A stretch of 64,000 bases of DNA from Lachnospiraceae bacterium. GTDB taxonomy: Bacteria; Bacillota; Clostridia; Lachnospirales; Lachnospiraceae. Shown in pieces: positions 1 to 64,000 of the stretch. Below the pieces are notes generated by a model. The model was not told the DNA's origin. It saw only the letters and a list, made by a program, of their open reading frames with translations, and made no database searches. The DNA lies in contig JAILKT010000060.1 of NCBI GenBank assembly GCA_024693545.1, positions 32,723 to 96,722 on the forward strand, in the 5' to 3' direction. The stretch's first letter is position 1. Every line of letters begins with the position of its first letter. Both the position numbers and the translations under genes were made by a program.

Positions 1-158
1 AAATAACCGCTGGCTTCAAGATCAAAAAGCTTACCCATGGCATCGCTTGTATCATACTTAAAAGTCGTGCTCTGTATTATCGGAACCTGTCTTGATTCTC
101 CCTGTCCGGGGGTCCACCCCGCAAGTATACAATTTGTTTCTTTTGAAAATCCGTTCAT
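1..158 (-). CDS. 5' end (52 codons, continues off the window) of a Cys/Met-metabolism PLP enzyme (O-acetylhomoserine sulfhydrylase / methionine gamma-lyase family)
   Basis: Not in the ORF track (too short). Minus-strand ATG at 158-156 follows AGGAGG. The translation MNGFSKETNCILAGWTPGQGESRQVPIIQSTTFKYDTSDAMGKLFDLEASGY resembles the conserved N-terminus of trans-sulfuration PLP enzymes. Confidence 0.6.
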   Translation of the reverse strand, partial: MNGFSKETNCILAGWTPGQGESRQVPIIQSTTFKYDTSDAMGKLFDLEASGY

Positions 159-287
159 TTTTGTTTTCCTCCTCATGCGGTCTCTCCACGTGACCGCCCT
201 TTCATTTTCTTCATTTATACTTTGTGTGCCGCTATTTTTCATGTCATCAGGAGTCAATCCCGGCTTTCTTTTTCATAAAGCTCTGTT

Positions 288-1337
288 TTAACAAACTCCA
301 AACTTATAAACGGTTGTACTTTTGAATTCCTCGCCCGCTCTGAGTATGGGCTGAGGGAATTCGGGATGATTGACTGCATCGGGATAGAACTGTGTTTCAA
401 GACATACGGCATTACGCTTCTTATATGTAACACCGCCTTTTCCCTTCTGAGTCTTGATGCAGTTGCCCGCATAAAACTGCACACCGGGCAAATCCGTATA
501 TACGGTCATCGACCTTCCGCTACGCTCATCCATGAGGATTGCGGCACGCCCGTACTCACGTTCTTTCTTGTCAATGACATAATTAATGTCATATCCCAAA
601 CCGATCTCAAGAAGCTCATCTTTATCATCGATCCTGTCTTCGATAACCCTGAACTGCGTAAAATCGAAAGGCGTTCCTTCGATGTTCATGAATTCACCTG
701 TCGGAATGCTTCCCTCTACAACCGGAGTAAGTTCTTTGCAATCAAGCAAAAGCTTGCAGTGCATAGCACTTCCCGAAGCATGACCGCTGAGATTAAAATA
801 GCTGTGATTCGTAGGGTTGAAAACGGTATCCTTATCCGATTTTCCCGTGTAGCTTATAACAAGCTCATTATCATCGGTAAGGCCGTATGTAACGCTCATC
901 TCAAGATTTCCGGGGAATCCCTGATCACCGTCTTTGCTGAAAAGCGAGAAAGTTACTTTTTCGCCGGAGCCTATCTCCGTGTTGAACAAGCGCTTGTTGA
1001 AACCGTTATCAAAAGAACTGTGAAGATTGTTTTGGTTATCATTGACTTCCAGCTTATATTCAACTCCGTTAAGCTTGAAAGCCGCGTTACCGATACGGTT
1101 GGCATTTCTTCCGATCGTGCTTCCGAAATATGACGGGTTGACGCTGTAGCCTTCAGCATCGTCAAATCCGAGCACTATATCGTCGAGTTTACCATTCCTG
1201 TCGGGGACAAAAAGACGAACAAGATTGGCACCGAAATCGGTGATCTCAGCCTTCATTCCGTTTTTATTTGTAATTGTATAAAGGGATGCTTTCGATCCGT
1301 CCTTTAGACTTCCGAATTCCGAAACAGAAACAGACAT
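288..1337 (-). CDS. galM: aldose 1-epimerase (galactose mutarotase)
   Basis: 349 aa. Shows typical mutarotase blocks (GFDD..GY...PYFG..IGR.ANRI, LHSSFDNGF, NPTNHSYFNL, CLETQ.YPDA). Confidence 0.88.
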   Translation of the reverse strand: MSVSVSEFGSLKDGSKASLYTITNKNGMKAEITDFGANLVRLFVPDRNGKLDDIVLGFDDAEGYSVNPSYFGSTIGRNANRIGNAAFKLNGVEYKLEVNDNQNNLHSSFDNGFNKRLFNTEIGSGEKVTFSLFSKDGDQGFPGNLEMSVTYGLTDDNELVISYTGKSDKDTVFNPTNHSYFNLSGHASGSAMHCKLLLDCKELTPVVEGSIPTGEFMNIEGTPFDFTQFRVIEDRIDDKDELLEIGLGYDINYVIDKKEREYGRAAILMDERSGRSMTVYTDLPGVQFYAGNCIKTQKGKGGVTYKKRNAVCLETQFYPDAVNHPEFPQPILRAGEEFKSTTVYKFGVC

Positions 1338-1390
1338 TTCTTATATCCTCCTATCAAGATGCGGCTCGCATCTTTTTATCACTCTGATTG

Positions 1391-1419
1391 ATTATACATT
1401 TCTTCAGGTCACCTTGCAA
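1391..1419 (-). promoter_or_regulatory. sigma-A-type promoter candidate for galM
   Basis: Minus strand reads TTGCAA (1419-1414), a 17-nt spacer, then TATAAT (1396-1391), about 55 nt upstream of the galM ATG. Confidence 0.55.
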
Positions 1420-1457
1420 TAAACCCATATAAAAAAGTATAACGGTTTTGTACAAAT

Positions 1458-3197
1458 TTATGCTCCCTCAAAGATGTCCCTGATGATCATCTGCACCGAC
1501 CTTAAGCCATTGTACTCATTGATCTGCGGCTCATAAGCCACGGTGATCTTCATATTATTCTTTTTCCCCGCAAGCGCGCAGCGAACTTCTTCCTTTCCGA
1601 ACATCCGCTCCAGCTTTCTGACCGTTTCATCGGAATTAAAGAAACTCGATGCCGTAACGGGTGTTCCGAGAGAGGTTCTGAGACAGAGCCTTAACGAACT
1701 GTTGTCCCTCCCCATATACCTCATCGATTCTACTGTAAGATCCCTGTCGGCAAAGACAGGTCTCATGTTCGGTACTCCGAAGGGGGCAAGCTTTGAGATC
1801 CACTCAACGGTCGATTCATTCATAAGTTCAAAAGAAGCAACAGCCTCAAGTTTTAACGAAGGGATCATCTGATCGACTGTCAGCGGCCATTCGGCGTTAA
1901 TCCTTTCTCTGAACTCATCGAGCTTGTCTTCTTCCATTGAAAGACCGGCGGCAAGCGCATGTCCCCCGAACTTTACAAGAATGTCTTTAAGCGATGTCAA
2001 TGCTTCAAAAAGACTGTGTCCGGGCACTCCTCTCGCAGATCCTTTGATCAGTTCTCCCGAACGGGTAAAAACAAAGGCCGGTCTGTTATATATCTCTCTG
2101 ATACGGCCCGCTGCAATTCCGAGAATGCTTTCATGACATCCTTCGATAAAAACAACGAGCACTTTCATATCATCATCCGGTTCTCCGATGATATGAACAG
2201 CTTCTTTTTCCGCTTCTTCCGAAAGGCGTTTTCTTTCTTCGTTCATCTCGCACAGTTCAAATGCGATCTTTTCCGCCTCGGATATGTCTTTTTCCTGCAA
2301 AAGCGAAAGGGCAAGAGATGCATCTCCGAGTCTTCCGGCCGCATTGATGCATGGGCCGATGACATATCCTATCTTATGCTCATCTATACCGGAGGGCTCA
2401 ACCTGTTTTGCACTCAAAAGAGCCCTTATCCCGGGATTTTCCGTGGTGCGAAGAGCCTCCAGCCCCAGTGAAACGATAGTCCTGTTTTCATCCGAAAGAG
2501 GAACGACATCGCAAACTGTAGCCAGACACATATACTCAATGTATTCAAGCTTGCATGCCTTTTTTCCTGCCTTTATGTTAAGCGCTTCAATAACTTTTGC
2601 CGCCACAACTGCGCCGCATATCTCCCTGAACGGATATGTGCAGCCGCTCTGTTTCGGATCTATAACCACATCGGCCTCAGAGATCGACTCTCCTGCCTCA
2701 TGATGATCGGTCACGATCATCCTTACTCCGAGTTCTTTCGCTTTCAGCGCGGCCTCAAATGCCGAAATACCGTTATCGCATGTGACGATAAGACCCGTTC
2801 CTTCTTCATAAGCCTTTGTGACGATATCGGGATTTATGCCGTAACCGTCCCGCACTCTGTGAGGTAAATAAACATCTACATCCGCACCCAGCTTTTTCAG
2901 CCCGTCACTGAGAATGTATGCCGAGGCAACGCCGTCAACATCATAGTCTCCCACTACTCTTATGTGCGTTCCTTTCCGGATCTCACCGAGGATGATCTCG
3001 CATGCGGGCTCGATTCCCTTCAGCAAAAAAGGATCGTAAAGATCTTCAGACTTCGGAAAAAGGAAGCGTCTTACAGCTTCCTTTTCACAAATGTCTCTAT
3101 TGACGAGTAACCGGGCCACCACCTCGGGGCACCCTGTTTCGGCGCAGATAGCGGCCTCGTCACCCTTTTTGTTGTAAACAGTCCATCTCGAACCCAT
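1458..3197 (-). CDS. recJ: single-stranded-DNA-specific exonuclease RecJ
   Basis: 579 aa with DHH-family motifs (VGDYDVDGV, TCDNG, VTDHH) and a DHHA1-like GGHALAAG. The start codon shares one base with the secDF stop (TAATG). Confidence 0.9.
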   Translation of the reverse strand: MGSRWTVYNKKGDEAAICAETGCPEVVARLLVNRDICEKEAVRRFLFPKSEDLYDPFLLKGIEPACEIILGEIRKGTHIRVVGDYDVDGVASAYILSDGLKKLGADVDVYLPHRVRDGYGINPDIVTKAYEEGTGLIVTCDNGISAFEAALKAKELGVRMIVTDHHEAGESISEADVVIDPKQSGCTYPFREICGAVVAAKVIEALNIKAGKKACKLEYIEYMCLATVCDVVPLSDENRTIVSLGLEALRTTENPGIRALLSAKQVEPSGIDEHKIGYVIGPCINAAGRLGDASLALSLLQEKDISEAEKIAFELCEMNEERKRLSEEAEKEAVHIIGEPDDDMKVLVVFIEGCHESILGIAAGRIREIYNRPAFVFTRSGELIKGSARGVPGHSLFEALTSLKDILVKFGGHALAAGLSMEEDKLDEFRERINAEWPLTVDQMIPSLKLEAVASFELMNESTVEWISKLAPFGVPNMRPVFADRDLTVESMRYMGRDNSSLRLCLRTSLGTPVTASSFFNSDETVRKLERMFGKEEVRCALAGKKNNMKITVAYEPQINEYNGLRSVQMIIRDIFEGA

Positions 3198-5455
3198 TAA
3201 ACTACCTTTTTAATCTTTCTCTGAAGTGTGTACCAAAGTCCACCGGTCAGGCAAACCGACGAGAATGTACCTGCTATGATACCCACCATGAGCGGGATAG
3301 CGAATTCCTTAACGGAAGTTGCACCCATGATTGCAAGGAAAAGAACCGCAATAAATGTTGTAAGCGAAGTATTGATGCTTCGGCTGAACGTCTGGGTGAT
3401 ACTTGAATTAACGATTTCCTTATAAGTATACCTGTTGTGGTTTTCCGCAATATTCTCTCTGATACGGTCGAAAATAACGATGGTAGCATTGATCGAATAT
3501 CCGACGATGGTAAGCAGACAAGCGATAAATGTGTTACCTACCGTGATGCCTGCGGAATCGATCGCATAAAGTGCGATTACGATAACAACATCATGTAAGA
3601 GTGCCACAACGGCGGCAACGGCGAAGTTTATATTTCTGAATCTTATCCAGATGTATATAAGCATGCAGATTGTAGCCACTATAACGGCAACAAGCGCATC
3701 ACGCTTCATTTCTCCGCTGACGGTGGAACCTACGGACGTTGTCGAAAGGTTTTCATCGGTAACTCCGAATGTATCCTCAAATGCCTTTGTGAGAAGTGCT
3801 CTGTTTTCTGTCGAAAGCTCCTTGGTCTTAACCGTGATCATGTTTTCGCTTGAAACCGTCGAGATCTCAGCCTTCTCATTTACCGTATCAAGCACAAGCT
3901 TTTCGATCTTGCTCTGTGCATCAGCGGGAATGCCGTCATCAAACGTGATCGATGTAGCGGTACCGCCGGCGAAATCAAGACCGTAATTGAAAGGAGCATC
4001 ATACTTGGCAAAATTCATGAATATTCCGACGATACCGATCAGGATACAAGCAGCCGAAACACAAAGGAACTTAGGGAAGTGCTTAAGGAAAGGCTTGGGC
4101 TCTTTTTCCTTCTTGGAACCGTAAAGAACGATCTTGTTGCATCCAACTTCGTAAAGAGCTCCGAGAATGAATTTTGTAACAATAAGTGCCGTAAGCATCG
4201 AAAGGACAACACCGATAGCAAGTGTCTGAGCAAAGCCCACTACAGTTCCCGATCCGAGTGCAAAGAGCACGATCGCTGCAATGATAGTAGTAACGTTACC
4301 GTCCACGATAGCTGAAAGAGCTTTATGGAAACCTACCTTTATGGCCGAATTAACAGTCTTTCCCGAGCCGATCTCTTCACGGATACGCGTGAATATGATG
4401 ACATTGGCATCGACGGCCATACCGACCGAAAGGATGATACCGGCAATACCGGGTAATGTAAGCGTAACATTGAAAATATTGAGACATACGATCATGAGCT
4501 CAATATAGAACAGAAGTGCAAGTGCCGCAGCGACACCGGGAATTCTGTAAAATCCGATCATGAATAAAATTATGAGAATAAAGCCGATAAGACCGGCGAT
4601 AAGGCTCGTCGTGAGTGCATCAAGACCAAGCTTTGCACTTTCAACATAATAACGAAGCACGGAAAGTTCAAGAGGAAGTGCACCGATTCTGATCGTCGAA
4701 GCAAGAATGCTTGCCTCTTCAAAAGTACTCTGACCTTCTATGATCGCGTTTCCGTCATCGATCGCCGAAACAACCGAAGGCGCGCTGACTACTTCGTTAT
4801 CGTAAACGATCGCGATGACATTCTCAAGAGAACCTCTGGAATATCCCGCGCAGCGTGCTGTCGCGCTTGCGAACTTGTTGCGTCCGTCATCGTTGAATTT
4901 GAGAGAAACCACATTCTTGCGGAGGCCGTACTGATCGTTGATGATATCTGCTTCTGCACCGGCTATCTGAGAACCGTCAACAACAACATCGCCTGCTGCA
5001 ATGATTTCTTCCATGCTTCTTGCAAGAACAGACTTCGTCTCAAGGGTAACGGGATCGGTCGTGGTCGAAATGTTAGCCACTCCGCTGTCACCGCTGCCAT
5101 ATATAAAGTAAATGTTTCCTGCATCACCGAGCTGTTCAAGCACTTCATCGGCATCGGTTATGTCGGGGATAGCTACCGTAATACGGCGGTCTCCCTCGGG
5201 ATAAACCTGTGCTTCGGTGCTGAATGCTTCCGCACGCCTCTGCATTTTGTAAACTGTGTCACTGAGTTCATCGGCTGTAGGATCTTCCTTAACCGTCTCG
5301 TAAGTAATGCTGACTCCACCTGCAAGGTCGAGACCGAGCTTAACATCTCTTGCCGACAAAGCATTTTCCGAATTCACGCCTATCAGCGCTACAACACCGA
5401 GCAGTGCAATAACCACAAGTGTTGCGAGAAGTTTGATATACCCTTTACCCTTCAT
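3197..5455 (-). CDS. secDF: fused protein-export membrane protein SecDF
   Basis: Twelve-TM-type protein with a large first extracytoplasmic loop and duplicated SecD/SecF blocks (GIAGIILSVGMAVDANVIIF.RIREE ... LHDVVIVIALY ... IVGYSINATIVIFDRIREN). The start is moved to the ATG at 5455, which is preceded by GGAGGA. Confidence 0.9.
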   Translation of the reverse strand: MKGKGYIKLLATLVVIALLGVVALIGVNSENALSARDVKLGLDLAGGVSITYETVKEDPTADELSDTVYKMQRRAEAFSTEAQVYPEGDRRITVAIPDITDADEVLEQLGDAGNIYFIYGSGDSGVANISTTTDPVTLETKSVLARSMEEIIAAGDVVVDGSQIAGAEADIINDQYGLRKNVVSLKFNDDGRNKFASATARCAGYSRGSLENVIAIVYDNEVVSAPSVVSAIDDGNAIIEGQSTFEEASILASTIRIGALPLELSVLRYYVESAKLGLDALTTSLIAGLIGFILIILFMIGFYRIPGVAAALALLFYIELMIVCLNIFNVTLTLPGIAGIILSVGMAVDANVIIFTRIREEIGSGKTVNSAIKVGFHKALSAIVDGNVTTIIAAIVLFALGSGTVVGFAQTLAIGVVLSMLTALIVTKFILGALYEVGCNKIVLYGSKKEKEPKPFLKHFPKFLCVSAACILIGIVGIFMNFAKYDAPFNYGLDFAGGTATSITFDDGIPADAQSKIEKLVLDTVNEKAEISTVSSENMITVKTKELSTENRALLTKAFEDTFGVTDENLSTTSVGSTVSGEMKRDALVAVIVATICMLIYIWIRFRNINFAVAAVVALLHDVVIVIALYAIDSAGITVGNTFIACLLTIVGYSINATIVIFDRIRENIAENHNRYTYKEIVNSSITQTFSRSINTSLTTFIAVLFLAIMGATSVKEFAIPLMVGIIAGTFSSVCLTGGLWYTLQRKIKKVV

Positions 5456-5514
5456 GGTATCCTCCAAAATAATAACTATAATCTTCTCGGTCATAACAGA
5501 CCTCACAATGTGTG

Positions 5515-5543
5515 ATTTTAACACAGTGACGTAAAAAGGTAAA
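5515..5543 (-). promoter_or_regulatory. promoter candidate for secDF-recJ
   Basis: Minus strand reads TTTACC, a 17-nt spacer, then TGT-TAAAAT (extended -10). Confidence 0.35.
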
Positions 5544-5622
5544 GAAAAAACTCTCCCGACTTTGTTTCATTATCACTTTTATTATTTTCTACATTTTTAA
5601 AAAAAATTTTATAATTTCTTAA

Positions 5623-5651
5623 TTGAATATCCATCTGTTATATGATATCAT
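5623..5651 (+). promoter_or_regulatory. promoter candidate for the DegV gene
   Basis: TTGAAT (5623-5628), a 17-nt spacer, then TGA-TATCAT (5646-5651), in an AT-rich divergent intergenic region. Confidence 0.35.
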
Positions 5652-5713
5652 CATACGCGGTTTTAAAAACTACATCATTCGGTTTGGTTTAACCTACCGG
5701 TTTGGAGGACTTT

Positions 5714-6589
5714 GTGAGAGACTATATTATTTCGACCGATTCTACCGCCGATCTTCCCGAAGATTACATCAAGGCGCACAATATTTCGATTCATCCGCTG
5801 TATTATGTCCTTGATGATTTCCAGTACGGTGGAGATCGTAACATCCCCATAGGCGAATTTTACAAAAGAATGCGCGACGGTGCCGTTGCAACGACATGTG
5901 CGTCAAATCCCGATGTTGTTTCTTCATTATTTACAGCAGACGTTGAGGCCGGACATGATGTCCTTCATATAGGATTTTCTTCCGCTCTTTCGTCATCCTG
6001 TAATAATGCTATGGTAGTTTCCCGTGAAGTCATGGAAGCTCATCCCGAAGCCAAGATCACCGTTATCGATTCTCTTGCCGCTTCTCTCGGTCAGGGTCTC
6101 CTCGTTCATTATGCCGTAAAGCTCAAAGAAGAAGGCAAAAGCCTTGAAGAAGTTGCCGAATGGGTTGAAAAGAACAAGCTGCACATTTGTCACCAATTCA
6201 CAGTTGAGGATCTCAAGTATCTTTACAGAGGCGGACGTATTTCCAAATCTGTAGCAATCCTCGGAACTCTTATCAACGTAAAACCCGTTCTTCATGTTGA
6301 TAATGAAGGTCGTCTCGTTCCCATGAGTAACGTTCGCGGCCGTAAGAAGTCACTTAATACACTTGTGGCCAACATGGGTGCTCAGCTCGGTGACTACAAG
6401 AACGACATCATCTTTATCGGTCACGGCGATTCGCTCGAAGATGCAGAGTATGTGCGCGATAAGATCAAAGAGCAATTTGGTATAGATTCCTTTATAATCA
6501 ATCACATTTCCCCGACCATCGGCGCTCACTCCGGTCCCGGAACCATCGCTCTTTTCCACCTCGGCGAATCAAGAATGATAAACGCTTAA
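5714..6589 (+). CDS. DegV family fatty-acid-binding protein
   Basis: The N-terminus (M)RDYIISTDSTADLP plus GPGTIALF near the C-terminus are DegV hallmarks. The track ORF starts at TTG 5702; GTG at 5714 after GGAGGA gives the canonical N-terminus. Confidence 0.88.
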   Translation: MRDYIISTDSTADLPEDYIKAHNISIHPLYYVLDDFQYGGDRNIPIGEFYKRMRDGAVATTCASNPDVVSSLFTADVEAGHDVLHIGFSSALSSSCNNAMVVSREVMEAHPEAKITVIDSLAASLGQGLLVHYAVKLKEEGKSLEEVAEWVEKNKLHICHQFTVEDLKYLYRGGRISKSVAILGTLINVKPVLHVDNEGRLVPMSNVRGRKKSLNTLVANMGAQLGDYKNDIIFIGHGDSLEDAEYVRDKIKEQFGIDSFIINHISPTIGAHSGPGTIALFHLGESRMINA

Positions 6590-6635
6590 TATCCACCATT
6601 TGGTGTTTATATAAGTACCCCTTAATTTTCGAAGA

Positions 6636-6666
6636 CCCGGCAGCTCCCTCTGCCGGGCTTTCTTTT
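6636..6666 (+). terminator. rho-independent terminator after the DegV gene; its hairpin is shared with the convergent Tad-like operon
   Basis: Stem CCCGGCAG/CTGCCGGG with a 6-nt loop, followed by CTTTCTTTT. The T-tract overlaps the stop of the convergent 217-aa gene. Confidence 0.65.
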
Positions 6667-7318
6667 ATGTTTTCTTTTTCCTGAGGCATGCATTCCTTAT
6701 ACAGACAAATCCTTTTTCTCCGGTCAGTCCGCTCCTCCGGTTGCAGACCATACATACAAGAATTGACCTTCCGCTTGAAGCCCTGTATCCCGTCAGCCCG
6801 GTTTCATCCGGCAAAAAAAGTCTTTTCTCTGCCTCGGCCGCGGCTCTGTTTATGTTTCCTCCGAAACCGTCTTCATGTAAGCAGCCTTCCTTTATGATTT
6901 CCATAATGGCCTCGGCCGCCTCATCTTCATTTTTAATATTTTCGAAAAGTTTCCATTCTCCTCCCCTTCCGGTCGGTCTCGAAATCATTCTTCCTTTTCC
7001 GTCGAAGACAGCAAATGCTGCTGTCATATCGACGAGCTGACCTCGACACAGATTGACATTTCTTCCAAGAGCCGCTGCCATTGCTTCAATAAATATACTT
7101 TCCACATATTCCGCATTCTCCTTCGTCAGTCCGTTTTCATTTTCGGGAACGATACCAAGATATTCGCAGGCATCATCGACAGCCTTCTCCACCGCATATG
7201 AGAACCGTTCGTAGTCCCGCATGGCATTTCGGTCCTCCTTTAACGACAATTCCCCAACGGTAAGAACGGCTGTCAGTATTATAAGGAATGCCCCTGTAAA
7301 GATTTCAGTCCTCACCAT
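6665..7318 (-). CDS. hypothetical N-terminally anchored protein (last gene of the Tad-like operon)
   Basis: 217 aa with one N-terminal TM helix (FTGAFLIILTAVLTVG). Overlaps the upstream gene by 14 nt. No family recognised. Confidence 0.45.
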   Translation of the reverse strand: MVRTEIFTGAFLIILTAVLTVGELSLKEDRNAMRDYERFSYAVEKAVDDACEYLGIVPENENGLTKENAEYVESIFIEAMAAALGRNVNLCRGQLVDMTAAFAVFDGKGRMISRPTGRGGEWKLFENIKNEDEAAEAIMEIIKEGCLHEDGFGGNINRAAAEAEKRLFLPDETGLTGYRASSGRSILVCMVCNRRSGLTGEKGFVCIRNACLRKKKT

Positions 7319-7724
7319 ACCTCCTCATGCCGTTGACGCGCCCTCTGCAGAGAAAACTATGGTCGTTTCGCGACAGTTTCAGAATGACCTCGTCATTATA
7401 CTCAAATCTATAGAAACCGTTCTTTTCAACGGCATCATATATTACTGCGCTGTCCGCTGCAAAGCTTCTCCGCCGGTCTCCGCTGTTTCTCTGACACTCA
7501 AGCGATATATCAAATGCTCCGTATCCGTGGGGGAGGGCATTTACGAAAGCATCAAGCGATGTTTCCGACACTTCGCCCATTCTGCATACGGTCATAAGAA
7601 AAGATCTTGCCTCTATACACGCATCGTCAAATAAGAGTCTCTCCGTTCCGGTCCTTGCAACCGCGAAGTAACCGGCAACAAATAACACAAGGAAAATAAG
7701 GGATCTGATATAGCTTTGTCTCAC
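7305..7724 (-). CDS. hypothetical N-terminally anchored protein (Tad-like operon)
   Basis: 139 aa. GTG start overlaps the stop of the upstream small ORF (GTGA). N-terminal TM helix LIFLVLFVAGYFAV. Confidence 0.45.
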   Translation of the reverse strand: MRQSYIRSLIFLVLFVAGYFAVARTGTERLLFDDACIEARSFLMTVCRMGEVSETSLDAFVNALPHGYGAFDISLECQRNSGDRRRSFAADSAVIYDAVEKNGFYRFEYNDEVILKLSRNDHSFLCRGRVNGMRRYGED

Positions 7725-7888
7725 GCCGGACCTCTTTCAGCCGCCAGCAGTCTCTCATAACGATTTTCCGCATATACCTGCCGTTCCGCTTTCTTTCTCT
7801 GCTCCGATGCAAAGAGCAGTACGGTAACCGCGCTCACAAAAATGATTCCCATAGCAGCTGCTACCAGGATTTCTTTTATCGTTCTCAT
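7721..7888 (-). CDS. unannotated 55-aa single-TM protein
   Basis: Not in the track. ATG at 7888 directly abuts the TGA of the upstream gene (TGAATG). Translation is MRTIKEILVAAAMGIIFVSAVTVLLFASEQRKKAERQVYAENRYERLLAAERGPA. It fills an otherwise empty operon gap. Confidence 0.4.
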   Translation of the reverse strand: MRTIKEILVAAAMGIIFVSAVTVLLFASEQRKKAERQVYAENRYERLLAAERGPA

Positions 7889-8371
7889 TCAGAAAACCTC
7901 CGATCCTCTGCCTATCCTGCAGCCCATACATATCTGCCCGGCATCTTTTTTCCTCTCGCTTGTAAATCGTCCCGTGATCTTTGAGAAGATCGAAGGTGAC
8001 ACCGCCCTTACTCCGACTGTTACCGTATCACCTTCATTCAGTACGACGCTCTCTCCCCTTTCGAGCAACCTCATTATCAGGTCATGCTCCATTTCTGCAT
8101 GATATTTTTCGCCTCCCAAAACCATATGGCATACTGCCACGGTGATCGTTATCTCATAGACATCCGGTTCGACCGCCAGCCGCTGTGTCAGTCTTTTCAC
8201 GCATTCGGCGTTTATCTCCCTTTCGTCCGCAACTTCATCGGTGAATACCTCTACTGCGCATTCCACTCTGTTCCTTGATTCCTCACAAATATCTTCCGCT
8301 CTCAGCATCATAGGAAAAAGCGTCACCAGAAACACGGCAAAAAGGCCGGTAAGATATTTTAATAAAGCCAT
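7889..8371 (-). CDS. hypothetical N-terminally anchored/secreted protein (Tad-like operon)
   Basis: 160 aa with a signal-anchor LTGLFAVFLVTLFPMML. RBS AAAAGGAG lies upstream. Confidence 0.45.
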   Translation of the reverse strand: MALLKYLTGLFAVFLVTLFPMMLRAEDICEESRNRVECAVEVFTDEVADEREINAECVKRLTQRLAVEPDVYEITITVAVCHMVLGGEKYHAEMEHDLIMRLLERGESVVLNEGDTVTVGVRAVSPSIFSKITGRFTSERKKDAGQICMGCRIGRGSEVF

Positions 8372-8392
8372 TTAACTCCTTTTCGTCTGTCG

Positions 8393-8461
8393 TTTGCCGT
8401 TTTGGTTTTCCTTCTCTTTGCCGCTTTGCCGTTTTGGTTTTCCTTCACTTTGCCGTTTTGG
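8393..8461. repeat. intergenic direct repeat, about 2.5 copies
   Basis: TTTGCCGTTTTGGTTTTCCTTC occurs at 8393 and 8425 (32-nt period). A partial third copy TTTGCCGTTTTGG is at 8449. Confidence 0.7.
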
Positions 8462-8474
8462 CTTAGGCATATGA

Positions 8475-8993
8475 TCACTGCTGAGAGAAAGTGATATTGA
8501 CAACCATTCCGTTCTGGTTCTTATATACCTTTCCGACAAAGGTTGCAGAAGGATTGATGTAATCGTCATCGGCCGGAGAGCAATCTCTGGCATCATAAGG
8601 CGAGGTCCTGGAACCTTCCACCCTCTTCGTCAGTGTCGCCATGTCATAAGAAGACGCATCATGGCCCGCTCCCGCATAAGTTGTTCCTCCGACGGTAGCC
8701 GCTTTCTGATTAAGCATTGTCACCACGGTAACAGAAATAACATCGCTTCTCGTCATCTTATCTATTACATCTCTGACCTTCTCACCCGATACGTAAAGCC
8801 CGTCGTAGAGGGTGGCGCTGATCTCCGAATAATCGCTCATAAGCTCCGAATACTGCGTATTACCGTCATTGATCGTTCCTTTTGCCTTTGTAACCATATA
8901 AAGCGCGATCGCACTGAGTATGAGTGCGATTATCACTACGACAGCAAGTATCAGCCCTTTTACGCTGATCTCTATCCTGTTTCTCCTTATCAT
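8475..8993 (-). CDS. pilin-like candidate (N-terminal basic segment, Gly, then hydrophobic helix)
   Basis: 172 aa beginning MIRRNRIEISVKG-LILAVVVIIALILSAIALYMV. Paralogous N-terminus to the next gene. Confidence 0.45.
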   Translation of the reverse strand: MIRRNRIEISVKGLILAVVVIIALILSAIALYMVTKAKGTINDGNTQYSELMSDYSEISATLYDGLYVSGEKVRDVIDKMTRSDVISVTVVTMLNQKAATVGGTTYAGAGHDASSYDMATLTKRVEGSRTSPYDARDCSPADDDYINPSATFVGKVYKNQNGMVVNITFSQQ

Positions 8994-9024
8994 AATCCTT
9001 TCCTTTCTTTTCCCTTTTTATCAT

Positions 9025-9483
9025 TCAGACACACCTGAACGATACCTCTGTGATTATCCCGTTTTCATTTTGGGAGACGATCCCTATATACTCCGCAAGC
9101 GGGTCTATTGCATCCGGATCCGTACCGAGCGCGCTTTCCGCCACGACAGTCACCATATCCTCCCTGTCCGTCACGCGCAGCTCCCGTCCGCTCTTTGATA
9201 CAATCTTCATAACAAAAGTGATTTCCTCTCCCGCCGAATAAAAAAATTTCTTACCGAAATTCAGTACATCGGCTCCCCTTACTCTTACACCGTCATACAT
9301 CATCACGTCGCTGTTTTTGAGCGTTTCGGTGATATCAAGGATGTTTTCGTTCACCGCATCGGATAGTTTCCTTGAATTTTCGAACTCCATGATCATGATA
9401 CTGACGAATATAACTGCGAGGATCACGCCGGCCGCCATAATAAGCGACTGTCCCACAACCTCAAATCTGTTTCTTCTTATCAA
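9025..9483 (-). CDS. pilin-like candidate, paralog of 8475..8993
   Basis: 152 aa beginning MIRRNRFEVVG-QSLIMAAGVILAVIFVSIMIM. Confidence 0.45.
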   Translation of the reverse strand: MIRRNRFEVVGQSLIMAAGVILAVIFVSIMIMEFENSRKLSDAVNENILDITETLKNSDVMMYDGVRVRGADVLNFGKKFFYSAGEEITFVMKIVSKSGRELRVTDREDMVTVVAESALGTDPDAIDPLAEYIGIVSQNENGIITEVSFRCV

Positions 9484-9506
9484 TCCGCACCCCCTGCCGG
9501 TCCGAT

Positions 9507-11171
9507 TCAGACCATACCCAGAGAATCACTGTAACTGTTAAACATCTCAAGCGATCTGGAGATAAACGGAACAAGGAGATATCCGAATATCACGATCCCT
9601 CCCGGTATTACTCCGAGTATCCCGGCAAGCATGCTCTCATCCTCAAGTCTGAGCGATCTGTCAAGCCTTCTCTCCTCTCTCATTCCCTCAAGTTCCGCAC
9701 TCACTTCATCAAATGCATGTCTGACACCCAATGTGTCGGTCATTGAGAAAAATCCCGCAAGTCTTTTTAACGATCTGTCATCGCTTTGCTCCGTGAGATG
9801 TCTGAACGCATTATTCTCATCGGTGTTGTAATCCATTATTGTTTTTAACAATGCGGTCTCGGTAACCGAAGCAAAGCATATCATGCTCTCAAGCATGATC
9901 GGAACAGTCATTCCGTTCACATCTTTTTCGATATCGATCACCGCTTCGAACTGCATCACTTCTTCCCTGACCCTGCTGCCCAGCGCCGTTTCGACAACAA
10001 GCAACCCGCCGACAGGCATGAACCACCCCGCTGTAGCCAACGCGAGCATGATCATCAGGTCATAAGCGTTTATCTTCTCGTGTTCGTAGTCCATAAGTCT
10101 GTTGTAGAACTCCATGGCAACCCTGCCTGCATCTTCACTGCTCCTTATTCCGGAATTCATGATCTCATCCACAAGCTCGTTATCGGTATAATTCATGCCA
10201 CGCTCTACCGTGTTCACCATCAGGTACGGGATCACGCGGCGTGCGGTATTTATCTGCGCTGTGTCAGCAATTCCGAGTGTGTTTTCAATATCCGATGTAT
10301 CATAAACAAGATCCCTCCTCATATCGATATGACCGAGAAAGGCAGCGGTCAGAGAGGTAATAAAGAATGCTCCCGCAAACAAAAACGAAAGATACCATAT
10401 ACGCCCAACCCCGATCCTGATATCCAGCTTCTTCAGTTTTTTTTCGATAAAAGCACTAAATGAACTCAAAAATCTCTTCGGGACCCTCAGCTTCCTGCAT
10501 TTCGTTTTTCCTTTTCCGAACCTGTCTCTGAAGGAAACGGGATCGGAAAGTACCTGCACGGCAACAGCGCATATGATACTGAGTGAAAGTATCACGCCTC
10601 GCAGCGCCACGCCACCGCTCCCATGGTAGAAAGCCAAAAGCGAAGGGATCGTATCCGCAGCCCATTTGCCCAGCGGAAGGACAAAAAGGCACGGAACGGC
10701 AGCTGTGACCGCAAGTCCCTTAAACGCATGCAGACGCCTCAGGAGATAACGTCTTTCCTCTCTCATATCCACAACCGTTTTGAGAAGTGTTTCTCCGAAG
10801 GTACCGCTGCCGTTATCGCCGAACTCCTCGATCAGCCCGCAGACCGAGACAAGAAGTTTTTCATACGGAGACGTGAGCGATCCCCCAAGAGAGGCAGCTG
10901 TCAGACCTTCCGCTCCTTCGTTGCCGAAGGCCATCGTCATCCTGTAGGAAAAATCCTTAATGTATTTTCTTTTCGGATCAAAGGCTGCAAATACGGCATC
11001 GGCAAGCACGCTTTTTTCTCCGTACCTGTGCCTGAGTTCAAGGCAATAGTCCTCAAGCTCGATAAGGTATTTGATCCGTTTCTTTTGAAGTGCGGACGCC
11101 CTATATGAAGAAACTATTACAAATACGGCAATGACTACGGCCAGTATTTCATAAAAAATTTCACCATACAT
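9507..11171 (-). CDS. polytopic membrane platform protein, fused TadB/TadC (GspF-like) type
   Basis: 554 aa with several TM segments. It directly abuts the secretion ATPase gene (stop at 11172, start at 11171). Assigned by position, size and topology rather than by a strict motif. Confidence 0.6.
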   Translation of the reverse strand: MYGEIFYEILAVVIAVFVIVSSYRASALQKKRIKYLIELEDYCLELRHRYGEKSVLADAVFAAFDPKRKYIKDFSYRMTMAFGNEGAEGLTAASLGGSLTSPYEKLLVSVCGLIEEFGDNGSGTFGETLLKTVVDMREERRYLLRRLHAFKGLAVTAAVPCLFVLPLGKWAADTIPSLLAFYHGSGGVALRGVILSLSIICAVAVQVLSDPVSFRDRFGKGKTKCRKLRVPKRFLSSFSAFIEKKLKKLDIRIGVGRIWYLSFLFAGAFFITSLTAAFLGHIDMRRDLVYDTSDIENTLGIADTAQINTARRVIPYLMVNTVERGMNYTDNELVDEIMNSGIRSSEDAGRVAMEFYNRLMDYEHEKINAYDLMIMLALATAGWFMPVGGLLVVETALGSRVREEVMQFEAVIDIEKDVNGMTVPIMLESMICFASVTETALLKTIMDYNTDENNAFRHLTEQSDDRSLKRLAGFFSMTDTLGVRHAFDEVSAELEGMREERRLDRSLRLEDESMLAGILGVIPGGIVIFGYLLVPFISRSLEMFNSYSDSLGMV

Positions 11172-12821
11172 TCATCCACCTCCCGCCGCCATGTTCATTC
11201 CTCTTATTGCCATCTCATCTTTTTTGACATAACATGACCTCACGGGGTCAAAGACTATGATATCCTTAAGCTCATAGAACGGCGGTCCCGATGCTTCAAG
11301 CGGGATTATCCTTGTAATACGCTCGACATAATGACGTCCCTGTGTATCCCTGACCATATGTACATCGAAGCCGATACTGTCAACAACCTGCTTCTCGGCA
11401 ACCGCTGCATCTGTTATCCCGAACTCGCACATAAGCGCATTTCTCATATACTCTATCAATTTCTTTGTCGATTCGTGGTGAAGCGTGGTGATCGCCATAC
11501 GCGAACCCGATTGAGATATCTGTATAAACGCTCCGGCGACTCTCGGCTCATTTACCTCTCCGATAAGAAGTACATCGGTATCCATCTTTTTTGTCGCCGT
11601 GATGGCATCGTAAATACTGAAATCTCCTCTTTCCTGGAGCATGTGGATATTTCTTTCGGGATAAAGATTGTTAAGATCGAGTTCGAATGAACTCTCAACG
11701 ACTCTTATAGAATAAAGAGGGTCTATATAAGCTACCAGGGACTTAAGCAGTGTTGTTTTACCGCCTCCTGTATTTCCCGATATACAAAAGCTCTGTTCCG
11801 TCCTTACAAGAGTCGTTAGTATTTCTATAACATCCTCTGCACCGTTATGAACAAGCAGCGTTCTTATATCGGCCGGCGAAGAGCTCCTGTACTTTCTGAC
11901 ATAAAACGTATAGCCGTCGGAAACGGGCGGTCTTGAAACCATTACCCTTGAATTGTCTTTCATTGTCGCGTGAATGACCGGGTCTTTCTGAGAAAGCGCA
12001 GCCCTCGAATTATATCTGTAAATATTCTTTACGACACGTTCCAAAGCCGCACCGTTTCCGAAGGAAAGGAATTTAAGCCTTACGGTTCTTCCCTCAAAGA
12101 CACAGTAAACAGTATCAAACGAACGACTTGAAATATCCTCGTTTCCCGACTCCAATTCGCTTATGTAATCATAATCCAGTCTTGTTCTTCCTCCGACACC
12201 GGCACTCACACCGTCTATTGAAGTGTCATTTATAAGCAGATCGGTGCAGTCATGTCCGTAAAGTATCTCATACACCCTTTGAACAAGAGTATCGAGCATC
12301 TCGTTATATCCGCCGTTTCCTTCAGAAAGCCCGTATGCTTTTCTTATATCCCCTGAAGTAATAATGCTTTTTCCTTCCCATCCGTACTGCGAGACCATCC
12401 CTGCAAAAACATCCCTGCCGCAGTTTGCCGCTATGCAGATATACATATGTTCAAACATGAGCAGCGGACTCATCCGCTCCGGTTCATCAAACGGAATGAA
12501 AAGCGTTCCCCTTCCGTATCTGTCACCCGTCATTTCGATGATCATCGACTTGATACGGTCCTTCAGATACTCTCTTTCGCTCCGGTCGCCCAGACACGCT
12601 TCTCTGACCGCCCGCATGATATGCGTTCGTTCTTCGTCGCTTTCGTCCCGGGGATCGAGGATCAGTCCGTTGATCCTGCTCCTGACTCTTTCACAGAGTT
12701 CCTCCATGCTGTTCGGCGGCGGCTCGCGATCGCGATTTTTCTTTCTTTCCGGAAGATACATTACAAGAAATATCGTTGCCGCTCCGACCGCTATAAGCGT
12801 TATCAAAAAGATCATAGGCAT
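11172..12821 (-). CDS. CpaF/TadA-type secretion ATPase (T2SS/T4P/T4SS VirB11-like family)
   Basis: Walker A GNTGGGKTTLLKSL, Walker B DVLLIGEV, His box TTLHHES. Confidence 0.88.
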   Translation of the reverse strand: MPMIFLITLIAVGAATIFLVMYLPERKKNRDREPPPNSMEELCERVRSRINGLILDPRDESDEERTHIMRAVREACLGDRSEREYLKDRIKSMIIEMTGDRYGRGTLFIPFDEPERMSPLLMFEHMYICIAANCGRDVFAGMVSQYGWEGKSIITSGDIRKAYGLSEGNGGYNEMLDTLVQRVYEILYGHDCTDLLINDTSIDGVSAGVGGRTRLDYDYISELESGNEDISSRSFDTVYCVFEGRTVRLKFLSFGNGAALERVVKNIYRYNSRAALSQKDPVIHATMKDNSRVMVSRPPVSDGYTFYVRKYRSSSPADIRTLLVHNGAEDVIEILTTLVRTEQSFCISGNTGGGKTTLLKSLVAYIDPLYSIRVVESSFELDLNNLYPERNIHMLQERGDFSIYDAITATKKMDTDVLLIGEVNEPRVAGAFIQISQSGSRMAITTLHHESTKKLIEYMRNALMCEFGITDAAVAEKQVVDSIGFDVHMVRDTQGRHYVERITRIIPLEASGPPFYELKDIIVFDPVRSCYVKKDEMAIRGMNMAAGGG

Positions 12822-13588
12822 TCTCCTATTTCTTTCGAGATACCTTTTACCGAGTCAAAGAATTCTTTTTCAATCCCGCTCCAGCTGCACTCAAGCCCTT
12901 CGTTTATAAATCCCGGAACGCTGCAACCGTTTATGGCATCCAGATAATCACTCAGATAAGGCAGCCTGAGTACCTTCTTCCTTTTCATAAAGCGGTATCT
13001 TCTCGTAAAATAGCCGGCAGTGTATCTGCTTTTCGTATCGTACATTCCGATCAGAAACAACGTTTTCTTCTTTCCCTCCGGAACCCCCCATTTTTCGAGT
13101 TCATCCATCATTCTGGGTGACTGTCTCAGGCAGATGACAAGTATATCTGCAGCTTCTATCTGCTCCTTGGTCCTGTCCGAATAACCGGGATTCAGCTCTG
13201 TGATAAGATTTCCGCATGTATCATGTGCAAGCGTCAATATCCTGCTTTCGATATTCCTTGTGTGCTTGTCATCATATAGCTCCCTGCACCTGTTTCTTCC
13301 TCCCGGAAGCAGAAGGAGATTTTCTCCGGCAGGGACAGTATTATCCATGATCTGCTTTTCCGATAACTGCCCGGTCTTGAACTCACGTACAAGACGATCG
13401 ATCCCTTTTCCGGATATCATTTCTTCTCCTTTGCCTTGCGGAAGAAGCGGGATTTCAAGATCATTCATACAGTAATGTGTTTGAGTGATAAGAATGCTTC
13501 TGCCCGAGGACGCGAGCGCAACGGCTCCCGCAAGTGCGCCTGCCGTCACGCCGCAGCCGTGCATGGGGCTCCAGAAGGCTATCCTCAT
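12812..13588 (-). CDS. MinD/ParA-fold TadZ/CpaE-like protein with a degenerate P-loop
   Basis: The N-terminus MRIAFWSPMHGCGVTAGALAGAVALA aligns to the IAV.S.KGG.GKTT P-loop region, but the Lys/Thr are absent. It occupies the TadZ position upstream of the ATPase. Confidence 0.45.
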   Translation of the reverse strand: MRIAFWSPMHGCGVTAGALAGAVALASSGRSILITQTHYCMNDLEIPLLPQGKGEEMISGKGIDRLVREFKTGQLSEKQIMDNTVPAGENLLLLPGGRNRCRELYDDKHTRNIESRILTLAHDTCGNLITELNPGYSDRTKEQIEAADILVICLRQSPRMMDELEKWGVPEGKKKTLFLIGMYDTKSRYTAGYFTRRYRFMKRKKVLRLPYLSDYLDAINGCSVPGFINEGLECSWSGIEKEFFDSVKGISKEIGECL

Positions 13589-13592
13589 ATGA

Positions 13593-14261
13593 TTACCTCC
13601 ATCTTCCGAACAGCTTTGTCACTGCCTTCCCAACCACAAGTTCATCGATTCCGGGAAGTATCTCGCCAATAAGCCCCCTGATCACTTCTCTCATGCCGGG
13701 TGAAACCCTGTATGTCTCCGTATTGTTACAGATCCCTTTTCTGTAAAGGGTTACCGCATCAACACTGTCGTATTCGAGAGCGTAGATATTCTTAATCCCG
13801 TATTTGCTCCCGATCATAGTTATGAGTCCGAGGCTCTGCCCCGTATAATTGCGGATAACAATACCATCGGGACAACCGATGAATTTTTCACGGGCGCTCT
13901 CGCTTCTTAAAGAGTAGATGTTTTCATTCATGACAAGGTATGTTTTGTCAATGCTGACCTGAGCGAGACGTTCGTCTGATATGTTGTCGCACAGGCAAAT
14001 GACCACATCCGAAACAAAAAGGTCATCGGAAAGTATCGTATCCCGATCACACGGAAGGTAAACCGTACCCATATAAGTCGTGTGTTTTTCGATACTCTGA
14101 GGTCTGGGGATCGGTATATAAGAAGCTATCCGCTTTTCGTGTGTGAAATCAGCTATTCCGCAGCTGTAACCGAGCCTTGTCAGAACTCCCGTTATGTATA
14201 TGACTATATCTTCCATGCAGTCGCCGCAAAAAGCGACCATATATTTATCTTCCAATATCAT
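13593..14261 (-). CDS. second TadZ/MinD-like degenerate protein
   Basis: 222 aa beginning VAFCGDCMEDIVIYITGVLTRLGYSCGIADFT. Same positional logic, no Walker A. Confidence 0.35.
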   Translation of the reverse strand: MILEDKYMVAFCGDCMEDIVIYITGVLTRLGYSCGIADFTHEKRIASYIPIPRPQSIEKHTTYMGTVYLPCDRDTILSDDLFVSDVVICLCDNISDERLAQVSIDKTYLVMNENIYSLRSESAREKFIGCPDGIVIRNYTGQSLGLITMIGSKYGIKNIYALEYDSVDAVTLYRKGICNNTETYRVSPGMREVIRGLIGEILPGIDELVVGKAVTKLFGRWR

Positions 14262-14880
14262 ATTCTCTCTCCCTTATCTGATCACTTACCGCATCGTTCG
14301 GTTGATATGACACGTCTGCCGCCGATTGGGCAAACGGATCGATGTATCTGGCCGCATACAACGTGACCCCCGGCACACCGTTCCGGTCAGCCATAGCGCT
14401 GTTGAGAGTCAAAAGTTCGCTTTCGCGTACCCTGATCACCGACATGCCTGTCGATGCATTGTAATCGATCAATTCTTTCTTCGATACGACAACATAATCG
14501 GTTCCGTCGGCGCACATCAGTCGAACATCTATATAATCCCCTGTTTTTATATTTGGTCCGATACCTATGGGCCCGAACGAGATTTCTCTTTCATCTTTGC
14601 TGACACTGCCGTCTTTTCCGGTGTCACCCGCCCTGTTAAGGGCTGTTTCGTCCTCAGAGACATCTTCACAGAGGGCGCCCCCTTCATCCTGATCGTCCGA
14701 CGATCCTCCTCCCGGCCCGGAGCCGTTTTCCTGTGCAAGAGCACCTGCGTTCCCTGCCCCGAACGGTCCCAAAAACAAGACTGCCAAAACAGCCGCCGCG
14801 GCAATCAAAGGAATCACCAGGAGCCTTAAAGCCTTTTTCCGCTTTTTGCCCTTTGTTCCCACAATCTTAAATTTTTTCAT
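14245..14880 (-). CDS. CpaB/RcpC-like pilus assembly protein
   Basis: Basic N-terminus plus a TM helix, a low-complexity linker, then a C-terminal block (IKTGDYIDVRLMCADG..VVVSKKELID) resembling the CpaB C-domain. It is the first gene of the operon. Confidence 0.55.
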   Translation of the reverse strand: MKKFKIVGTKGKKRKKALRLLVIPLIAAAAVLAVLFLGPFGAGNAGALAQENGSGPGGGSSDDQDEGGALCEDVSEDETALNRAGDTGKDGSVSKDEREISFGPIGIGPNIKTGDYIDVRLMCADGTDYVVVSKKELIDYNASTGMSVIRVRESELLTLNSAMADRNGVPGVTLYAARYIDPFAQSAADVSYQPNDAVSDQIREREYDIGR

Positions 14881-15068
14881 AATCCCCCTAAAACATCTGA
14901 ATTCAACTTTGTCTTAATCCCCCGCTCAAAACAGCAAAGGGTTCTTTCACTGAGATAAAACAATCGGAAATACTTCTGTGATACACATGAATTAACATAG
15001 ACAGGATCTTTAACAGATCCCCCGAATGAGTCGGTGCACATATAATAACATGCATATATCTGTCATGT

Positions 15069-15109
15069 AAAGAAAAAAGAGTCCGTCATTTTTCATAAAA
15101 ATGACGGAC
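15069..15109 (-). terminator. rho-independent terminator after the CYTH gene
   Basis: On the minus strand a perfect 13-bp stem GTCCGTCATTTTT/AAAAATGACGGAC with a 3-nt loop is followed by TCTTTTTTCTTT. Confidence 0.8.
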
Positions 15110-15135
15110 CAAATTTGGTCAAAATATACAATTAC

Positions 15136-15669
15136 TTACGTAGCCGAGACTTTACAACTCTGTATGATATCGGACACATCTTTTGCGGCCGACAGATATC
15201 CGTTTTTATATCTCTTGTCACCGGATACATTCTTTATCATCCATGACGGAGGCACAAACGCATTAGCCGCCTCGATGGTCGGAAATTCAACCTCGGCAAA
15301 GCGGAGACCTTCAAGAGCGCCGTGAAAGATATCGAGTTCGGCATAGACGTTAATGCTCCGTCCTCCGCATTCATAAGGCTCAAGCGGAACGATGCAGCGC
15401 GTCTTTGAGATCAGATTACCGTCTCTTTTCGCCTTAAGGCTTTCGTATGTCCGGGCGTCAATCTCGGTCTCATGCTCTTCGTTACATAAAACTTCACTTC
15501 CGCCGGAAGCCACCTTAAACTTAACGGTCAATATAAATCTGTCGTCCTGTTTTCTTACCCTGATCGTCGGATCACGATTTACATAGGCCTGCTCTATTTC
15601 TTTTTTCTCTAACGCACCCGGATCAAACGGAAGATCGTCGCTTATGAGATATTTGCTTTCAATTTCCAT
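15136..15669 (-). CDS. CYTH-domain protein (CyaB/ThTPase-like triphosphate tunnel enzyme)
   Basis: MEIESKYLI matches the N-terminal signature EiE.KfL. The start is moved to the ATG at 15669 after GGAGGAAAGC. Confidence 0.75.
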   Translation of the reverse strand: MEIESKYLISDDLPFDPGALEKKEIEQAYVNRDPTIRVRKQDDRFILTVKFKVASGGSEVLCNEEHETEIDARTYESLKAKRDGNLISKTRCIVPLEPYECGGRSINVYAELDIFHGALEGLRFAEVEFPTIEAANAFVPPSWMIKNVSGDKRYKNGYLSAAKDVSDIIQSCKVSAT

Positions 15670-15701
15670 GCTTTCCTCCAAGCTCAGAAGCCGCTGCAGT
15701 C

Positions 15702-16505
15702 TCAACTGTAGTTCCCTACTGCCGACGTCTTTCCCTCAAGCAGATCCATCATATACTCAATGAATTTGACCGCATTATCTTTATGGGTTCCGTTGATCAC
15801 GACGGAATAGTAATAATTCAGCCTGACATCATACGATGAATACTTTTTAACAAAATCAGAAATGTCCACTGCATAAGGCGCCGACGGCATTATAACGGTC
15901 TTATCGTAATCGGGATCATAAACCTCCGGTTCCAGCCATACCAGCTTGTCCTCGACTCTTTTATAGAGTTCCTCCGGAAGTATTTCCCTAAGGTCCCATA
16001 TAGCTTCGCTGTTGACATCGGTCCTCAGTTCCGCCATCGGGCATATAAGGGCATCGATCTCGGCTGCCGCCAAAAGAGCCGCAAACTTATAACGTCCCGC
16101 GGAGTCACTCTCATCAAACGAAAATGCCGTATCAAAATATACATCCTCGAGATCTGGATCATTTATCACAAGATCCCTGAATCCTCCCCGGAACTGATCC
16201 ATATCACGCTCCGTAAAAGGATTGGAAAACACAGCCGCATAGTAGACCGGCATAACCTTCGGTCCGAAGATCGTAACAAACGCATATATGAGAATGGCGA
16301 CAACCGCGATACTGACAAGCAGTTTCTTCAGGATATAATCCTTGAAATATTGCCACTTCCCTTTTCTGTCGAGACTCTTAAAAGTTTCTCTGTCAGTCCG
16401 TTTTTCTCTTTTGGAATAAATAGCCGAATTATCCGGTAATACAGTTTTTTTGTTGTCACCTGCTTCAATTCTCATTCGCTTATGACATGTGCGATCGCGG
16501 GGCAT
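15702..16505 (-). CDS. hypothetical single-pass membrane protein
   Basis: 267 aa with a TM helix LLVSIAVVAILIYAFVTIF. No family recognised and the start codon is uncertain. Confidence 0.45.
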   Translation of the reverse strand: MPRDRTCHKRMRIEAGDNKKTVLPDNSAIYSKREKRTDRETFKSLDRKGKWQYFKDYILKKLLVSIAVVAILIYAFVTIFGPKVMPVYYAAVFSNPFTERDMDQFRGGFRDLVINDPDLEDVYFDTAFSFDESDSAGRYKFAALLAAAEIDALICPMAELRTDVNSEAIWDLREILPEELYKRVEDKLVWLEPEVYDPDYDKTVIMPSAPYAVDISDFVKKYSSYDVRLNYYYSVVINGTHKDNAVKFIEYMMDLLEGKTSAVGNYS

Positions 16506-16541
16506 CCGACGAAAACACTATCTCCTTTATCTTTTTTTCGC

Positions 16542-16570
16542 TTGACAATAACCGTCTCAATCTGTACAAT
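16542..16570 (+). promoter_or_regulatory. sigma-A promoter for tRNA-Thr
   Basis: TTGACA (16542-16547), a 17-nt spacer, then TACAAT (16565-16570) preceded by TG. The tRNA starts 15 nt downstream. Confidence 0.7.
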
Positions 16571-16584
16571 TCTTTAATGTTGAT

Positions 16585-16657
<73 letters not shown>

Positions 16658-16662
16658 TATCA

Positions 16663-16708
16663 CCGCAAGCCCGCTTATATCATGGGTTTGCGGTTTTTAT
16701 TTTTTTCT
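16663..16708 (+). terminator. rho-independent terminator of the tRNA gene
   Basis: 10-bp stem CCGCAAGCCC/GGGTTTGCGG followed by TTTTTATTTTTTT. It overlaps the last codons of the convergent 432-aa gene. Confidence 0.75.
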
Positions 16709-17978
16709 TATCGTTATCAATAAGATCTATCGCCAGTTTCTCAAACAGTGTTCTGAAATCAACAGGCTTTGAAAAAAACGCCGAAAAACCATACTCTATC
16801 GACTTTATGACATCTTCATTAAAATTATTGGATGTCACCGCATAAACAGGTATTTCATGCGAGTCGTCTTTTCCCGATATCCTGATACACCTTGTCGATG
16901 AATATCCGTCAAGGATAGGTATGTCAATATCCATCAAAATTGCATCATATGTTCCCGCAGGCTTTGAGACGAACTGTATCACAGCCCTTCTGCCGTCTTC
17001 GGCAACATCCACCTGTGCGCCGGCTCCCTCAAGCAGTTCCCGCATAACCTCTATATTAAGTTCATTGTCCTCAACAACAAGTATCCTTTTTCCGGAAAAA
17101 TCATAGTTATGCTGATTTATGCCGTTTTTTTTCATTCCCGATGTATAAACAAAATCTTCGGGGATTTCGGTTTTTTCTTCTTTAACCGCAGCCTTTTCCG
17201 ACACTTCCTTTCGGACATTATATGTGATCTTGTTTATCGCACCGTCACTGAGCTCACCGTGTCCGAACAGATCAAGATCTTCGTCCGAATCTTCGTTTTC
17301 ACGGATAAACGCCATTGATCTGTCAAGCTTTCTGGCTTCTTCACTTATTTTTTTGATCCTGTCCGTAAGGCGGACAATGTCATCCTTGTTTTCATCTGCG
17401 AGCTCAGTCATTCCGATGATCCCGCTGAGGGGAGTCTTGATCTCTTTGTATATACGGCTTATAAGCGCTTTCTTGGATTCAAGCTTATCCCTGGCCTGTA
17501 TAACGGCATCACTGAGTTCCTGTCTGGCCTTCAGGTCCTTACCGGTCTCTTCGTCAACAAGACGGAAACATGAAAAGAAACAGACATCATCCGAAATGTG
17601 TTTTGTCGGCACAATATTCTTCACCTTGACCCATCTGTAGTTACCTGTTTCATCGGCAAGCCTGAAATTGAGTTTTGTGACGTATATTCCGCTGTTAATA
17701 AGCTCCGAGACCCTGTCAAGATCAAAGAATTCCTTAAAAGCCTGTTTGTCATCGGGGTGTACCATCTTTTCGGCCATAAGAATGACCTCTATATTTACAA
17801 ACCCTTTTCCCGGCCATAGACTCTTTTCGTTTCCCATAAGAGAAACAAAACTTCCCGTCTTCAGATCCACTTCAAAGATTTCGGCATAATAATCACGCCA
17901 AACCTGGAGCAGCTGTCTTGCACGCTGCTCCGTTGTATAATGCTCAAGGCTTTCGATACTGAATTCTTTTTGCTCCAT
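16680..17978 (-). CDS. PAS / degenerate HisKA (His replaced by Lys) / receiver-domain protein lacking a catalytic ATPase domain
   Basis: PAS-like block (VHPDD...FRLADETGNYRWVKV). The H-box region reads IYKEIKTPLSGIIGMTEL where the canonical sequence is SHEIRTPLNGIIGM. The REC domain is intact (ILVVEDNELN, ILMDIDIPILDG, AVTSN, FSKP). No N/G1/G2 boxes are present. Confidence 0.75.
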   Translation of the reverse strand: MEQKEFSIESLEHYTTEQRARQLLQVWRDYYAEIFEVDLKTGSFVSLMGNEKSLWPGKGFVNIEVILMAEKMVHPDDKQAFKEFFDLDRVSELINSGIYVTKLNFRLADETGNYRWVKVKNIVPTKHISDDVCFFSCFRLVDEETGKDLKARQELSDAVIQARDKLESKKALISRIYKEIKTPLSGIIGMTELADENKDDIVRLTDRIKKISEEARKLDRSMAFIRENEDSDEDLDLFGHGELSDGAINKITYNVRKEVSEKAAVKEEKTEIPEDFVYTSGMKKNGINQHNYDFSGKRILVVEDNELNIEVMRELLEGAGAQVDVAEDGRRAVIQFVSKPAGTYDAILMDIDIPILDGYSSTRCIRISGKDDSHEIPVYAVTSNNFNEDVIKSIEYGFSAFFSKPVDFRTLFEKLAIDLIDNDKKKIKTANP

Positions 17979-18033
17979 TTATCCTTAATCAACCTCATAT
18001 GTGCCGCTGCCGGCAGCTAAAGTCATCAAACGA

Positions 18034-20031
18034 TCACTTCGAGATCATCTCCATGATCTCATTGCTTCTTGCAACAAACTTTGTCATTGCTTCAGGTGAA
18101 AGAGGTCTGTGTGAGAGCATCGCAAGATCATAAAGCTGCTCACAGATTATCTCCACCTTCTTGCCCTTCTTATGTTCAAGCAGGAACTTTACAAGCGGAT
18201 TTGCAAGGTTAAGTGTCAGTGTCTCGCCTTCACCGAACATATCTTCATTCATGCCTGTCATATTGTACATCTTCATCATATCGGACATACGTCTGCTTTC
18301 TTCTGAAAGAGTGATCACGGAAGACACCGAAGCATCCTTTAACATCTGTGCCTTAACGACGATCTTATCTTTTCCGAGTACCTTCTTGAAAAGCTTTGAA
18401 AGATTTTCTTCGCTTTCCTTTATTTCTTCCTCGGAGCCTTCCTGCTTAAGTGAATCGCTAATGTCCGCATCAATGCGCAGGAATGCAAGTTTATCATTTT
18501 CCTGCTCGATCTGCTGAATAAACGGCTGATCTATATTATGAGTGAGAATAACGGCATTAAGGCCCTGACTCTTAAACATATTCACATACTGGCTCTGCTG
18601 TTTTTCATCGGTTACATAATATACCTTTGTCTTTTGAGGTTCTTTCTTTTCATCGTCATCACCGGAGACAACCTCGCCTTCAACCTTTTCAAGTCCTTCG
18701 TCGTTACCTTCGGAAGAAGGATTCTCTGCCTTCTTGTCATCATCTTTCTTCTCTTCGGCTGCCGGGCCTCCAACCTCTTTGATATATTCGTCAAGGGTCA
18801 GATACTTGCCGGAAAGATCCTTATAAATACAGTAATCCCTGATCTTTTCTTTAAACTTCGAATCTTTGATACAACCGTATTTGATAAAGGGTGCGATATC
18901 ATCCCAGTACTTCTCGTAGTTCTCCCTTTCAGTCTTAAACATTCCCGAAAGCTTGTCCGCAACCTTCTTTGTAATGTAGTCAGAAATCTTCCTGACAAAG
19001 CCGTCATTCTGAAGCGCGCTTCTCGAAACATTGAGCGGCAGATCGGGACAGTCGATCACGCCCTTTAAGAGCATCAGGAATTCCGGTATTACTTCCTTAA
19101 TGTTGTCCGCGATAAAGACCTGATTGCTGTAAAGCTTTATAACGCCCTCAAGGCTCTCATATTCGAGATTGATCTTGGGGAAGTAAAGAATTCCTTTAAG
19201 GTTAAAGGGATAATCCATATTAAGGTGTATATAGAAAAGGGGTTCCCTGTAATCATGAAATACATTTCTGTAAAACTCTTTATATTCCTCTTCCTTACAC
19301 TCGTTCGGATGCTTGTTCCAAAGAGGCGTGGTATTGTTTAAAGGTTTTTCCTCTTCCTTCTTTTCTTCCTCGCCTTCTTTTTTCTCAGGTTCGGGGGCGT
19401 TTTCGTTCTTCAGATAGATCGGTACCGGCATAAATGCACAGTACTTGTTGAGAACTTCTCTTGCTCTGTACTCATTAGAGAACTCATAACTGTCCTCATT
19501 GAGGTAAAGTGTGATCGTCGTACCTCTTTCGGTCTTGTCACCCTCGCCCATCTCAAATTCCATGCCTTCATCGGAAGACCAGAACACGGGCTTAGCATCT
19601 TTCTTATACGAAAGACTTGAGATCGTTACTCTGTGAGCAACCATAAACGAAGAATAAAAGCCCAGTCCGAAATGGCCGATTATCTGGTCTTCGCTTGCTT
19701 TATCCTTATATTTTTTAAGGAAATCCTCGGCTCCCGAGAACGCTATCTGGTTAATGTATTCCTTAACCTCATCGGCTGTCATGCCGATTCCGTTATCACT
19801 GACTGTTATCGTCTTTTCTTCCTGATTGACACTGACGTCAATGCGGTACTGCTCGCCCTCCGGCTCCTCAAATTCACCGATAAGTGCCAGTTTCTTAAGT
19901 TTGGTAACAGCGTCGCATCCGTTTGATACGAGCTCCCTGTAAAAAATATCGTGATCAGAATAAAGCCACTTTTTGATAATGGGGAATATATTCTCCGAAT
20001 TGATTGACAGATTGCCTTTTTCCGTACTCAT
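18034..20031 (-). CDS. htpG: molecular chaperone HtpG (Hsp90)
   Basis: IFYRELVSNGCDA, DNGIGMT and GHFGLGFYSSFMV are Hsp90 GHKL motifs. The start is moved to the ATG at 20031 (MSTEKGNLSINSENIF...). Confidence 0.92.
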   Translation of the reverse strand: MSTEKGNLSINSENIFPIIKKWLYSDHDIFYRELVSNGCDAVTKLKKLALIGEFEEPEGEQYRIDVSVNQEEKTITVSDNGIGMTADEVKEYINQIAFSGAEDFLKKYKDKASEDQIIGHFGLGFYSSFMVAHRVTISSLSYKKDAKPVFWSSDEGMEFEMGEGDKTERGTTITLYLNEDSYEFSNEYRAREVLNKYCAFMPVPIYLKNENAPEPEKKEGEEEKKEEEKPLNNTTPLWNKHPNECKEEEYKEFYRNVFHDYREPLFYIHLNMDYPFNLKGILYFPKINLEYESLEGVIKLYSNQVFIADNIKEVIPEFLMLLKGVIDCPDLPLNVSRSALQNDGFVRKISDYITKKVADKLSGMFKTERENYEKYWDDIAPFIKYGCIKDSKFKEKIRDYCIYKDLSGKYLTLDEYIKEVGGPAAEEKKDDDKKAENPSSEGNDEGLEKVEGEVVSGDDDEKKEPQKTKVYYVTDEKQQSQYVNMFKSQGLNAVILTHNIDQPFIQQIEQENDKLAFLRIDADISDSLKQEGSEEEIKESEENLSKLFKKVLGKDKIVVKAQMLKDASVSSVITLSEESRRMSDMMKMYNMTGMNEDMFGEGETLTLNLANPLVKFLLEHKKGKKVEIICEQLYDLAMLSHRPLSPEAMTKFVARSNEIMEMISK

Positions 20032-20097
20032 ATATTTATCACTCTCTTTCTTCTGCCGAAGCGGTACAGGACGCTTCTCTTTTTTACTTTTGAAACT

Positions 20098-20127
20098 ATC
20101 ATATACCACAAGAGTACTCCGTGTCAA
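20098..20127 (-). promoter_or_regulatory. sigma-A promoter candidate for htpG
   Basis: Minus strand reads TTGACA (20127-20122), then TATATG after 16 nt or TATGAT after 18 nt. Confidence 0.5.
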
Positions 20128-20134
20128 TAAAAAA

Positions 20135-20161
20135 TTAGCACTCAGTTATATTGAGTGCTAA
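20135..20161. promoter_or_regulatory. CIRCE element (HrcA operator)
   Basis: TTAGCACTC-N9-GAGTGCTAA is a perfect match to the CIRCE consensus inverted repeat. It lies 7 nt upstream of the htpG -35 box and overlaps the stop codon of the upstream gene. Confidence 0.85.
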
Positions 20162-20604
20162 CAAATATCAACGTTCAATCCCAAGCCTTTAAGGAAGGCA
20201 AAAGCCTCCGAATCCCAGTCTCTTTCGGGCTGTTTATCGGTTGTAAAACCATTTTGAGCAAAACCTGTGACAACCACAAGCTCTGCAGGATTGAATCTGA
20301 TATTTAAGATCTGTTTTCCGTCGTCGCTCTGCTTTTGAAGTACTACCTTCATCCTGACAGGAAGCCTTTTTCCCTTTACCGTAAGACGCACACTTTCCTT
20401 GGCATCCGCCCATGGATGAAACGTTCCGGGACCCATGATCTCATTTTCGTCCTGCGTATAAAAAGTTCTGTTTATGCGTCCCGAGATCCTGTAATCCATA
20501 CCCATTCCGACCTCGGCCTCAATAAACATAAACTTATCAAAAGCATCCCCCGAAAGAAGAAGCTCCATAAACCTCTTTATGTCATTAACACGAATCGCAG
20601 TCAT
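20158..20604 (-). CDS. hypothetical cytoplasmic protein
   Basis: 148-aa ORF in operon context. No motif recognised. Confidence 0.45.
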   Translation of the reverse strand: MTAIRVNDIKRFMELLLSGDAFDKFMFIEAEVGMGMDYRISGRINRTFYTQDENEIMGPGTFHPWADAKESVRLTVKGKRLPVRMKVVLQKQSDDGKQILNIRFNPAELVVVTGFAQNGFTTDKQPERDWDSEAFAFLKGLGLNVDIC

Positions 20605-20628
20605 ATCATGTTCCTTTCATGACGGGCA

Positions 20629-22644
20629 TCATTCCTGTTTTTCCATTTTTTCTGAGACTTTGTCTTTCCTGCCGTCCTTTTTCTTTTCTTTTGAGACTTT
20701 GGCTTTCCCGCTGTCCTTTTTCTTTTCTCCTGAGACACTGGCTTTCCCGCTGTCCTTTTTCTTTTCTCCTGAGACTTTGGCTTTCCCGCTGTCCTTTTTC
20801 TTTATGGAAACGGAAGCTTTCACGCGCGGCTCATCGACCCTGAAAAGGACTGCCGTTCGGCCTTCCAAAGTACATGTTCTCTCGCCGGCAACGGCACCCG
20901 CGTCATCCGATGCAAGTATCATCGTATAAGGTCTTTCATCGATTGTCGGGAGGTCAAATTCATGTGCCTCCCAGTGCATATTTATGAGCAAAAAGAAGCC
21001 GGCATCCGTATTCTTTCTGTCTACCTGAACGTACTGTCCGTTAAGAAGTATTCCGAGTGTCCTGCTGTAATACCCGTAGTCGGGCATCCATGCCTTTATC
21101 CCGTGGAACGAAATATCCGGCAGCCCCTGTCCCAAATAATCCTGACCTTTAAGCTCTGTCTTATTTGCAAAAACGGGATGCGTTCTTTTAATACCGATCA
21201 GCTTTCTGACAAATGAGGTGATCTCTCTTGCCTGTGCGTTTTTCTCCCACACAACATAACCTGTCTCATTGTCACAGCAATAGTAATTGTTATTTCCTCC
21301 TGCAGTGTTAAGGAACTCGTCGCCTGCGTTTATCATCGGAACACCTTCCGAGAGGAACAGAAGCATGAGCGCGTTTCTGCACATCTTCAGTCTGAGTGCC
21401 CTTATGTTCTTCTTTCCGGTCGGACCTTCAACACCACAGTTCCAGCTGTAGTTGATCTCTCTTCCGTCACGATTTCTCTCGCCGTTTTCCTCATTATGTC
21501 TCACATCGTAGCAAAACACATCATAGAGTGTAAAACCGTCATGATCTGCGAAATAATTGATTCTTGCGGTGTTTCCCCCGTTATCCTTAAACGATCCCGC
21601 AAAATATCTGATCTGGTCCTCATCGCCCTTAACAAGCCTGCGGCAATTGACCATAAATGCATCATTGCAGCTGCCGAGTCTCTCTCTCCGGCATTCATCG
21701 GGGATTCCTGTGGTATCCCAGTCGTGGGATATAAGCGTCATTCCGGTTAGGACGGGATCGAGTGCCAGCATCGGTATGCACGGATTGTCGCCCATCAGCC
21801 TGAAACCGTCGATGTCATATTCGTCTTTCCAGAAAGCAAGGACGCCCGTTACAAACGAGTAAGAAACATCCGCAGGGAAACACATCTCCATCATAACGTC
21901 TATGCCTGCCCTGTGAAGCGATCCGACAAGAGACCTGAATTCTGCATCCGCCTTATCCGGCTGTGACGCATATGAAGCCTTCGGCGCAAAAAATGCAGCA
22001 GGTGCCGAATAACCCCAGACATTCAGTTTTTTCGGTGCTTCCACCGGTGGAACACTTCCGTTCAAAACGGCTTCAAAGGGCGAAGACGGTTTTCTTTCGG
22101 GCGGCCTGGTAAAATCGCTGCCACGCACAACTTCGTCAAAATCATAACACGGCATAAGAAGTACCGTCGTTATGCCGAGTCCCTTCAGATATCTGACCTT
22201 CGAAGCCACACCCGCAAATGTCCCCGGTGCAGCTACTCCCGATGACGCATGAGCCGTAAAACACCTCACATGAAGCTTGTATATGACAGAAGAACGAAGG
22301 TCATGGGCTTTATATGCTTTTTTTCCTGTTTTTGAAGCTTTATCGGGAACGGAAAGGATCGCATCAGGCACTTCACTTCTCTCTCCGAAACCATTTTTTT
22401 CATCAAGAAGCCTCGCGAAAGGATCGGTGAATGCACCGTTTTCGTTTTCAAAATGATACACCAGAGGAACCGATTCGTCCTTAAATGAGCATACAAACCA
22501 TCCCGGTTGTTCGGGCGATTCATTCATCGCAATTGATCTCTTATTGCACATGAGCTTAACGCTCTTTGATCCGGGCGCAAAGACGGACGCTTTTATCTTT
22601 CCGTTTTCCCTTGTCAGCCCGGCAGTTCTTGTGTCAATTATCAT
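20629..22644 (-). CDS. GH13 alpha-glucan debranching-type enzyme (GlgX/pullulanase-like) with a Lys-rich C-terminal repeat tail
   Basis: GH13 blocks (GIDVMMEM, DGFRLMGDN, YFADHDGFTL, NYSWNCG) after an N-terminal CBM48-like region. The start is moved to the ATG at 22644 because the longer track ORF overlaps the ABC-F gene. Confidence 0.75.
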   Translation of the reverse strand: MIIDTRTAGLTRENGKIKASVFAPGSKSVKLMCNKRSIAMNESPEQPGWFVCSFKDESVPLVYHFENENGAFTDPFARLLDEKNGFGERSEVPDAILSVPDKASKTGKKAYKAHDLRSSVIYKLHVRCFTAHASSGVAAPGTFAGVASKVRYLKGLGITTVLLMPCYDFDEVVRGSDFTRPPERKPSSPFEAVLNGSVPPVEAPKKLNVWGYSAPAAFFAPKASYASQPDKADAEFRSLVGSLHRAGIDVMMEMCFPADVSYSFVTGVLAFWKDEYDIDGFRLMGDNPCIPMLALDPVLTGMTLISHDWDTTGIPDECRRERLGSCNDAFMVNCRRLVKGDEDQIRYFAGSFKDNGGNTARINYFADHDGFTLYDVFCYDVRHNEENGERNRDGREINYSWNCGVEGPTGKKNIRALRLKMCRNALMLLFLSEGVPMINAGDEFLNTAGGNNNYYCCDNETGYVVWEKNAQAREITSFVRKLIGIKRTHPVFANKTELKGQDYLGQGLPDISFHGIKAWMPDYGYYSRTLGILLNGQYVQVDRKNTDAGFFLLINMHWEAHEFDLPTIDERPYTMILASDDAGAVAGERTCTLEGRTAVLFRVDEPRVKASVSIKKKDSGKAKVSGEKKKDSGKASVSGEKKKDSGKAKVSKEKKKDGRKDKVSEKMEKQE
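20653..20805. repeat. in-frame 39-nt tandem repeat, about 3.9 copies, encoding (K)KKDSGKAKVSGE units
   Basis: Units start at 20653, 20692, 20731 and 20770 and are nearly identical. Confidence 0.85.
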
Positions 22645-22645
22645 A

Positions 22646-24280
22646 TCAATCCTCTTCTTCCTCATTGACTGCAAGCACAGTTCTCTTACGTGCCATTTCG
22701 TCGCTCGCAAGATAATCGTCATATGTCGAAATTTTATCGATAAGTCTTCCGTCCGGCAGGATTTCCATTATCCTGTTGGCTGTGGTCTGAATAAACTGAT
22801 GATCGAGTGCTGTAAAGAGCTCTACTCCGGGGAACTTGATGAGCGCATTGTTAAGCGCAGTGATCGATTCCATATCAAGGTGGTTCGTAGGCTCATCCAT
22901 AACAAGCACGTTCGAGCCGAGGATCATCATCTTCGAGAGCATAACCCTGACACGCTCTCCTCCCGAAAGAACATTAACCTTCTTTACACCGTCTTCTCCC
23001 TTGAAAAGCATTCTTCCGAGGAATCCTCTGACGTACTGCTGGTCGTCAACCGGTGAGAAAGGCATAAGATGATCGACGATCGTTTCGTCGCCTTTAAACT
23101 CTTCGGTATTGTCTTTTGCAAAATAGCCTCTCTGTGTTGTAACACCCCACTTAAACGAGCCCTCGTCCGGCTGCATTTCTTCGTTGAGGATCTTAAAGAG
23201 CACTGTTGCGGCCTGATTGTTACCTCCGACAAATGCTATCTTGTCGTCATGACCTACTACAAAGCTGATATTATCAAGCACCTTGACACCGTCGATCGTC
23301 TTTGAAAGGTTACTTACGGTAAGGACCTCGTTTCCGATCGTGCGGTTCGGTTTGAAATCGATATAAGGGTAAACTCTGCTCGAAGGCTTGATATCATCAA
23401 GCTCGATCTTTTCAAGCGCACGCTTACGTGATGTAGCCTGCTTAGACTTCGATGCATTTGCGGAGAATCTCTGAATGAATTCCTGAAGCTCTTTGATCTT
23501 CTCTTCCTTCTTCTTGTTTGCTTCCTTCATCTGTCTGATCATGAGCTGACTTGACTCGTACCAGAAATCATAGTTTCCGGCGTAAAGACGGATCTTCTGA
23601 TAATCGATATCGGCGATCTGCGTGCAGACTTTGTTAAGGAAATATCTGTCATGAGATACAACTATGACTGTATTGTCGAAATTGATCAGGAACTCGTTAA
23701 GCCAGCTGATCGCTTCAAGGTCAAGGTGGTTCGTAGGCTCGTCGAGCAGCAGAATGTCGGGATTTCCGAAAAGTGCCTGCGCGAGAAGGACTTTTACCTT
23801 CAATGAGTCCTTGAGCTGTGACATCATCATGTGGTGATACTCGGTGTCAACACCGAGACCGTTAAGGAGTGTAGCCGCTTCCGACTCAGCTTCCCATCCG
23901 TTCATATTTGCAAACTCTGCCTCAAGCTCACTTGCCCTGATGCCGTCTTCATCGGTGAAATCCTCTTTTGCGTAGATTGCGTCCTTTTCTTTCATTATCT
24001 CGTACAAACGCTTATTTCCGAGGATTACTGTATCCGTAACGTCATATGAATCATATTTGAAGTGATCCTGTTCGAGGAATGAAAGTCTCTGTCCCGGAGT
24101 GATGATAACCTCGCCCTTCGAAGGCTCAAGCTGTCCCGAAAGGATCTTGAGAAACGTGGACTTTCCCGCACCGTTCGCTCCGATAAGTCCATAGCAATTT
24201 CCTTCCGTAAATTTAATGTTAACGTCCTCAAAGAGTGCTCTCTTTCCAAGACGCAGTGTCACGTTAGATGCTGCGATCAT
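22646..24280 (-). CDS. ABC-F family ATPase (two ABC domains, no TM domain)
   Basis: Two Walker A sites (GANGAGKST, and a second in the C-terminal half), two signature motifs (LSGGERVR present) and a charged inter-domain linker KKKEEKIKELQEFIQRF. Confidence 0.88.
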   Translation of the reverse strand: MIAASNVTLRLGKRALFEDVNIKFTEGNCYGLIGANGAGKSTFLKILSGQLEPSKGEVIITPGQRLSFLEQDHFKYDSYDVTDTVILGNKRLYEIMKEKDAIYAKEDFTDEDGIRASELEAEFANMNGWEAESEAATLLNGLGVDTEYHHMMMSQLKDSLKVKVLLAQALFGNPDILLLDEPTNHLDLEAISWLNEFLINFDNTVIVVSHDRYFLNKVCTQIADIDYQKIRLYAGNYDFWYESSQLMIRQMKEANKKKEEKIKELQEFIQRFSANASKSKQATSRKRALEKIELDDIKPSSRVYPYIDFKPNRTIGNEVLTVSNLSKTIDGVKVLDNISFVVGHDDKIAFVGGNNQAATVLFKILNEEMQPDEGSFKWGVTTQRGYFAKDNTEEFKGDETIVDHLMPFSPVDDQQYVRGFLGRMLFKGEDGVKKVNVLSGGERVRVMLSKMMILGSNVLVMDEPTNHLDMESITALNNALIKFPGVELFTALDHQFIQTTANRIMEILPDGRLIDKISTYDDYLASDEMARKRTVLAVNEEEED

Positions 24281-24360
24281 TTATAACTCCTTTTTAACTC
24301 GTCCGGTTCTGCTTAGCCGGGTATTTCCTGTGATATTCAGACTACGTTTAAACGTAATAA

Positions 24361-24391
24361 CAGTGTGCGTTTGCATTACGAGCGCACACTG
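24361..24391 (-). terminator. hairpin plus U-rich tract at the 5' end of the ABC-F leader; an attenuator and/or read-through terminator for the upstream operon
   Basis: 9-bp stem CAGTGTGCG/CGCACACTG with a 13-nt loop, followed on the minus strand by TTATTACGTTT. It begins about where the predicted promoter would start transcription. Confidence 0.4.
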
Positions 24392-24395
24392 CTTT

Positions 24396-24424
24396 ATTTT
24401 ACCTTAATCTTCAACTGTTTGCAA
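24396..24424 (-). promoter_or_regulatory. sigma-A promoter candidate for the ABC-F gene
   Basis: Minus strand reads TTGCAA (24424-24419), a 17-nt spacer, then TAAAAT (24401-24396). Confidence 0.5.
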
Positions 24425-24547
24425 GACGATACGAAAACGTGTTTGTTATATGACGCTGATATCTCCGGCCGATGACGTCGTTTTTTCAGCGGAAACGTCC
24501 TCATCTCGTTTTTGACGATCCATCTGTTACGCATGCCGTAAATATCG

Positions 24548-25450
24548 TTATTCCACCGTACAGAAGCTTGCGGAAACATACGCCTTCGGCGCATCATTAT
24601 ATACGATCGCAACCCATCCATATACTTCAGGTGCAGTCGGGTCGAGTGAGTAAACCGCTCCCTCGGCAGCTATGGCAAGCTTATTTGATTCCATATTGGC
24701 GTCATCACGTATATAAACAGCCCTGTCTATCCTGACTTTTCTCGAACTTACTCCCTGAATCTGTTCATCCGCAGCTCTTCCTGTAAGGAGGTAGTTGTTT
24801 ATAACGTATCCCGTAAGATCTCCACACTTTACAAGAGAGAATTCTTCCCCCTTTTCAAGGACTATACCGTACGAGCCCTTGAGGAACTCCCCGACTTTTT
24901 CTGAGGATTTGCTTGCCTCCTTGCGGACATTGACCTGATAGTTTATGTTTTGAAGTACAAAATGCGTCTCTGTTCCGTCAAATTTAAGTTCTTCCACAGG
25001 AACATTTTTCCCTATCGGCAATCCTTCTGCCGTAACCTCGCCGTTATTGCCTGATCCTTCGTTTCCGGATGATGCGTTATTGTCCCCGTTTGTTTTCTTA
25101 TCGTCTTCCTGTTTGGTCTTGCCGTTCTCTCCTTCAGTGTTACTCTTCGACCCGGTGTTTTCCGATGCGGCATCTGAGGACTTGTTTTCCGGATTCACTT
25201 GCTCCGAATTGTTTTTCTTTGAATCCGAAGGATCGGTTTCACTGCTTTCTTCTCTTTTGATCGCTTCGTCTTCACCCAAAGGCGACAGTTTTTCGTTGCT
25301 GTTATTAACCGTCTGCTTTGTTTCGACATTTTCGGTTTTGTCGTTTCCTCCAAACTCGTTTACCAGGGAGATAACTCCGAATATGAGTGCCAATATTGCC
25401 GTGATAACAAATACTCCGGTTATAATCTTAAAAATCTTGTTAGGATTCAT
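24548..25450 (-). CDS. membrane-anchored protein with two bacterial SH3-like domains
   Basis: N-terminal TM helix, a Ser/Asn/Glu-rich linker, then two SH3b-like blocks (VNVRKEASKSSEKVGEFLKGSYGIVLEK..., VYIRDDANMESNKLAIAAEGAVYSL...). Confidence 0.65.
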   Translation of the reverse strand: MNPNKIFKIITGVFVITAILALIFGVISLVNEFGGNDKTENVETKQTVNNSNEKLSPLGEDEAIKREESSETDPSDSKKNNSEQVNPENKSSDAASENTGSKSNTEGENGKTKQEDDKKTNGDNNASSGNEGSGNNGEVTAEGLPIGKNVPVEELKFDGTETHFVLQNINYQVNVRKEASKSSEKVGEFLKGSYGIVLEKGEEFSLVKCGDLTGYVINNYLLTGRAADEQIQGVSSRKVRIDRAVYIRDDANMESNKLAIAAEGAVYSLDPTAPEVYGWVAIVYNDAPKAYVSASFCTVE

Positions 25451-25525
25451 AATCTTAACACCCCCTGCAAATTATTGTACTGCGTTTACTTTTTCTCTTG
25501 TATACACCTGCTTTTATTTCGGCAT

Positions 25526-26383
25526 TTACTCTTTCTCATCCAAAGCTTTTGTTCCGGGGAGCTGTATATATATGCCCATTCCCGCTCCCGGAGCACTCCT
25601 TGCGTAAATCGTTCCGCCATAGGCGTTAACAATATCTCTTGCCTGTGTAAGTCCCAGGCCGTTTCCGCTGACTCTGTTCGAACCCTGGAAATTAAGGTCG
25701 AAAATGTACGGAAGTTCGTCTTTTCCTATTCCGAGTCCGTCATCCTTACAGACAATAAAAATATCATCGGCAACATTTGACACCGTAATATGCATATTTC
25801 CGGGGCGACGCATATATTTTACCGCATTATCGACAATATTTTTCATCATTACGGTCAAAAGTTTCCTGCTTCCCGTATATTCAACATTTCCGGCACAAAC
25901 GCATCCGGTTCTGATGCCCGCCTCCATTGCAAAAGGCTCCATAACGGCGATCGTATGCTTGACGATTTCGCCCATATCCACGCTCTCCTTTTCCTCAAGA
26001 AGAGCTTCATCAAACAGTACGGTTTTAAGTTTTGTGACTTCACGAACGACCGGCTCCTCTTTTTTTGATACATCGGCTACCGTTTCGGTTTTCTCATCGG
26101 TTCCGACCGCTGCGAGAGCAGGTGCGCTTATGACTGTCATGTTATCGGATTCGTTTGCCCCGGCATCACTGCCTTCAGGCTGCTTTCCGTCCTTTTCACG
26201 GTCGGACATAAAAGCCTTGTCCGAAAGAAGTGCCACTATCACAAGAAAAACAACGGTTTCAAGCGCAAAAAGCAGTGTTGTGACATAATTGGGGAAATTG
26301 TATAATCCGTATAATGCCACCACAAAAACAATCAATGCGACGATCAGCATCAATATTTCTTTGATTCCGTTTTTCTTAGCCAT
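25526..26383 (-). CDS. membrane protein carrying only a histidine-kinase catalytic (HATPase_c) domain; no DHp/H-box
   Basis: Two N-terminal TM helices and an acidic linker, then N box NIVDNAVKY, G1 DDGLGI and G2 GNGLGL. No HE..TP-type phospho-acceptor segment is present. Confidence 0.7.
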   Translation of the reverse strand: MAKKNGIKEILMLIVALIVFVVALYGLYNFPNYVTTLLFALETVVFLVIVALLSDKAFMSDREKDGKQPEGSDAGANESDNMTVISAPALAAVGTDEKTETVADVSKKEEPVVREVTKLKTVLFDEALLEEKESVDMGEIVKHTIAVMEPFAMEAGIRTGCVCAGNVEYTGSRKLLTVMMKNIVDNAVKYMRRPGNMHITVSNVADDIFIVCKDDGLGIGKDELPYIFDLNFQGSNRVSGNGLGLTQARDIVNAYGGTIYARSAPGAGMGIYIQLPGTKALDEKE

Positions 26384-26453
26384 AATCCAAAACTCCCGAA
26401 TAATATAATGATCCGAATCATAAAAGCGACTGCGTTCTGCTTTCGTCCGCGCG

Positions 26454-28784
26454 TCACAGTCCTATCTGCGACGCATATGGTTCAAAATCTCCTTTGGTAA
26501 ATACCTTACCTACTTTGATAAACTCATATTTTATCGCAAGGAGATAATGCTTCATATGAACTTCCTTACCGTCTCCGTCGGCTGCCGCAAGGAATGCGGC
26601 ATTGAGGATACAGTTCTTTATATTACCGCCCGCAAACTCAAAACGTTCGGCAAGGAACCTGAAATCCACGTCCTCGGCAAGAGGCGTAGTCTTCGGAACC
26701 GTCGTTCTCCAAAGCATCTCACGTGTATCGACATCGGGGAACTGGAATTCTACGATGTATTTCATACGTCTGAAGAATGCGGGATCGATGTTGTGCTTGT
26801 AGTTTGTTGCAAGCACGCACACGCCGTCATATGCTTCCATTTCCTGAAGGAGGAGTGCCGTCTTGTTGTTGGCCGATGCCTGGTTTGAACCTCCGTCATC
26901 GGAACGTTTTGCAAAAATAGTATCACATTCGTCAAAGAAAAGGACAACATTACATTTTTTTGCTTCCCTGAATATCATAGAGAGCGACTTCTCTGTTTCA
27001 CCGACATACTTGTCAACTACCTTCGAAACGTCAACTCTGTAAAGCTCCAGATTAAGCTCATGCGCAAGCACCTGCGCCATCATGGATTTACCGGTACCGG
27101 GTGCACCGAAAAGAAGAACTGTAAGTCCACGTCCGTAAGGATACTTCTTGATATAATTCCAGTCATCGTAGACCGCATTCTTAAAGTTCATCTGCTCAAT
27201 GGCATGTGAAATCGTCTCGCGCTGATCCGGATTCATAACGATATCGTCAAAACCGAATTTAGCCTCAACGCGTGTTGCCTTCTTACTGAGTTCCGAAGAC
27301 ATCTGCGCATTACATCCCTTGAACAGCATCGCCCTTGAGATTGCCTTTTCTTTATTCATTGTGGCGAGACTGCGTGCATGATAAAGGGCATCCTTTATCT
27401 TCCCCGGCGTAAAGAGGAATTTTATCGTCATCTCTCCGAGATCGCAATCCTCGCCGAGTTCGTACGGCTTGGAATAATAATTCCAGCATTCCGCACGCTC
27501 AGCAGCCGAAGGCGTCGAGATCGTCAGTTCTGTAAAATCGAGCTTCGTGATGGTTTTAAGCTGAAGCGTATCCATACTGAGCGTAAATACAAGAACGCCT
27601 TTCTCCGAAAGCTTCGAAAATGCCAGATCCATATATCCCTGAAATTTTTCCTTTTCTTCTTCTCTGTATGAAAGTTCTTCAAGGACACATGCCGAATTGG
27701 TGAGTATACATTCTCTGGCCGCTGCCCAAAGAGCCTTGTCTACAAACGAGTAATCATATACAAAAAGCTTTCGGCAGTTAAGTGCTATGGCCTTCAAGCC
27801 GCGCTTCGCGCAGAAATGCTTAACAAAGAATTTCCTTCCGCTGCCCTCATCTCCGCAATACGAGAAGATCTTCACGCCCTGATCGTAGGAAATCTCCATA
27901 GCCTCCAAAACAGCGCTGTTAGCGAGAATCGGATCGAGTTCTTTCCCATCCGTCAGCATTCTCATAAATCTTATATAGTTCTCATCGATCTTGTCGGGGT
28001 TTCGGCCGAAAAGGAAATCTATGATCCTTTTATCGGGTGAAACAACAGTCGAAAACGGCATACTTGAAGCGACCCTGAGGTCAAATACGGGAAGAAGCTG
28101 TTCAAGGCATACAGACATATCCGCATATACGCCCGTGATGGAGAATTCCTTTCCGTAGAACAGCTTTGCGGCAGATTCGATAGTCGGTGCCGAAAGCGAT
28201 CCGTTTTCATTGATAACCTGGAAAACTCCCGCATAGTCTGTCTGTGTAGATGAAAGAACAGCCGCAGCAAAACAGAATACCGTAAACGGTTCAAATCCCT
28301 GCTTGTTGCAAAGCTCATAGAAAGGCATTCTGATCCCCGCATTAACAGACGCCTCCGCTCTGCTCATGATATAATCCATGATCTCGGGAAGATTATCGGT
28401 CTCGTTTTCCGATTTCTTCTTTGACTCCACTGCTTCGCTCTCCGGTGCTTTCTCGGCAAATCCTGCCAGGAGGCTCATCAGATCGTCATCCTCCGCTAAA
28501 GCAGTCTCTTTACTTTCTGATTCCGAAGACTCCGCTTCCGTCGAATCGTCCGCTTTATTTTCTCCTTTAACAGAAAAAGCCCGCATCTTGTCGCGACATA
28601 TATCATGTGCCACTTCAAGATCGGGATACAGTACATTTTTATAGCCCCCCTGACCGGTTGCAAAGGTCAGTTTCATACCGGACAGGTATGCATCAAGCCC
28701 CGTATTTACGCAAGCAAAAAGATTTTCCATAAGCTCATCATAACTTGCAAACGGTTTGCTTTTTAATTCCTGTGAACAGATCAT
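26454..28784 (-). CDS. AAA+ ATPase of the contractile-injection-system type (Afp15/Pvc15-like)
   Basis: 776 aa with a long N-terminal region and one C-terminal AAA module (LLFGAPGTGKSMMAQ, VVLFFDECD, sensor and Arg-finger region). It lies at the distal end of a phage-tail-like cluster. Confidence 0.8.
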   Translation of the reverse strand: MICSQELKSKPFASYDELMENLFACVNTGLDAYLSGMKLTFATGQGGYKNVLYPDLEVAHDICRDKMRAFSVKGENKADDSTEAESSESESKETALAEDDDLMSLLAGFAEKAPESEAVESKKKSENETDNLPEIMDYIMSRAEASVNAGIRMPFYELCNKQGFEPFTVFCFAAAVLSSTQTDYAGVFQVINENGSLSAPTIESAAKLFYGKEFSITGVYADMSVCLEQLLPVFDLRVASSMPFSTVVSPDKRIIDFLFGRNPDKIDENYIRFMRMLTDGKELDPILANSAVLEAMEISYDQGVKIFSYCGDEGSGRKFFVKHFCAKRGLKAIALNCRKLFVYDYSFVDKALWAAARECILTNSACVLEELSYREEEKEKFQGYMDLAFSKLSEKGVLVFTLSMDTLQLKTITKLDFTELTISTPSAAERAECWNYYSKPYELGEDCDLGEMTIKFLFTPGKIKDALYHARSLATMNKEKAISRAMLFKGCNAQMSSELSKKATRVEAKFGFDDIVMNPDQRETISHAIEQMNFKNAVYDDWNYIKKYPYGRGLTVLLFGAPGTGKSMMAQVLAHELNLELYRVDVSKVVDKYVGETEKSLSMIFREAKKCNVVLFFDECDTIFAKRSDDGGSNQASANNKTALLLQEMEAYDGVCVLATNYKHNIDPAFFRRMKYIVEFQFPDVDTREMLWRTTVPKTTPLAEDVDFRFLAERFEFAGGNIKNCILNAAFLAAADGDGKEVHMKHYLLAIKYEFIKVGKVFTKGDFEPYASQIGL

Positions 28785-28804
28785 TTATAACATTCCTTCC
28801 CCGA

Positions 28805-29047
28805 TTACTGTTCTTTCCTCTTTTTTGTCTTAAAAACCGCGTACCTGTCAAACACACTCTCCGCGTTGTTTATGCCGTTGTTCATATCCGAGGAAAAAAC
28901 TTTACTTTTCTCGTTTATATAATGCCACTCATGTGGTTCATATTCCAATACGTCATCTTCAGGTGCATCACCTTCTCTGCGCCTTTTTTCTTTTTTATCC
29001 TTGTCGGCTTTTTGGTTTGCCCTGGCAAGTTCTTTTTCTATCCTCAT
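28805..29047 (-). CDS. small highly charged hypothetical protein
   Basis: 80 aa with a KDKKEKRRRE N-terminal part and a KTKKRKEQ C-terminus. Tightly packed between the kinase and the ATPase genes. Confidence 0.45.
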   Translation of the reverse strand: MRIEKELARANQKADKDKKEKRRREGDAPEDDVLEYEPHEWHYINEKSKVFSSDMNNGINNAESVFDRYAVFKTKKRKEQ

Positions 29048-29066
29048 AAGGTTCTTCCCTTCGGCT

Positions 29067-29480
29067 TCAGATCTTCTTCATGATCGTGAAAACATTCTTT
29101 CCGTCAACACGCGCATAGCTCACACTGTCCATGCTGTTCTTTACCATATAGATCCCCAGTCCACCGATTTTCCTGTCCTGCGCCGGAAGGGTAACATCCG
29201 GGTCTTTCCGAAGCAGTGGATTGTATTCGATTCCCTCATCCTCAAAAACGATCGTGGCATTGCCTTTTTTATCGGTATCAACGCTTATGTCAGCGTATTT
29301 TTCGGCATTCGGTAATTCCTTATATGCGTATGAAGCAATATTTACAAAAATTTCTTCAACGGCGACGTCTATAACCGGAAGTTCGGTGTTACTCCACCCT
29401 TTTTTTGTGAGTAACCCGTTAACAAAATCGATGACCCCGGAAAGCTCGGATACCTCTGCGTCAAATCTCGCTTTTACCAT
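29067..29480 (-). CDS. anti-sigma-factor-type Ser kinase (RsbW/SpoIIAB-like, HATPase_c_2)
   Basis: N box EEIFVNIASYAY, G1-like DEGIEYNP, G2 GGLGIYMV. The start is moved to the ATG at 29480 after GGGAGGA. Confidence 0.78.
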   Translation of the reverse strand: MVKARFDAEVSELSGVIDFVNGLLTKKGWSNTELPVIDVAVEEIFVNIASYAYKELPNAEKYADISVDTDKKGNATIVFEDEGIEYNPLLRKDPDVTLPAQDRKIGGLGIYMVKNSMDSVSYARVDGKNVFTIMKKI

Positions 29481-29506
29481 ATGTCCTCCCATTCAAATCT
29501 GACATC

Positions 29507-29806
29507 TTACTCTATGGTAATAATGCTGTCAAAGCCCGAGAGTTTCAAAACCGATAAAATCGCTTCCGAAACATTGATCAGTTTCATCTCCCCGCCCTTC
29601 GACTGTGCAGTCTTCTGACCTATCAATAGAGCTCTGAGTCCCGCACTTGAAACGTATTCGCATTTTTCAAAATCAATAGTCAGGTTTTTAACCTTTTGAA
29701 AAGCCAGCAAAATACTGCTCTGCAGGCCTCCGCTTGTTGAAGCATCAACTCTCCCCTCAACAGAAATAGTAATAAGTTCTCCGTTTCTCGTTTCGCTTAA
29801 TGTCAT
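29507..29806 (-). CDS. STAS-domain anti-anti-sigma factor (SpoIIAA/RsbV-like)
   Basis: ISVEGRVD...DFEKCEYVSSAGLRALL, with the conserved phosphorylatable Ser in the VSSAGL motif. The start is moved to the ATG at 29806 after AAGAGGGG. Confidence 0.82.
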   Translation of the reverse strand: MTLSETRNGELITISVEGRVDASTSGGLQSSILLAFQKVKNLTIDFEKCEYVSSAGLRALLIGQKTAQSKGGEMKLINVSEAILSVLKLSGFDSIITIE

Positions 29807-29904
29807 ATGTACCCCTCTTAGCATTTGAAATGTAGTTTCGACTCTTCCTTTCAACAATCGAAACAGATTATGAAATATCAATCCTCATCAACTTAATCAT
29901 GTTT

Positions 29905-29934
29905 ATTATACGCTATTTTAGGCTTTACATACAA
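29905..29934 (-). promoter_or_regulatory. internal promoter candidate ahead of the STAS-kinase-ATPase module
   Basis: Minus strand reads TTGTAT (29934-29929), an 18-nt spacer, then TATAAT (29910-29905), in the 135-nt gap after the gpI-like gene. Confidence 0.4.
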
Positions 29935-29941
29935 TAAAAAA

Positions 29942-31075
29942 TTATCTTAGTACCGGTCCGTCCTCATCATCCGTCAGTACCATCCCATCCTGCAGTTTTT
30001 CTCCGGGCATAAGAACGTTGGCATCAAGTGACATATGACTGTCAAGCTTTCCTTCCTTTGTATCGAATACCGTAGCATTGATATCGAGGTAACTGTGGGT
30101 GTCGAGCCCGCTCCTGCCTTCGAGATAAATGATACGCAGATGTGTCCTTATGGGAACGAACTGATTCAAAAGGAAGAAGAGCTGTGATTTCTTTTTTTCT
30201 TCCACAAACGATCTTATAAGGATCGTAACATCAAATTTGTTTTCTCCGAACATTCGCTGATCGTATTCGTCTTTGTTCTCGATTATGATGCACTTCTCCG
30301 AAAGCACTATCTCGCAGAGTCTCTCAAGGGCGGCTTTTGTTCCTTTCTTTCTGTTAAGCATCGGCGCCTCTTTCACAAGCAGTCTCAGCTTTTCTTCCTC
30401 AAGGAAATCGCCGCTCAGGTCGATACCCATCCAACCCGCATAAGTCACAAGCAGCTCCTTATCGGCCACTTCCGTATCGAGATTGACCGCATATCCGTCG
30501 ATCCTGTCCTGAAAATCGTTAAATATCGACGAAAGAACAGAAAGATACCTATGGAAGAATCCTCCTCTCTTTCTGTAAATCTCAGGCAACGTGTTCATAA
30601 AAGTATCGCCCGGATTTATGACTTTTATATCGCTCAAAGGTCCCTCGAAGCTTCCCTCAATTCGTATGGCAACAAAAAGATATCGTCCGTTGACGTCGTA
30701 CATAAGTATGTCGTTGGCACCTCTTATCGACTTTGCCCCCGCAAGCTCAAAAAGACTAAGTTTTATCCCCGGATCTTCATTTGTTTCGCAGAGGAACTCC
30801 TTCATATCGGAAAGGACATTTTTTCTCGTAAATGCCGTTGTTTCCGTAGCAAAATAAAATATCGTCACTTCGGTGTCATCGGGAACATTGATATTAAAGG
30901 TCAGCCTTCCCCATTCTGCTTCCTGCTTACCTGCGTCAAACGGTGGAAGAAAGACATAATGCATTCTGTCCGTATCATCACAAAAAAGCCTTCCTTTATC
31001 ATCCGTCTTAAGGGCATAAAGGGCGGAGTGGCTTATTCTGCTATTTTTAACTGAATACCTGGCTAAGTATGGCAT
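29942..31075 (-). CDS. baseplate protein, phage P2 gpI-like tail protein domain
   Basis: LPEIYRKRGGFFHRYLSVLSSIFNDFQDRIDG ... LLVTYAGWMGIDL ... LNRKKGTKAALERL matches the gpI-type LP.iY / wLA.WlG / RGT pattern. Confidence 0.75.
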   Translation of the reverse strand: MPYLARYSVKNSRISHSALYALKTDDKGRLFCDDTDRMHYVFLPPFDAGKQEAEWGRLTFNINVPDDTEVTIFYFATETTAFTRKNVLSDMKEFLCETNEDPGIKLSLFELAGAKSIRGANDILMYDVNGRYLFVAIRIEGSFEGPLSDIKVINPGDTFMNTLPEIYRKRGGFFHRYLSVLSSIFNDFQDRIDGYAVNLDTEVADKELLVTYAGWMGIDLSGDFLEEEKLRLLVKEAPMLNRKKGTKAALERLCEIVLSEKCIIIENKDEYDQRMFGENKFDVTILIRSFVEEKKKSQLFFLLNQFVPIRTHLRIIYLEGRSGLDTHSYLDINATVFDTKEGKLDSHMSLDANVLMPGEKLQDGMVLTDDEDGPVLR

Positions 31076-31090
31076 CTTCCCAAATCCTTT

Positions 31091-31191
31091 CTTTCAGAAC
31101 ATGTTAAGTTCGATCGATATTTTCCCGGCTCGTCAAAGTTACTTTCAGAACATATTAAGTTCGATCGATATTCTTCCGGCACAGCAAAGTG
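31091..31191. repeat. 51-nt tandem duplication spanning the stop codon of the 695-aa baseplate gene
   Basis: 31091-31140 versus 31142-31191 match at 43 of 50 positions. The downstream copy (31091-31140) is a ghost of the last 12 codons (RAGKISIELNMF-stop) preceded by an in-frame TGA. Confidence 0.85.
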
Positions 31192-33232
31192 CGTTTTCTG
31201 CAGGAATAACATCAAGACCGCTCATGATCGCATTTGAATTTTCCGGTTTTATCGATAATTCATAAATATGATCAACACAATCAAGTTCCTCAATATCGGT
31301 GAAAAGCGCATCAAATTTAAGGGTCTCGCCGAAATTCTGTTTACCTGATATGTAATCGAGGTGTTTTTCGATCACCTTCCTGATTTCTTCCATACTGTTC
31401 TCATAATGCTTTCTGACATATATCATCCCGTTGACCTCAATGGGAACATATGTGGGCTGCGCCACCTTGATCCGGGTAGAAAGTACCCTGCGCTCATCAA
31501 GGAAATCCTTTATCTTATTAACGTATATGCTCGGAAGCAGTGATCTTTCCGTATCGGAATACGGTTTGACCACCACCGTCACTTCATTCTTTGCGGAATC
31601 CGCGATCGCTTTTACTTTGTGAATACAAAGATCGGGGATCGTCCTCACCAGATCCTCATAGTCCGATTTCTTAACCGCAGTATAAGGCGTATTCAGGTCT
31701 TCCGTAAATCTGGCCGTAAGCTCATCCAGATTTTCCTTAAGTCTACCTCCCTCGCCGATATAGGGATTATAAAACCTTACGTTCGTTTCGTATCCTATGG
31801 GGATAAATGTGTTTCCCGGGCGTACATTACCCTCACTTCCCATAGTCACGGCACATGAGCAGATATAGAGCTCGGCTCCGATATAATCACCGGCATCCCT
31901 GATATATATATGTCCTTTTCTCTCGTCGAGGGTATAATACAGCTCACCCGGCTTGTTCCTGTCCGGACGTACAAAATCATAAAAATCTTCGCCGTCGATC
32001 GTCCTTTTTGCTATAAGCGTAAAGCTTTCGGGTACAACGTTCTGAACCGGCAGTTCTATATCCTGATCGTCATATCCGATCACCGTATCAAGCATGCGCT
32101 GACGCATAAGTTCTTCGTTATAGGCAACTATCTTTATGCTGTCCATTCCGCTGCCGGGACCGTATCCGTATTTTTCCTTGTTAAACAAGTATTTATACAG
32201 GCCGTAAGCCTCTTTCTCCCGGTCGAAGAATCTTCCTTTTTCTGTCGTTCTGAACCTCGAATCCTCATAAAGCCTGTACGAGCCCTTCCTCGATTCTCTG
32301 ACAAAAACGTTTACATAATCTTCTTCAAGAAGATCACAATATATCTCGAGCTCATCCATTTCTTTGAAAGTATGGCATATAGATCTCGTTTCCTTTTGCC
32401 AAACCTCAAAGAGGAAACCATGAACCGAAAAGAATCTCGGAGGGACATCATAGTCGGCTCTTTCAAGTACCGCTCTCAGAACGTATCCTTCTCTTCCCTC
32501 TTTTTTGAATTTAGCGCCTTCAACACGGGGTATGCTGAGCCTGAGCTCTCCCCCGTTGAGGAATGCACGCGTTGCATCTTTGGTCCTCAGATCGACAAAT
32601 CCGTCTTTTGTATAATACTGCCATTTAACGGCAGCAAAAATATTTTCGTGTCTGTCCCCGCCCGGAGTTCTGTGAAAACGATCGTCAAACCCGAAATAAA
32701 ATATCAGTTCCGTATCCCTAAGCGGTTCTTTTTCAAGGAATATATAAAGTTCATCTCCCACAGCGGGCTTGTCGCCGAAGATCCTGACCGTCATCGTTGA
32801 ATTTCTGTCGATAAGAGAAGAACAGTCTATCACCTTTTTCGATGCAACGGAAATGATCGATGAAATGGAGTTTGCATGAACTATACTCCTTCTGTTTGTT
32901 TCAAAATTTATATCCCCGATCCTGAATTTCTGATCGTTTGGCAGATAAAAATCATCCGTTACATTTTCTGCCGCAAGAAGAACTCTTCCGCATCTGCCCT
33001 CTCTTGCCGTAAATCCCATCAGCTTGAGCAGTTTTTCCTTAACATCGTCCGCAACAAGACCGAGCTGGTTACTTTGAAGAGAATTGAAAGCGGTAATAAC
33101 CTCCAGAAGCGTAACACCCGGATCCGAAGGGTTGAAATTCGTCCACTCCTTCGAATAAAGAGGTATCTTACTGAATGCCTCCTCGATCATTGTCAAATAA
33201 TTTTTCGGTTCTTTTCTCTTTATCCTGATCAT
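31145..33232 (-). CDS. baseplate wedge protein, gpJ/gp6-like (second copy)
   Basis: The N-terminus KEWTNFNPSDPGVTLLEVITAFNSLQSNQL... follows the J-like pattern W..n..DPG..LlE. It is positioned between the J-like and I-like genes. Confidence 0.65.
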   Translation of the reverse strand: MIRIKRKEPKNYLTMIEEAFSKIPLYSKEWTNFNPSDPGVTLLEVITAFNSLQSNQLGLVADDVKEKLLKLMGFTAREGRCGRVLLAAENVTDDFYLPNDQKFRIGDINFETNRRSIVHANSISSIISVASKKVIDCSSLIDRNSTMTVRIFGDKPAVGDELYIFLEKEPLRDTELIFYFGFDDRFHRTPGGDRHENIFAAVKWQYYTKDGFVDLRTKDATRAFLNGGELRLSIPRVEGAKFKKEGREGYVLRAVLERADYDVPPRFFSVHGFLFEVWQKETRSICHTFKEMDELEIYCDLLEEDYVNVFVRESRKGSYRLYEDSRFRTTEKGRFFDREKEAYGLYKYLFNKEKYGYGPGSGMDSIKIVAYNEELMRQRMLDTVIGYDDQDIELPVQNVVPESFTLIAKRTIDGEDFYDFVRPDRNKPGELYYTLDERKGHIYIRDAGDYIGAELYICSCAVTMGSEGNVRPGNTFIPIGYETNVRFYNPYIGEGGRLKENLDELTARFTEDLNTPYTAVKKSDYEDLVRTIPDLCIHKVKAIADSAKNEVTVVVKPYSDTERSLLPSIYVNKIKDFLDERRVLSTRIKVAQPTYVPIEVNGMIYVRKHYENSMEEIRKVIEKHLDYISGKQNFGETLKFDALFTDIEELDCVDHIYELSIKPENSNAIMSGLDVIPAENALCCAGRISIELNMF

Positions 33233-33269
33233 TTAAGCCCCTTCGGTCAGCCGTAAAAAGACTGGTCAT

Positions 33270-36200
33270 TTAAATATTTGAAAGCATTTCTTCGCTTATC
33301 GTATGTGCCTTATGTGTTCCGCTCTTAACAACAAAGAATTTGTTGTTCGGCAGTTTTTCTAGATCACATTCCTTCAAGCCGTTGGCATCCATATACGTCC
33401 CCGTAACAACAAGTCTTCTGATAAATGCACCTGTCTTCAGCGAATTCAGTTTCATCATTATCTGTGACTTTCCGGGAAGCTTTCCTATATCCCACCCCGG
33501 ATTGAGCGGATCCGATATCGGTGAAAGGAATGATGAAAGCGCTTTTGTGAGTTTAAGTCCGACTATATAATCATTTTCATTCTCAGTCCTGTTCATCCAT
33601 ATATCCACCGAAATAGACACGGGCACCGGTTCAACGATTTCGATCGTATCAAAGCTTGATGTAAACTCAACGCACTGCTCGAGATGATCACGCAGTCTCG
33701 GAACAAGTCTGTCGAAGGAATGTGTGCCCTTCCCGAAGTCTTTCATAAGCAGCACTATGCTTATGAGCCCTTCCTTCTTTCTTCCGTCCACCGATTCCCC
33801 GATAATACATTCGACTTTGTTGATATTATCGCTGAAACCGAGTATCTCATTTTTGTAATCCGCCATGGTGACGATCCTGTTTCGGCTTCCGATGATCCCC
33901 GCCGCTCTGTTGAGCGCGCTTTCAATTGATTCTATGCTGCTGCCGCCGTAAGCCGGTATCGGATTATAAAGATTTCCCAGGAAATCGACTCTCGTCATGC
34001 TTCCTTCTATCATATTTGCCGCTATATTGGCCTCGGCACCGTTACAGCTGCGTGCAAGCACTCTGACCGCCGTAGCATCCGTTACTGTTGGGATTGCCAC
34101 ATGAACACCGTCACCGAAGATTATCCTGCTCGTCTGCCTGTCAAGCACGTAATGCCTGTCACCTTCCTTTGACCTGTCAAACGAACTGACTTCTTCCCAC
34201 TTAACGAAGAAATTATCTATATTACCATATGTATCATATTCCGCAAGAACTCTGTCGTTTTCGTTTCTTACGAGCGCTTTCATTTCGTCGATACTATGTT
34301 TTCCGATCTCATTGACCCATACTTCCGCATCCAGAATATTCCTCTCTGCCAGCGTGACAGAAAGCCCCGGTGCAACATCGTCAAGGAAAAATTCCTCAAT
34401 CTCATGAGTATCTATATTGCTGACATCGACCGTGTTTAATATCATATTTTTTATGACCGGTCTGTATATATCTTCCTGACTGAAATGACCATCGATATCA
34501 ACTACTCTGATCCAGTAACATTTTCTTCCTTCAATGGCAACCGCCGCCATATCTTCGGGCGGCATAAACCTGATCTGTCCGGATCTGGCCAGGCAATCGG
34601 TTCCGTCCACTATCTGAAGAGGCTTGAATCCGCCGATAGTCGAGTATTCGTATCTGAGATTTGCTCCCACATAAGACGACTCTTCTTCAAGCTGAACAAA
34701 CATAGATATCGGACCTGCGACAAATCTGCTGCTGAACCCGAAATAAAGGGCATTGTCTGAATATGAGCTGACTCTGAAAGCAGTTATTCCTTTGCCTGAC
34801 ACAAGCGCATCCGTTACGTCTTCATGTTTGTTATTGCTTACAACCTCAACATGTTCGGGCTTAACGAATATATCATCGTATGAATATTCAACCGTTGCGT
34901 TTTTTATTATGGGATAGTTATGATTACAGGGCATCATGTAGCAATTATCACACTTAATACTCTGAAGTCTTATCGCCCTTCCGCGTCCCCCGTCATCATC
35001 CCAATCATCGGGACATATAAAGGAAAAAGTCCGTTTTCCCGCTTGGGCCGAGGCAAACATCGTTGATTCACCGGACGAAAGCTTAAGTCTTTTCCATCCT
35101 GTTGTAGAAGAGTATTCTATTGAGATCTCATCGACATAGGTTTCTACAACACGGGTATTTATGGCAAGTCTCGGCTTTCTCTTGATAACCTTAAGAGTAT
35201 CCTCTATCTGGGTAACCGACATCGTCACGGAGTTGACCGCAAATTCAACATCAAACGAAACAGTGATCCTTGCCCCCACTCTTGAAAAATATTTATCGTG
35301 ACGTAAAAAACACTCGTCGAACATCGATATTTTCTCGGAGAACGGCCTGAAATTAAGGGGATCGCAATCGATACTTCCCGTGCCGACCGACTCGAAGGGC
35401 TGTCTTTCGCCTACCGATGAAAAATCAATTCCGTTCACTCTGATCCGCTCATTTACGTTACCGGCAGGCTCGATAACCATCATCGAATATTCGCGGTCAC
35501 GCCTGATCCTTCGGCACTCCCCCGATTTCTTGAGATATATGATATCATTCTTCACATGACCAATCTCATCAAACGGAACAAACCCTTCATCAGTTAAGTA
35601 AGATATCCTGTATGTCCCGTCAATAATACGGTCCGAAAGTCCGTCGGGACTGTCGATCCTCATATATATCTTTTCATCGTTGATATCAAAATAGTAAGAA
35701 TGGAAAAGAAGCAGTGCATTTCTTGTGAGTTCCTCACCACTGTCGTCAAATGCTTTAAAGGATTTAAAGGCATATTCCCCAATCCATGTCTCTGTCTCAT
35801 CTTCATAACTTGGAACTGTTTCTTCACCGATCGAAAGTTCGGGCAGTATATCCATTTTTGCGGCCGATCCCATAATCTTTCTGATCTTGCCTGACGTTGC
35901 ATCTGTCGTAAGGATATCGGTCAGGTGTGAATTGGTGATAAAAAGATGATGGGATGTTTCAAAGATGATACGTTCTTCGCTGTCTCCCCCGTAAAGCTTT
36001 GTCCCCTTTTGAACAAAACTGCCGGGTACCGTGTCGGAGGCCAGTTCCATAACAACCGTTGTTGATGCGGGCTGTGCAGGCAGCAATGAAACCCCCGTCA
36101 TATTGGCAAGTTCCGAATGATAAACCTCGAGCAGCTCGTTAAAACGGTCGATGTTTTCTGCCATTTGTTCAGCAAAAATAATGCCGATAACCGAGCCGAT

Positions 36201-36317
36201 ATCGGGATTCTGTGTATCGAAATGCCATTCCGGGACATAAACCTTAGACAGAGTATTTATCTGTTCCTTTATATCCGCGACTTTTCTTTTGTCAAGATCA
36301 AGCCTGTTGTTCTTCAT
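33270..36317 (-). CDS. large baseplate wedge protein, gpJ/gp6-like (Afp11-like)
   Basis: 1015 aa. The N-terminus VPEWHFDTQNPDIGSVIGIIFAEQMAENIDRFN...LLPAQPASTTVVMEL is typical of putative baseplate assembly proteins. It overlaps the gp25 gene by 20 nt. Confidence 0.72.
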   Translation of the reverse strand: MKNNRLDLDKRKVADIKEQINTLSKVYVPEWHFDTQNPDIGSVIGIIFAEQMAENIDRFNELLEVYHSELANMTGVSLLPAQPASTTVVMELASDTVPGSFVQKGTKLYGGDSEERIIFETSHHLFITNSHLTDILTTDATSGKIRKIMGSAAKMDILPELSIGEETVPSYEDETETWIGEYAFKSFKAFDDSGEELTRNALLLFHSYYFDINDEKIYMRIDSPDGLSDRIIDGTYRISYLTDEGFVPFDEIGHVKNDIIYLKKSGECRRIRRDREYSMMVIEPAGNVNERIRVNGIDFSSVGERQPFESVGTGSIDCDPLNFRPFSEKISMFDECFLRHDKYFSRVGARITVSFDVEFAVNSVTMSVTQIEDTLKVIKRKPRLAINTRVVETYVDEISIEYSSTTGWKRLKLSSGESTMFASAQAGKRTFSFICPDDWDDDGGRGRAIRLQSIKCDNCYMMPCNHNYPIIKNATVEYSYDDIFVKPEHVEVVSNNKHEDVTDALVSGKGITAFRVSSYSDNALYFGFSSRFVAGPISMFVQLEEESSYVGANLRYEYSTIGGFKPLQIVDGTDCLARSGQIRFMPPEDMAAVAIEGRKCYWIRVVDIDGHFSQEDIYRPVIKNMILNTVDVSNIDTHEIEEFFLDDVAPGLSVTLAERNILDAEVWVNEIGKHSIDEMKALVRNENDRVLAEYDTYGNIDNFFVKWEEVSSFDRSKEGDRHYVLDRQTSRIIFGDGVHVAIPTVTDATAVRVLARSCNGAEANIAANMIEGSMTRVDFLGNLYNPIPAYGGSSIESIESALNRAAGIIGSRNRIVTMADYKNEILGFSDNINKVECIIGESVDGRKKEGLISIVLLMKDFGKGTHSFDRLVPRLRDHLEQCVEFTSSFDTIEIVEPVPVSISVDIWMNRTENENDYIVGLKLTKALSSFLSPISDPLNPGWDIGKLPGKSQIMMKLNSLKTGAFIRRLVVTGTYMDANGLKECDLEKLPNNKFFVVKSGTHKAHTISEEMLSNI

Positions 36318-36720
36318 TATTCTCCTCCGAAGCGCCGTACAAGTAGAACGGGAACACCAAATTATCTCTCGTATTGGTCTGTGTGACGGTATAATGTATA
36401 TCTATAAGCAGATATCCCGACTTTGACTGAGCATCAAAATTCACCGTCACATCGGACACTCGCGGCTCCGACATTTTTATATCGTTAACGATATCCATCC
36501 TCATCAGGTTTAGGCGCGTTGCATTGGGATCGGTAAAAGCAAATTGTTGTATTTCACTGCCGAATTCGGGTCGCAGCCATCTTTCTGACTTTTGCGTCAT
36601 AAGGATCACATAAACCGATTCCTTGACGCTGTTCACACCGCTTGATGTTTCAAACCTTCCTGTCGAGGGATTGATCGTTGGCGGGAATTTCATCCCCGTA
36701 CCCAAAAATTCATAATCCAT
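36298..36720 (-). CDS. baseplate wedge protein gp25/gpW-like
   Basis: GTGMKFPPTINPSTGRFETSSGVNSVKESVYVILMTQKSERWLRPEFGSEIQQFAF is the GPW_gp25 signature. Confidence 0.88.
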   Translation of the reverse strand: MDYEFLGTGMKFPPTINPSTGRFETSSGVNSVKESVYVILMTQKSERWLRPEFGSEIQQFAFTDPNATRLNLMRMDIVNDIKMSEPRVSDVTVNFDAQSKSGYLLIDIHYTVTQTNTRDNLVFPFYLYGASEENNEEQQA

Positions 36721-36739
36721 ATGAGTATTCCTTTCATGA

Positions 36740-37585
36740 TCATCCGAGTTTTATTGCGTTACCGTTTACCCCTACCGTACCCGATGCCTCCATGTTTATC
36801 GAACCACCTGACTTAATGATCGTTTTATTTGACGAAATACCGAATTCACCATCGGTATCAAGCTTTATTCCTCCCGATGCCTTAACATTCGTTTTCTTGT
36901 TTGTGACGATATCAAGCGTATCGCACTTGAGGCTGAGCTTACCTGTTTGTCCGTCCATTTTTACCGATATACTGTCGGACACATTTATCTCAAGTTTGTT
37001 CTTTGTTTTTATACGTAAGAGACCGGAATTATCCTGACCGTCTATCATGAGCATGTTTTCCTTGTTCTTATCGGCAATGATCACCGTTTCCGTCCTGGAA
37101 TCCATATCCATAAAAAGTTTTCCGTCAAAGAGTTCGATCCGAAGGTTATCTTCCTGGTTTTCGGTCTGTCCGTCATCTTCGTATTTCACGAAAGACTTGC
37201 CGTTCCTGGCTTTTACCTGTTTAATGCTGTTGTTTCTGTCTGAAGATTTCCCGACAAGCTTTGCGTCACTTTTTGGAATACACCCAACAACATAAGGCTT
37301 ATCAATGTTTCCTTCCTCAAATGTAACCAGAACTTCGTCTCCGACTTCGGGTATAACATAGCTTCCCCAATTCTTTCCCATGTACATGGCTACTACCTTG
37401 GCCCACTTGAGAACGTTGCTGTTTGTATCCCTGTTCGGGATCCTCACGCAAACCTTTCCGGGTTGATTTATATCATAGTTTTTATCTACAATACCAACAA
37501 CCACACCAAATATACGATTGTCGCCCGTTTCGGTCTTTACAACCCTTCGGGCGCTGATCTCTTCCATAATGTCAATAAAATCCAT
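36740..37585 (-). CDS. central spike protein, gpV / gp5-OB-fold (VgrG C-part-like) with a beta-helical C-terminus
   Basis: FGVVVGIVDKNYDINQPGKVCVRIP...YVIPEVGDEVLVTFEEGNIDKPYVVG is the gpV/VgrG OB-fold motif. The C-terminal part is repetitive beta strands. Confidence 0.82.
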   Translation of the reverse strand: MDFIDIMEEISARRVVKTETGDNRIFGVVVGIVDKNYDINQPGKVCVRIPNRDTNSNVLKWAKVVAMYMGKNWGSYVIPEVGDEVLVTFEEGNIDKPYVVGCIPKSDAKLVGKSSDRNNSIKQVKARNGKSFVKYEDDGQTENQEDNLRIELFDGKLFMDMDSRTETVIIADKNKENMLMIDGQDNSGLLRIKTKNKLEINVSDSISVKMDGQTGKLSLKCDTLDIVTNKKTNVKASGGIKLDTDGEFGISSNKTIIKSGGSINMEASGTVGVNGNAIKLG

Positions 37586-37600
37586 ATCGTTCCTCTTTGA

Positions 37601-38821
37601 TTAAAATAAGCCGGTCAGATCCGGTATCAGCTCCTGCGGTCTGATATCCTTTGCTTTCCCTTCGATCACGCATTTGTATTCGCCTTTTCTTGTCATAACA
37701 TGGCGCACTTTATTCATATAAAATATATTGCTCGCACCTTCTCCGATCCCTTCTATTTCGATAAATCTTCCGGGCGCGAGTGCAGGTATTCCGAGTGTTT
37801 CGCAGCTGATCTTTCCGAATTTGTACGATATATTCTCGATCAGATAATTCATTCTGTTCTGCGCCTCGCTTTGAGTATGGACCGAAGGATCAAGATATAC
37901 CATTTTGTTGTTCTTTACCAATTTTGCAGCCTTGGATCCGAAAGACCACTCATTCGAAACCTTTGATGATGCTGTTATCAGGTCGCCCTTGTCAGTATCG
38001 GTTGCTCTTACTTCAACCTTCCCGACCTGTCCCGTGATATCATATTCAATATCAAAGCTTCTGAGTATATTTCCGGGCGTGATCGTCATCAATGTATCGG
38101 TATATACCTTTGCCGGTCTGAAAATGACCGTTCCTGCCGCAATAAAGAATTCAAAATTTACCTTCTTTGCCATCCTCACCACAAACTCGTAATCACTTTC
38201 ACCCACCATCTCTATCGTAGGCTTTTCAAGCGGAGGCGTGGGAGGTGTGGGCGGTGCTGCTCCGATTTCGGTAGGTATCCCCGCATCCGGAGTTGTTTCG
38301 ATCTTAAGCCCTGTTATTATTCCGAGCGCCGTAAGTGAGGCATATGTCGGTCCGTTAAATATCTCTGAAACTGCCTTATCGATCGTTGTAGCCATAAGCT
38401 GACGCGATGAATTATTAGCCATCATAATTCCTTTTGCGTCCATAGCCGTAACAACCACATACGGTATTTCAGGATCCTCAAACACAAAATTGATCTTTGA
38501 TATAAAGCCCACAAACACGGGTATCGCAGCTGTGGAATATCCGAGATCGATCTCAATCTGCGAACCGATATATAAATACTTTTCATGCTTGCTTGTGTTA
38601 AAAACGCCCTTGTCTCTGTCGTACATTCCATATATACGAAAGCTCGCCACAGAAGCCTCAAATCCGCTTGACATATCTACACTTACCTGAGAAATACTGA
38701 GCGTCTTGTTTTTATCGACCAGATCCTTTTTATTGACCATTATCACAACATGAGGATTCTTAAAACCGTTGTAATCTTTTTTTAGCTTATCATAATCGAT
38801 TGAATCTCCGAAAATCTGCAT
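37601..38821 (-). CDS. baseplate hub protein, phage late-control gpD / gp27-like
   Basis: The C-terminal GIPALAPGRFIEIEGIGEGASNIFYMNKVRHVMTRKGEYKCVIEG matches the gpD pattern (G.p.l.pG..v.l.G.g..f.G.y.i..v.H). Confidence 0.7.
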   Translation of the reverse strand: MQIFGDSIDYDKLKKDYNGFKNPHVVIMVNKKDLVDKNKTLSISQVSVDMSSGFEASVASFRIYGMYDRDKGVFNTSKHEKYLYIGSQIEIDLGYSTAAIPVFVGFISKINFVFEDPEIPYVVVTAMDAKGIMMANNSSRQLMATTIDKAVSEIFNGPTYASLTALGIITGLKIETTPDAGIPTEIGAAPPTPPTPPLEKPTIEMVGESDYEFVVRMAKKVNFEFFIAAGTVIFRPAKVYTDTLMTITPGNILRSFDIEYDITGQVGKVEVRATDTDKGDLITASSKVSNEWSFGSKAAKLVKNNKMVYLDPSVHTQSEAQNRMNYLIENISYKFGKISCETLGIPALAPGRFIEIEGIGEGASNIFYMNKVRHVMTRKGEYKCVIEGKAKDIRPQELIPDLTGLF

Positions 38822-38833
38822 TTATATGCCCCT

Positions 38834-39685
38834 TTATAGATTAAGATTAAGTAATGATCCTCCGACGGCCTCAAGTAATGATTTTGACCCAACTTTCTGC
38901 TCAACCCCCGGCTTGCCGAGCAGCTTAGTGAACGCATCATCCCAGTATGTATTTCCCATCACCATAACCTGGCCGCCTTCTTCACCCTCCGGCGAAGCAT
39001 TTGTCTGTCTCATGGAGATATCAACCACCGCCGCTATAGGATTTCCGCTTGGTGAAAACATGGTATATTGTGCATTCACATTCTCAATCTCTCCGAAGAA
39101 AACGACATCACCCATAATAAAAACCGCCTGTCTTGTCGCAAATGAATTGACGAGCGATACAAGACCGTCAACCGGAGTCTGAACCGAATATGTCGCAGCT
39201 ATTGCCATGACATCTTTTACAATTGCAGCAGGGGACAGGATTGCCTTGTCCTGCAGGAATGCTTCCGCATTATTAATATCGTAAAAATAAATTCTGAAAC
39301 TCATGGAAGTCTGAGCAGGAACCGATGCCATCGTAACCTGATTCATACCGACTTCGGGAGCACCCTGTCTTTGCATATACGATCCGACCTGTGAATTCAA
39401 ATATATGGTATCCGGATTATACTGAAATTCAAACAGATCCCATTTATCCTGGCTATCGACATAATTTCTGAGTGTCTTACCTCGCATCGGTCCGCCTGAC
39501 ATAAGCTGGCTGAGAAAAGCTGTCGCATCAGTTGCCGCCGATGCCATTGCCTTCAATTTACCGGCCTGCTCCATAAGACCACCGGAGAAATCAGGCTCGT
39601 CCAGTCTTCTCACGAGAAGTGACGCCTTAGTGGGACTTCCCAGTATGCTGTTTCCCAGATTGGATAATGCTCCGCCAATACTCAT
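38834..39685 (-). CDS. CIS tube-initiator-type protein (Afp7/Pvc7 N-domain-like), paralog B, no LysM
   Basis: FEFQYNPDTIYLNSQVG ... NVNAQYTMFSPSGNPIAAVVDISM are motifs of the CIS tube protein family. Confidence 0.7.
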   Translation of the reverse strand: MSIGGALSNLGNSILGSPTKASLLVRRLDEPDFSGGLMEQAGKLKAMASAATDATAFLSQLMSGGPMRGKTLRNYVDSQDKWDLFEFQYNPDTIYLNSQVGSYMQRQGAPEVGMNQVTMASVPAQTSMSFRIYFYDINNAEAFLQDKAILSPAAIVKDVMAIAATYSVQTPVDGLVSLVNSFATRQAVFIMGDVVFFGEIENVNAQYTMFSPSGNPIAAVVDISMRQTNASPEGEEGGQVMVMGNTYWDDAFTKLLGKPGVEQKVGSKSLLEAVGGSLLNLNL

Positions 39686-39723
39686 AATCGATACTCCTTA
39701 GCCTGTTTATGTTCTGTTACCGC

Positions 39724-40587
39724 TTAACCCAGATTGATCAACGAACCGGCCGCCTGTCCGACCGTAGAATTACTGATCACTTTTCCGAGTTCATCATTTA
39801 CAAACGCATCTCTATAACGGTCCTCCCACTGACCCAGGCATCCCTTTACAATCTTTGTGTCAGAGCACAGGATCGTCAAATTCACAACAGCCCTTAAAGG
39901 CTTCCCTGTAGGCGAAAACATAGTGTATTGAGCATTAACCCCGTTTATAAGACCGTGGTAGCTCATATCTGCCCATGAAAACATGATCTCCCTTGTATAA
40001 TCACTTCTAAGCACCGCTATCAGACCTTCTACCTGTGTCTGAACCGAAACCTCACCACCGGAAAAAAATGTCGCAAAAGCCGTTTTTGCAATTGATGTGG
40101 GCGCGAGACTCAGTTTATCCTGCAGGAATGCTTCCGAATTAACAACACGGTCAAATATCAACGGAATGGTCACAGTAATACGCGGATCAAGAGTTTGATA
40201 AGAGATACTTCCCATAGCTCCCTTTTCTTTGTCTTTTGTGGATCTTCCGACATTCGTAACCTGCGACATACCGCCGCCCTGTGCCTGTATCGTTATCGTG
40301 GAAGGATTGAACTGAACCTCAAACTGTTTCAGACACGCATCCTTCGGAAAAGGATTTTTCCCGTTCGCCAAAAGCTTTCTCGGATCAATGGGCATGGCGC
40401 TGAGCCCCGTTGAGACTGCATTTGAAATTGCCTTATCAAGCCCGGCGAGAGAAAAACCCTTCTTCGTCTTTATCTCTGTCGGCTTTCCCACTTCGGTTTT
40501 TTCAAACTTACGGGCATCTACGATCGTAATAACACCGAGCACCGGATTGCCGGTGACGCTGGCCAAAAGATTCGTTCCGATTCCCAT
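39724..40587 (-). CDS. CIS tube-initiator-type protein, paralog A, no LysM
   Basis: FEVQFNPSTITIQAQGG ... GVNAQYTMFSPTGKPLRAVVNLTI. Shares end motifs with the neighbouring paralog. Confidence 0.7.
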   Translation of the reverse strand: MGIGTNLLASVTGNPVLGVITIVDARKFEKTEVGKPTEIKTKKGFSLAGLDKAISNAVSTGLSAMPIDPRKLLANGKNPFPKDACLKQFEVQFNPSTITIQAQGGGMSQVTNVGRSTKDKEKGAMGSISYQTLDPRITVTIPLIFDRVVNSEAFLQDKLSLAPTSIAKTAFATFFSGGEVSVQTQVEGLIAVLRSDYTREIMFSWADMSYHGLINGVNAQYTMFSPTGKPLRAVVNLTILCSDTKIVKGCLGQWEDRYRDAFVNDELGKVISNSTVGQAAGSLINLG

Positions 40588-40636
40588 GCTTTTTTCCGCC
40601 TTTCATAAATTAGAGCCTCATCTTCCGATCGTTACA

Positions 40637-42916
40637 TCAGAAGCCCCTTCTCTTTCTTTCCGAGACAAGTTTTCTCTCAATCCTGTCGAATACCTTTTCG
40701 GAAATCTCATCCATATCTTCTCTGAATCTGTCCGAGATCATTCTGTTTACCTCGGTGGAACTTAGGATCTCGTTGTTTATCGTTGTCTGTTCCATAACAT
40801 TTGTCTTAGTTATATTGACATTTTCTATATTATTCTGAACTTCTTCATTTGTTCTTTTTATTGCTGTATTCTGTCTGTGAAGCTCTTCTATGATCTCCTG
40901 TGCTTCATCGAGATTTCTCTCCTGTTTATGTACAAGACTCACATTATCCGTATCATATTCAAACTTTGACCTTCTTGTATTACGACGTCTGACGGTACCC
41001 TGATCGGTAACTTCATCGATTATTTTTTCTGCGGTCTGTCTTACTCCGTCTCCATGCCCCGCCTCTTTTTCAGCATCTAACTCAAGATAGCGGATATCAG
41101 CGGCCAATCGTGCGGGATCGGAAGGTCTGATCTTCCCTTCGGCAATGGTTTTTACAGGATTCTCCATATATTCATGAACCGTCTCCATAATCTGCTTTGT
41201 TCTTTCGGACATAACGTTCATGGCAGCCGTTTCATATACCGATTTTGTTTTTTCGATTTCTTTTCCTTCTTTGAGATATTCAATCTCAAGCGGAGATTTT
41301 CCCGAAAGAATATCTTCCGCAGCGATCAACGCCTGCGATCTGTCCAGTCTTACCTCTCCCTTTATGCTTTTTTTAGTCTCCTCGGGCAGTCTGTTTGCGA
41401 GCTGCGTTATTCTTTCAAGATTCTGCTCATTTATTATATCAAGTGCCTGCTTATATGCCTTGATGTTATTTTCGTTTATCTGTGTCGAACTTTCATCGAT
41501 GCTTATATCGCCTTCCTGATCTGTATATGTGATATCCACATCGCTATCATAATATTCTTTGCTTCCCTCGTTACGGATATGCGTGCTTTCCGAATAATAA
41601 CTTCTGCCTCCTTCTTCGGTGACAGATGTATTATAAGGTCTCATATTCCGTACCGTATAAACGTCTCCTTCTTGCGGCTCCGAGTAACTTCTTGCGTCAA
41701 TATCAAGCCTGTTGTAGATATTCTCCGTGAATACCGGAGTCTGCTTTTTTACGGTTATGTCTCCGAGCTTCTCGATTATCTGCCTTGCGGCATCTATATA
41801 ATGACTGTCACCCTCTTCAAGAACAGTATCTCCCTCATAATATCCGTCCTCATGTATATAATGAACAAGCCTGGTAAGAAGCGAGACTTCCGTCGTTTTC
41901 TGTTCTTTTGAAAGTTCCAAAAGGTTCCTGTCATATACATATACGTTTTCGCCGTTATAAACTCTCTCTCTGATCCTCTCAATAGTGTCTTTTTCGCTCC
42001 CGAAGAAAGACCTCGAATAGTCAAACCATTCGTTTCTCTCTCCCTGAATACTGTTAGAATAAAGCCTGTATGCTTTATCAATATGATTAAGGAGAACAGC
42101 TGAGGATATAAGATTCGAAATATTGCTTTTTGTCGTGATCGTGTCCCCCGGGCCACCCTCTTCATAGATATTGTAATTTCTGTATGTAAGCGGTATCTGT
42201 TCATTTCGAACATAATTCCTGAACACAGACAGAAGGACATTTCGTGCAAATTTGTCCTCTCCGGCATTTTCAAGCTGTTCCGGTGAAACGGGACGATTAT
42301 TGTTTATTACAGTGTTTTTAATATTATAAAGTTCGGAGTATATTACCGCTGTTTCAAGCCTTTTAAATATTTCGTTGTACAGAGCGGGTTCATTCTCTTC
42401 TTTTTCGCGTTTTTCCTCCGTTTTCTTTTCGGCAGCCTTCTTCTTGTTTTCCTCTGCCACGGCCATTGTTACTGTACGAAGTTCTTGCACACTGTCGTTA
42501 TAAAGTTCAAGAAGTCTCGTGGTCGCATTATCCTCATTGATGGTCAAATTGACCTGACGAAGAAATTGCTTTACATCCGTAATTCCGAGTTTTCTGAGAA
42601 CATTTTCCACATATACGGTATCTCTGTACGTCGGTTTTACCGTTCCCGAAAACATGATCCTGTTGATCATGTTATTTATCACATCAAGCTTGATCTTTTG
42701 ATTGTTTGTAACCCTGTTTTCACTGATAAGATTTGTTACGGGACCCTCGTTATAGTAAATATCCGGTGAGGATGTTATCAGATGAAGAAGTTCTTCGGGC
42801 TCAAAATCCGCCCTCATAAGTTCGTATTCACCCATAATCTTTTCGCTCAGTGGGTTGCTTCTTCCGCAAATGGGGACAAGGCTCTTATATTCCATATTTG
42901 TCTTTATAGTAAGCAC
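40637..42916 (-). CDS. tape-measure-like (tail length determination) protein
   Basis: 759 aa, charged and apparently helix-rich, with no enzymatic motif. Assigned by position downstream of the chaperone and tube genes and upstream of the tube-initiator and hub genes. Confidence 0.5.
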   Translation of the reverse strand: MLTIKTNMEYKSLVPICGRSNPLSEKIMGEYELMRADFEPEELLHLITSSPDIYYNEGPVTNLISENRVTNNQKIKLDVINNMINRIMFSGTVKPTYRDTVYVENVLRKLGITDVKQFLRQVNLTINEDNATTRLLELYNDSVQELRTVTMAVAEENKKKAAEKKTEEKREKEENEPALYNEIFKRLETAVIYSELYNIKNTVINNNRPVSPEQLENAGEDKFARNVLLSVFRNYVRNEQIPLTYRNYNIYEEGGPGDTITTKSNISNLISSAVLLNHIDKAYRLYSNSIQGERNEWFDYSRSFFGSEKDTIERIRERVYNGENVYVYDRNLLELSKEQKTTEVSLLTRLVHYIHEDGYYEGDTVLEEGDSHYIDAARQIIEKLGDITVKKQTPVFTENIYNRLDIDARSYSEPQEGDVYTVRNMRPYNTSVTEEGGRSYYSESTHIRNEGSKEYYDSDVDITYTDQEGDISIDESSTQINENNIKAYKQALDIINEQNLERITQLANRLPEETKKSIKGEVRLDRSQALIAAEDILSGKSPLEIEYLKEGKEIEKTKSVYETAAMNVMSERTKQIMETVHEYMENPVKTIAEGKIRPSDPARLAADIRYLELDAEKEAGHGDGVRQTAEKIIDEVTDQGTVRRRNTRRSKFEYDTDNVSLVHKQERNLDEAQEIIEELHRQNTAIKRTNEEVQNNIENVNITKTNVMEQTTINNEILSSTEVNRMISDRFREDMDEISEKVFDRIERKLVSERKRRGF

Positions 42917-42946
42917 TTTGCCGCCTCCCCTCCTGCGTTCTGTATT

Positions 42947-44302
42947 TTAATCCGTTATTTTCTTCACCGGCTGCCACACTCTTGCTTTAGGTCTCGGTGT
43001 ATCGTTAGGTGCTTTTGCAGCCCTCACGTTTTTCTTATTTGCGGTATATATTGTTGTTTCCTTTCCGTCTATTTTTTCAGTGGCAGAATTTATAAATTCA
43101 TATTTCTCGGCCTTCATGTCAGCCTTTCTGACTTCATTTGCATTTACAATTGCACTTCCCTTAACTCCGGTTGTTGCACCTTTCGCGTTATTAATAAATG
43201 TTCCATCCTTTGAAAACTTATAATCATTTGCGGCAAGCGCTTCCAGTTCCTCTTTTGTTTTTTCCTTCAAACCATGTTTATCCGCCCTCAGGTTGTTCTT
43301 ATTTGCGGTATATATTGTTGTTTCCTTTCCGTCTATTGTTTCAGTTTTAGAATTTACAAATTCATATTTCTCGGCCTTCATGCCAGCCTTTCTGACTTCC
43401 CCTGAATTTACAATTGCCCTTCCCTTAACTCCGGTTGTTGCATCTTTCACGTTATTAATAAACGTTCCATTCCTTGAAAACTTATAATCATTTGCGGCAG
43501 CCGCTTCCATTTCCTTTTTTGTTTTTTCCTTCAAACCATGTTTATCCGCCCTCAGGTTGTTCTTATTTGCGGTATATATTGTTGTTTCCTTTCCGTCTAT
43601 TGTTTTAGTTTCAGAATTTACAAATTCATATTTCTCGGCCTTCATGCCAGCCTTTCTGACTTCCCCTGAATTTACAATTGCCCTTCCCTTAACTCCGGTT
43701 GTTGCATCTTTCTCGTTATTAATAAACGTTCCATTTTCTTTAAATGTATATTCAGGATCTGCGATTCCTCCACCGGGAAGGTCAAAGACAAGCATCTCGC
43801 GATATGCTATAGTTACAGATTCAGTGAGAAGACCACTCTTTTCAGCGTTCAAACTTCCAAACTCTTTACTTATGACAGTACACCCGGTAAACGTGTATGT
43901 TCTTGAGATCACATCGAAATCATTTCCGTATCGACTTACAAACAGAAGGACAGGAAGGATCATTTCGGCTCCGAGGGCCAAAGGATCCACAAGATACGAA
44001 GGCGTAACATATCGCTCGACCGTAAAAGTGAAAGGTTTTGAAATCGGCTTTCTCTTCATATGGACGTAATCGTTGAGACCACCTTCTTTGATATATTCAT
44101 ATTCATTTTCTTTTGTAAATGCACTCACGGACTTACACGGAATATCCATGAGACCCTCGACACGAAGCATAAAATTAAAATTCACAAGCGGATCAAGACC
44201 TATATTTTGAACAAAGGTATTTCCCCCCGGTGCACTAATATTACCCGAAGTATATCCGGATCTCTCCGTAACACTTATTGTGTTTGTCGAATCACCATCC
44301 AT
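42947..44302 (-). CDS. second tube paralog (T4 gp19 / Afp5-like N-domain) fused to three 88-aa C-terminal repeats
   Basis: The N-domain NFNFMLRVEGLMDIPCKSVSAFTKENEYEYIKEGG..HMKRKPISKPFTFTVERYV follows the tube-family pattern. The ATG at 44302 after AGAAGGAGC is preferred over the GTG at 44320. Confidence 0.78.
   Translation of the reverse strand: MDGDSTNTISVTERSGYTSGNISAPGGNTFVQNIGLDPLVNFNFMLRVEGLMDIPCKSVSAFTKENEYEYIKEGGLNDYVHMKRKPISKPFTFTVERYVTPSYLVDPLALGAEMILPVLLFVSRYGNDFDVISRTYTFTGCTVISKEFGSLNAEKSGLLTESVTIAYREMLVFDLPGGGIADPEYTFKENGTFINNEKDATTGVKGRAIVNSGEVRKAGMKAEKYEFVNSETKTIDGKETTIYTANKNNLRADKHGLKEKTKKEMEAAAANDYKFSRNGTFINNVKDATTGVKGRAIVNSGEVRKAGMKAEKYEFVNSKTETIDGKETTIYTANKNNLRADKHGLKEKTKEELEALAANDYKFSKDGTFINNAKGATTGVKGSAIVNANEVRKADMKAEKYEFINSATEKIDGKETTIYTANKKNVRAAKAPNDTPRPKARVWQPVKKITD
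42962..43753. repeat. in-frame 264-nt tandem repeat, 3 copies
   Basis: Copies lie at 43490-43753, 43226-43489 and 42962-43225. The two upper copies are nearly identical at the DNA level (the same 57-nt string occurs at 43264 and 43528). The third copy is more diverged. Confidence 0.9.
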
Positions 44303-44316
44303 CTTGAAGCTCCTTC

Positions 44317-44478
44317 TCACTTAAAATCAACGATACTCTTTTCTTTGCTCTTGCTCTCTGAGGGATTCAGACTTTTGTTGATCGCCGATATCTCATTGCA
44401 CCATCTGCGCCGACTTTTATGATCGAGCGCCATCACCTCATCATTACTCCAGTGAAAATAATACGAGATAAAGGACAT
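44317..44478 (-). CDS. unannotated 53-codon ORF in the -1 frame of the chaperone gene (probable E-prime frameshift extension, or a separate small protein)
   Basis: Translation is MSFISYYFHWSNDEVMALDHKSRRRWCNEISAINKSLNPSESKSKEKSIVDFK. The frame stays open upstream across the chaperone stop codon. Only a poorly spaced SD-like AGGGA lies 2 nt before the ATG. Confidence 0.6.
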   Translation of the reverse strand: MSFISYYFHWSNDEVMALDHKSRRRWCNEISAINKSLNPSESKSKEKSIVDFK

Positions 44479-44510
44479 TTCCCTGTATAAGTCATCTTTA
44501 GGGTACAGCT

Positions 44511-44873
44511 TTATCCCTCTCGAGTAAAATTTACCGGTACCTCAAAAGTCTTGCCACAATCGGGACATACAACCGTCATAACAGGCAGTTCAACATCATT
44601 TATCTTCTGATACATATCCTGCAGAAAAGCAAGGTCTGCCGTAAAAAGCCTTTCTATTACCGTTGCTGAGACAGCAGCTATTCCTTCGATTTCGGTTACT
44701 ACCTTACCAAGGATCGCAATCGTCAGATATGACGGATTCGAAAGAACTCTGGGGTCTCTCGTTGCATTTATTTCATCGCCTGCAGTAGCAAGCCGCATTT
44801 TTCCGAATTTATGTACTTCGCCCGCATTGTCAATATATCCCTTGGGCAATTCAAAATCATAAACAGTCTGCAT
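44511..44873 (-). CDS. tail assembly chaperone, P2 gpE-like, with a C-terminal CPDCG zinc-ribbon-like end
   Basis: DFELPKGYIDNAGEVHKFGKMRLATAGDEINA...LTIAILGKVVTEIEGI...IERLFTADLAFLQDMYQKIN resembles the gpE-type chaperone. It lies directly after the tube gene. Confidence 0.65.
   Translation of the reverse strand: MQTVYDFELPKGYIDNAGEVHKFGKMRLATAGDEINATRDPRVLSNPSYLTIAILGKVVTEIEGIAAVSATVIERLFTADLAFLQDMYQKINDVELPVMTVVCPDCGKTFEVPVNFTREG
44526..44532 (-). promoter_or_regulatory. candidate -1 programmed ribosomal frameshift slippery heptamer A_AAT_TTT
   Basis: In the zero frame GT[A AAT TTT] ACT, 4 codons before the chaperone stop. It lies inside the only window (after the last -1-frame TGA) from which the -1 frame reads through into the 53-codon ORF. 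Confidence 0.5.
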
Positions 44874-44900
44874 TTTCTACCTCCCCTTCATACCGCCTCA

Positions 44901-44923
44901 AGGGAGTCAATATGAGACTCCCT
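44901..44923 (-). other. stem-loop downstream of the major tube gene
   Basis: 8-bp stem AGGGAGTC/GACTCCCT with a 7-nt loop in the 122-nt gap. No U-tract follows. Confidence 0.4.
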
Positions 44924-44995
44924 CGAAAGCGCATATGTTAACATTTTTCCAACTGTATCTTTCTTATCTTTATCTGCATATCTCGAACAGCGATA

Positions 44996-45511
44996 TCAGT
45001 TAGGAATTACAAGTTCTTCATAAGCAAGTTCTACCGACTCGATAGCAACTTCCGATGTTGACGCATTAAGGTCAGCTCCCGAGTACTTAGCTACCCATGC
45101 ATTGGTGAGAAGCCATACTCTGGTTCCCGTTACGGCGGTTACAGCCTGATTAGGTGCTCCGCCATTTATATCAATAAGTTCGATCTGAACATTATTTCTG
45201 GGCATCTGACCTCTCACTTCCGAAACACATTCCTGTATCCATGTCTTGAACGCACTGTCAAGCGTATAACCGAATTTAAGTGTTACATTTCCGTGCTTAA
45301 CAAGTCCGGGTATTTTCACGGGTGCAAGACTGTGAGCATTTCCCTGACGGAATTCGATTACGTCAACAGATGCTTCAACTCCCGTTACTTCACTAAATGC
45401 AGCCGTTCCCTGTATCCCGTTTACCGATACAAGAAAGTTCATTTTGGTTAAGGGATAAGAAAGGCCATTCCCATTTTCATATGTTGTTGCAGTGGGTTGT
45501 GATTCTGCCAT
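44996..45511 (-). CDS. major tail tube protein (T4 gp19 / Afp1-like)
   Basis: MNFLVSVNGIQGTAAFSEVTGVEASVDVIEFRQGN...KIPGLVKHGNVTLKFG is the tube family signature. Confidence 0.88.
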   Translation of the reverse strand: MAESQPTATTYENGNGLSYPLTKMNFLVSVNGIQGTAAFSEVTGVEASVDVIEFRQGNAHSLAPVKIPGLVKHGNVTLKFGYTLDSAFKTWIQECVSEVRGQMPRNNVQIELIDINGGAPNQAVTAVTGTRVWLLTNAWVAKYSGADLNASTSEVAIESVELAYEELVIPN

Positions 45512-45531
45512 AATCTAGTTCTCCTTTCAAA

Positions 45532-47223
45532 TTATTCTTCTGAGCCACCGGCTTCGGCAGTGTGCTGGGTTACTCTGAAGATAACAAATTCCGCGGGTTT
45601 GGAAGGTGCTATTCCGATGTTACATATAAGTCTTCCGTTATCAATATCATCACGGCTCATCGTACTGGGACCGATTTCAACAAAGAACGCTTCTGCCGGC
45701 GATCCGCCCGCAAGCATACCGTTTCTCCACATATTCGAGAGGAACGATGAGATCGTTACGCTGACTCTGTTCCAAAGCGTTGAATCATTGGGCTCAAATA
45801 CAACCCAGTTTGTATTTCTCTTGATACTCTCTTCAACGTATATGAAGAGACGTCTTACGTTGACATACTTAAATGCCGAATTGGAGCTTGCTGTTCTTGC
45901 ACCCCAAACGCGTATGCCTTGTCCCGGAAGAATGCGGATAAGGTTGATTCCCTCAGGATTGAGGATATCCTGCTCTGCCTGGGTATAGTTAACCTTAAGA
46001 CCTGTGCAGGCAACAGTTTCGTTTGCGGGAGCCTTATGAACGCCACGCTCGATATCCGTTCTTGAATAAACACCCATTATAGCTCCCGACGGAGGAATAA
46101 ATCCGGGCTTATTGGATGAACGATCGAACATCTGGATCCAAGGATGATACATAGCTGCATATGTCGAATCGATAATACCGCGATATTCGATGAGATCTTT
46201 TGTCTTTGTCATATCTTTGGGCATATCAAGGACTGCAAATCTGCTCTTTAAACGTTCACAGTGTGCGACAAGTTCAACCACTACCTCCGGCATTGTGATC
46301 CCGGGTACTGCCATCATGCTTACAATTGAATTTTCAATAAACGATTTGATACCTGTTCGTTTTGTAGGTCCTTCATCCTTACCGATGAAAGTCTGAGGTC
46401 CTACCTTAGAAACAGATCCGTCACTTCCGCCTGCAAGAGTAAGTATTGAAGGCTCATCCTTGCCAAATATCTCGGCAATGGGATTCTCTGTCTTAGGTGC
46501 GTCAACCGTAATCTTAACAAGATCACTCTTATCAAACTTAGAAGCGATGAAATTGGGGGAAGTGGGATTAAAATTAAATCCTGAGTAGTTCTCTACTTCA
46601 TCGTTATATCTTACCTGTGCTTCATATTCTACAAGGCAAAGGAATGTCTTCGGAATAAGATCGGTATCAACGATATTAGCCTTGAAGGGCTTTGCAAATG
46701 TTACAAGACCATCGCTCACAGATGTGATCTTGTTGTACTCGCCATCGCATACCACAATGTCACCCTCTTTGAATCCGTCAGAATTCTTAGCGGTATAAAC
46801 ATCCCCGTTCTTTGCAATGATCTGAAGCTTTTTCTTTGCAAAGGAAACGATCGAAAACTGAATCTTGTTTCCCCATTTACCTTCGTTGGCTGCCGTAACG
46901 GAGAGTATTCCCTTCTTTAACGTTGCACACTTTGCATCATCGGGAACTACTCTGGCAACATAACATCTTGTTCCTCCGTTGAGAAAGAACTGTTCTACAC
47001 TGTTGGCGAGATATCTGTACTCTCCGAAAACAAATTCGGAAAGGAATCCGCCAAACTGCTTTGTAAAGCTTGAAAAACTTGTTACAAGTGCAGGAGCCCC
47101 CTCAACCTGACCTCTTTCGGCAAGTCCGACAAAGCCTGCAGTACTTGTACCGGCGCCTTCAATAGAGCGCGGCGAATTGTCATACTCCTCTACATAAACA
47201 CCGGGTGATAAGTATTCTCCCAT
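45532..47223 (-). CDS. contractile tail sheath protein
   Basis: The N-terminus MGEYLSPGVYVEEYDNS...GTSTAGFVG and the C-terminus GINLIR..PGQGIRVWGART...KYVNVRRLFIYVEESI are canonical sheath motifs. The start is moved to the ATG at 47223 after AAAGGAGAA. Confidence 0.92.
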   Translation of the reverse strand: MGEYLSPGVYVEEYDNSPRSIEGAGTSTAGFVGLAERGQVEGAPALVTSFSSFTKQFGGFLSEFVFGEYRYLANSVEQFFLNGGTRCYVARVVPDDAKCATLKKGILSVTAANEGKWGNKIQFSIVSFAKKKLQIIAKNGDVYTAKNSDGFKEGDIVVCDGEYNKITSVSDGLVTFAKPFKANIVDTDLIPKTFLCLVEYEAQVRYNDEVENYSGFNFNPTSPNFIASKFDKSDLVKITVDAPKTENPIAEIFGKDEPSILTLAGGSDGSVSKVGPQTFIGKDEGPTKRTGIKSFIENSIVSMMAVPGITMPEVVVELVAHCERLKSRFAVLDMPKDMTKTKDLIEYRGIIDSTYAAMYHPWIQMFDRSSNKPGFIPPSGAIMGVYSRTDIERGVHKAPANETVACTGLKVNYTQAEQDILNPEGINLIRILPGQGIRVWGARTASSNSAFKYVNVRRLFIYVEESIKRNTNWVVFEPNDSTLWNRVSVTISSFLSNMWRNGMLAGGSPAEAFFVEIGPSTMSRDDIDNGRLICNIGIAPSKPAEFVIFRVTQHTAEAGGSEE

Positions 47224-47240
47224 CTTTTTATGTTCTCCTT

Positions 47241-47627
47241 TCAAAGATTTACTTTTGTTTGTCCGGGTGAGGCGATCTGTATCACGCCTCCGTACCCACA
47301 ACTAAGCTGGCAGCCTGCTGTCAAGCACACGCTTCCACCTAATGATACGTTTGTCTTTTCCGCTGTCCACGTTCCTGCAATAACCGGCATACACGGTGCC
47401 GGCGTCGGTACTCCAAATGCTGCCGCAGTTGCAGCTGCAACTGCAGGATTGCTTTGAGATGTACACGCCGGGAACGGCGGAATGTTGGTAATCGGCGAGC
47501 AGTCATTGATCGTCGCCACCGGAGCTCCCGATGTTACAGAACTAGCCTGAGCCGATGTGATCAATGTCGATGTCCCGATAGCAAATGGACATGTGAGCGT
47601 AGCCCCCGCCTTAACAATTACTCCCAT
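47241..47627 (-). CDS. DUF4280 (PAAR-like) protein
   Basis: MGVIVKAGATLTCPFAIG...INDCSPITNIPPFPACTS...PAPCMPVIAGTWT...CQLSCGYGGVIQIASPGQ matches the DUF4280 Cys/Gly pattern. The start is moved to the ATG at 47627 (GGAGGTG upstream), 1 nt after the previous stop. Confidence 0.82.
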   Translation of the reverse strand: MGVIVKAGATLTCPFAIGTSTLITSAQASSVTSGAPVATINDCSPITNIPPFPACTSQSNPAVAAATAAAFGVPTPAPCMPVIAGTWTAEKTNVSLGGSVCLTAGCQLSCGYGGVIQIASPGQTKVNL

Positions 47628-47628
47628 A

Positions 47629-48396
47629 CTATTCCGTTTCCACCTCCGTTTCCTTCTCACTGCCAATCTCAAATGCTTTTGCTGTGTTGAGTTCGTTTGG
47701 TCTCACATCATGCATCTCAACCTTTTGGAAGTATTCGCGATCATCGATCACATATCTGACGAGTACTTCGATCGTGTCCGCATCGTCTCTCACTTTCAGA
47801 AGATAGCCCCCGTCTTCCGAGGTACTTCCCTGAATGATCCTTTCGATCGGATCATTGATCCCCGGAGTTCTCCGCAGAGGTTCTGCCGGTCTGATCGTCC
47901 TGATCCCGTCCTCTTCACTGACGTATATGGGCTCAAAGCTTTTTCTGTCCGCATCGAGGATCCCGTACTCGTGATATCTCATAATCAGATTGTGAGGATT
48001 GAACAGCGTAATAATGTTTTTTCTGGCATCATAGCTGTTGACAAAGCAGCTCGGTGTTACCAGTCTTACCGCACACAGTGAGCTGACTCCTTTCAAAGTC
48101 CCCTCAAGAGAAAGTGCATTTTTAGGCATCAGCCAGATCAACTTTTCAGGAATTCTTTCATCAAGTTCACCGTAATCGATCGAGGTCTTTTTTGCTTCAT
48201 ATCCGTAGATGTCTGTAGTAAGCTCAAAGCCTTCCCTTCCCGCATTTACAAGAAAATAGACTCCTCCACCCTTATCCGCCATGCGCATAGGAACTCCATC
48301 TCTTGCGAAAGAAGTATTCTTTTCGTCGATCGGTCTGCCCGTCGAGGCATCAATAAGTCTGATAACCAGATCAAGCTTATGATTTATTATTGCCAT
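47629..48396 (-). CDS. hypothetical protein (possible PEGA/CarboxypepD_reg-like beta-sandwich repeats)
   Basis: 255 aa. It overlaps the DUF4255 gene by 20 nt. Only weak motif resemblance. Confidence 0.45.
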   Translation of the reverse strand: MAIINHKLDLVIRLIDASTGRPIDEKNTSFARDGVPMRMADKGGGVYFLVNAGREGFELTTDIYGYEAKKTSIDYGELDERIPEKLIWLMPKNALSLEGTLKGVSSLCAVRLVTPSCFVNSYDARKNIITLFNPHNLIMRYHEYGILDADRKSFEPIYVSEEDGIRTIRPAEPLRRTPGINDPIERIIQGSTSEDGGYLLKVRDDADTIEVLVRYVIDDREYFQKVEMHDVRPNELNTAKAFEIGSEKETEVETE

Positions 48397-48994
48397 TCAG
48401 TAGCATCTCCCTCCTTTCCTGTTGCGTCTGCAGGTTAATGGTTGCATCCGTTACAATCGGGGTATTGATCATGATCTCGCTGGACAAGAATACCGGAGCC
48501 ACCTTATAAAAAAGGCTTACCTGATAAGGCTTGTTGATAGCGGACCAAACCCTGACCTTTTCCTCAAGTGAGATCTTCGATTGAGAAAACACTATCGGAG
48601 GTTCCGGGGTATCAAGCCACGGCTGTAACTCGGTTGGAAGCACCGAAGCGTTGTCATTTACTATCTGTGCAACCCTACCCACGATTTTTTGTATATCCGG
48701 TGCCTCAAGACCCATCTGGGTAGCACCGTTTACAAAAACCATATATTCAAGCGTATATGGCTTTGGCGGCTTAACCAGTTGCACCCTTCCCCTTCTTAAA
48801 AATTCGGGTCGGGTAACATCGGAGCAATCCTTTATGTCGTAAAGATAAACTCCGAGAAGGTAATCAACATCCTGCGATGCAGGAGATGAAACCTGAATGT
48901 TTCCGGCCGAAGGAATCGGCTCCGGACACATTTTTTCCCTAAACATTTTACAAAGATGATTGCTGACATCTGCAATTATCGAATAATCTGCCAT
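48377..48994 (-). CDS. DUF4255 / Pvc16-Afp16 N-domain-like tail terminator (cap) protein
   Basis: The N-terminus MADYSIIADVSNHLCKMFREKM...IQVSSPASQDVDYLLGVYLYDIKD is typical of DUF4255. Confidence 0.8.
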   Translation of the reverse strand: MADYSIIADVSNHLCKMFREKMCPEPIPSAGNIQVSSPASQDVDYLLGVYLYDIKDCSDVTRPEFLRRGRVQLVKPPKPYTLEYMVFVNGATQMGLEAPDIQKIVGRVAQIVNDNASVLPTELQPWLDTPEPPIVFSQSKISLEEKVRVWSAINKPYQVSLFYKVAPVFLSSEIMINTPIVTDATINLQTQQERREMLLNGNNKS

Positions 48995-49015
48995 AGTACT
49001 CCGTTCATCCTTTCA

Positions 49016-51688
49016 TCAGGTGGGAAGAGACGCTGTCACAATACTGTCGTAAAGGGCCTCTGCAAGCGTTAATATTTCCTCGTCCGCACATACGGCCAGT
49101 AAATTGTCCGTGAGGTAATAAGCTTCCCAACCGAATGTAGTTTTGCAATAATCTTCTTCAACAAATACATCACCTCTGAAGACAGTCTGTGTTGCCAGCT
49201 CATCCTCACTGTTTTCGGGTCGGTCAACAACAGTGCTGAATTGCCTGAACTCATAAAAATCTTTGTCTCCCCTTGTGAGGGTAACCCTGTGGACGCTGTT
49301 ATCGAAGAGATATCTGTATCCGACACAAACGGAAAGTGTATATAACGGGATATATTCCGCTATACCTTTGTATTGTTCGTAAAAGTATATATTTCCCTGT
49401 CTCATGAATCTGCCGGCAAGTTCAGCGACAAGATCCTTCACAGCTTTGTTGCCTGTAAAAATCGCATATTTGTCAAGAGCGATCACCGCACTCGCCTGAG
49501 CTTTGTCCGGAAGGCTGCTAAGCGGTCCTCCGAGCAGATTTTCAAGAAGTGATAAAAGCGCATCCGGATCAATATTTCCTTCCAAAAGCACCGATGTGTC
49601 GGCGATCAGACCGGAAACATCATCAAGAATACCCGAAAGCTGATCTCCAAGACCGTTACCGCTTCCGTCTCCAAGCTCACTGCCCGTTCCGTCTCCTGTT
49701 CCGTCTCCTGTTCCATCCCCGGTTCCGTCCCCGGTTCCATCCCCGGTTCCGTCCCCGGTTCCGTCTCCTGTTCCGTCTCCCGAAGAATCTCCCTTCGAAG
49801 CATCTGCGGCATTTTCAGCATCTATCTTTATTGCCAATGCATCGGAAAGATCTCCGAGTGCATCAGTAACGGCATTGGGATACAAACCCGAAAGCGCACT
49901 CAGCGCATTAATTGCATCCTTAAGTCCACTAACATCACCTGAGTTAAGGCTATCAAGCGCATCACTCAGCGCATCATTTACGCTGCTTGTATCGCCTCCA
50001 AGAGCATCTATTCTGCTGTCAAGTTCCGCAATCTTGGCATCGGCTTTATTTGCTCCGTTAAGATCGTTTTTGTCATTACACGTGAGTTTTTCAAGGATTG
50101 CCTCTTCTTTTTCGGTCAAAAGACCTTCAAGTTCCGAACCACCCATTGAGGCAAGAACTTCCGCCTTCTTCTTTTCAAGCCATTCCTTATATTCCTGTAT
50201 GCTCTGAAGTGCAACCGGTCTGAATTCATCGTCCTGAGGTTTACGTTTGATAACCTCAACACCGTCTATAAGCTCTCCGAGGAACTCTACCGCCACTTCG
50301 GGCTCTTCCCTATTGACAGCCGATTCGATAAAGAACTGTAATTCTCCTCTTTCGACATTTGCCTCGTTGATCTGGTCTTTAAGGAGCTTGTTCAAACGGG
50401 CGACAGTCGTGTTTTCGTTTCTTGCTTCTTTCTTATACTGAGCCGATGTTCCTGCCCCGAGCTCATCCTGATATCTCTTCATGGAAGTGGGTATCAGATC
50501 GCTTGTGAGCATATCGTCCTCTGCCACAAGATCGACACCGTCCGGACTTTCTTCAATATTACTGAGGATCACAAGCTTTTTTACAGCTGCTTCCGCGTCC
50601 TTGTCTTTTCCCGCCGATGCCGAATCACTCATTTTCTTCATGTTTTCGCCCTGTCTTATCGAAAGGACCGTTGTTCCGCCACCGATAATATTACCGCTGT
50701 TTGTTGCTATTGTATCAGAAACACTTGCAGTTGAATTGGTTACCGCCGTGACAAGCATCTCCGTTGTAATATATCTGTATTCGTCGCTGTCTTCTTCCTC
50801 TTCACCATTTTCCTCATCATCTGCCGGATCAGAAGGCGTAAATTCATAGTCACAAAGTCTGAGTGCATCCTCAGGCGAAACATATCCGACTCTGCTCTTA
50901 CCGTTAAAAGCATTTGAAAGCAGCTCCACATACGGCGAAATATTGTTCATTATATATACTTCACGCTGCGAATTTATGCTTTTCTGAGCCTTCTGTATAA
51001 AAGCGAGCTCATTTGCCGGAGCATCGTTTGCCGCCTGTGCCTCATAAAACCTCTGAAGCGAATCGAGTGCTTCATCACATGCATCCGTATCCGGACTGTG
51101 CGCAGCCGGGCCGGCATAATCGTAAAACGATTTTATAAAGTTGTAGTTATATTCATCAAGATCCTGAAGGTCACCCTTTTCGACAAAATTATCATACTGA
51201 TTTTTGATCGGCTGAAGTTCAACCCTCTTCATCAGATTGTAAGGATCGTCGGTATCAAAAATACTCACCGCCTGTCCGCTCAAAAGATCATATGTGATCT
51301 TATCCTTCTTTGTATGCCAGCGCAGGAACAAGCCTTCTATCTCCGATGCATCCACCGGAACACCGCCGGTCGTTATGTCTTCAACCGATGAAGCCGATGT
51401 AATGTCGTACCACTGACCTCCCGAAAGCTCGGACTTATAATACCTTTTGTCATTTCCCGAATCCGCTATCGTACTTTCGGCTTTTTTATATATTTCATCG
51501 TTAAGTGCCTTGATATGAATAAGGTGGGTTCCGATCAGTACCGTTCCCGGCTCGACATCGGCATCTTTTACGTGTGTATGCTCTTTTTCATCAAATAAAG
51601 CACGTAACGTAATCGGAACCGAGATCAAGATAACTGCAAGGATCAGCACGCCGACGGCGATCAAAGGAACTCTTTTTTTCATTTTCAC
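49016..51688 (-). CDS. large N-terminally anchored extracytoplasmic protein with acidic and coiled regions and a (GDGT)n repeat
   Basis: 890 aa with signal-anchor VPLIAVGVLILAVILISVPITL. It overlaps the upstream gene by 4 nt (ATGA-type) and ends 22 nt before the DUF4255 gene. Confidence 0.6.
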   Translation of the reverse strand: MKMKKRVPLIAVGVLILAVILISVPITLRALFDEKEHTHVKDADVEPGTVLIGTHLIHIKALNDEIYKKAESTIADSGNDKRYYKSELSGGQWYDITSASSVEDITTGGVPVDASEIEGLFLRWHTKKDKITYDLLSGQAVSIFDTDDPYNLMKRVELQPIKNQYDNFVEKGDLQDLDEYNYNFIKSFYDYAGPAAHSPDTDACDEALDSLQRFYEAQAANDAPANELAFIQKAQKSINSQREVYIMNNISPYVELLSNAFNGKSRVGYVSPEDALRLCDYEFTPSDPADDEENGEEEEDSDEYRYITTEMLVTAVTNSTASVSDTIATNSGNIIGGGTTVLSIRQGENMKKMSDSASAGKDKDAEAAVKKLVILSNIEESPDGVDLVAEDDMLTSDLIPTSMKRYQDELGAGTSAQYKKEARNENTTVARLNKLLKDQINEANVERGELQFFIESAVNREEPEVAVEFLGELIDGVEVIKRKPQDDEFRPVALQSIQEYKEWLEKKKAEVLASMGGSELEGLLTEKEEAILEKLTCNDKNDLNGANKADAKIAELDSRIDALGGDTSSVNDALSDALDSLNSGDVSGLKDAINALSALSGLYPNAVTDALGDLSDALAIKIDAENAADASKGDSSGDGTGDGTGDGTGDGTGDGTGDGTGDGTGDGTGSELGDGSGNGLGDQLSGILDDVSGLIADTSVLLEGNIDPDALLSLLENLLGGPLSSLPDKAQASAVIALDKYAIFTGNKAVKDLVAELAGRFMRQGNIYFYEQYKGIAEYIPLYTLSVCVGYRYLFDNSVHRVTLTRGDKDFYEFRQFSTVVDRPENSEDELATQTVFRGDVFVEEDYCKTTFGWEAYYLTDNLLAVCADEEILTLAEALYDSIVTASLPT
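49683..49781. repeat. in-frame 12-nt microsatellite, about 8 copies, encoding (GDGT)8
   Basis: CCGTTCCGTCTCCTGTTCCGTCTCC... with synonymous variation between units. Confidence 0.85.
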
Positions 51689-53817
51689 TGCGTGTCACCT
51701 CCCTCCTCAACAGTCTTAACCGTCATAGTATCAGGATCGGGCCTGCCGCTTATCACTTCGTTGCCGTCCTTATCGAGAACAACAACCGAAAGGTTGCCGA
51801 TCGATCCCTGTAAAAGGGACAGATACGTCATTTCTTTATCGTTTTCCGTTTCACTTCCGCCCAGGATCGAACCTTCCGAGGTCACAAGTTTATAGCTTGC
51901 GGCCCCTTCTACCGATTCATCGGCCGTAAACTTAAACTCTACCGTTCCGCTCGTTTCGTTTTCCTTTAACGTATATGTTCCGATAGTTTTTACCGTATCC
52001 TCTTTCTTCTTCACCACATATCCGGTGATAATGTCCACAGGTCCGCTGTAAAGTGAAGGATTTATGGTTTGATCGCATATCATCACGTCACTGTCGTCAA
52101 AGAATCTCAGGAATACAGATTCACTGCCGTCAAGAATCAGACCGAGATGAACTATCGTATCATCGATTTCGGCCGAACCTATCTTTGTATTATCAACCCA
52201 TAATTCAAATCTTGAGATACTGACCTCAAAATCCTCGGGAATATGAAGGCCCAGTTCAAATACGTTTGCCTCCGGTCGTACCATTATATAATACGTAACA
52301 CCGGAAACGGTTTCAGCGACCAGATAACTGTCTCCGCCCACTGTATCGACCGCATTTATGCCGTCTCCCATGAGCAGCGCCGTGATCGCACCGCATGTGG
52401 TTCTGTCAAGTGACACAAGCGCCTGTGTATAAGCATCAAGATCATTCGAAACGTTAAGCTGCGTGCTGTCAAAATCCTCCTGCAGCGCCGTGTACTCTTC
52501 AAATGTAAGTTCTCCCATCTGATTCCTGATAAGCGCCTGTTCGAGCTCGCGTCCCTTTTTCTCTATCTCTTTACTTCCGCTGCGATATGTCTTTTCAAGG
52601 GCCTTTACATTTTCAAATGCATCCTTGACCTGTGATCTTATGTCTTCCTCTACACCCTCCTGGTCAAGCCTTGCTCCCTGATAATCAAGTATCGCATTGT
52701 AGAGCGCATACGGCTCATCTTCAATATACCTTGAACCGGCCGTCGCTCCCTTAAACCAAAGTTTCGGTATCTTTATGAAAAGGATCTTGATCTTTCCTTC
52801 CCATTTTTCATCGATTTTTTTGATCAGCTTGTCAAATGCGAGCTTAAGCGCAAGTCCGTCGACCTCTTCACCGTTTCTGGCCGTACTTACAAACGACTCT
52901 ACAAGCGACATATGATCACCGTACTTTGTTTTCATCTGATTGTAATATTGATCGAGGGTAAGCCTCGCCAGCGATGTGTTTGATCTTGACTCAAACATAC
53001 TCTGCGAGTTTGCAAGCGTGTACTCAGTTATATCCGATAGGTTTGCTCTTTCAATGATCGCATTCATATACGGATTAACAAAAACGAATCCCGACCTGAC
53101 ATCCACACCGATCATCTTCTTAAGCTTTTCCTTAGTATTCATAAAAGTTGTCTCATCGGTGCTTATGCTATCTTCCAGCTTACTTATCGAATTCTTTATC
53201 GCATCGACATCGGTCTGACTTGCGAGTCCGAGTAACAGTCTGCCTTCGTTTTTTGTAAGTGTCTTTTTCTTTGTCTCGAGCAGATTTTTGTTAAATGATA
53301 TTTTTTCCTGTAATGTATATACCTTCACATAAAGATTGGTCGCGCTTTCGTATATGGAATATATGTCATCGTTCAGTTTGTGCTGCAGATTCGTAATCTC
53401 GGCCTGGATGGAGATCGGTTTGAAGTTAAAATCAAACTCCTCGGTAAATCCCGGATCCGTGGGGAAATTAAAGCTCAAAAGGGGTGTCCACGAAAATGTG
53501 GAGAGTTTCTTCTTTTTCGCAGCAATCCTCGCGATCGCATCTGAATAATTTGCCATTTTTGTGATAATTTTAACCTTGGTTGTCTTATATTGAGCCGACT
53601 TCGAAAGTGCAAGTTTTTTTACTTCGCTCAGATAAATGGTTTTGGGCTTTTTGTTCAGCCCTCCCACTATGTTTTTTATGTTGCTCAATATATCGCCCGA
53701 TGAACTGAAACCGTTTGCAGCGCCTAAAGCCGTGGAAGGACTTCCGATCAGATCGACGAAACATACAACGGCGATCAGACATACGCTGACCACAATCCGC
53801 AAAAATCTATGCTTCAT
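51685..53817 (-). CDS. secreted TolC/outer-membrane-efflux-protein-like two-repeat helical protein with an extra beta-rich C-terminal domain of about 250 aa
   Basis: Signal peptide MKHRFLRIVVSVCLIAVVCFVDLIGSPSTALGA. There are two OEP-like repeat starts (YLSEVKKLALSKSAQYKTTKVKI; LSDITEYTLANSQSMFESRSN). The start is moved to the ATG at 53817 after GGAAGGAGGA. Confidence 0.5.
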   Translation of the reverse strand: MKHRFLRIVVSVCLIAVVCFVDLIGSPSTALGAANGFSSSGDILSNIKNIVGGLNKKPKTIYLSEVKKLALSKSAQYKTTKVKIITKMANYSDAIARIAAKKKKLSTFSWTPLLSFNFPTDPGFTEEFDFNFKPISIQAEITNLQHKLNDDIYSIYESATNLYVKVYTLQEKISFNKNLLETKKKTLTKNEGRLLLGLASQTDVDAIKNSISKLEDSISTDETTFMNTKEKLKKMIGVDVRSGFVFVNPYMNAIIERANLSDITEYTLANSQSMFESRSNTSLARLTLDQYYNQMKTKYGDHMSLVESFVSTARNGEEVDGLALKLAFDKLIKKIDEKWEGKIKILFIKIPKLWFKGATAGSRYIEDEPYALYNAILDYQGARLDQEGVEEDIRSQVKDAFENVKALEKTYRSGSKEIEKKGRELEQALIRNQMGELTFEEYTALQEDFDSTQLNVSNDLDAYTQALVSLDRTTCGAITALLMGDGINAVDTVGGDSYLVAETVSGVTYYIMVRPEANVFELGLHIPEDFEVSISRFELWVDNTKIGSAEIDDTIVHLGLILDGSESVFLRFFDDSDVMICDQTINPSLYSGPVDIITGYVVKKKEDTVKTIGTYTLKENETSGTVEFKFTADESVEGAASYKLVTSEGSILGGSETENDKEMTYLSLLQGSIGNLSVVVLDKDGNEVISGRPDPDTMTVKTVEEGGDTQ

Positions 53818-53978
53818 GTCATCCTCCTTCCTTCGTCTGCCTGCAGGCGAGCCAAACTGTTTTCTTAACAATTATACGAGCATCGTCCCGGCAATCCTCG
53901 CAAAACGTCAAAAATACGGCCGTTAAATTCGTTAGCGGCATTTCGGCGCGTTTGCACGGGTCAAAGCACCTTTCGGCG

Positions 53979-55193
53979 TCATTCCTTTGTTATCTGATAC
54001 ATTTCAAATCCACCCAGTTTTTCCTTACAGAAGAACGAGTACATAAGTCCCTCATAGCGATAGGTGTACATGTATAAGGTGTAATCCCTGTCATATGTCT
54101 CTACGTCGTAGGCATCATCAAAGAGCTGCGAGGTTGTCATTTCAACTCTTCCGTTATAGGCGTTGCCTTTATCATTAAGTTCATTGACGCCCACAGCCTC
54201 TGCAAGCATTAATCTCGTGTTACCTTCGTAATACGGCTCACCGAGTGCGCTTGTCAGTCCGTTTATCGTTGTTATCTCCATTCCGTCCGCATAGAACTTG
54301 TTTTCAAAAACAAAGACGCTTCTGATGTTGATCGAATCATCAACTGTATCACTGCTTAGGTTGCCCTCATACATCGCATTTATATCGGGCATCGTTACGA
54401 TAAAATCATTCGCTCCCCGGAAAATGCGGGTTCTTCCCGTGTAAAGTTCCCTCGCTTCCTGTGTCGATCTGCCGAGGAAATCCGAATAGACTATTCTGTC
54501 TCTCGAAAACAGGCCGCTGTAGATCTGTTTTCCTGACGGATCAAAGAGTACTCCTTCTCCTTCCTTAAGGCCGCGTGCAAATCCCCCGACATATTCACGG
54601 CTGCCGCTCGCCCTCATCAGTGAACCTGCTCCTTCATAAATATTGTCCATAAAAGAGCCTTCATATTTCATCTGACCGTTCTTATAATACGACTTACCCT
54701 CGCCGTTATATTTGTTATTTGAAAACTCTCCGGAATAAACAAGGTTACCTTCTTTATCGTAAAGAAGTCCTTCACCCTTGCATACTCCCTCTTCGACAGT
54801 TCCGACATATGCCACATAACCTGAATCTGCCTTGATCTTTACTTTATCGGATACAAATCTGAGTGCGAGCGAATCATAGCTGTATATCGGAAGTCCGTCG
54901 GCTTCGTCCGAAGCCTGAAAAACCGGATTTACGACAAGCAGATAAAATACACTTAAAACCCCCAGTACGATCAACACCGCATATACAAGCTTCCTGCTGA
55001 CAAGCCAGGCCAGGAAACCGTAATAGTCTTTACTGTGTCTGGGCTTAACAGAGAGTGTCTCGGTAAAGAATCCGCGAATCGCAGTAATCAGCTTTGAAAG
55101 GATATACTGCTTCGTCGTCCATCTCTTTACAGCGGTCCAGATCTTGACGAATTTAGCTTTTATAGTACTGAGCAAAGTTGACAGCAGTTGCAT
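53979..55193 (-). CDS. membrane-anchored MORN-repeat protein
   Basis: TM helix LVYAVLIVLGVLSVFYLLVV followed by about 5 MORN-type repeats (Y.G....G...G.G). Confidence 0.75.
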   Translation of the reverse strand: MQLLSTLLSTIKAKFVKIWTAVKRWTTKQYILSKLITAIRGFFTETLSVKPRHSKDYYGFLAWLVSRKLVYAVLIVLGVLSVFYLLVVNPVFQASDEADGLPIYSYDSLALRFVSDKVKIKADSGYVAYVGTVEEGVCKGEGLLYDKEGNLVYSGEFSNNKYNGEGKSYYKNGQMKYEGSFMDNIYEGAGSLMRASGSREYVGGFARGLKEGEGVLFDPSGKQIYSGLFSRDRIVYSDFLGRSTQEARELYTGRTRIFRGANDFIVTMPDINAMYEGNLSSDTVDDSINIRSVFVFENKFYADGMEITTINGLTSALGEPYYEGNTRLMLAEAVGVNELNDKGNAYNGRVEMTTSQLFDDAYDVETYDRDYTLYMYTYRYEGLMYSFFCKEKLGGFEMYQITKE

Positions 55194-55213
55194 TATCCCC
55201 TATTTTCCTCCTC

Positions 55214-57583
55214 TTATTCCGAAAGAAGACCGTATCCAAACTTTTCAACGGTTCCAACGTCAAGCATTTTTTCACACTTGAACAGATACCACCTTGCAAC
55301 GAGATCTTCGGGACATTCCTTAACCGCCTCGGCAAAAAGGTTTCTCGCAAGATAAAAATCTTTAGCGTAATAAAGATCAAGCGCTTTTTTGAAAATCATT
55401 ACAGTTTCCGTTTTTCTGTTTCTTTCTTCTACAGGTACTGCATCGAGGATTTCATACAGACGAACGGTTCCCGAATTATCGGGGAGTTCGAGATATCCCA
55501 AATATCTGCTTGTATAGCTTCCTTCGTCCGCATTCAGCGCTTCTTCCGATGCAACGACACGAAGGCCGAGTTCTGAAAGTTTCGGAACAAAAACCGATAT
55601 AAGATCGAGCTGAAGAGAATTAATACATGCGTAATTCTGATCTTCCGAACCTGTGATACCGTATTCATATTCAGTCTTATGAAGGAATATCAGCGATCTT
55701 CTTCCCTGTGAAAGTTCCGATTTTCGTATTGCTTCACTCGTTTTGACAGCAAAAGAGAGCGTACCGTTCGCCCCGTCGGCAAATATCACCCTTGATGAGC
55801 ACATTGTCGAGCTGTCACTGACAAGAATTCCCTCATGCTCATTTTTATACTTGCAGATGATCTCTATGTAACGGCTCATTATGTCCGTATATTCATTTTT
55901 GTTTCTTATGAAAGGTCTGGCTATTCTGATCAGCGCAACAGTTCCGTTGACGGATCCCTTGTCGCCGAGCCTGACATCCGTAAGCGAATCCTTACCGAAA
56001 AGCTTTTCTATATTATGCGGTGCAAATCTTCCCACCATGGCAAGGGTCTGATTTCTGAGATAGTTTTTCTTGCCCATTCCCTTTGAAAGCTCCGCTGCCG
56101 CATTCCACATACCGTCAAAATCCATGGACGCAATCTTCGGCTTAACCACCTCTGTCTGCTCTCCGCTTATAACACGTCTGAGTGTTTTTGTGATTATTTT
56201 GAGCTCGAAGGCACGTCCGAAATTGATAAAAATGATCAAGGCAAGGGCTATGCCCCACACTATGACCATATGAAGAATGAACATAGATATATCAAAGACA
56301 CTGTCAGACATTATGTCCTCATAGCGTACCAATGCCGAAATAAACACCCTTGAACCCGCCTCGTCCGTAACAGGTGCTGTTACCATAAGATACTTCTTTC
56401 CCTTGATGACGGTTTCGCCCCACACCGGTCCGTTTGATGAATGAGCTCCCAATATACATTTATCGGCAGCATCGCCCCATTTATCTGAAAGCCACTCTCC
56501 GTAAGGGAAGTTCATTGAGACGTTCACATACGCACGGCTGTTGTTTATCGACAAAATGCAGATATCTTCTATACTTTCGGTAGTTTCCCACCAGCACTCT
56601 CTGACCGTCTTATAGGCGTTGTCATAACGTTCTGTTCCTATAGAGCCGTCATAATCGTTAAAACTCTGTCCATAAATATCGAGCACATTTTCAGTCTGTT
56701 TTACTCTTTCTTCAACTCTCGATTCGTTAACGGGTTCCGTCACCAGATAGATCGACGCGGCAAGACATGCCGTTAATGCGATCATAAAACCATATACTTT
56801 AAGCCACAGGTAGTTTCTTTTGAATACAACACTTCGGAAAAAGAATGCGATAATAAAGATGACTGCCACCATAATAAGAACATTACGGGCAACTGTAGGG
56901 AATCCCATTGTAACGCCTACCAATCCGGCGTTCTCGGGGACTTCGGTTTTTTCAACGATCGAATTCTCATATCCGGGGGTTCTTGAGCCGTCCGACATCA
57001 GAGTTTCGAGCTTACCGTTTATGAAGTTGGCATCAAGGAACCTTACTTCACCCTCTGCATCTTCTCTGAGCAGATTTACAGGTTCATTGTCCCGGCCTGA
57101 CATCATATAAACAGCGGCAGTCGTTCCCTGATCCTCAACGGTGACAATAGCGAGATCTCCGTTATTCACTCCAAAATCCGTAACAACAGCATCTCCCTTA
57201 AAGGATATCGTATTTTCGGTACGTTCGGTCAGTTCCTCATTCCATGCGCATATTCTTACACCCAACGGTATTCTGACCGCCATATAGACTTTATTGGAAA
57301 CACAGGCCAGACCGACAACTCTTCCTCCGTTCAGCATACTGCCGTTGCTGTCGGTTGCCGACGCGATCAGTTTTTTAGCATCATTCAGCTTGTAGATACC
57401 CGAATTTGACCGCGATTCAAAATATACATAGTTGTTTCCCGAACTGTCGGTTGTCCCATACATGACGTTTTCTTCCGCCGGAGCATAAACGCGGCACTGA
57501 TCAAAGGTAACAACGATAGTCGTTACCAAAGTCACCGCTATTAATACTATCATACAGATAACGCCAAAAATCCTGGATTTCAA
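55214..57583 (-). CDS. four-TM sensor protein with two extracytoplasmic domains and a degenerate class III nucleotidyl-cyclase homology domain plus a TPR-like tail
   Basis: TTG start after AGGAGGAGG. The CHD-like segment is GTVALIRIARPF...GILVSDSS...FLHKTEYEYGITGSEDQNYACINSLQLDLISVF...LRVVASEEA...YLGYLELPDNSGTVRLYEIL. The first metal-binding Asp position reads Arg. Confidence 0.55.
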   Translation of the reverse strand: MKSRIFGVICMIVLIAVTLVTTIVVTFDQCRVYAPAEENVMYGTTDSSGNNYVYFESRSNSGIYKLNDAKKLIASATDSNGSMLNGGRVVGLACVSNKVYMAVRIPLGVRICAWNEELTERTENTISFKGDAVVTDFGVNNGDLAIVTVEDQGTTAAVYMMSGRDNEPVNLLREDAEGEVRFLDANFINGKLETLMSDGSRTPGYENSIVEKTEVPENAGLVGVTMGFPTVARNVLIMVAVIFIIAFFFRSVVFKRNYLWLKVYGFMIALTACLAASIYLVTEPVNESRVEERVKQTENVLDIYGQSFNDYDGSIGTERYDNAYKTVRECWWETTESIEDICILSINNSRAYVNVSMNFPYGEWLSDKWGDAADKCILGAHSSNGPVWGETVIKGKKYLMVTAPVTDEAGSRVFISALVRYEDIMSDSVFDISMFILHMVIVWGIALALIIFINFGRAFELKIITKTLRRVISGEQTEVVKPKIASMDFDGMWNAAAELSKGMGKKNYLRNQTLAMVGRFAPHNIEKLFGKDSLTDVRLGDKGSVNGTVALIRIARPFIRNKNEYTDIMSRYIEIICKYKNEHEGILVSDSSTMCSSRVIFADGANGTLSFAVKTSEAIRKSELSQGRRSLIFLHKTEYEYGITGSEDQNYACINSLQLDLISVFVPKLSELGLRVVASEEALNADEGSYTSRYLGYLELPDNSGTVRLYEILDAVPVEERNRKTETVMIFKKALDLYYAKDFYLARNLFAEAVKECPEDLVARWYLFKCEKMLDVGTVEKFGYGLLSE

Positions 57584-57653
57584 TGGAAGTCCTCCTCCTT
57601 AGAAACGATCTTGTTTCCGATTTCTCACCTTATTCTCTGCCGAACGGGATTCT

Positions 57654-58487
57654 TTATTGGAGCATCGATTCCGTTCCGATCTCTTTGAACGGATTTCTGA
57701 ACAGCCTGAAGAATGAGATATCCCCAACTATCAATTGAGTCAGTAACATCAGAAGGACTATCACGGCAAGCACGCCGCAAAGAATTAACAATATTTTAAA
57801 GAACCTCCCTATATTACGTGACAAAAAAGCCTTTGCCCTTTTAAGTATCCCCGGCTTTGCTTCCGCTTCCGTTGTTATCTTTACATCATGATAAATTTCA
57901 GAAAAATGCCTGTATACTTTTTTAGGTACCTTTCTCTTCATGAGTTCATAGCTCATGGCCTTCGATTGAGCTTTGGGCTCAATAATGTCATAAACTATCT
58001 GCGCGCATTTGTTAGCGCAATCACGTTCCCCTATTGTTGTATCATACGCAGAAAAATCAAGTCCGTAACCAAAGTTTATCGAGCAATCCTTTCCGAGATC
58101 TATCTGATCCTGATCGAGGATCAGATAAAGCAACGGGTACGGTATGTCAGCCCTCATGCATTCCATTATAAGGTTTACACAAATTTTTTCGCACTCTTCG
58201 CTGGAAAAACGTGTTCCGATGTAAAACTGTGACAACCTTCTCTCCGAATTATACGGAAAAAGTATCAAAAAGCCGTCCGGATGCGGTGCCGTTGCAAGAA
58301 ATTTCTTTCCCTCTTTTTCATAGCTTTCTATAATTTCCTTTGCAATGCCGTGATCCTTTATCGTCACCAGTGTGTAATAGGTATCCGATGAAGCATTGAT
58401 ATCCTGACAAATACCGACGTTGTCCGCATCACACCTGAACACCTCTCTTATGCAGTTAAGTGACATGTTTCCAATTTGATAGATCAT
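57654..58487 (-). CDS. hypothetical C-terminally anchored protein
   Basis: 277 aa with a single TM helix near the C-terminus (FFKILLILCGVLAVIVLLMLLTQLIV). RBS AAGGGGAG. Confidence 0.45.
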   Translation of the reverse strand: MIYQIGNMSLNCIREVFRCDADNVGICQDINASSDTYYTLVTIKDHGIAKEIIESYEKEGKKFLATAPHPDGFLILFPYNSERRLSQFYIGTRFSSEECEKICVNLIMECMRADIPYPLLYLILDQDQIDLGKDCSINFGYGLDFSAYDTTIGERDCANKCAQIVYDIIEPKAQSKAMSYELMKRKVPKKVYRHFSEIYHDVKITTEAEAKPGILKRAKAFLSRNIGRFFKILLILCGVLAVIVLLMLLTQLIVGDISFFRLFRNPFKEIGTESMLQ

Positions 58488-58521
58488 GTACTCTCCCCTT
58501 TAGAAACTACTAAATCAAGTA

Positions 58522-60321
58522 TCAGGTGTTTTCAAGGCCCTTTTTCTTAACGATAGCATACGCATATGTGCATATGGAAGGATTCTCAACACAGAATATC
58601 CTGATTTCAAATACGCCTTCCTTTGCAGGTGCCGTATATACACCCTCAGCAGTAATCTCACCGCTTCCTTCTTCGGTAAGCTCATATGCCACACTGCATT
58701 TTTCCATATTGTTAAAGTTAACGTTAAAGAAATAACTGTCTTTGGTTCCGAGGATAACGGTAGGAGTTTCAACTGTAATGCTCTTATTTGAAGCAGATTC
58801 CAGAAGTCCGAGATCATTTCCCGAGGGAAATCTTATCGCAACCCACCTGTATGTAAGTGTAAGATACTCGGGCTCACGGCCGATCTTTGCAGCTACTATA
58901 AAGCTGCCCTTGTCATTAAGGACTTTAACCGCAGTTTCAACATCGGGAATGTTCTCGGAACCGAAATTGAACAACTCGGCGTTGCCGTAAACAGTGCTCT
59001 TTGCACTCATTCCGAGTGAGCTGTCCTCAGCGAACTGCTCGTATCCTATTTCAATATATACGTTACCTTTACCGAGACCATGCATTATCTCGCCCGAGTA
59101 GCGAATATCTCCCTTTTTAACCTTATCTCCGAGCGGTATCTCAAGAGTACCCGTAGCCACCTGAATGTGTCCGGATGAAGAATTCCCGATATTTTCAGCA
59201 TGTATTTTTCTTTCAACGTTGTTTTCTCTTTTTTCGATGCGAGGTGCATCTGCAAAGAATGCCGAAAGCTTGGTTCTCTCAAAATGCTGCGACGGCGATG
59301 CAATGTATTTTTTTACAGCACTGTCGTTAATCTTATCGATGATATATGCGCTTTCGGTACGAACAAGTTCGATACATGCAAGAACCAGATAATCGGAAGA
59401 ATTAAGACCTGTACGAAGCTCAAGACTCGGCTTCGATATTTCACGCGTAATAAGAGATTCAATGTCTGTATCGACGATGCTGACCTTTATGGGCGATACA
59501 TCGGGGACAGACAATTCATGGCCGTCTGTCTTGAGAAGAGTAGAGCCGGCCTTGATCACAAGCTCGGCACTCTCAACCGGAACGTCCTGAGCCGTGATCC
59601 AATATTCTTTTTCAACAAAGCCATCTTCTTTGAGGTTGACATCTTCAATCCCGATCACGAGTTCCCTCGACTGATTATCCGTTGTAAATACGGGTATCTG
59701 AAGAACGCTTTCATACGAAAGAATGACAGGCTTTGCCGAAATTTTATCAACCCTGACAACAACCTTTACCGACTTTCCTTTAGGTATCTGAGAAGGAACC
59801 ACAAGTGTGATCCTATGATCATCATCACTGTAAAGGGTCTGTTTTGTGAGCAATTCATTCTCAAGACTGACCCTCGAAGGCACATTTGCCGCATCAATGA
59901 GGAACAGATCGTAACTTTCATTGATCCTGTTGTATTCATATTCGGAACTCTTGTTATCCTGATATCCGACCGAATAAACCGTATGAACGTTGTCTTCTCT
60001 GTATTTAAGGCAAAGAAATGCCTTGTCTCCGGAAACAGAGTCAAACCCGTCGATTGCCGAAAGCTTTTTCACTACCGAAGATGCAATAACGATCTCCCTG
60101 CCGTAATCGTCAATAGCCATGCCGCTTTCTATGAGCAATGACAAGTCGTCAAGGCTCAGAACGTTGCATCCGCAAACGATCCCGGATCCAAACATCATGT
60201 TATTGACAAACCTTCGTTTGTTGTTTACATAATTCTGCTCAGCCTGAAAATCAGCCGAAGTGAGCATCTTACCGGCATAGTAACGATTTCTCTCAAAAGG
60301 AAGCAATTGATTGTTTTTCAC
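58522..60321 (-). CDS. hypothetical 599-aa protein, first gene of the CIS-associated operon, with an Ig-like C-terminal domain
   Basis: GTG start after AGGAGAGGTG. The N-terminus is LPFERNRYYAGKMLTSADFQAEQNYVNNKRRF. The C-terminal roughly 80 aa look like a Big_2-type beta-sandwich (GEITAEGVYTAPAKEGVFEIRIFC). Confidence 0.55.
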   Translation of the reverse strand: MKNNQLLPFERNRYYAGKMLTSADFQAEQNYVNNKRRFVNNMMFGSGIVCGCNVLSLDDLSLLIESGMAIDDYGREIVIASSVVKKLSAIDGFDSVSGDKAFLCLKYREDNVHTVYSVGYQDNKSSEYEYNRINESYDLFLIDAANVPSRVSLENELLTKQTLYSDDDHRITLVVPSQIPKGKSVKVVVRVDKISAKPVILSYESVLQIPVFTTDNQSRELVIGIEDVNLKEDGFVEKEYWITAQDVPVESAELVIKAGSTLLKTDGHELSVPDVSPIKVSIVDTDIESLITREISKPSLELRTGLNSSDYLVLACIELVRTESAYIIDKINDSAVKKYIASPSQHFERTKLSAFFADAPRIEKRENNVERKIHAENIGNSSSGHIQVATGTLEIPLGDKVKKGDIRYSGEIMHGLGKGNVYIEIGYEQFAEDSSLGMSAKSTVYGNAELFNFGSENIPDVETAVKVLNDKGSFIVAAKIGREPEYLTLTYRWVAIRFPSGNDLGLLESASNKSITVETPTVILGTKDSYFFNVNFNNMEKCSVAYELTEEGSGEITAEGVYTAPAKEGVFEIRIFCVENPSICTYAYAIVKKKGLENT

Positions 60322-60418
60322 TTCACACCTCTCCTATTATCTGCATTTTGTCGATCATCTAATCGATTAATCCCCGACGTAGGTAACATACGTAACAAAT
60401 AAAAAATACCCACTGTTA

Positions 60419-60447
60419 ACATTAACATATTCGAGTTATTTCTGCAA
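60419..60447 (-). promoter_or_regulatory. promoter candidate for the CIS-associated operon
   Basis: Minus strand reads TTGCAG (60447-60442), a 17-nt spacer, then TGT-TAATGT (60424-60419). Confidence 0.3.
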
Positions 60448-60465
60448 AGAAATTAGTAAAAAGAT

Positions 60466-60516
60466 TGAAAAAAACAAAATCCCCCCAATATCGATCCGAA
60501 TCGAATTATCGGGGGG
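60466..60516 (-). terminator. rho-independent terminator ending the glgB-ferredoxin unit
   Basis: On the minus strand the stem CCCCCCGATA/TATTGGGGGG is followed by ATTTTGTTTTTTT. Confidence 0.8.
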
Positions 60517-60532
60517 ATAAATATCACTCTTT

Positions 60533-60739
60533 TTACATACTCTGTGCTTTCAACACTTCCCTGTTTTCACACACTCTGACACATTCCCCGCATCCGCTGC
60601 AATCATGTGCCACACAGGGTATGGGATGTCCCAGCTCAAAACTGTAGACCATCGAAATATTATTTGATGTGCAAGCTCTCAAGCACTCACAACACCCGTC
60701 ACATATTCCCTCATTAACAATTATTCCAACATTCTTCAT
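60533..60739 (-). CDS. small 4Fe-4S dicluster ferredoxin-like protein
   Basis: CDGCCECLRAC and CSGCGECVRVC cluster motifs. The start is moved to the ATG at 60739 after GAGGGG. Confidence 0.75.
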   Translation of the reverse strand: MKNVGIIVNEGICDGCCECLRACTSNNISMVYSFELGHPIPCVAHDCSGCGECVRVCENREVLKAQSM

Positions 60740-60845
60740 TACGCGCCCCTCACTAAAGATACCCCGGACCGCATTTGCGATCCTCACGTGTTACCTGTCC
60801 GAACATAACAGAACAATTATCCGATTGATATGTATTGTTTTTTAT

Positions 60846-63407
60846 TTATTTTTTCTTTTTTCCGGCCTTCTTTGCTCCTTTCGCCTTCCTTGTTGTTTTG
60901 GGCTCTCCCGTTTTTACCGTTTCCGGCTTTACTTCTGTCTTCTTTTCGGCCTTTGTTTCCGCCTTTACCTCTGCCTTCTTTTCTGCCTTTGTTTCCGGCT
61001 TTACCTCTGCCTTCCTTTCGGCCTTTGTTTCCGGCTTTACTTCTGTCTTCTTTTCAGACTTTGTTTCCGGCTTTACTTCTGTCTTCTTTTCAGGCTTTGT
61101 TTCCGCTTTTTTCTTTATCGGAGGCTTCTCGGATACCTTCGCCGTCTTTTTGGCAGTGACCTTCCTGGTTATAAGCGTTTTCTTCGCTTTTTTATCAGTT
61201 TCCTCGGGCTCGCATGTAAAAACCGTCATTCCGAGCGGCGGAAGCTTGATAACGATCGAATCCTGCCATCCGTCTTTTTCAACAGCCTCAGATGTTTTTG
61301 TTCTCGGATTCACATGTCCTGAGCCGCCGTACTTAACGGCATCGCTCGAAAGGATTTCCTTATACTTACCGGGGAAAGGTACAGCCTGTCTGTATTCGTT
61401 ATATTCAACAGGTGTAAAGTTAAACGCAAAAAGAAGTGTTTCACCCGGTTTGTGAGTCTTCCTGACGAAGCTGACTATACTGTGATCGGCATCAAGGCAT
61501 CCAAGCCATTTAAAGCCGTCGGGATCGCAGTCAAGCTCCGTAAACGCGGGCATATCACGGTACATCTTGTTAAGCGTTGCAACGTAATCCGAAAGTTTCG
61601 CATGAAGCGGATCTTCAAGAAGATCCCAGTCAAGGCTCCTGTTTTCCGCCCATTCTCTGACCTGACCGAATTCCTGTCCCATAAAGAGAAGCTTCTTTCC
61701 GGGATGACCCATCATAAATCCGTATGCCGCACGAAGATTTGCGAATTTTTCCTCAATCTCGCCGGGCATTTTGTTGATCATCGAGCCCTTTCCGTGAACC
61801 ACTTCATCATGAGAAAGCACAAGGACAAAATCTTCGCTGTACGCGTACATCATACTGAACGTAAGCTGTCCGTGACATCCCTTTCTGAAAAGAGGATCCT
61901 GTTTCATATACGATGTAAAATCATTCATCCAGCCCATGTTCCACTTAAGATCAAAGCCAAGTCCATCTTCTTCGACCGGTTTCGTAACGTTGGGCCATGC
62001 GGTTGATTCTTCGGCTATGATGAGTGCACCGTTCTTTTTCTTATGGAAGATCGAATTAAGATGTTTAAGCAGCTCTATAGCTTCAAGGTTTTCTTTTCCT
62101 CCGTATCTGTTAGGCAGCCACTGTCCTTCTTTACGGCCGTAGTCGAGGTAAAGCATCGAAGCCACAGCATCCATTCTTATGCCGTCCGCGTGATACTTTT
62201 CCGTCCAGAAAAGAACGCTGGCGATAAGGAAATTCGAAACTTCGGGTCTTCCGAAATCAAAGATCAGGGTTCCCCAATCCGGATGCTCTCCGAGCCTTCT
62301 GTCCGGATGTTCGTACAGACATGTTCCGTCAAAGCTTGCAAGAGCGAAGGAATCTCTCGGGAAGTGCGCAGGTACCCAGTCAAGGATTACGCCGATCCCC
62401 TCATTATGCATATGATCCATAAATGCCATAAAATCCTTCGGTGATCCGTATCTTGATGTCGGAGCAAAATATCCGGTAACCTGATAGCCCCACGATCCGT
62501 CAAAAGGATGCTCCATAACCGGAAGCAGCTCTATGTGCGTATATCCCATCTTTTTTACATATTTGGAAAGGAGTTTCGCCGTTTCAGCATAGCTGTAGAA
62601 ATCATTATCCCCTTCGCCCTTTCTCATCCACGAACCGAGGTGAACCTCATAGATCGACATGGGACTCTTAGTGATATCAAGCTTCTTTCTTGCATCCATG
62701 TATTTCCCGTCTTTCCACTCATAATCGAGCGATGTGACGATAGATGCGTTTCCGGGTCTCATCTCCGTTGCATTGGCATAGGGATCGGCCTTTAGATAAG
62801 TCAATCCGCTCTGCGCCTTTATCTCAAACTTATAGATCTCTCCCTCACCGAGTCCCGGGATAAAAAGTTCAAAAATACCTGCCGCACGGAGCTTTCTCAT
62901 GGGATGACGCCTTCCGTCCCATGCATTGAAATCTCCCACAACACTCACGCGCTGCGCATTGGGTGCCCAAACGGCAAAATATGTGCCCTTTACTCTGTTA
63001 ACGCTTATGATATGCGCTCCGAGTTTCTCATATATCTCGTAATGAACGCCTCTGATGAATCTGTCCTCATCCTCTTCGGAAATCTTCTTGGGGAAATTAT
63101 AGGGATCATATACAAGCGCCTTCGAATCATCCCTGTACGTGATATCAAGCTTGTAGTTTCCGAGTTTTTCTTTCTCGATAAGAACCGAATAATTACCCGA
63201 ATCATCCACAGGGGTCATAGGATACTCAGACTTACCCACTACGACGCTGACCGCCTTTGCAGTGGGAAGAAATGCGTTGACCATTGTTCCCTCTCCCGTC
63301 TCATGAGGCCCGAGCCACGAGTGAGGATCGTCATGTTCCGAGTAGATAAGAGCCTCCATGGCCCCCCAATTCATATACTTATACAGAACATCATTCTCTT
63401 CAATCAT
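60846..63407 (-). CDS. glgB: 1,4-alpha-glucan branching enzyme with a Lys-rich C-terminal repeat tail of about 110 aa
   Basis: GlgB blocks are YFAVWAPNAQRVSVVGDFNAWDG, GVILDWVPAHFP, DGIRMDAVASMLY, IIAEESTAWP and LSHDEVVHGK. The tail is KKTEVKPETKAE-type repeats. Confidence 0.9.
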   Translation of the reverse strand: MIEENDVLYKYMNWGAMEALIYSEHDDPHSWLGPHETGEGTMVNAFLPTAKAVSVVVGKSEYPMTPVDDSGNYSVLIEKEKLGNYKLDITYRDDSKALVYDPYNFPKKISEEDEDRFIRGVHYEIYEKLGAHIISVNRVKGTYFAVWAPNAQRVSVVGDFNAWDGRRHPMRKLRAAGIFELFIPGLGEGEIYKFEIKAQSGLTYLKADPYANATEMRPGNASIVTSLDYEWKDGKYMDARKKLDITKSPMSIYEVHLGSWMRKGEGDNDFYSYAETAKLLSKYVKKMGYTHIELLPVMEHPFDGSWGYQVTGYFAPTSRYGSPKDFMAFMDHMHNEGIGVILDWVPAHFPRDSFALASFDGTCLYEHPDRRLGEHPDWGTLIFDFGRPEVSNFLIASVLFWTEKYHADGIRMDAVASMLYLDYGRKEGQWLPNRYGGKENLEAIELLKHLNSIFHKKKNGALIIAEESTAWPNVTKPVEEDGLGFDLKWNMGWMNDFTSYMKQDPLFRKGCHGQLTFSMMYAYSEDFVLVLSHDEVVHGKGSMINKMPGEIEEKFANLRAAYGFMMGHPGKKLLFMGQEFGQVREWAENRSLDWDLLEDPLHAKLSDYVATLNKMYRDMPAFTELDCDPDGFKWLGCLDADHSIVSFVRKTHKPGETLLFAFNFTPVEYNEYRQAVPFPGKYKEILSSDAVKYGGSGHVNPRTKTSEAVEKDGWQDSIVIKLPPLGMTVFTCEPEETDKKAKKTLITRKVTAKKTAKVSEKPPIKKKAETKPEKKTEVKPETKSEKKTEVKPETKAERKAEVKPETKAEKKAEVKAETKAEKKTEVKPETVKTGEPKTTRKAKGAKKAGKKKK
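60920..61105. repeat. in-frame 36-nt tandem repeat, about 5 copies
   Basis: Units start at about 60920, 60956, 60992, 61028 and 61064 (TTTCCGGCTTTACTTCTGTCTTCTTTTCGGCCTTTG and variants). Confidence 0.85.
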
Positions 63408-63482
63408 ATAATTACCTCCTCAGAAGTCTTATTCACAACAAAATAATATTATGCATATACCCTTTAGCGATCACGTATATGA

Positions 63483-64000
63483 TCACTCGTTATACCATTC
63501 ATCCACAGCCGAGTTTTCTTCGTCTTCGTCAGACGTGCCTTCAGAAGCGGAAGGCTCGCCCTCACTTACTTCCCCGCTTACGCTTTCAGCTACCGCGGTT
63601 CCCGGATTCTCACGTGCTTCCGCGGGCTCCGGATTCTCACCCGATCCTGCGGGCTCCGATGAAGTCACAGGCTTATTTTGGCTTCCCGTATATCTCTTGA
63701 GTACCGGTTCGATAATGAACGATGAGCCCAAGGCGATCGCTGCGGGCAGGATAAACGGGAATATGATCAATATGCTTGCCATATCTCCCGAAAATCTGTA
63801 TATAAGCCAGAATATCAAAACAATTCCGCCACCGAGTATAAACGATCCAATAAAATGCCTGATGGAGATCAGCATTGCATTTTTAAAGAGAGCCTTAAGG
63901 GATATCGTAAATCTCGACAGGATAGGGAATATCCAGACCAGAATGAGCAATACAAAAATGCAAACAACTATGAGAGCAATGTTTAGGATATCCGAAAATG
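63483..64000 (-). CDS. polytopic membrane protein (possibly DUF624/YesL-like); 5' end lies outside the window
   Basis: The frame stays open to the window edge (FSDILNIALIVVCIFVLLILVWIFPILS...). Several TM helices are followed by an acidic C-terminal tail. Confidence 0.45.
   Translation of the reverse strand, partial: FSDILNIALIVVCIFVLLILVWIFPILSRFTISLKALFKNAMLISIRHFIGSFILGGGIVLIFWLIYRFSGDMASILIIFPFILPAAIALGSSFIIEPVLKRYTGSQNKPVTSSEPAGSGENPEPAEARENPGTAVAESVSGEVSEGEPSASEGTSDEDEENSAVDEWYNE

Follow-up and report, generated by a model that had tools for sequence, protein, structure and literature searches.

A complete contractile injection system gene cluster in gut Lachnospiraceae, with conserved membrane-protein and signalling genes

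The contractile machine and its chromosomal setting

The window, a 64-kb stretch of DNA from a Lachnospiraceae (class Clostridia) MAG, carries 28 co-directional ORFs on the minus strand (g01 to g28; all gene coordinates below refer to this strand), running from 60321 down to 24548. In profile searches against Pfam, PHROGs, and NCBIfam, 16 of the 28 match families of contractile injection systems (CIS) or contractile tails, in canonical order. The main call of the first-pass annotation, a complete CIS in a Clostridia-type host, is borne out: 24548-60321 is a complete, chromosomal phage-tail-like CIS gene cluster, and its gene order, repeated in 43 other genomes, is far beyond chance. The earlier counts need amending: about 30 genes with gaps of no more than 135 nt had been reported, whereas there are 28, and maximal ORFs lie up to 190 nt apart (g12 to g13). 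As had been proposed, the cluster lies between housekeeping genes, those for GlgB, ABC-F, an amylase-like protein, HtpG, SecDF, and RecJ, and GC content is even over the cluster and its flanks. On its upstream side the cluster is bounded by a hairpin rich in GC (CCCCCCGATA...TATTGGGGGG) with a T-run, which can be read from the sequence at 60466-60516 (minus strand); it had been described as the glgB terminator, but it comes after a small Cys-rich ORF (60533-60787) and not directly after glgB. The pattern scan overlooked this hairpin because its loop exceeds 8 nt. The ribosome-binding site and GTG start of g01, at 60321, follow the hairpin, and the promoter previously placed at 24396-24424 was recovered by the promoter scan as a promoter-like site (24424-24396).

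The tail terminator or cap is g07 (48377-48994; Afp16/Pvc16/Cis16; Pvc16_N/DUF4255, PF14065, 5.1e-21), with identity of about 71% over 41 loci. Between the cap and tip genes lies g08 (47629-48396), which encodes a conserved 255-aa protein found in 40 loci and without a match in Pfam, PHROGs, NCBIfam, or the PDB. The tip, g09 (47241-47672; likely start at 47627, the orthologues beginning with MGVIV), is a DUF4280 PAAR-like protein equivalent to Afp10/Cis10 (PF14107, 8.7e-27; IglG PAAR-like profile, 1e-6). The single sheath protein, g10 (Cis2; 45532-47301; PF04984 and PF17482, 3e-18 and 4e-18), probably starts at 47223, its 563-568-aa orthologues aligning from query residue 25-26, just before Met-27; its best PDB matches are 9EZM (6e-107), 8BKY (1.9e-98), and 8BL4 (8e-96). 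The inner tube protein is g11 (44996-45511; gp19, PF06841, 1.4e-30; TIGR02241 above cut-off), which scores 73.8 bits with CIS5_fam and 25.9 bits with CIS1_fam, followed by g12 (44511-44873), a tail assembly chaperone-like protein (phrog_508, 2.5e-7) with a C-terminal CxxC...zinc-ribbon motif and 77% identity over 40 loci. The product of g13 (42947-44320) combines a tube-fold paralogue of about 175 aa, weakly matched (gp19, 2.8e-5; phrog_4542 tail tube, 8.4e-7), with a variable C-terminal extension, where the repeat noticed earlier was found as 2.7 copies of 264 nt (94% matches) at 43020-43735; the orthologues are mostly 259-970 aa long and share a common recurring module, E[VM]RK..M..KA.K[WY].F. 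The 759-aa product of g14 (40637-42916), whose gene is flanked on one side by the chaperone/tube genes and on the other by those for the tube initiators, is a candidate tape measure by position only, with no significant family match in Pfam, PHROGs, or NCBIfam; its orthologues reach 1137 aa (median 847).

Two tube-initiator-type paralogues, g15 (39724-40587; Afp7/Cis7-like; CIS_tube, PF19266, 4.8e-12) and g16 (38834-39685; PF19266, 8.7e-9), cross-match at about 32%. Next comes a VgrG/Afp8 protein divided between two ORFs, namely, g17 (37601-38821), the gp27-like hub that corresponds to the N-terminal half (VgrG_rel profile positions 153-349, 8.5e-11; phrog_52 and phrog_196, baseplate hub; weak PDB matches to Cis8/Alg8), and g18 (36740-37585), the gp5/gpV OB-fold spike that corresponds to the C-terminal half (PF04717, 1.8e-18; VgrG_rel positions 369-525, 1.7e-20). 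The baseplate is represented by the gp25/TssE-like wedge protein g19 (Cis9; 36298-36720; PF04965, 1.5e-15), two Afp11/Cis11 paralogues, and g22 (29942-31075), an Afp12/Cis12-type protein with a P2 gpI-like domain (Tail_P2_I, PF09684, 2e-6; CIS12_fam, 1.3e-27; TIGR02242 above cut-off). The first of these paralogues, g20 (33270-36317; 1015 aa; TIGR02243, 3.5e-19), matches the Streptomyces Baseplate_J protein 9gtp_1K in the PDB (1.5e-10), the Pfam Baseplate_J hit falling below cut-off and the N-terminal ~700 aa being without assignment; the second, g21 (31145-33232; 695 aa), matches PF04865 above cut-off (4.1e-8) and TIGR02243 (8e-24). The earlier sheath, tube, and baseplate calls are thus matched by the corresponding profile families, as is the rest of the core list except for the tape measure, and the PAAR-like tip, which that list had missed, can be added. 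The cluster is an Afp/PVC-type CIS (eCIS superfamily) of lineage II. Its architecture appears to be that of subtype IIa, since it has the hallmarks of subtypes IIa and IIc as defined by Chen 2019 (PMC6899500), namely, two Afp11 genes, an Afp8 (VgrG) divided between a gp27 and a gp5 ORF, and a PAAR-like gene.

Many of these genes match phage tail families, which could point to the leftover tail module of a defective prophage or to an R-type tailocin such as the Clostridioides diffocins. We consider such an origin very unlikely, in agreement with the first-pass annotation. Profile searches of the 64 kb, including the major flanking ORFs, yielded no capsid or other head, portal, terminase, integrase, repressor, or lysis family, with neither holin nor endolysin within the cluster, and the flanks of the relatives L052 and L053 are likewise devoid of head, terminase, and lysis families. 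The DUF4255 cap and the AAA+ gene are CIS markers, not tailocin markers; the closest GenBank phage sheath is 36% identical to g10; the pyocin sheath matches it at 1.7e-13, against 6e-107 for a CIS sheath; and no relative was found in IMG/VR. A canonical type VI secretion system (T6SS), which the gp25/TssE-like, VgrG-like, and PAAR-like parts might bring to mind, can be practically dismissed, as it had been before: families of TssB/TssC, TssK, TssJLM, TssA, and ClpV were not found at the locus, which instead encodes one phage-type sheath protein together with a cap, a chaperone, a tape-measure-like protein, and an AAA+ ATPase of the Afp15 type.

Membrane proteins and signalling genes around the core

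The head module consists of six genes, for a Cis13-family connector and five membrane proteins; transmembrane (TM) segments are predicted in five of the six products and also in g27 and g28. The first gene, g01 (58522-60321), encodes a soluble 599-aa protein without a predicted TM segment, in which residues 8-144 match the tail-fibre-like baseplate connector family (NCBIfam NF053767 CIS13_fam, 3.3e-24) and are followed by beta-sandwich domains, the AF2 model being confident for an Ig-like sandwich at 160-290 only. The presence of this fibre-like protein corrects the first-pass reading of the cluster head. Among its 1116 homologues, the named ones are all hypothetical proteins from Lachnospiraceae/Eubacterium (one labelled only 'bacterium'). 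Conservation is 60-79% in the N- and C-terminal thirds and 12-45% in the middle; the 60-75% observed in the distal third would not be expected of a target-specific fibre tip.

Behind g01, in five of the five loci that reach it, lies g02 (57654-58487), encoding a tail-anchored 277-aa protein with a predicted cytoplasmic N-domain of ~230 aa and a C-terminal TM segment (232-250), without a family match in Pfam, PHROGs, or NCBIfam. The 789-aa, four-TM product of g03 (55214-57583) appears to be a receptor, with extracellular beta-propeller-like and Cache/PAS-like domains and, on the cytoplasmic side, a class III cyclase-homology fold followed by a TPR-like tail, as predicted from a high-confidence AF2 model (pLDDT 88.8) and Foldseek matches to adenylyl/guanylyl cyclases (3.5e-9 to 1e-5; TMt 0.64-0.74 against isolated CHDs). 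Pfam gives no match for g03, the cyclase-homology domain included, and, judged by eye, this domain apparently lacks the canonical metal-binding Asp. Relatives of g03 form 227 representative clusters at E<1e-30, and P0380, a distant member, has the same CIS setting. The remaining three genes encode a bitopic 404-aa protein with extracytoplasmic MORN repeats (g04; 53979-55193; MORN, 3.4e-11; TM 70-88; 35 loci); a 728-aa protein with an N-terminal TM/signal anchor (TM 24-42), TolC/OEP-like helical repeats, and a beta-rich C-terminus (g05; 51685-53871; OEP, PF02321, 2e-11, above cut-off; TolC, TIGR01844, 2.2e-7, below cut-off; 35 loci); and an 890-aa protein with an N-terminal TM anchor (TM 9-27), a long helical region, a (GDGT)x8 linker encoded by a 12-nt x 8 repeat at 49686-49782, and a C-terminal domain (g06; 49016-51688). 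The latter has no family match in Pfam, PHROGs, or NCBIfam and is found in 33 loci, being missing from L006, L010, and L022.

At the other end of the cluster lies the partner-switching pair. It consists of g23 (29507-29881; likely start at 29806), a single-domain STAS protein of the anti-sigma-antagonist type (PF01740, 6e-14; TIGR00377 above cut-off) whose YVSSAGLRALL motif is invariant in 10 of 10 orthologues, and g24 (29067-29492), an RsbW/SpoIIAB-type serine kinase (HATPase_c_2, PF13581, 2.5e-19; RsbW models, 1.5e-8) in which the N, G1, and G2 boxes are conserved and which occurs in each of the 10 loci covering this part of the cluster; no sigma factor is encoded in the cluster. The conserved 80-aa product of g25 (28805-29047) has no family match; its gene always directly precedes the AAA+ gene, and its 72-80-aa orthologues in L047-L050 and L053-L055 share the motif SVFD[KR]xAVF. 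The Afp15/Cis15-type AAA+ ATPase g26 (26454-28784; PF00004, 4.8e-28), which combines a CDC48-like D2 domain with a winged-helix N-region, shows 100% identity to MCR5431646.1, a Lachnospiraceae MAG protein. The last two genes, which are paired in relatives as well, encode g27 (25526-26383), a two-TM protein (10-28, 34-52) with a histidine-kinase-type ATPase domain (PF02518, 1.1e-19) and no recognisable HisKA domain, whose equivalent lies inside the cluster in relatives, and g28 (24548-25450), an N-terminally anchored protein (TM 9-27) that contains a low-complexity linker and, on the extracytoplasmic side, SH3_3 domain(s) (PF08239, 1.6e-8). We detected no peptidoglycan hydrolase among the products of the cluster.

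Conservation and cargo among relatives

The same cluster, with the same gene order, is present in at least 43 Lachnospiraceae species-level genomes from the guts of humans, mice, and ruminants. Genes g03 to g20 are found in 30-41 loci; the order of g01 to g06 is retained in L051, L052, L056, and L057; and the STAS, kinase, HATPase, SH3, small-protein, and AAA+ genes are retained in seven of seven loci spanning that part of the cluster. The accessory modules, that is, the head module and the STAS/RsbW-like pair with the membrane HATPase and the SH3 protein, had been noted as a partner-switching pair and an upstream envelope module; they are conserved family-wide and therefore belong to the system. 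In L054 and L055, a dCache-HAMP-SpoIIE phosphatase gene lies between the STAS and kinase genes, and in L047-L050 and L055, ADPrib_exo_Tox and Ntox11 genes stand behind a second AAA+ ATPase gene. The window locus contains no Cache-SpoIIE phosphatase, second AAA+ ATPase, ADP-ribosyltransferase/Ntox11 toxin, or cargo gene, so that the earlier statement that no toxin is recognisable holds for this locus but not for relatives at ~70% identity.

A Firmicute host, counted by the first-pass annotation among the new features, is by itself not new for a CIS: Firmicute/Bacillota eCIS loci are already catalogued, and a few of their toxins or fibres have been tested (PMC8213781, PMC12923769, 10.1101/2025.07.29.667580). 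Our literature search found no paper describing the family to which this cluster belongs, a large and uncharacterised CIS family specific to Lachnospiraceae of the gut.

A possible envelope-anchored, signal-gated mode of action

The best reading of the cluster, to which we give an even chance of being correct, is an envelope-anchored, signal-gated CIS. From the core gene products, a contractile particle of fixed length would be assembled in the cytoplasm; rather than being simply released, it may dock at the producer's own cytoplasmic membrane via g01, the connector of the Cis13 family, and the tail-anchored g02. The extracytoplasmic side of the Gram-positive envelope might be formed or sensed by g03-g06 together with g28, whose SH3 domain is of the cell-wall type. 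Two inputs would gate assembly or firing post-translationally: partner switching through the STAS protein g23 and the kinase g24, joined in relatives by the Cache-HAMP-SpoIIE phosphatase, and the putative membrane sensors g03, with its cyclase-homology fold, and g27. Contraction would then push the tube and spike outward, delivering cargo. The invariant STAS Ser motif, the intact kinase boxes, the SpoIIE phosphatase in L054/L055, and the g03 model are consistent with such gating, although the proposed gating and cargo circuit is incomplete at the window locus because phosphatase and cargo genes are absent there. A CIS tube is ~9 nm wide, and we know of no precedent for the firing of such a tube through a Gram-positive wall. 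Given the constancy of the membrane-protein and signalling genes across the family, a Gram-positive gut commensal may fire a CIS from its own cell envelope.

Anchoring is suggested by the TM segments, the Cis13 N-terminus and conserved distal third of g01, and the lack of holin and endolysin genes in the cluster; by analogy, two known systems may also point to it, since the T6SS mode of haloarchaeal systems correlates with a membrane protein encoded upstream, and the Streptomyces CIS requires the membrane protein CisA. In its baseplate-binding Cis13 N-terminus, g01 further resembles Cis13 of the Anabaena tCIS, where Cis13 is the membrane anchor (PMC8894136). However, the membrane location of the particle is a prediction from gene content, and the membrane proteins could instead be regulators, immunity proteins, or release factors. 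This would fit a classical extracellular CIS, assembled in the cytoplasm and released by lysis of some cells, with g01 fibres binding the target before cargo injection and with the membrane and signalling genes only regulating expression or lysis or protecting the producer. The cap, the single sheath protein, the chaperone, the putative tape measure, and the Afp15-type ATPase are also typical of released eCIS, the fibre-like g01 with its Ig-like domains could attach to target cells, exotoxins that ADP-ribosylate are typical eCIS cargo, and the relatives' toxin genes lie downstream of the ATPase, as in Afp/PVC loci. We nevertheless regard this scenario as possible but rather unlikely, considering the lack of lysis genes, the conserved, not diversified, distal domain of g01, and the strictly syntenic five-membrane-protein module of the Lachnospiraceae family, which the Afp, PVC, and AlgoCIS loci do not have. 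Furthermore, the closest solved relatives of the g10 sheath come from two cell-internal systems, the membrane-bound, T6SS-like clade IIa system of the haloarchaeon H. borinquense (9EZM), which extends the bacterial list of characterised hosts (Gram-negative bacteria, Streptomyces, and cyanobacteria) given earlier, and, next, the cytoplasmic CIS of Streptomyces (8BKY), whereas the Pvc/Afp sheaths of released eCIS are much farther away (Pvc/Afp/tCIS sheaths in the PDB, 1e-50 to 1e-40).

The affinity with Streptomyces raises another scenario, namely, that the particle is cytoplasmic, is recruited to the membrane under stress, and fires into the producer's own envelope, such that regulated death benefits kin. 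The similarity of the sheath and Cis11 to those of CIS-Sc, the Gram-positive host, the bitopic adaptor-like membrane protein, the stress-type (RsbW/RsbV-like) partner switching, and a window locus without a cargo gene would all suit it. We deem it improbable, more so than release by lysis, because the polymorphic-toxin-type cargo of the relatives (Ntox11, ADP-ribosyltransferase) implies delivery to other cells. In addition, g02, with its folded-looking cytoplasmic N-domain and only ~27 residues past the TM segment, differs in layout from CisA, compared here by description and not by sequence, and the IIa-like cluster, with two Cis11 proteins and a spike split between g17 and g18, contrasts with Streptomyces, whose PDB spike protein consists of one chain of 643 aa.

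A contractile particle encoded between housekeeping genes

The 28 co-directional minus-strand ORFs that run from 60321 to 24548 (g01 to g28, numbered along transcription) almost certainly make up a contractile injection system (CIS). Searches of their products against Pfam, PHROGs and NCBIfam profiles recovered the following parts by which the Afp/PVC type is recognized: sheath, inner tube, Afp11, Afp8 spike, Afp9, Afp7, Afp16 cap and Afp15 AAA+ ATPase. The cap is g07 (DUF4255/Pvc16; PF14065, 5.1e-21) and the Afp15-type ATPase is g26 (PF00004, 4.8e-28); a DUF4255 cap and an ATPase of this kind tell a CIS apart from a phage tail or a tailocin. Between the two lie the genes for a PAAR-like tip protein (g09; DUF4280, 8.7e-27), a single phage-type contractile sheath (g10; PF04984 and PF17482), a gp19-type inner tube protein of the Afp1/5 type (g11, 44996-45511; PF06841, 1.4e-30, with TIGR02241 above its cut-off), a tail assembly chaperone found by family search (g12), two Afp7-type CIS_tube proteins (g15 and g16, each with a match to PF19266), the gp25 homologue Afp9 (g19; PF04965), two paralogues of Baseplate_J/Afp11 (g20, with TIGR02243 at 3.5e-19 and the Streptomyces Baseplate_J-like baseplate protein 9gtp_1K at 1.5e-10, and g21, with PF04865 at 33.3 bits against a cut-off of 21.1), and a protein of the Cis12/P2-gpI type, also from family search (g22). 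The spike is divided between a gp27-like hub, g17, which matches the VgrG-related profile VgrG_rel at positions 153-349, and a gp5/gpV spike protein, g18 (PF04717), which matches it at positions 369-525; the two are the N- and C-terminal halves of one profile, that is, a split afp8. The genes for a particle that, as predicted from sequence, would be contractile, of fixed length and tipped by a sharpened, split spike are thus shown to be present.

Several components are less conventional. The candidate for the tape measure (Afp14), g14, is designated by position alone and has no family match in Pfam, PHROGs or NCBIfam; homologues of Afp14 are generally undetectable in lineage II of the extracellular CIS (eCIS) (Chen 2019). 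Weak matches mark g13 as a second protein of the tube fold, with a repeat extension. Its orthologues keep the tube-fold domain at lengths of mostly 259 to 970 aa, and the differences stem from how often short modules of the motif E[VM]RK..M..KA.K[WY].F are repeated; in the window copy, a unit of 264 nt occurs 2.7 times, with a DNA identity of 94%. Sequence searches against the PDB gave no match for g05, g07, g08 and g13. Directly after the sheath gene, g11 scored higher with the NCBIfam model for the tube adaptor (CIS5, 73.8 bits) than with that for the tube (CIS1, 25.9 bits), both below cut-off, and the assignment of tube and adaptor in this clade may differ from that in the reference systems. 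A direct repeat of two 51-nt units (31091-31190, 87% matches) straddles the 3' end of g21 and the spacer that follows before g22.

The flanks of the cluster encode housekeeping proteins (GlgB, ABC-F, an amylase-like protein, HtpG, SecDF and RecJ), as do those of the relatives, and base composition is even across the window (43-47% GC, with GC skew negative throughout). Among the major ORFs of the 64 kb, searched with Pfam and, if negative there, with PHROGs as well (Pfam only for the 188-aa ORF at 15136-15705), no capsid, portal, terminase, integrase, holin or endolysin family was found, and it is on this gene content, with head, terminase, portal, integrase and lysis families not found in the 64 kb, that a prophage was rejected. 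No phage sheath in GenBank is close, the best being 36% identical, and a scan of IMG/VR with the sheath recovered no relative. An R-type tailocin or diffocin was rejected in view of the cap and the AAA+ ATPase, the absence of lysis genes and a score of only 1.7e-13 with the pyocin sheath; a canonical T6SS (i-iii) was rejected because TssB/TssC, TssK, TssJLM (or equivalent) and ClpV were not among the Pfam and NCBIfam matches. The first-pass annotation, which had described a complete CIS that is neither a prophage nor a T6SS, is therefore upheld by gene content and housekeeping flanks, with minor corrections.

One of these corrections concerns the boundaries. The promoter previously assigned to the ABC-F gene exists as a promoter-like site at 24424-24396; between it and the ABC-F start codon (24280) lies a hairpin with a 13-bp stem (24361-24391) that might serve this gene as a leader or attenuator. 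At the opposite end, a GC-rich hairpin with a T-run is indeed present at about 60516-60466, but it comes after a small Cys-rich ORF and not after glgB itself. This ORF (60533-60787, minus strand), located between glgB and g01, encodes 84 aa with two CxxCxxC-type clusters and looks ferredoxin-like by eye. Within the 3' end of glgB, a 36-nt unit is repeated 2.2 times (60919-60997, 90% matches). Inside the cluster, scans for promoters and terminators gave counts equal to those in shuffled sequence and, accordingly, tell nothing about operon substructure. The sole Rfam match is a tRNA-Thr at 16585-16657; neither a riboswitch nor a regulatory RNA was recognized within the cluster.

Relatives in the mammalian gut and the place among known CIS

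The AAA+ protein g26 is 100% identical to MCR5431646.1 from a metagenome-assembled genome (MAG) of Lachnospiraceae, a family of the class Clostridia. Relatives of the sheath form thousands of clusters; the best 120 are at least 71% identical, and every named one among these belongs to Lachnospiraceae or to gut bacteria placed at the level of Eubacteriales (Acetatifactor, Hungatella, Eubacterium, Agathobacter). When the species representatives of GTDB were scanned, at least 43 loci or species-level genomes emerged, which are gut MAGs or isolates of human, mouse, goat, buffalo, deer and rabbit. The survey of synteny that the first-pass annotation had proposed recovered the same gene order throughout these loci (tblastn and ORF-level blastp), with g03 to g20 found in 30-41 of them. 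Identity across loci is 70-90% for the core proteins and about 30-45% for the baseplate and membrane proteins, and a metagenome scan with g22 found only 3 close loci; an exact look-up of g26 recovered no contig. The family is abundant in mammalian gut metagenomes, in contrast to the Bacteroidota-centred picture of a 2025 survey of human-gut MAGs, in which CIS were found almost exclusively in Bacteroidota. One of the loci, L015 (UMGS1691), carries the cluster, and its UMGS name suggests that it belongs to the MAG collection of that survey.

In the scheme of Chen 2019, the subtypes of lineage II are set by gene architecture: two copies of afp11 characterize IIa and IIc, an afp8 split into gp27 and gp5 ORFs characterizes IIa, IIb and IIc, and a PAAR gene characterizes IIa, IIc and IId. 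All three features of IIa are present here (g20 and g21, g17/g18, and g09 as PAAR-type afp10). The subtype may be IIa or IIc, as judged from gene architecture with the nearest solved sheath, the IIa Cis2 of Halogeometricum borinquense, as the sole proxy for IIa. This sheath (9EZM) leads the matches at 6e-107, followed by Streptomyces Cis2 (8BKY, 2e-98, and 8BL4, about 1e-98); the sheaths of Pvc, Afp, tCIS and AlgoCIS score 1e-40 to 1e-50, and those of pyocin and T4 1e-9 to 1e-13.

With Afp, PVC and AlgoCIS, the cluster shares the core parts list and gene order, including the cap and the ATPase, and, in its relatives, cargo downstream of the ATPase; unlike them, it has only one sheath gene, divides the spike over two ORFs, encodes two Afp11 proteins and includes conserved membrane and partner-switching modules, and its sheath is only distantly similar. 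ECIS are already catalogued from Bacillota (dbeCIS; Geller 2021). These belong to the same superfamily and phylum, and some toxins or fibres, from Ruminiclostridium and Paenibacillus (Geller 2021; PMC12923769), have been validated, but the families are others (Acutalibacteraceae, with IIb loci in rumen symbionts, being the third), as are the subtypes. Chen 2019 counted 213 Gram-positive eCIS loci, "mainly Actinobacteria". Hence, a Firmicute host alone is not new. In the openly accessible papers, to which the search was confined, we found no description of a CIS of this type from Lachnospiraceae or, more widely, from Clostridia or Bacillota, of the membrane module at its head, or of a partner-switching module inside a CIS cluster. 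The hosts in which CIS have been studied, given before as Gram-negative bacteria, Streptomyces and cyanobacteria, recently came to include haloarchaea.

Membrane, signalling and cargo genes

The head module, g01 to g06, keeps its order in relatives down to 53% identity of g01, with sizes of about 600, 280, 570-815, 405, 685 and 860-1015 aa, and always ends at the cap gene; the neighbours upstream differ among relatives. Transmembrane (TM) segments occur in g02 to g06 as well as in g27 and g28, and these seven membrane proteins are syntenic across the family. Given the order kept across relatives, the head module and the signalling module (g23 to g28) are parts of the system, strictly associated with the particle genes.

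The first protein, g01, opens with a domain of the Cis13 family (NF053767, CIS13_fam, 3.3e-24), and an argument that treated the system as one without a tail fibre was dropped when this likeness turned up. It has no TM segment, a variable Ig-like middle and a distal third conserved at 60-75% identity over 42 orthologues. The AF2 model built from 47 homologues is poor (pLDDT 58) and led Foldseek to generic Ig/macroglobulin sandwiches only; a profile search of g01 against the PDB found nothing. In the tCIS of Anabaena (Weiss 2022, PMC8894136), Cis13 attaches to the baseplate by its N-terminus, the part whose family g01 shares, and fixes the particle to a membrane by its distal part. That Cis13 has a TM helix of its own, whereas g01 has none and is encoded next to a tail-anchored protein, g02; the tCIS differs further in its far weaker sheath similarity (1.5e-45), its diderm host and the thylakoid as target membrane.

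According to an AF2 model (pLDDT 88.8), g03 is a four-TM receptor with extracellular propeller-like and Cache/PAS-like domains, a cytoplasmic class III cyclase-homology fold and a TPR-like tail. The cyclase-like domain has no match in Pfam, and the canonical metal-binding Asp seems, by eye, to be missing. The bitopic g04 bears MORN repeats, g05 combines an N-terminal anchor with TolC/OEP-like repeats (Pfam, 2e-11), and g06 has an N-terminal anchor and a (GDGT)x8 linker. The unassigned proteins of the head module have no match in PHROGs.

At the other end of the cluster, every one of the 7 loci that cover this stretch retains the signalling module. It comprises a STAS protein with an invariant VSSAGL motif that includes the phospho-acceptor serine (g23; TIGR00377 above cut-off), an RsbW-type kinase with HATPase_c_2 and intact, conserved N, G1 and G2 boxes (g24; PF13581, 2.5e-19), a small protein that always precedes the AAA+ gene (g25), the ATPase itself, a two-TM HATPase (g27) and an SH3_3 protein (g28); the partner-switching pair reported earlier is upheld. 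Two relatives, L054 and L055, encode a dCache-HAMP-SpoIIE phosphatase between STAS protein and kinase, which makes the partner-switching set complete there. No PP2C (SpoIIE/RsbU) phosphatase was found in the window by family searches or by tblastn with the relatives' gene, and family searches detected no sigma factor in the cluster. Control of secretion by Ser/Thr phosphorylation has precedents in BtrU/V/W of the Bordetella T3SS and PpkA/PppA/Fha1 of the Pseudomonas aeruginosa T6SS, where, likewise, a phospho-switch encoded with the machine gates its activity; the machine is a different one and the phosphatase is absent from the window locus.

No gene separates Cis12 from the STAS protein in the loci that span the region, and, unlike in Afp, PVC and AlgoCIS, no fibre of the Afp13 type is recognized after Afp12. 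The interval between STAS and kinase genes is an insertion hot spot in the relatives (MatE, SBP_bac_3, SDF, Cache-SpoIIE). In five of these (L047-L050 and L055; about 7100-7740 in L047), the gene next after STAS encodes a soluble ABC-type ATPase of 212 aa, a pair that recalls MlaB (STAS) and MlaF (ABC ATPase). In one sub-lineage (L056, 3916-7201; L057, 280-1077), the pair of HATPase and SH3 genes is divergent, lies upstream of g01 and adjoins a classical two-component system (Response_reg and Trans_reg_C; HisKA and HATPase_c), which suggests that transcriptional control has been added in some relatives.

In the window and in its 91% relative L053, the cluster ends at the SH3 gene, directly followed by ABC-F. 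In the same five relatives, at about 70% identity, the SH3 gene is followed by a second AAA+ ATPase and then by genes for a protein with an ADP-ribosylating exotoxin domain, one with an Ntox11 polymorphic-toxin domain, and GNAT acetyltransferases. A tblastn search of the window with the relatives' cargo and phosphatase genes found none of them, only the second AAA+ ATPase matching, to its paralogue g26. The earlier statement that there is no recognizable toxin thus applies to the window locus but not to the family. Given the ADP-ribosyltransferase and polymorphic-toxin cargo of the relatives, the system could influence how major butyrate-producing commensals compete or interact with the host.

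Proposed modes of action and neighbouring loci

This family bears on how, or whether, a CIS can work from within a unicellular Gram-positive cell. The closest solved sheath belongs to the T6SS-like CIS of H. borinquense (clade IIa), which was seen by cryo-ET to be attached to the cytoplasmic membrane (Zachs et al. 2024, PMC11566945). Like the Lachnospiraceae cluster, it has two cis11 genes and a cis13 gene, and upstream it encodes a conserved membrane protein whose presence goes together with the membrane-bound mode; the nearest relatives of the archaeal Cis11 are reported to be from Bacillota. It differs in its S-layered archaeal host and plasmid-borne cluster, the lack of a recognized tape-measure gene, a single six-TM putative anchor instead of five different membrane proteins, and toxin-immunity pairs in an internal spacer, and it is not known to include a partner-switching module. 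The second-closest system, the CIS of Streptomyces coelicolor with CisA (Casu 2023, PMC10066040; Casu 2025, PMC12237407), shares the Gram-positive host, the sheath (8BKY), a matching Cis11 and a bitopic membrane protein, CisA, required for firing. However, its spike is one 643-aa chain as opposed to two ORFs; CisA, unlike g02 to g06, combines an N-terminus that is disordered with an SBP-like domain in the periplasm; and the role of this CIS is in regulated cell death of a multicellular actinomycete. A self-directed device of this kind appears quite improbable for the Lachnospiraceae cluster.

We propose that the particle would dock to the membrane of its own producer through g01 and g02, with g03 to g06 and g28 placed on the wall side of the envelope, and that outside signals, conceivably perceived by the ectodomains of g03, the Cache domain that the relatives' phosphatase carries or contact of SH3 or MORN repeats with the wall, would be relayed by the partner switch and so permit assembly or firing. 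To such an anchored, gated CIS we give an even chance. The proposal draws on the two nearest characterized systems, both of which act from inside the cell and require, or correlate with, a cluster-encoded membrane protein; on the proven anchoring role of the Cis13 family in Anabaena; on the conserved distal domain of g01; and on the lysis genes not found. Against it count the lack, in the cluster, of a detectable peptidoglycan hydrolase able to open a Gram-positive wall and the absence of both phosphatase and cargo genes from the window locus. A particle released as an eCIS would account for the presence of all eCIS hallmark genes and for ADP-ribosyltransferase cargo in the relatives, which is typical of eCIS, and g01, with its Cis13 N-terminus and Ig-like domains, could equally be a target-binding fibre. 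Such release, however, seems unlikely: family searches recovered no holin, endolysin or equivalent release family in the cluster or the window, no catalytic domain was detected in g28, and the distal third of g01 is conserved. In its most specific form, the anchored, gated CIS would be an envelope-anchored, T6SS-like machine of Lachnospiraceae, monoderms that count as dominant commensals in the gut of humans, mice and ruminants, with a Cis13-like dock, a five-protein membrane/wall complex that includes the TolC-like protein and the receptor with the cyclase-homology fold, and gating by partner switching; this version is tentative, possible rather than probable. If true, it would be the first case in Bacillota of a contractile weapon that depends on contact and is fired across a Gram-positive wall. 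The named genes, the invariant serine and a cultured carrier strain, such as the mouse isolate behind L027 (MGBC000115, Lachnospiraceae B55_55_CC_H), provide handles on anchoring and triggering.

Two other loci of the window deserve mention. About 11 co-directional minus-strand ORFs at 6665-16505 surround one secretion ATPase of the T2SSE family (11172-12821), the remaining ones matching neither Pfam nor PHROGs; together they may form a type IV filament/Tad-like or undescribed secretion cluster, adjoining the tRNA-Thr gene. Next, a minus-strand ORF at 16680-17978, with HisKA and receiver domains and no HATPase_c match, adjoins the genes for HtpG and a DUF5721 protein, an arrangement that is conserved in L053.

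Follow-up and report, generated by a model that had tools for sequence, protein, structure and literature searches.

A CIS-specific STAS protein and its neighbouring kinase as candidate parts of a sigma-less phospho-switch in clostridial injection loci

We propose that a STAS protein and a HATPase_c_2 kinase, encoded side by side in a contractile injection system (CIS) locus of a gut Lachnospiraceae bacterium, are the locally encoded parts of a sigma-less partner-switching phospho-switch, which would gate the CIS post-translationally through the STAS protein as its output. Judged from sequence and gene context, we give this reading a probability of about 0.5. Since this type of STAS protein occurs almost only at one spot in more than 100 related clostridial loci, these injection systems are probably equipped with an on/off switch of their own that responds to a signal. 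Little is known about the post-transcriptional control of phage-tail-like injectors other than the T6SS, or about how they work in thick-walled Gram-positive bacteria, and here many gut and rumen Clostridia keep a compact switch protein at an unvarying position in their CIS loci. The proposal adds a case of partner switching in which a molecular machine, not a sigma factor, would be the output. The engineering of controllable eCIS delivery tools may benefit.

The pair and its locus

The stretch of DNA analysed, 64 kb in length (the window), holds a complete CIS locus (Table 1). The core genes of an eCIS (Afp/PVC-like) are found in one cluster, namely sheath, tube, gp25, Baseplate_J, Tail_P2_I, spike, PAAR-like protein, Pvc16-type cap and AAA+ ATPase; eCIS_core (DUF4157) proteins occur as well among related loci, and Pfam recognises no tail-fibre (Afp13-like) domain in the locus. 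The gene order bears out the original prediction that the pair lies inside the structural operon, between the baseplate genes, of which Tail_P2_I is the adjoining one, and the genes for an 80-aa protein (p80) and the AAA+ ATPase. This Cis12-Cis15 interval, occupied here by STAS, kinase and p80, we take to be the Afp13-14 position in Afp.

Table 1. Features of the CIS locus, with positions counted from the first letter of the window
Feature	Position	Strand	Evidence
Single-pass membrane protein with SH3_3 domain	24548..25450	(-)	Pfam SH3_3 1.6e-8; helix read from sequence
Membrane-anchored HATPase_c protein, 285 aa, two N-terminal hydrophobic helices	25526..26383	(-)	Pfam HATPase_c 1.1e-19, residues 173-277
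Cis15/Afp15-like AAA+ ATPase, 776 aa, candidate switch target	26454..28784	(-)	Pfam AAA 4.8e-28
p80, charged 80-aa protein, conserved AAA+ ATPase companion	28805..29047	(-)	Synteny
HATPase_c_2 (RsbW/SpoIIAB-type) serine kinase, 141 aa	29067..29492	(-)	Pfam HATPase_c_2 2.6e-19
STAS-domain protein, 99 aa, CIS-type subfamily	29507..29806	(-)	Pfam STAS 6.4e-14, TIGR00377 above cutoff, 99-aa homologues
Codon of Ser54, predicted phospho-acceptor	29645..29647	(-)	Translation CEYVSSAG; alignment
Candidate internal promoter TTGTAT-18-TATAAT	29905..29934	(-)	Read directly in the 135 nt that separate Tail_P2_I from the STAS gene
Tail_P2_I (Cis12-like) baseplate protein	29942..31075	(-)	Pfam Tail_P2_I 2.1e-6; synteny
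Structural CIS genes: Pvc16_N cap, DUF4280, sheath, gp19 tube, CIS_tube paralogues, VgrG-like spike, gp25, two Baseplate_J-like	31145..48994	(-)	Pfam

The first member of the pair is indeed a STAS protein with a conserved serine in VSSAGL, as had been read from the sequence. It also matches Pfam STAS_2 (1.1e-11), and as a single-domain STAS protein it scores 57.1 bits against the cutoff of 53.45 for TIGR00377, the NCBIfam anti-sigma-factor-antagonist superfamily; it falls short of the SpoIIAA equivalog level (spore_II_AA, 46.1 bits vs a cutoff of 114.75). Mechanical ORF calling starts the gene at TTG 29881; the true start is almost certainly ATG 29806, since an AGAGGGG ribosome-binding site goes with this codon and the homologues are without exception 99 aa long. 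Ser54, the second serine in YVSSAGL, lies at the start of helix alpha-2 and is aligned with the phospho-serines of SpoIIAA (presumably Ser58), RsbV (DST motif) and TM1442, so that a phosphorylatable residue stands at the expected place. It is invariant in the 42/42 CIS-linked STAS proteins. The protein further carries the subfamily signature YVSSAGLRALLIGQKTAxSKGG, the part GLRALLIGQKTAxSK being common to all of the best 120 STAS database matches. In the contig collection, 249 indexed blocks contain one variant of the STAS protein, P0189.

The second protein likewise turns out to be the RsbW/SpoIIAB-like kinase that had been predicted. Its N-box (EEIFVNIASYAY), DEG and GGLGIYMV motifs are intact and aligned with those of RsbW, as expected of a GHKL-type ATP-binding protein, and RsbW (6m36_A) is its best solved relative. 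It fails at the RsbW equivalog level, with 34.2 vs 145 bits and 29.4 vs 155.05 bits for the RsbW models. The gene starts 14 nt beyond the STAS stop codon; its product, 137 aa long in the NCBI call, matches at 100% a Lachnospiraceae MAG protein named 'ATP-binding protein'.

On the other side of the pair, p80 has no Pfam or NCBIfam match. A homologue directly precedes the AAA+ gene in many loci, including one (L016) that has neither STAS nor kinase, and p80 is a conserved companion of the ATPase that stands outside the switch. The AAA+ ATPase itself, with a C-terminal, Cdc48/AFG2-like AAA domain (residues 556-681), is the most conserved gene of the locus, with a median identity of 68% in distant loci. 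The membrane-anchored HATPase_c protein has no HisKA/DHp domain and no His box, and histidine-kinase models match it at the catalytic-domain end only; found in 25/76 STAS-bearing loci, it is a conserved CIS accessory protein and possibly an alternative kinase or sensor. The gene for the SH3_3 membrane protein, present in 20/76 loci, is a frequent neighbour of the kinase and AAA+ genes.

The original prediction also gave the pair its own promoter. The candidate begins 8 nt past the Tail_P2_I stop codon, and its -35 element matches at 3/6 positions, which is why the promoter scanner does not list it. TTG-N21-TATAAT occurs once in the window, with 0.83 occurrences expected by chance, and the sequence match alone is therefore not significant. 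The -10 element is nevertheless kept in three related loci amid a poorly conserved spacer, as TTTACG-17-TATAAT in two of them (L014 and L015) and GATAAT in the third (L005). A separate STAS promoter is plausible in the near relatives of the window alone; most loci leave 1-30 nt between Tail_P2_I and the start of the STAS gene.

Conservation of the switch proteins across CIS loci

Co-occurrence of the pair with CIS loci in related genomes, the check proposed at the outset, holds strongly for the STAS protein and less constantly for the kinase. The comparison covered 45 clostridial CIS loci at species level, their Baseplate_J proteins sharing 31-82% identity with that of the window; in 38 of them (84%) the STAS gene comes directly after Tail_P2_I. 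In the reverse search, starting from the STAS protein, Tail_P2_I lies upstream in 115/116 loci with this STAS type. The arrangement is common to Lachnospiraceae, Oscillospiraceae, Eubacteriales Family XIII and other families. With a median identity of 54%, the STAS protein is on par with gp25, while the values for Baseplate_J, kinase and Tail_P2_I are 43%, 42% and 39%. These patterns argue that the STAS/kinase pair is no chance passenger.

The HATPase_c_2 kinase is present in 43 of 76 STAS loci and none lies within 7 kb in the other 33; in 18/76 neither this kinase nor the membrane HATPase_c protein is found. In related loci the kinase is often fused to membrane sensor domains. Because the STAS protein is kept in 84% of loci, and the kinase is missing from 33/76 and often sensor-fused, the STAS protein rather than the kinase looks like the conserved CIS-specific component and is the more likely CIS-facing output, with the kinase as input. 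The kinase had originally been cast as the part facing a CIS component; the tie of the pair to CIS loci stands, and the conserved CIS-specific part is instead the STAS protein. Furthermore, in two relatives without a CIS (L003 and L004) the corresponding chromosomal site (glgB ... SH3_3 - ABC-F) still has the kinase gene, intact and on its own, flanked by glgB and the SH3_3 gene. The kinase may thus not be dedicated to the CIS, and its solitary presence there suggests another client. Its nearest non-CIS relatives (50-57% identity) belong to sigma-less STAS/PP2C/kinase modules in amino-acid ABC transporter operons.

The closest outgroup, L016, has the order Tail_P2_I-p80-AAA, with an AAA+ ATPase 76% identical to that of the window, and six more CIS loci are also without STAS. 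The switch module is thus dispensable and, as p80 and AAA+ persist in L016 where STAS and kinase are missing, the ATPase is not obligately coupled to the pair.

As predicted, no ORF of at least 100 aa in the window encodes a PP2C phosphatase or a sigma factor, with no match to the sigma-70 family. Sigma families are also absent from the recurrent families among 107 ORFs flanking related loci, where the top 25 families were listed and a single occurrence could be hidden. Without a PP2C in the window, the switch is locally incomplete. A PP2C phosphatase is found in 27/76 related CIS loci, often fused to extracellular sensor domains (Cache, transporter-like, solute-binding-type), and in one locus (L078) the full triad of STAS, dCache-SpoIIE and kinase stands beside CIS genes. 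The phosphatase belongs to the module in about one third of related loci, and its absence from the window is a lineage-specific loss or relocation and no feature of the system; the PP2C for this switch could be elsewhere in the genome. Where a kinase or a phosphatase is fused to another domain, this is in every case a sensor or transporter domain (MatE, dCache, SDF, HAMP) and never a sigma or CIS protein.

A proposed switch and its alternatives

The switch would work as follows. Using ATP, the kinase would phosphorylate Ser54 of the STAS protein and so change its binding partners, and a PP2C (SpoIIE-family) phosphatase would reverse this. The unphosphorylated STAS protein would be the output, binding a CIS-associated partner and thereby exerting post-translational control over how particles are assembled, loaded with cargo, fired or released, with an extracellular or metabolic signal as the trigger. 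What the sequences show are the domain identities, the intact catalytic and phospho-acceptor motifs, a CIS-specific STAS subfamily at a constant gene position and the lack of a recurrent sigma factor; the phosphorylation, the direction of its effect, its target and the post-translational level of control are inferred. The most likely partner would be the ATPase encoded just downstream, here the Cis15-like AAA+ ATPase with its 80-aa companion, which has the standing of a candidate, and in many relatives an FtsE-like ABC ATPase. Cargo is loaded by Pvc15-type ATPases (PMC11495950). A more detailed version, which we advance tentatively, makes the CIS-type STAS protein a dedicated safety catch or trigger under phosphorylation control, in direct contact with a CIS protein (the baseplate, or the Cis15-like AAA+ ATPase together with p80), while Cache- or transporter-linked PP2C phosphatases and kinases sense extracellular metabolites and time assembly, loading or firing in Gram-positive gut and rumen Clostridia. 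If true, no earlier description of an eCIS-type system would include such a post-translational circuit from signal to machine. A concrete handle on which signal acts and on which step, be it assembly, cargo loading, firing or release, is offered by a single residue, Ser54 of the 99-aa STAS protein.

One competing explanation, which we consider unlikely, places the STAS protein in an envelope module, as an MlaB-like regulatory subunit acting with an FtsE-like ABC ATPase and the membrane HATPase_c and SH3_3 proteins. This module would anchor the CIS or open the Gram-positive cell wall for release or firing; the ABC ATPase would have been lost in the lineage of the window, where the pair would act on the remainder and not on AAA+. 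A STAS protein is paired with an ABC ATPase in the known case of MlaB-MlaF, and cell-wall hydrolases are under the control of FtsEX. An ABC ATPase gene directly follows the STAS gene in 44/76 loci, its product being FtsE-like by 224.6 bits, below the cutoff of 264.85, and the genes are often chained by stop/start overlaps, for example STAS-ABC-HATPase_c-SH3_3-p80-AAA in L100. Adjacency of ABC and kinase genes is also seen in the parent transporter-linked family, and firing of the Streptomyces CIS needs the membrane protein CisA (PMC12237407). The window, however, has no ABC ATPase next to the pair, and no FtsX-like permease was seen. The weak match of the STAS protein to MlaB (7e-4) is far under the cutoff (mlaB_1, 19.9 vs 90 bits), and in several loci (for example L036, L048, L099, L106 and L136) STAS is followed directly by AAA+, with or without p80, and all of the envelope genes are missing.

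It is also improbable, in our view, that the pair is a classical transcriptional switch, in which the kinase would act as anti-sigma factor on a sigma factor from another part of the genome and the STAS protein would free that factor to transcribe the CIS operon or some other regulon. Such anti-sigma/anti-anti-sigma pairs are what the HATPase_c_2 and STAS families are chiefly known for, RsbW, RsbV and SpoIIAA are the best solved relatives, and the visible genome is 64 kb, which leaves room for an unlinked sigma factor; the lone kinase of the CIS-less relatives would suit a non-CIS client. Against this stand the lack of sigma factors in the window and among the recurrent neighbouring families, the wide margins by which the SpoIIAA and RsbW equivalog models fail, and a kinase that is less conserved and frequently absent next to a CIS-specific STAS protein. 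The nearest non-CIS relatives of the kinase are likewise sigma-less. That same lone kinase, whose site is kept in two relatives lacking the whole CIS and where it adjoins the SH3_3 gene, could instead mark the pair as a resident chromosomal signalling module inside the island, functionally unlinked to the CIS, and in Geller et al. 2021 HATPase_c_2 and SpoIIE figure only as rare 'Cloud' domains with no significant eCIS enrichment (PMC8213781). A STAS gene fixed after Tail_P2_I across families, a subfamily confined to that position and conservation equal to that of gp25 make such a lack of connection very unlikely. We thus prefer the sigma-less phospho-switch with the STAS protein as output.

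Comparison with known systems

We found no paper describing a link between a STAS switch and a CIS. The closest analogue is the Bordetella system of BtrU (PP2C), BtrW (kinase) and BtrV (STAS), which controls type III secretion and not a sigma factor, by a mechanism that is still unknown (PMC7498569). The likeness lies in a STAS protein, HATPase_c_2 kinase and SpoIIE-family phosphatase beside an injection machine; in addition, transporter and ligase genes are interspersed there (PMC7498569), and related CIS loci mix in MatE, ABC, GH3 and GNAT genes. On the other hand, the Bordetella machine is a T3SS and the present one a phage-tail-like CIS, in Clostridia and thus in another phylum. Here the STAS gene is fixed inside the structural operon, no ECF sigma/anti-sigma gene is nearby and the window is without PP2C.

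As we propose here, the STAS protein itself is the output in SypE/SypA of Vibrio fischeri and RbaV/RbaW/RbaY of Rhodobacter capsulatus, where unphosphorylated SypA and RbaV act on an unknown non-sigma target (PMC8256260). RbaV/RbaW/RbaY are reported to affect production of the phage-derived particle RcGTA (PMC8256260; Mercer and Lang 2014). Unlike the pair described here, those modules lie outside the structural cluster of a particle, and what they act on is biofilm formation in one case, gene expression with GTA production in the other; RcGTA, moreover, is a head-and-tail DNA-packaging particle and not a contractile injector. The Bacillus systems SpoIIAA/SpoIIAB/SpoIIE-sigma F and RsbV/RsbW/RsbU-sigma B share with our pair the folds, the position of the phospho-serine and the kinase motifs, and differ in that their equivalog models fail here and no sigma factor gene is adjacent. 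The sigma-less STAS/SpoIIE/HATPase_c_2 modules that contain the nearest non-CIS relatives of the kinase, in amino-acid ABC transporter operons of Clostridia and Synergistales (L007-L013, uncharacterised), have the same adjacency of ABC ATPase and kinase and Cache-type PP2C sensors; their STAS proteins, however, carry AQKIMNKQG in place of the CIS-type GQKTAxSKGG, with no CIS genes near. Finally, in the T6SS, reversible threonine phosphorylation by the PpkA/PppA/Fha1 system gates assembly of a contractile machine post-translationally on an envelope or extracellular cue. The concept of a phosphorylation-gated contractile injector is thus the same, whereas the components are unrelated (a Hanks-type kinase and an FHA domain) and the T6SS is a membrane-anchored machine of Gram-negative bacteria.

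The STAS/kinase pair within the contractile injection locus

The window carries a complete contractile injection system (CIS) locus, assigned with Pfam, and every gene of the CIS region lies on the minus strand. The original prediction placed a STAS/kinase pair between the baseplate genes and the AAA+ ATPase, with neither a sigma factor nor a PP2C phosphatase in the window, and Pfam and motif comparisons confirm this arrangement: among ORFs of at least 100 aa across the whole 64 kb, there is no match to a sigma factor and none to a PP2C/SpoIIE phosphatase.

Coordinates and gene order of the features in the window and in related loci (L-numbers)
Locus	Feature	Coordinates	Strand	Remarks
Window	glgB	60846-63407		
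Window	Six large ORFs 5' of cap gene	49016-60321	-	890, 728, 404, 789, 277, 599 aa; almost without family matches (MORN repeats, weak OEP-like stretch)
Window	CIS locus	~48994 down to 26454	-	Pfam
Window	Pvc16_N cap, DUF4280 (PAAR-like) protein		-	First in CIS order; Pfam
Window	Sheath, gp19-type tube, two CIS_tube paralogues		-	After cap/DUF4280; Pfam
Window	Phage_base_V spike, gp25		-	After tube genes; Pfam
Window	Two Baseplate_J-like proteins, then Tail_P2_I	29942-31075 (Tail_P2_I)	-	Pfam
Window	TTGTAT-18-TATAAT	29934..29905		Promoter candidate
Window	STAS protein	29507-29806	-	Follows Tail_P2_I
Window	HATPase_c_2 kinase	29067-29492	-	Follows STAS
Window	80-aa protein (p80)	28805-29047	-	Follows kinase; no family
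Window	AAA+ ATPase, 776 aa	26454-28784	-	Follows p80; C-terminal AAA domain
Window	Membrane-anchored HATPase_c protein	25526-26383	-	Downstream of AAA+; no HisKA domain; Pfam
Window	Membrane SH3_3 protein	24548-25450	-	Downstream of membrane HATPase_c gene; Pfam
Window	HisKA + receiver protein	16680-17978	-	No HATPase_c
Window	T2SSE-type ATPase, about ten ORFs without Pfam match	6665-16505 (ATPase 11172-12821)	-	
Window	~35-kb block absent from L003, L004	24548-60321		Between glgB and SH3_3/ABC-F
L003; L004	Corresponding site	9447-10567; 9665-10496		
L100	FtsE-like ABC ATPase; chained genes	6001-11081		
L018	FtsE-like ABC ATPase	13516-14205		
L017; L024; L078; L049; L060	Enzymes/transporters between STAS and PP2C/kinase genes	13693-21167; 13636-16993; 9331-14353; 10006-12542; 13523-19481		
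L080	eCIS_core (DUF4157) protein, second AAA protein (701 aa)	14485-17915		Directly after Cis15-like ATPase
L043	STAS-kinase upstream of Baseplate_J gene	8222-8948		Gene-order exception; STAS of transporter type
L115, L118, L134, L137	PP2C between Tail_P2_I and STAS gene	~3800-7400		Gene-order exceptions; metagenome
L090	Cap-like gene between Tail_P2_I and STAS gene			Gene-order exception

The STAS protein most likely starts at ATG 29806, a start supported by an AGAGGGG ribosome-binding site and by the uniform 99-aa length of the homologues. It passes the NCBIfam anti-sigma-factor-antagonist superfamily model, and in alignments its Ser54 (codon 29645-29647) falls on the phosphorylated serine of SpoIIAA, RsbV and TM1442. 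The kinase, which matches a protein from a Lachnospiraceae MAG at 100% identity, has RsbW as its best solved relative, and the two align at the N-box, DEG and GGLG motifs. On the SpoIIAA and RsbW equivalog models, both proteins score far too low to pass; they are members of these fold families without being orthologous to the sporulation or sigma-B proteins.

The pair was also thought to have its own promoter. The sequence in question is present, its −35 element matches at 3/6 positions, it is absent from the list of the promoter scanner and its motif class occurs at chance frequency; the scan as a whole shows no excess of promoter-like sites (25 vs 17.7 ± 4.3 expected). An internal promoter before STAS is nevertheless plausible in the sublineage of the window, because the −10 element is kept in three related loci amid otherwise diverged spacer DNA.

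Around these genes, the six large ORFs may encode cargo or fibre-like proteins, and the 599-aa member has weak homologues in distant CIS loci of archaea, acidobacteria and cyanobacteria (L064-L074), just 3' of the baseplate genes. The T2SSE-type cluster resembles a type IV pilus or competence-like operon and is apparently unrelated to the STAS/kinase finding. In some relatives, an eCIS_core protein and a 701-aa AAA protein follow the Cis15-like ATPase; neither is present in the window. In many loci, the gene immediately preceding AAA+ encodes a homologue of the charged p80, which has no family match, and since this holds even in L016, a CIS locus with neither STAS nor kinase, p80 belongs with the ATPase and not with the switch.

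Association of STAS and kinase with the CIS

For a forward census, an alignment of Baseplate_J (695 aa) was used to scan one genome per species, and the resulting 64 loci were annotated with our own profiles for STAS, kinase, PP2C and ABC as well as with the proteins of the window. Requiring Tail_P2_I and at least 1.4 kb downstream gave 45 clostridial loci, from Lachnospiraceae, Hungatella, Acetatifactor, Butyrivibrio, Anaerotignum, Oscillospiraceae, Family XIII, Bengtsoniella and Cellulosilyticum. In 38 of these (84%), the gene right after Tail_P2_I is a STAS gene, an order found in none of the distant archaeal, acidobacterial, cyanobacterial and flavobacterial loci of the same census. A metagenome scan with the STAS alignment gave 80 loci and, with all sets pooled, Tail_P2_I lies upstream in 115 of the 116 STAS loci that have upstream sequence. 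The co-occurrence with CIS loci expected for the pair is thus found, in both directions, for STAS.

The best 120 database matches to STAS (59-100% identity, nearly all 99 aa) all share the helix signature GLRALLIGQKTAxSK, and two of them sampled for genomic context both lie directly after Tail_P2_I. Ser54 is invariant in the CIS-linked STAS proteins (42/42). Median identity to the window in distant loci is 54% for STAS, level with gp25, followed by Baseplate_J (43%), kinase (42%), Tail_P2_I (39%) and spike (38%). Fixed synteny, shared signature and conservation together mark the STAS of the window as a distinct, CIS-specific subfamily.

In L016, which is the closest outgroup (Baseplate_J 52% and AAA+ 76% identical to the window), the order is Tail_P2_I-p80-AAA, and STAS is also missing from six other CIS loci. 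The STAS/kinase module is therefore dispensable, which fits a regulator, and the AAA+ ATPase is independent of it.

Two CIS-less relatives, L003 and L004, share the flanks of the window (glgB ... SH3_3, ABC-F, amylase, DUF5721, HSP90, HisKA-REC) and carry an intact kinase gene alone at the CIS-less site. A tblastn search with all island proteins matched the kinase, SH3_3, ABC-F, glgB and a small glgB-adjacent ORF (p155) and found no trace of STAS, p80 or AAA in either. In neighbour-joining trees of the kinase and SH3_3 (no support values), L003 and L004 nest inside CIS-bearing taxa, so the CIS was probably lost and the kinase kept. Such retention suggests at least one other client for the kinase and, together with the conservation pattern, makes STAS the likely CIS-facing component. 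The original interpretation is thus partly supported: the tie between pair and CIS is genuine and conserved, but STAS is its conserved member, the ATPase is a candidate target, and the kinase also occurs where there is no CIS.

We also considered that the pair as a whole was resident, with a STAS pseudogene in CIS-less loci; this was rejected, as tblastn found only the kinase of the two. Missing from L003 and L004, both Lachnospiraceae MAGs, are the CIS with the six large ORFs 5' of it, STAS, p80, AAA+ and the gene for the membrane HATPase_c protein; the site retains only the kinase gene and carries an additional gene (241 or 268 aa) without a family. To arrive at this state from the arrangement in the window, the DNA on either side of the kinase would have to be deleted in two separate events.

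Companion genes and a possible sigma-less switch

Companions were counted within 7 kb in the 76 STAS-bearing loci whose downstream sequence reaches at least 5 kb. The HATPase_c_2 kinase is present in 43, a PP2C phosphatase in 27 and the membrane HATPase_c protein in 25, while 18 have neither kinase nor membrane HATPase_c; an FtsE-like ABC ATPase (224.6 bits on the FtsE model, under its cutoff of 264.85) directly follows STAS in 44. Full triads occur directly beside baseplate genes, as in L078 (STAS-MatE-x-dCache::SpoIIE-kinase-...-p80-AAA). The order STAS-kinase-p80-AAA-HATPase_c-SH3_3 seen in the window is a minor variant, restricted to its near relatives. The fusions found, MatE::HATPase_c_2, dCache::SpoIIE::HATPase_c_2 and SDF::dCache::HAMP::SpoIIE, the last adjoining an SBP_bac_3 protein, indicate that both enzymes are coupled to sensors of extracellular or transport type; among these fusions in related loci, neither kinase nor phosphatase is ever joined to sigma or CIS proteins.

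The ABC ATPase (~225 aa) is an orphan for which no permease was seen, and the window lacks it. In related loci such as L100, it often stands in a chain, STAS-ABC-HATPase_c-SH3_3-p80-AAA, linked by overlapping stop/start codons. Small-molecule enzymes and transporters lie between the STAS and PP2C/kinase genes in many related loci, including GH3 amido-synthetase, GNAT acetyltransferases, LPG_synthase_C, formyl transferase, calpain-like peptidase, MatE and SDF symporter. The C-terminal domain fused to the kinase of L060 has no PDB match and only a sub-threshold GCS2 match (E = 0.076), and is therefore given no assignment. The membrane HATPase_c protein of the window (285 aa) begins with two hydrophobic helices and has an intact, full HATPase_c catalytic domain, with no DHp domain and no histidine visible in the linker. 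In STAS-bearing CIS loci, its gene often stands next after STAS or ABC in place of that for the HATPase_c_2 kinase, and the protein may act on STAS as an alternative kinase or sensor. The HisKA-receiver protein, ~8 kb away, is its mirror image; their pairing is uncertain, since the HisKA-receiver gene is also present in the CIS-less L003 and L004.

Our preferred reading, to which we give a probability of roughly 0.5, is that the CIS has a dedicated phospho-switch of the partner-switching kind that works without a sigma factor. It builds on domain identity, motif integrity, synteny, subfamily specificity and the lack of a recurrent sigma factor. The kinase would phosphorylate Ser54 of STAS, a sensor-linked PP2C encoded outside the window would remove the phosphate, and unphosphorylated STAS would bind a CIS-associated partner, gating assembly, cargo loading, firing or release post-translationally; we infer phosphorylation itself, its sign, its target and the level of control. 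The ATPases directly downstream are candidates for this partner: the Cis15-like AAA+ with p80 in the window or the FtsE-like ABC ATPase in relatives. Cargo loading is a known role of Pvc15-type ATPases (PMC11495950).

A kinase with a further client might also act in the classical manner, as an anti-sigma factor toward an unlinked sigma factor, which we consider unlikely. In 107 otherwise unlabelled ORFs 3' of Tail_P2_I, the families that recur by Pfam include GNAT, GH3 and eCIS_core and no sigma family, and the nearest non-CIS relatives of the kinase (50-57% identity) belong to STAS/SpoIIE/kinase modules that have no sigma factor and lie within operons for amino-acid ABC transporters. The frequent ABC neighbour could point to an MlaB-like role of STAS toward an envelope module (ABC ATPase, membrane HATPase_c, SH3_3) in anchoring or cell-wall opening; such a role we likewise consider unlikely. 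That the pair is a mere passenger is very improbable next to the constant position of STAS.

Comparison with known systems

A literature search found no paper that connects contractile injection systems, or their extracellular type (eCIS), with STAS or partner-switching proteins; the switch type itself is known from other systems. The T6SS PpkA/PppA/Fha1 pathway offers a conceptual parallel built from unrelated parts. In the supplement of the Geller 2021 eCIS survey (PMC8213781), HATPase_c_2 (14 genes) and SpoIIE (18 genes) are rare, non-significant 'Cloud' domains, and the apparent match to 'STAS' in its text is the word 'stasis'. A 2025 metagenome survey of CIS makes no mention of STAS, sigma or Clostridia. 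SypA and RbaV are STAS proteins that serve as outputs, and RbaV affects the production of RcGTA, a particle of phage origin (PMC8256260). Most similar of all is the Bordetella BtrU/BtrW/BtrV switch, which is encoded beside type III secretion genes and controls secretion by a non-sigma mechanism (PMC7498569). The btr locus includes transporter and ligase genes (PMC7498569), which the mix of enzymes and transporters between STAS and PP2C/kinase genes in the related CIS loci resembles.

What the first reader, a model, noticed from the sequence alone, without database searches (positions are those of the whole stretch)
44317..44873. Probable -1 programmed frameshift (gpE/gpE+E' type) in the CIS chaperone gene, and an unannotated 53-codon ORF
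The 190-nt unannotated gap after the chaperone gene contains a 53-codon ORF (MSFISYYFHWSNDEVMALDHKSRRRWCNEISAINK...) in the -1 frame of the chaperone. That frame is open from the last -1-frame TGA, which overlaps zero-frame codons TTT GAG ten codons before the stop, through the zero-frame stop. Inside that short window lies a canonical slippery heptamer A_AAT_TTT (44532-44526). Slippage would produce a fusion of about 185 aa (...EVPVNF-YSRGIKLYPKDDLYREMSF...).

The ORF's own ATG has only a badly spaced SD-like sequence. CGAGA...TAAAG and CTTTA..TCTCG segments could pair downstream of the site. This mirrors the conserved tail-assembly-chaperone frameshift of lambda G/GT and P2 E/E+E', here in a non-phage injection system.
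Basis: seen in the sequence. Interest (0 to 1): 0.7.

Follow-up and report, generated by a model that had tools for sequence, protein, structure and literature searches.

The report
Conserved frameshift in injection-system chaperone gene
A small assembly-helper gene in a bacterial phage-tail-like injection machine almost certainly makes two proteins from one message by a programmed -1 ribosome slip, as tailed viruses do, and this is conserved but unannotated in well over a hundred related loci.

Summary
On the minus strand, a 120-codon tail-assembly-chaperone (TAC) gene (44873..44511) is followed in the -1 frame by a DUF6760 sequence. The in-phase heptamer A_AAT_TTT (44532..44526) lies in the 10-codon overlap.

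The 53-codon ORF is not a gene of its own:
- DUF6760 homology and -1-frame codon periodicity start right after the heptamer, 16 codons before the ATG.
- No start codon lies in between.
- The ATG has no Shine-Dalgarno sequence.

In 80 other species the heptamer is invariant, including all three wobble bases. In 77 distant environmental loci DUF6760 is again in -1, behind an in-phase G-run. More divergent relatives use T_TTT_TTC or C_CCG_GGG. One eCIS locus instead has two adjacent genes, a short TAC and an in-frame TAC-DUF6760 fusion.

DUF6760 is a remote homologue of the E' domain of phage P2 gpE+E' (hhalign 92%).

Verdict: a real -1 frameshift of the lambda G/GT and P2 E/E+E' type. It is a new member of a known kind. 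I found no report of it in the eCIS papers I could search.

The parts
44511..44873 (-). Zero-frame tail assembly chaperone (TAC) ORF: 120 aa plus a TAA stop at 44513..44511. This is the short product.
   Evidence: ORF list and translation. Matches phrog_508 'tail assembly chaperone', E 2.2e-7. NCBI names close homologues 'phage tail assembly protein'. hhalign of the family profile against Mu gp41 gives E 4.3e-4. The AlphaFold2 model has pLDDT above 90 over most of residues 1-116. Its best Foldseek matches are T4-like 'baseplate hub assembly' proteins (E 9e-8), Mu FS-gp41 (E 5.6e-3) and, in the PDB, YqbN 3klu.
44880..44884 (-). Shine-Dalgarno sequence GGAGG of the TAC gene, 6 nt upstream of the ATG at 44873.
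   Evidence: Read in the sequence. SD pairing is -12.5 kcal/mol in the window, with a median of -8.7 over 81 loci.
44526..44532 (-). Slippery heptamer A_AAT_TTT, in X_XXY_YYZ phase with the TAC frame. This is the proposed site of the -1 shift.
   Evidence: Phase checked. The heptamer is identical in 81 of 81 loci, including three wobble positions. Over the 120 wobble columns of the gene, the commonest base has a mean frequency of 0.55. The codon before the heptamer varies (GTA, ATA, CTA or TTA) but always ends in A.
44542..44544 (-). Last stop codon (TGA) of the -1 frame. Together with the zero-frame TAA at 44513..44511 it bounds the 10-codon window in which a -1 shift is productive.
   Evidence: Most of the 80 relatives have the same 31-nt window.
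44317..44526 (-). The -1-frame extension: 69 codons plus a TGA stop at 44319..44317. It encodes a DUF6760 (P2 E'-like) domain and is read only after the shift.
   Evidence: Pfam DUF6760 scores E 8.8e-19 over profile positions 2-59 when read from the slip site. From the ATG it scores E 2.2e-14 over positions 15-59. Between the zero-frame stop and the ATG, the commonest base has a mean frequency of 0.56 at -1-frame position 3 and 0.85 at positions 1 and 2. After the ATG the values are 0.54 and 0.83. hhalign of DUF6760 against the GpE/E' profile gives 91.9% probability, E 6.9e-7.
44317..44478 (-). The 53-codon 'ORF' of the finding. It is the C-terminal three quarters of the extension. Its ATG is an internal Met, residue 133 of the fusion, not a start codon.
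   Evidence: SD energy is -1.9 kcal/mol, weaker than the -2.5 median of background ATGs. The codon is TTA in 3 close loci and TTG in 1. It is Val in the distant clade (EEVAY).
44317..44873 (-). Composite coding region of the predicted 185-aa frameshift product, join(44873..44526, 44526..44317).
   Evidence: Built. The AlphaFold2 model has a confident TAC domain and a low-confidence linker at residues 118-124, just after the shift point at residues 116/117. A helical domain follows, with helices at 126-142 and 152-169.
44996..45511 (-). Tail tube gene, immediately upstream in the direction of transcription. Context.
   Evidence: Pfam Phage_T4_gp19, E 1.4e-30.
42947..44302 (-). Cis5-like tube-adaptor gene with three C-terminal repeats. 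Its SD (44315..44310) abuts the stop of the extension. Context.
   Evidence: Phage_T4_gp19 E 2.8e-5 and CIS5_fam E 6e-3, both below the curated cut-offs. Start and SD were read in the sequence.
40637..42916 (-). 759-aa protein rich in charged residues, with no family match. Presumed tape-measure protein and the expected client of the chaperone. Context; this assignment is an inference.
   Evidence: No Pfam or NCBIfam hit. The assignment rests on position, size and composition only.

Best explanation
The TAC gene of this eCIS operon is decoded in two ways.

Most ribosomes read 120 codons and stop at the TAA, giving the short chaperone. A minority slip back one base, most likely on A_AAU_UUU with tRNA-Asn and tRNA-Phe re-pairing on AAA and UUU. 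They then read 69 more codons in the -1 frame. The result is a 185-aa protein with the same chaperone domain joined by a flexible linker to a helical DUF6760 domain, which is the eCIS counterpart of the E' domain of phage P2.

By analogy with lambda G/GT (reviewed in PMC5009743), many copies of the short form would coat the tape-measure protein (probably the 759-aa product of 42916..40637). The rare long form would use its extra domain to bring in tube or tube-initiator subunits. The tube would then polymerise around the tape measure at a stoichiometry fixed by the slip frequency.

Shown here:
- the two-frame architecture and its conservation;
- the absence of any independent start;
- homology of both halves to phage chaperone parts;
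- the eCIS context.

Inferred:
- that the shift happens on the ribosome and at this heptamer;
- its frequency;
- the binding partners.
For: 1. DUF6760 homology begins 4 codons after the heptamer. It scores 67.8 bits read from there and 53.7 bits read from the ATG. No ATG, GTG or TTG lies between the -1 TGA and the ATG.

2. Eighty loci from 80 species (72-93% identical TAC) were compared.
- The heptamer is invariant, including its wobble bases.
- Among 120 wobble columns, the only invariant ones are two Met codons, the three heptamer positions, and one column in the overlap, 15 nt from the first base of the heptamer.
- The position of variable bases switches from zero-frame codon position 3 to -1-frame codon position 3 just past the overlap, about 30 nt before the ATG.

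3. The ATG has no SD (-1.9 against -8.7 kcal/mol). It is replaced by TTA or TTG in 4 loci.

4. Eighty metagenome loci about 44% identical to the window TAC were examined.
- 77 of the 78 in which DUF6760 was detected have it in the -1 frame, abutting the end of the TAC. The other two contigs end at the TAC.
- 76 of 77 carry an in-phase G_GGG run. The other carries C_CCG_GGA.
- 32 of the 37 loci with a window of 45 nt or less have no start codon before the domain.

5. More divergent IMG/VR loci (26-41% identical to the search query P0144) keep the -1 arrangement with A_AAT_TTT (L177, L180) or T_TTT_TTC (L178, L179, L182). L172 (53% identical) has C_CCG_GGG.

6. In eCIS locus L183 the frameshift is replaced by two adjacent paralogues. 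One is a 108-aa short TAC (hhalign E 5e-43). The other is a 159-aa in-frame TAC-DUF6760 fusion.

7. DUF6760 matches the P2 E' domain (PF06528): hhalign 85% against the single sequence and 91.9%, E 6.9e-7, profile against profile.

8. TAC identity of the upstream half is supported.
Against: - No protein, ribosome-profiling or reporter data exist, so the shift is inferred from sequence alone.
- No conserved stimulatory RNA structure was found downstream. The consensus fold is -0.62 kcal/mol with no covariation.
- A second possible -1 site, G_GGA next to the TAA stop (about 44517..44511), lies in the same window and would give a nearly identical product. Some close relatives lack it, while all keep the heptamer.
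- I know of no measurement of how well A_AAU_UUU slips in Firmicutes.
- TAC assignment of the first half rests on sub-threshold or moderate scores. The window protein has no significant Pfam hit, and the profile does not match P2 gpE itself.
- Three related IMG/VR contigs have the TAC, and no DUF6760 was detected. Only L174 extends far enough, about 1 kb past the TAC stop, for this to count as an absence.
Confidence: 0.85

Rival explanations
1. The 53-codon ORF is an independent small gene, translated from its own ATG at 44478. Initiation would be either de novo or by re-initiation after termination at the TAC stop 33 nt upstream. The heptamer would be incidental.
For: The ATG is present in 77 of 81 close loci. 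Gene callers and NCBI annotate such ORFs as 'DUF6760 family protein'.
Against: - There is no SD: -1.9 kcal/mol, weaker than the average ATG in these loci.
- The Met codon is TTA or TTG in 4 loci and Val in the distant clade.
- The 16 codons upstream of the ATG show the same protein-coding constraint and belong to the Pfam domain.
- 32 of 37 short-window distant loci have no start codon at all.
- In L183 the domain is fused in frame to a TAC.
- This reading does not explain why the heptamer's wobble bases are invariant.
Confidence: 0.04
2. A -1 frameshift does occur, but at a different place in the overlap. P-site tRNA-Gly would slip on G_GGA while the TAA stop codon sits in the A site, giving ...NFTREG-IKLYP.... 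This resembles the G-run sites of the distant clade.
For: The distant clade slips on an in-phase G run 0-5 nt before the stop in most loci. GGAGGG is largely conserved in the close clade (G14, G16 and G17 invariant). Its -1 reading (R/G-G-I/L) appears to correspond to the GG[IMV] of the distant clade. That correspondence is my reading.
Against: - The last base of the Gly codon varies (A 44%, also T and C).
- A subclade has ATC GGG GAA TAA, where back-pairing would be poor.
- The heptamer plus its flanking T and A is invariant in all 76 distinct sequences, including three wobble bases. That invariance would be unexplained if the shift were downstream.
Confidence: 0.08
3. The two frames are joined at the RNA level by transcriptional slippage: RNA polymerase adds a base in the A3T4 run, or in the G runs of relatives.
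For: The slip motifs are short homopolymer runs. The distant clade has runs of 5-9 G.
Against: From general knowledge of recoding (reviewed in PMC5009743), productive bacterial transcriptional slippage needs longer runs, typically 9 or more A or T. Three A plus four T is too short. All motifs keep the exact X_XXY_YYZ phase: the phase was the same in 81 of 81 and in 76 of 77 loci. Phase matters for tRNA re-pairing but not for polymerase slippage.
Confidence: 0.02
4. The arrangement is a disrupted gene: a mutational or assembly frameshift in what was once a single TAC-DUF6760 ORF.
For: In-frame versions exist (P0207). L083 is in frame, but it differs from its relatives by two homopolymer deletions and could be an assembly error.
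Against: The same -1 architecture with an intact slippery site recurs in 80 species genomes, 77 metagenome contigs and 15 IMG/VR contigs from many assemblies. Both frames are under purifying selection.
Confidence: 0.01

Closest known systems
Phage P2 gpE / gpE+E' (-1 frameshift at T_TTT_TTG; Pfam Phage_TAC_7 + Phage_P2_GpE)
   Same: - Gene order runs sheath, tube, chaperone, then tape measure further downstream.
- The short product comes from the zero frame. The long product comes from a -1 shift a few codons before the stop, with an extension of about 55-70 aa.
- The extension is homologous: hhalign 91.9% between DUF6760 and GpE/E' profiles, sharing the (I/V)xFHW(P/S)xxE...W motif.
- Some relatives (L178, L179, L182) use T_TTT_TTC, close to the P2 site.
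   Different: - The N-terminal chaperone domain is not detectably similar to P2 gpE. It resembles Mu gp41 and T4-type chaperones instead, and in most aligned relatives it ends in a CxxC motif.
- The slippery sequence differs.
- A Cis5-like gene lies between the chaperone and the tape measure.
- The host element is a capsid-less eCIS with a Pvc16 cap and an AAA+ ATPase.
Phage lambda gpG / gpGT (-1 frameshift at G_GGA_AAG)
   Same: Same logic: two products in a fixed ratio from overlapping frames, placed between the tube and tape-measure genes. This is the system in which the mechanism has been worked out: G binds the tape measure and the T domain binds the tube protein (PMC5009743).
   Different: No sequence similarity was tested or claimed. 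Lambda has a non-contractile tail. The roles assigned here are by analogy only.
Phage Mu gp41 / FS-gp41 and T4-like gp26/gp51 ('T4_baseplate', PF12322) tail assembly chaperones
   Same: - These are the closest relatives of the N-terminal domain by profile (Mu gp41, E 4.3e-4) and by predicted fold (T4-like baseplate hub assembly proteins E 9e-8; Mu FS-gp41 E 5.6e-3).
- The divergent relative L182 is itself a PF12322 member (E 1e-14) and still has T_TTT_TTC plus a -1 E'-like domain.
   Different: - The GenBank record annotates Mu as using a -2 shift.
- A 2022 paper title (seen only as a citation) states that T4-like phages are thought to use a mechanism other than frameshifting. I could not read that paper.
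- The window protein does not reach any Pfam threshold for these families.
Cis6/Afp6/Alg6 spike-plug protein of eCIS
   Same: A small protein encoded in eCIS operons near cis5. This was the obvious alternative identity for an unannotated small ORF here.
   Different: No sequence match was found to any PDB chain, a set that should include the modelled CIS structures. The gene position differs: DUF6760 lies before cis5 and is fused to the chaperone. Cis6 is a structural trimer inside the spike (PMC8894136, PMC8894135). Lineage II eCIS are reported to lack afp6 (PMC6899500).

Membership tests
Programmed -1 frameshift of tail assembly chaperones (lambda G/GT, P2 E/E+E' class) | The gene lies between the tail tube gene and the tape-measure gene. 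| tested here: met
   The tube gene is 45511..44996, TAC is 44873..44511 and the presumed tape measure is 42916..40637. A Cis5-like gene is interposed, and the tape-measure assignment is by inference only.
Programmed -1 frameshift of tail assembly chaperones (lambda G/GT, P2 E/E+E' class) | The second reading frame overlaps the 3' end of the first in -1 and has no translation start of its own. | tested here: met
   No ATG, GTG or TTG lies between the -1 TGA and the domain start. The ATG inside the domain has no SD. 32 of 37 short-window distant loci lack any start codon.
Programmed -1 frameshift of tail assembly chaperones (lambda G/GT, P2 E/E+E' class) | An in-phase slippery sequence X_XXY_YYZ lies inside the overlap. 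| tested here: met
   A_AAT_TTT at 44532..44526 is in phase. It is invariant in 81 of 81 loci, with wobble bases fixed.
Programmed -1 frameshift of tail assembly chaperones (lambda G/GT, P2 E/E+E' class) | The two-frame arrangement is conserved across divergent homologues while the slippery sequence itself varies. | tested here: met
   The motifs found, always in phase and in -1, are A_AAT_TTT, G_GGG_GAA/GGA/GGG, C_CCG_GGA/G and T_TTT_TTC. In L183 the shift is replaced by two genes.
Programmed -1 frameshift of tail assembly chaperones (lambda G/GT, P2 E/E+E' class) | Two proteins are made in a fixed ratio, both are required for tail assembly, and neither is in the finished particle. | not testable with these tools
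   This needs mass spectrometry, reporters and genetics.
Pfam PF20546 DUF6760 | Score above the Pfam gathering threshold (27 bits). | tested here: met
   67.8 bits, E 8.8e-19, for the -1 frame read from the slip site. 53.7 bits for the 53-aa ORF.
Pfam PF06528 Phage_P2_GpE (the E' domain of P2 gpE+E') | Sequence membership: an HMM hit above threshold. | tested here: not met
   hmmscan of the 69-aa sequence at E up to 10 lists no PF06528 hit. The relationship appears only by profile-profile comparison (91.9%, E 6.9e-7, 48 columns). It is therefore a remote homologue, not a member.
Pfam PF10109 Phage_TAC_7 / PF23746 Gp41_Mu / PF12322 T4_baseplate (myovirus-type TACs) | An HMM hit above threshold for the N-terminal domain. 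| tested here: not met
   The window protein has no significant hit. Of 30 family members, 2 hit Gp41_Mu and 1 hits Phage_TAC_7, at best E-values of 4.5e-4 and 1.8e-3. The divergent relative L182 does hit T4_baseplate at 1e-14. Profile and fold comparisons support a relationship.
Extracellular contractile injection system (eCIS; Afp/PVC-like, lineage with Pvc16 cap and AAA+ ATPase) | Sheath, tube, baseplate (gp25, J-like, I-like), spike, a Pvc16_N/DUF4255 cap and a Cis15 AAA+ ATPase are present. Capsid, portal and terminase genes are absent. | tested here: met
   Found in the window: Pvc16_N, DUF4280 (PAAR-like), sheath, gp19 tube, two CIS_tube proteins, Phage_base_V, GPW_gp25, Baseplate_J, Tail_P2_I and an AAA protein. 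No head genes were found among the 28 long ORFs scanned. Relatives L108, L177 and L183 also carry the eCIS_core or Pvc16_N markers, and L183 an AAA ATPase.

The most novel reading that the evidence does not exclude
An unannotated frameshift protein, TAC joined to an E'-like DUF6760 domain, is a near-universal and essential assembly factor of the large group of eCIS that lack Afp6 and a recognisable Afp14. Its persistence in cellular, capsid-less operons, where genome size is not under pressure, would show that the frameshift is kept to fix subunit stoichiometry rather than to save coding space. This persistence spans Firmicutes, Acidobacteriota and Chloroflexota-type loci and is replaced by gene duplication in at least one lineage. 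DUF6760 would then be the adaptor that docks the chaperone-coated tape measure onto the tube initiator. That would also link T4-type, Mu-type and P2-type chaperones through one ancestral E' module.
Probability: 0.45. Interest if true: 0.65.

Novelty: new member of a known kind. Interest (0 to 1): 0.55.

Why it matters
eCIS are being engineered as protein-delivery devices, and their assembly and length control are only partly understood. Papers on Gram-positive and Streptomyces systems state that a typical tape measure is missing, and they do not mention a chaperone (PMC10066040, PMC6899500).

What this result adds:
- It assigns a function to DUF6760, as the counterpart of the P2 E' domain.
- It predicts a 185-aa protein that current annotation omits. 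The word-index searches found 2,306 protein clusters with the fusion query, of which all 120 listed were the TAC alone, against 240 called DUF6760 ORFs.
- It gives a testable handle on tube and tape-measure assembly.

Heterologous expression or refactoring of such operons would lose the long form if the overlap were recoded or split. The result also extends the conserved tail-chaperone frameshift from viruses to domesticated tail-like machines.

Tried and rejected
- **Downstream stimulatory RNA.** Single-sequence folds give several alternatives. The alignment consensus of 76 sequences is a 5-bp hairpin at -0.62 kcal/mol with no compensatory change. I therefore make no claim about a stimulator. 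A GAGGT 6 nt upstream of the heptamer is SD-like, but it cannot be separated from the conserved Glu-Val codons.
- **DUF6760 as the Cis6/Afp6 spike plug.** Rejected: no PDB sequence match, and a different position and architecture.
- **PDB sequence search for the TAC.** Only spurious zinc-finger hits to the CxxC motif.
- **P2 gpE against the TAC profile.** No similarity.
- **NCBIfam.** No hit for either half.
- **First attempt to scan metagenomes with a 30-sequence alignment.** A 10-sequence subset worked.
- **Phage origin.** The fusion has no tblastn match in 50,697 GenBank phage records. A close-relative scan of IMG/VR with DUF6760 found nothing. An alignment scan found 19 IMG/VR contigs, and the one checked in detail (L177) is an eCIS.
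- **L083 'natural in-frame fusion'.** It differs from relatives by two single-base homopolymer deletions, so it may be an assembly error. Its upstream ORF is not a TAC. I do not count it as evidence.
- **High-GC 'fusions' P0165, P0193 and P0132.** They look like gene-caller read-through across frames and were ignored.
- **Literature.** 'DUF6760' occurs in no held paper. The six eCIS papers I searched contain neither 'frameshift' nor 'tail assembly chaperone'. The 2022 Virology paper on T4-like chaperones is not held. Absence from this library does not prove that the frameshift has never been noted.
Full report
**1. What is in the sequence**

All genes of the region are on the minus strand. A 120-codon ORF runs from 44873 to 44511, with TAA at 44513..44511. 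Its strong Shine-Dalgarno sequence GGAGG lies at 44884..44880.

In the -1 frame the last stop is TGA at 44544..44542, overlapping the zero-frame codons TTT GAG. From there the -1 frame is open for 74 codons, down to TGA at 44319..44317.

Inside the 10-codon overlap lies A_AAT_TTT (44532..44526), in the X_XXY_YYZ phase. The ORF list shows a 53-codon ATG ORF (44478..44317) in that -1 frame. A slip on the heptamer gives a 185-aa protein...EVPVNF-YSRGIKLYPKDDLYREMSF.... Every coordinate in the finding is correct.

**2. Is it more than chance?**

In the 28 long ORFs of the window, 72 of 12,293 codon positions carry an in-phase XXXYYYZ heptamer. A 10-codon window would contain one about 5.7% of the time. 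Only this heptamer, of the 72, is followed by 50 or more open -1 codons. The single sequence is therefore suggestive, and the comparative data settle the matter.

**3. The small ORF is not an independent gene**

- Pfam DUF6760 (PF20546) matches the 53-aa ORF at E 2.2e-14 over profile positions 15-59.
- The -1 frame read from the heptamer matches at E 8.8e-19 over positions 2-59 (67.8 against 53.7 bits). The domain therefore starts 4 codons after the slip site and 12 codons before the ATG.
- No ATG, GTG or TTG occurs in that stretch.
- The SD pairing energy upstream of the ATG is -1.9 kcal/mol, both in the window and as the median of 81 loci. The medians are -8.7 for the chaperone start, -7.0 for the next gene, and -2.5 for all ATGs in these loci.

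**4. Close relatives**

A scan of one genome per species returned 80 loci whose chaperone is 72-93% identical. They come from Lachnospiraceae, Butyrivibrio, Eubacterium and Pseudoflavonifractor, and include cultured isolates.

- All 80 have ..T-AAATTTT-A.. in the same phase, an open -1 frame, and the conserved -1 peptide KFY.(R/G)G..LYP..(L/M)Y.E(M/L).F(I/L)(S/A)YYFHW.
- The codon before the heptamer encodes Val, Ile or Leu, but it is always NTA.
- Over 120 zero-frame wobble columns, the commonest base has a mean frequency of 0.55. The only invariant wobble columns are two Met codons, the three heptamer positions, and one column in the overlap, 15 nt from the first base of the heptamer.
- Upstream of the heptamer the variable columns are zero-frame third positions. 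Just past the overlap they become -1-frame third positions.
- Between the zero-frame stop and the ATG, the commonest base has a mean frequency of 0.56 at -1-frame position 3 and 0.85 at positions 1 and 2. After the ATG the values are 0.54 and 0.83.
- The 'start' Met is TTA in three loci and TTG in one.

**5. Distant relatives**

A search of 1.84 billion representative proteins found 1,160 relatives at E of 0.001 or below. I then scanned metagenomes with an alignment of chaperones about 44% identical to the window protein. One of these comes from a Pyrinomonadaceae genome and another from a cluster that includes a Thermomicrobiales genome. The scan returned 80 loci.

- In 77 of the 78 loci where DUF6760 was detected, it is in the -1 frame directly abutting the end of the chaperone. 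The other two contigs end at the chaperone.
- The slip motif is different. 76 of 77 have a run of 5-9 G starting at zero-frame codon position 3 (G_GGG_GAA, G_GGG_GGA or G_GGG_GGG). The remaining locus has C_CCG_GGA.
- In 32 of the 37 loci whose -1 window is 45 nt or less, no ATG, GTG or TTG precedes the domain.
- The residue aligned with the window's Met is Val (EEVAY).

IMG/VR contigs add still more divergent members, 26-41% identical to the search query P0144. These use A_AAT_TTT (L177, L180) or T_TTT_TTC (L178, L179, L182). L172, 53% identical to the query, has C_CCG_GGG. All have the E'-like domain in -1.

This pattern, a conserved architecture with interchangeable slippery sequences, is the signature by which the tail-chaperone frameshift was defined in phages (Xu, Hendrix and Duda 2004, cited in PMC5009743).

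**6. A lineage that does without the frameshift**

Representative P0207 is a 159-aa in-frame chaperone-DUF6760 protein. Its contig (L183) is an eCIS locus with this gene order: sheath, three tube paralogues, a 108-aa ORF, P0207, Pvc16_N, AAA ATPase, eCIS_core.

The 108-aa ORF is a short chaperone (hhalign E 5e-43 against the family profile) and is 45% identical to the N-terminal part of P0207. Here the short and long forms are encoded by two genes. This is independent evidence for two points: DUF6760 works as a C-terminal extension of the chaperone, and both forms are wanted.

A second apparent in-frame case, L083, differs from its relatives by two homopolymer deletions. I discount it as a possible assembly error.

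**7. What the two halves are**

*N-terminal half.*
- phrog_508 'tail assembly chaperone', E 2.2e-7.
- NCBI names close homologues 'phage tail assembly protein'.
- hhalign of the family profile against Mu gp41 gives E 4.3e-4 over 76 columns. There is no similarity to P2 gpE.
- A few family members touch Gp41_Mu and Phage_TAC_7 below threshold.
- The AlphaFold2 model has mean pLDDT 83, with values above 90 over most of residues 1-116.
- Its best fold matches are T4-like 'baseplate hub assembly' proteins (E 9e-8 to 2e-4), Mu FS-gp41 (E 5.6e-3) and, in the PDB, YqbN 3klu (probability 0.8).
- The divergent relative L182 is a member of Pfam T4_baseplate (E 1e-14).

*C-terminal half.* I read the P2 record, where gpE+E' is annotated with a -1 shift, and translated E'.
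- E' is Pfam Phage_P2_GpE. It shares with DUF6760 the motif DDL..(D/E)(V/M)A.I.FHW(P/S)..E(L/V)..(M/L)....W.
- hhalign of a 135-sequence DUF6760 alignment against the single E' sequence gives 85% probability, E 6.3e-6.
- Profile against profile (A4 against A5) gives 91.9%, E 6.9e-7 over 48 columns.

DUF6760 is therefore a remote homologue of E', not a Pfam member of that family. In the model the linker just after the shift point (residues 118-124) has low confidence, and the extension is helical.

**8. Context**

The operon in the window encodes the following:
- a Pvc16_N cap protein;
- DUF4280 (PAAR-like);
- sheath and gp19-type tube;
- the chaperone pair;
- a Cis5-like protein;
- a 759-aa protein with no family match (presumed tape measure);
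- two CIS_tube proteins;
- Phage_base_V;
- gp25, Baseplate_J and Tail_P2_I;
- STAS and anti-sigma-kinase-like proteins;
- an AAA ATPase.

No head genes were seen. Relatives L108, L177 and L183 are eCIS as well. The fusion has no tblastn match in 50,697 GenBank phage records.

**9. Stimulatory signals**

No conserved downstream structure is detectable.

A second conceivable -1 site, G_GGA next to the TAA, exists in the window. It resembles the G-run of the distant clade. It is not invariant, and a subclade lacks a usable version, while the heptamer is fixed. I therefore place the shift at the heptamer, with moderate confidence.

**10. Mechanism**

*Shown:* the architecture, the selection on the heptamer and on the -1 frame, the lack of an independent start, the homology of both halves, and the replacement by two genes in one lineage.

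*Inferred:* the ribosome shifts -1 at A_AAU_UUU at a low, fixed frequency. By analogy with lambda G/GT (PMC5009743), the short form would coat the tape measure, and the E'-like domain of the long form would recruit tube or initiator subunits.

**11. Novelty**

The phenomenon is classical for phages, so this is a new member of a known kind. I found no mention of it for eCIS.
- 'DUF6760' occurs in no held paper.
- Six eCIS papers contain neither 'frameshift' nor 'tail assembly chaperone'.
- Public annotation treats the two ORFs separately or omits the second. The fusion query found 2,306 protein clusters, and all 120 listed were the chaperone alone. The DUF6760 query found 240 ORFs.

The library is incomplete, so prior notice elsewhere cannot be excluded.

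Noticed in passing
L183:5668-6480 (JGI contig Ga0671646_0000351): In this eCIS locus the frameshift is replaced by two adjacent paralogous genes. One is a 108-aa short chaperone. The other is a 159-aa in-frame chaperone-DUF6760 fusion without the CxxC motif.
   Followed up: yes
L182:8049-9000 (IMG/VR contig, 54 kb): A 262-aa member of Pfam T4_baseplate (the gp26/gp51-type chaperone family) carries T_TTT_TTC near its end, followed by a -1-frame E'/DUF6760-like domain (..FNFHWSRREIYNL..). This links T4-type chaperones to the same frameshift module. I did not determine whether the contig is a phage or a CIS.
   Followed up: partly
window 42947-43900 (-), C-terminal part of the Cis5-like protein: There are three near-identical tandem repeats of about 88 aa (..KYEFVNSETKTIDGKETTIYTANKNNLRADKHGLKEKTK..GTFINN.KDATTGVKGRAIVNSGEVRKAGMKAE..) appended to a tube-like N-terminal domain. 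This is unusual for a tube-initiator protein.
   Followed up: no
window 29067-29881 (-): A STAS-domain protein and an anti-sigma-factor-type kinase (HATPase_c_2) are encoded inside the eCIS operon, between the baseplate genes and the AAA ATPase. They suggest partner-switching regulation of the system.
   Followed up: no
window 38834-40587 (-): Two consecutive CIS_tube (Cis7-like) paralogues of 283 and 287 aa.
   Followed up: no
window 49016-60321 (-), upstream of the cap gene: Large proteins with no family match (890, 789 and 599 aa), plus an OEP-like protein and a MORN-repeat protein. The related eCIS contig L177 also has a MORN-repeat protein next to Pvc16_N. These are possible cargo or accessory genes.
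   Followed up: no
P0121, P0123, P0125, P0129 and other representatives: Many relatives of 240-280 aa contain two chaperone domains in tandem in one polypeptide. P0121 has two copies of the ...CPKCQHKF(D/E)V... motif, one per domain.
   Followed up: no
L174 (also L175, L176; IMG/VR): Three related contigs have a clear chaperone (E about 1e-50) ending ..ATG GAT TTT AAG GGA TAG. No DUF6760 was detected in any frame in the roughly 1 kb that L174 extends downstream. L175 and L176 end at or just after the chaperone stop. This is a possible exception to the rule.
   Followed up: partly
window 44556-44568 (-) and alignment A1: C103 and C106, a single CxxC pair just upstream of the slip site, are invariant in the 30-sequence chaperone alignment A1. 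No second Cys pair is present. One His (H36) is invariant and another (H25) is nearly invariant in the DUF6760 alignment. Whether a metal site forms only in the long product, or between subunits, is open. The L183 proteins lack the CxxC.
   Followed up: no
L083:2840-2900: The apparent in-frame fusion differs from its relatives by one G fewer in the G-run and one C fewer in TACCCC. It is either a hard-wired fusion produced by two deletions or homopolymer errors in the assembly.
   Followed up: partly
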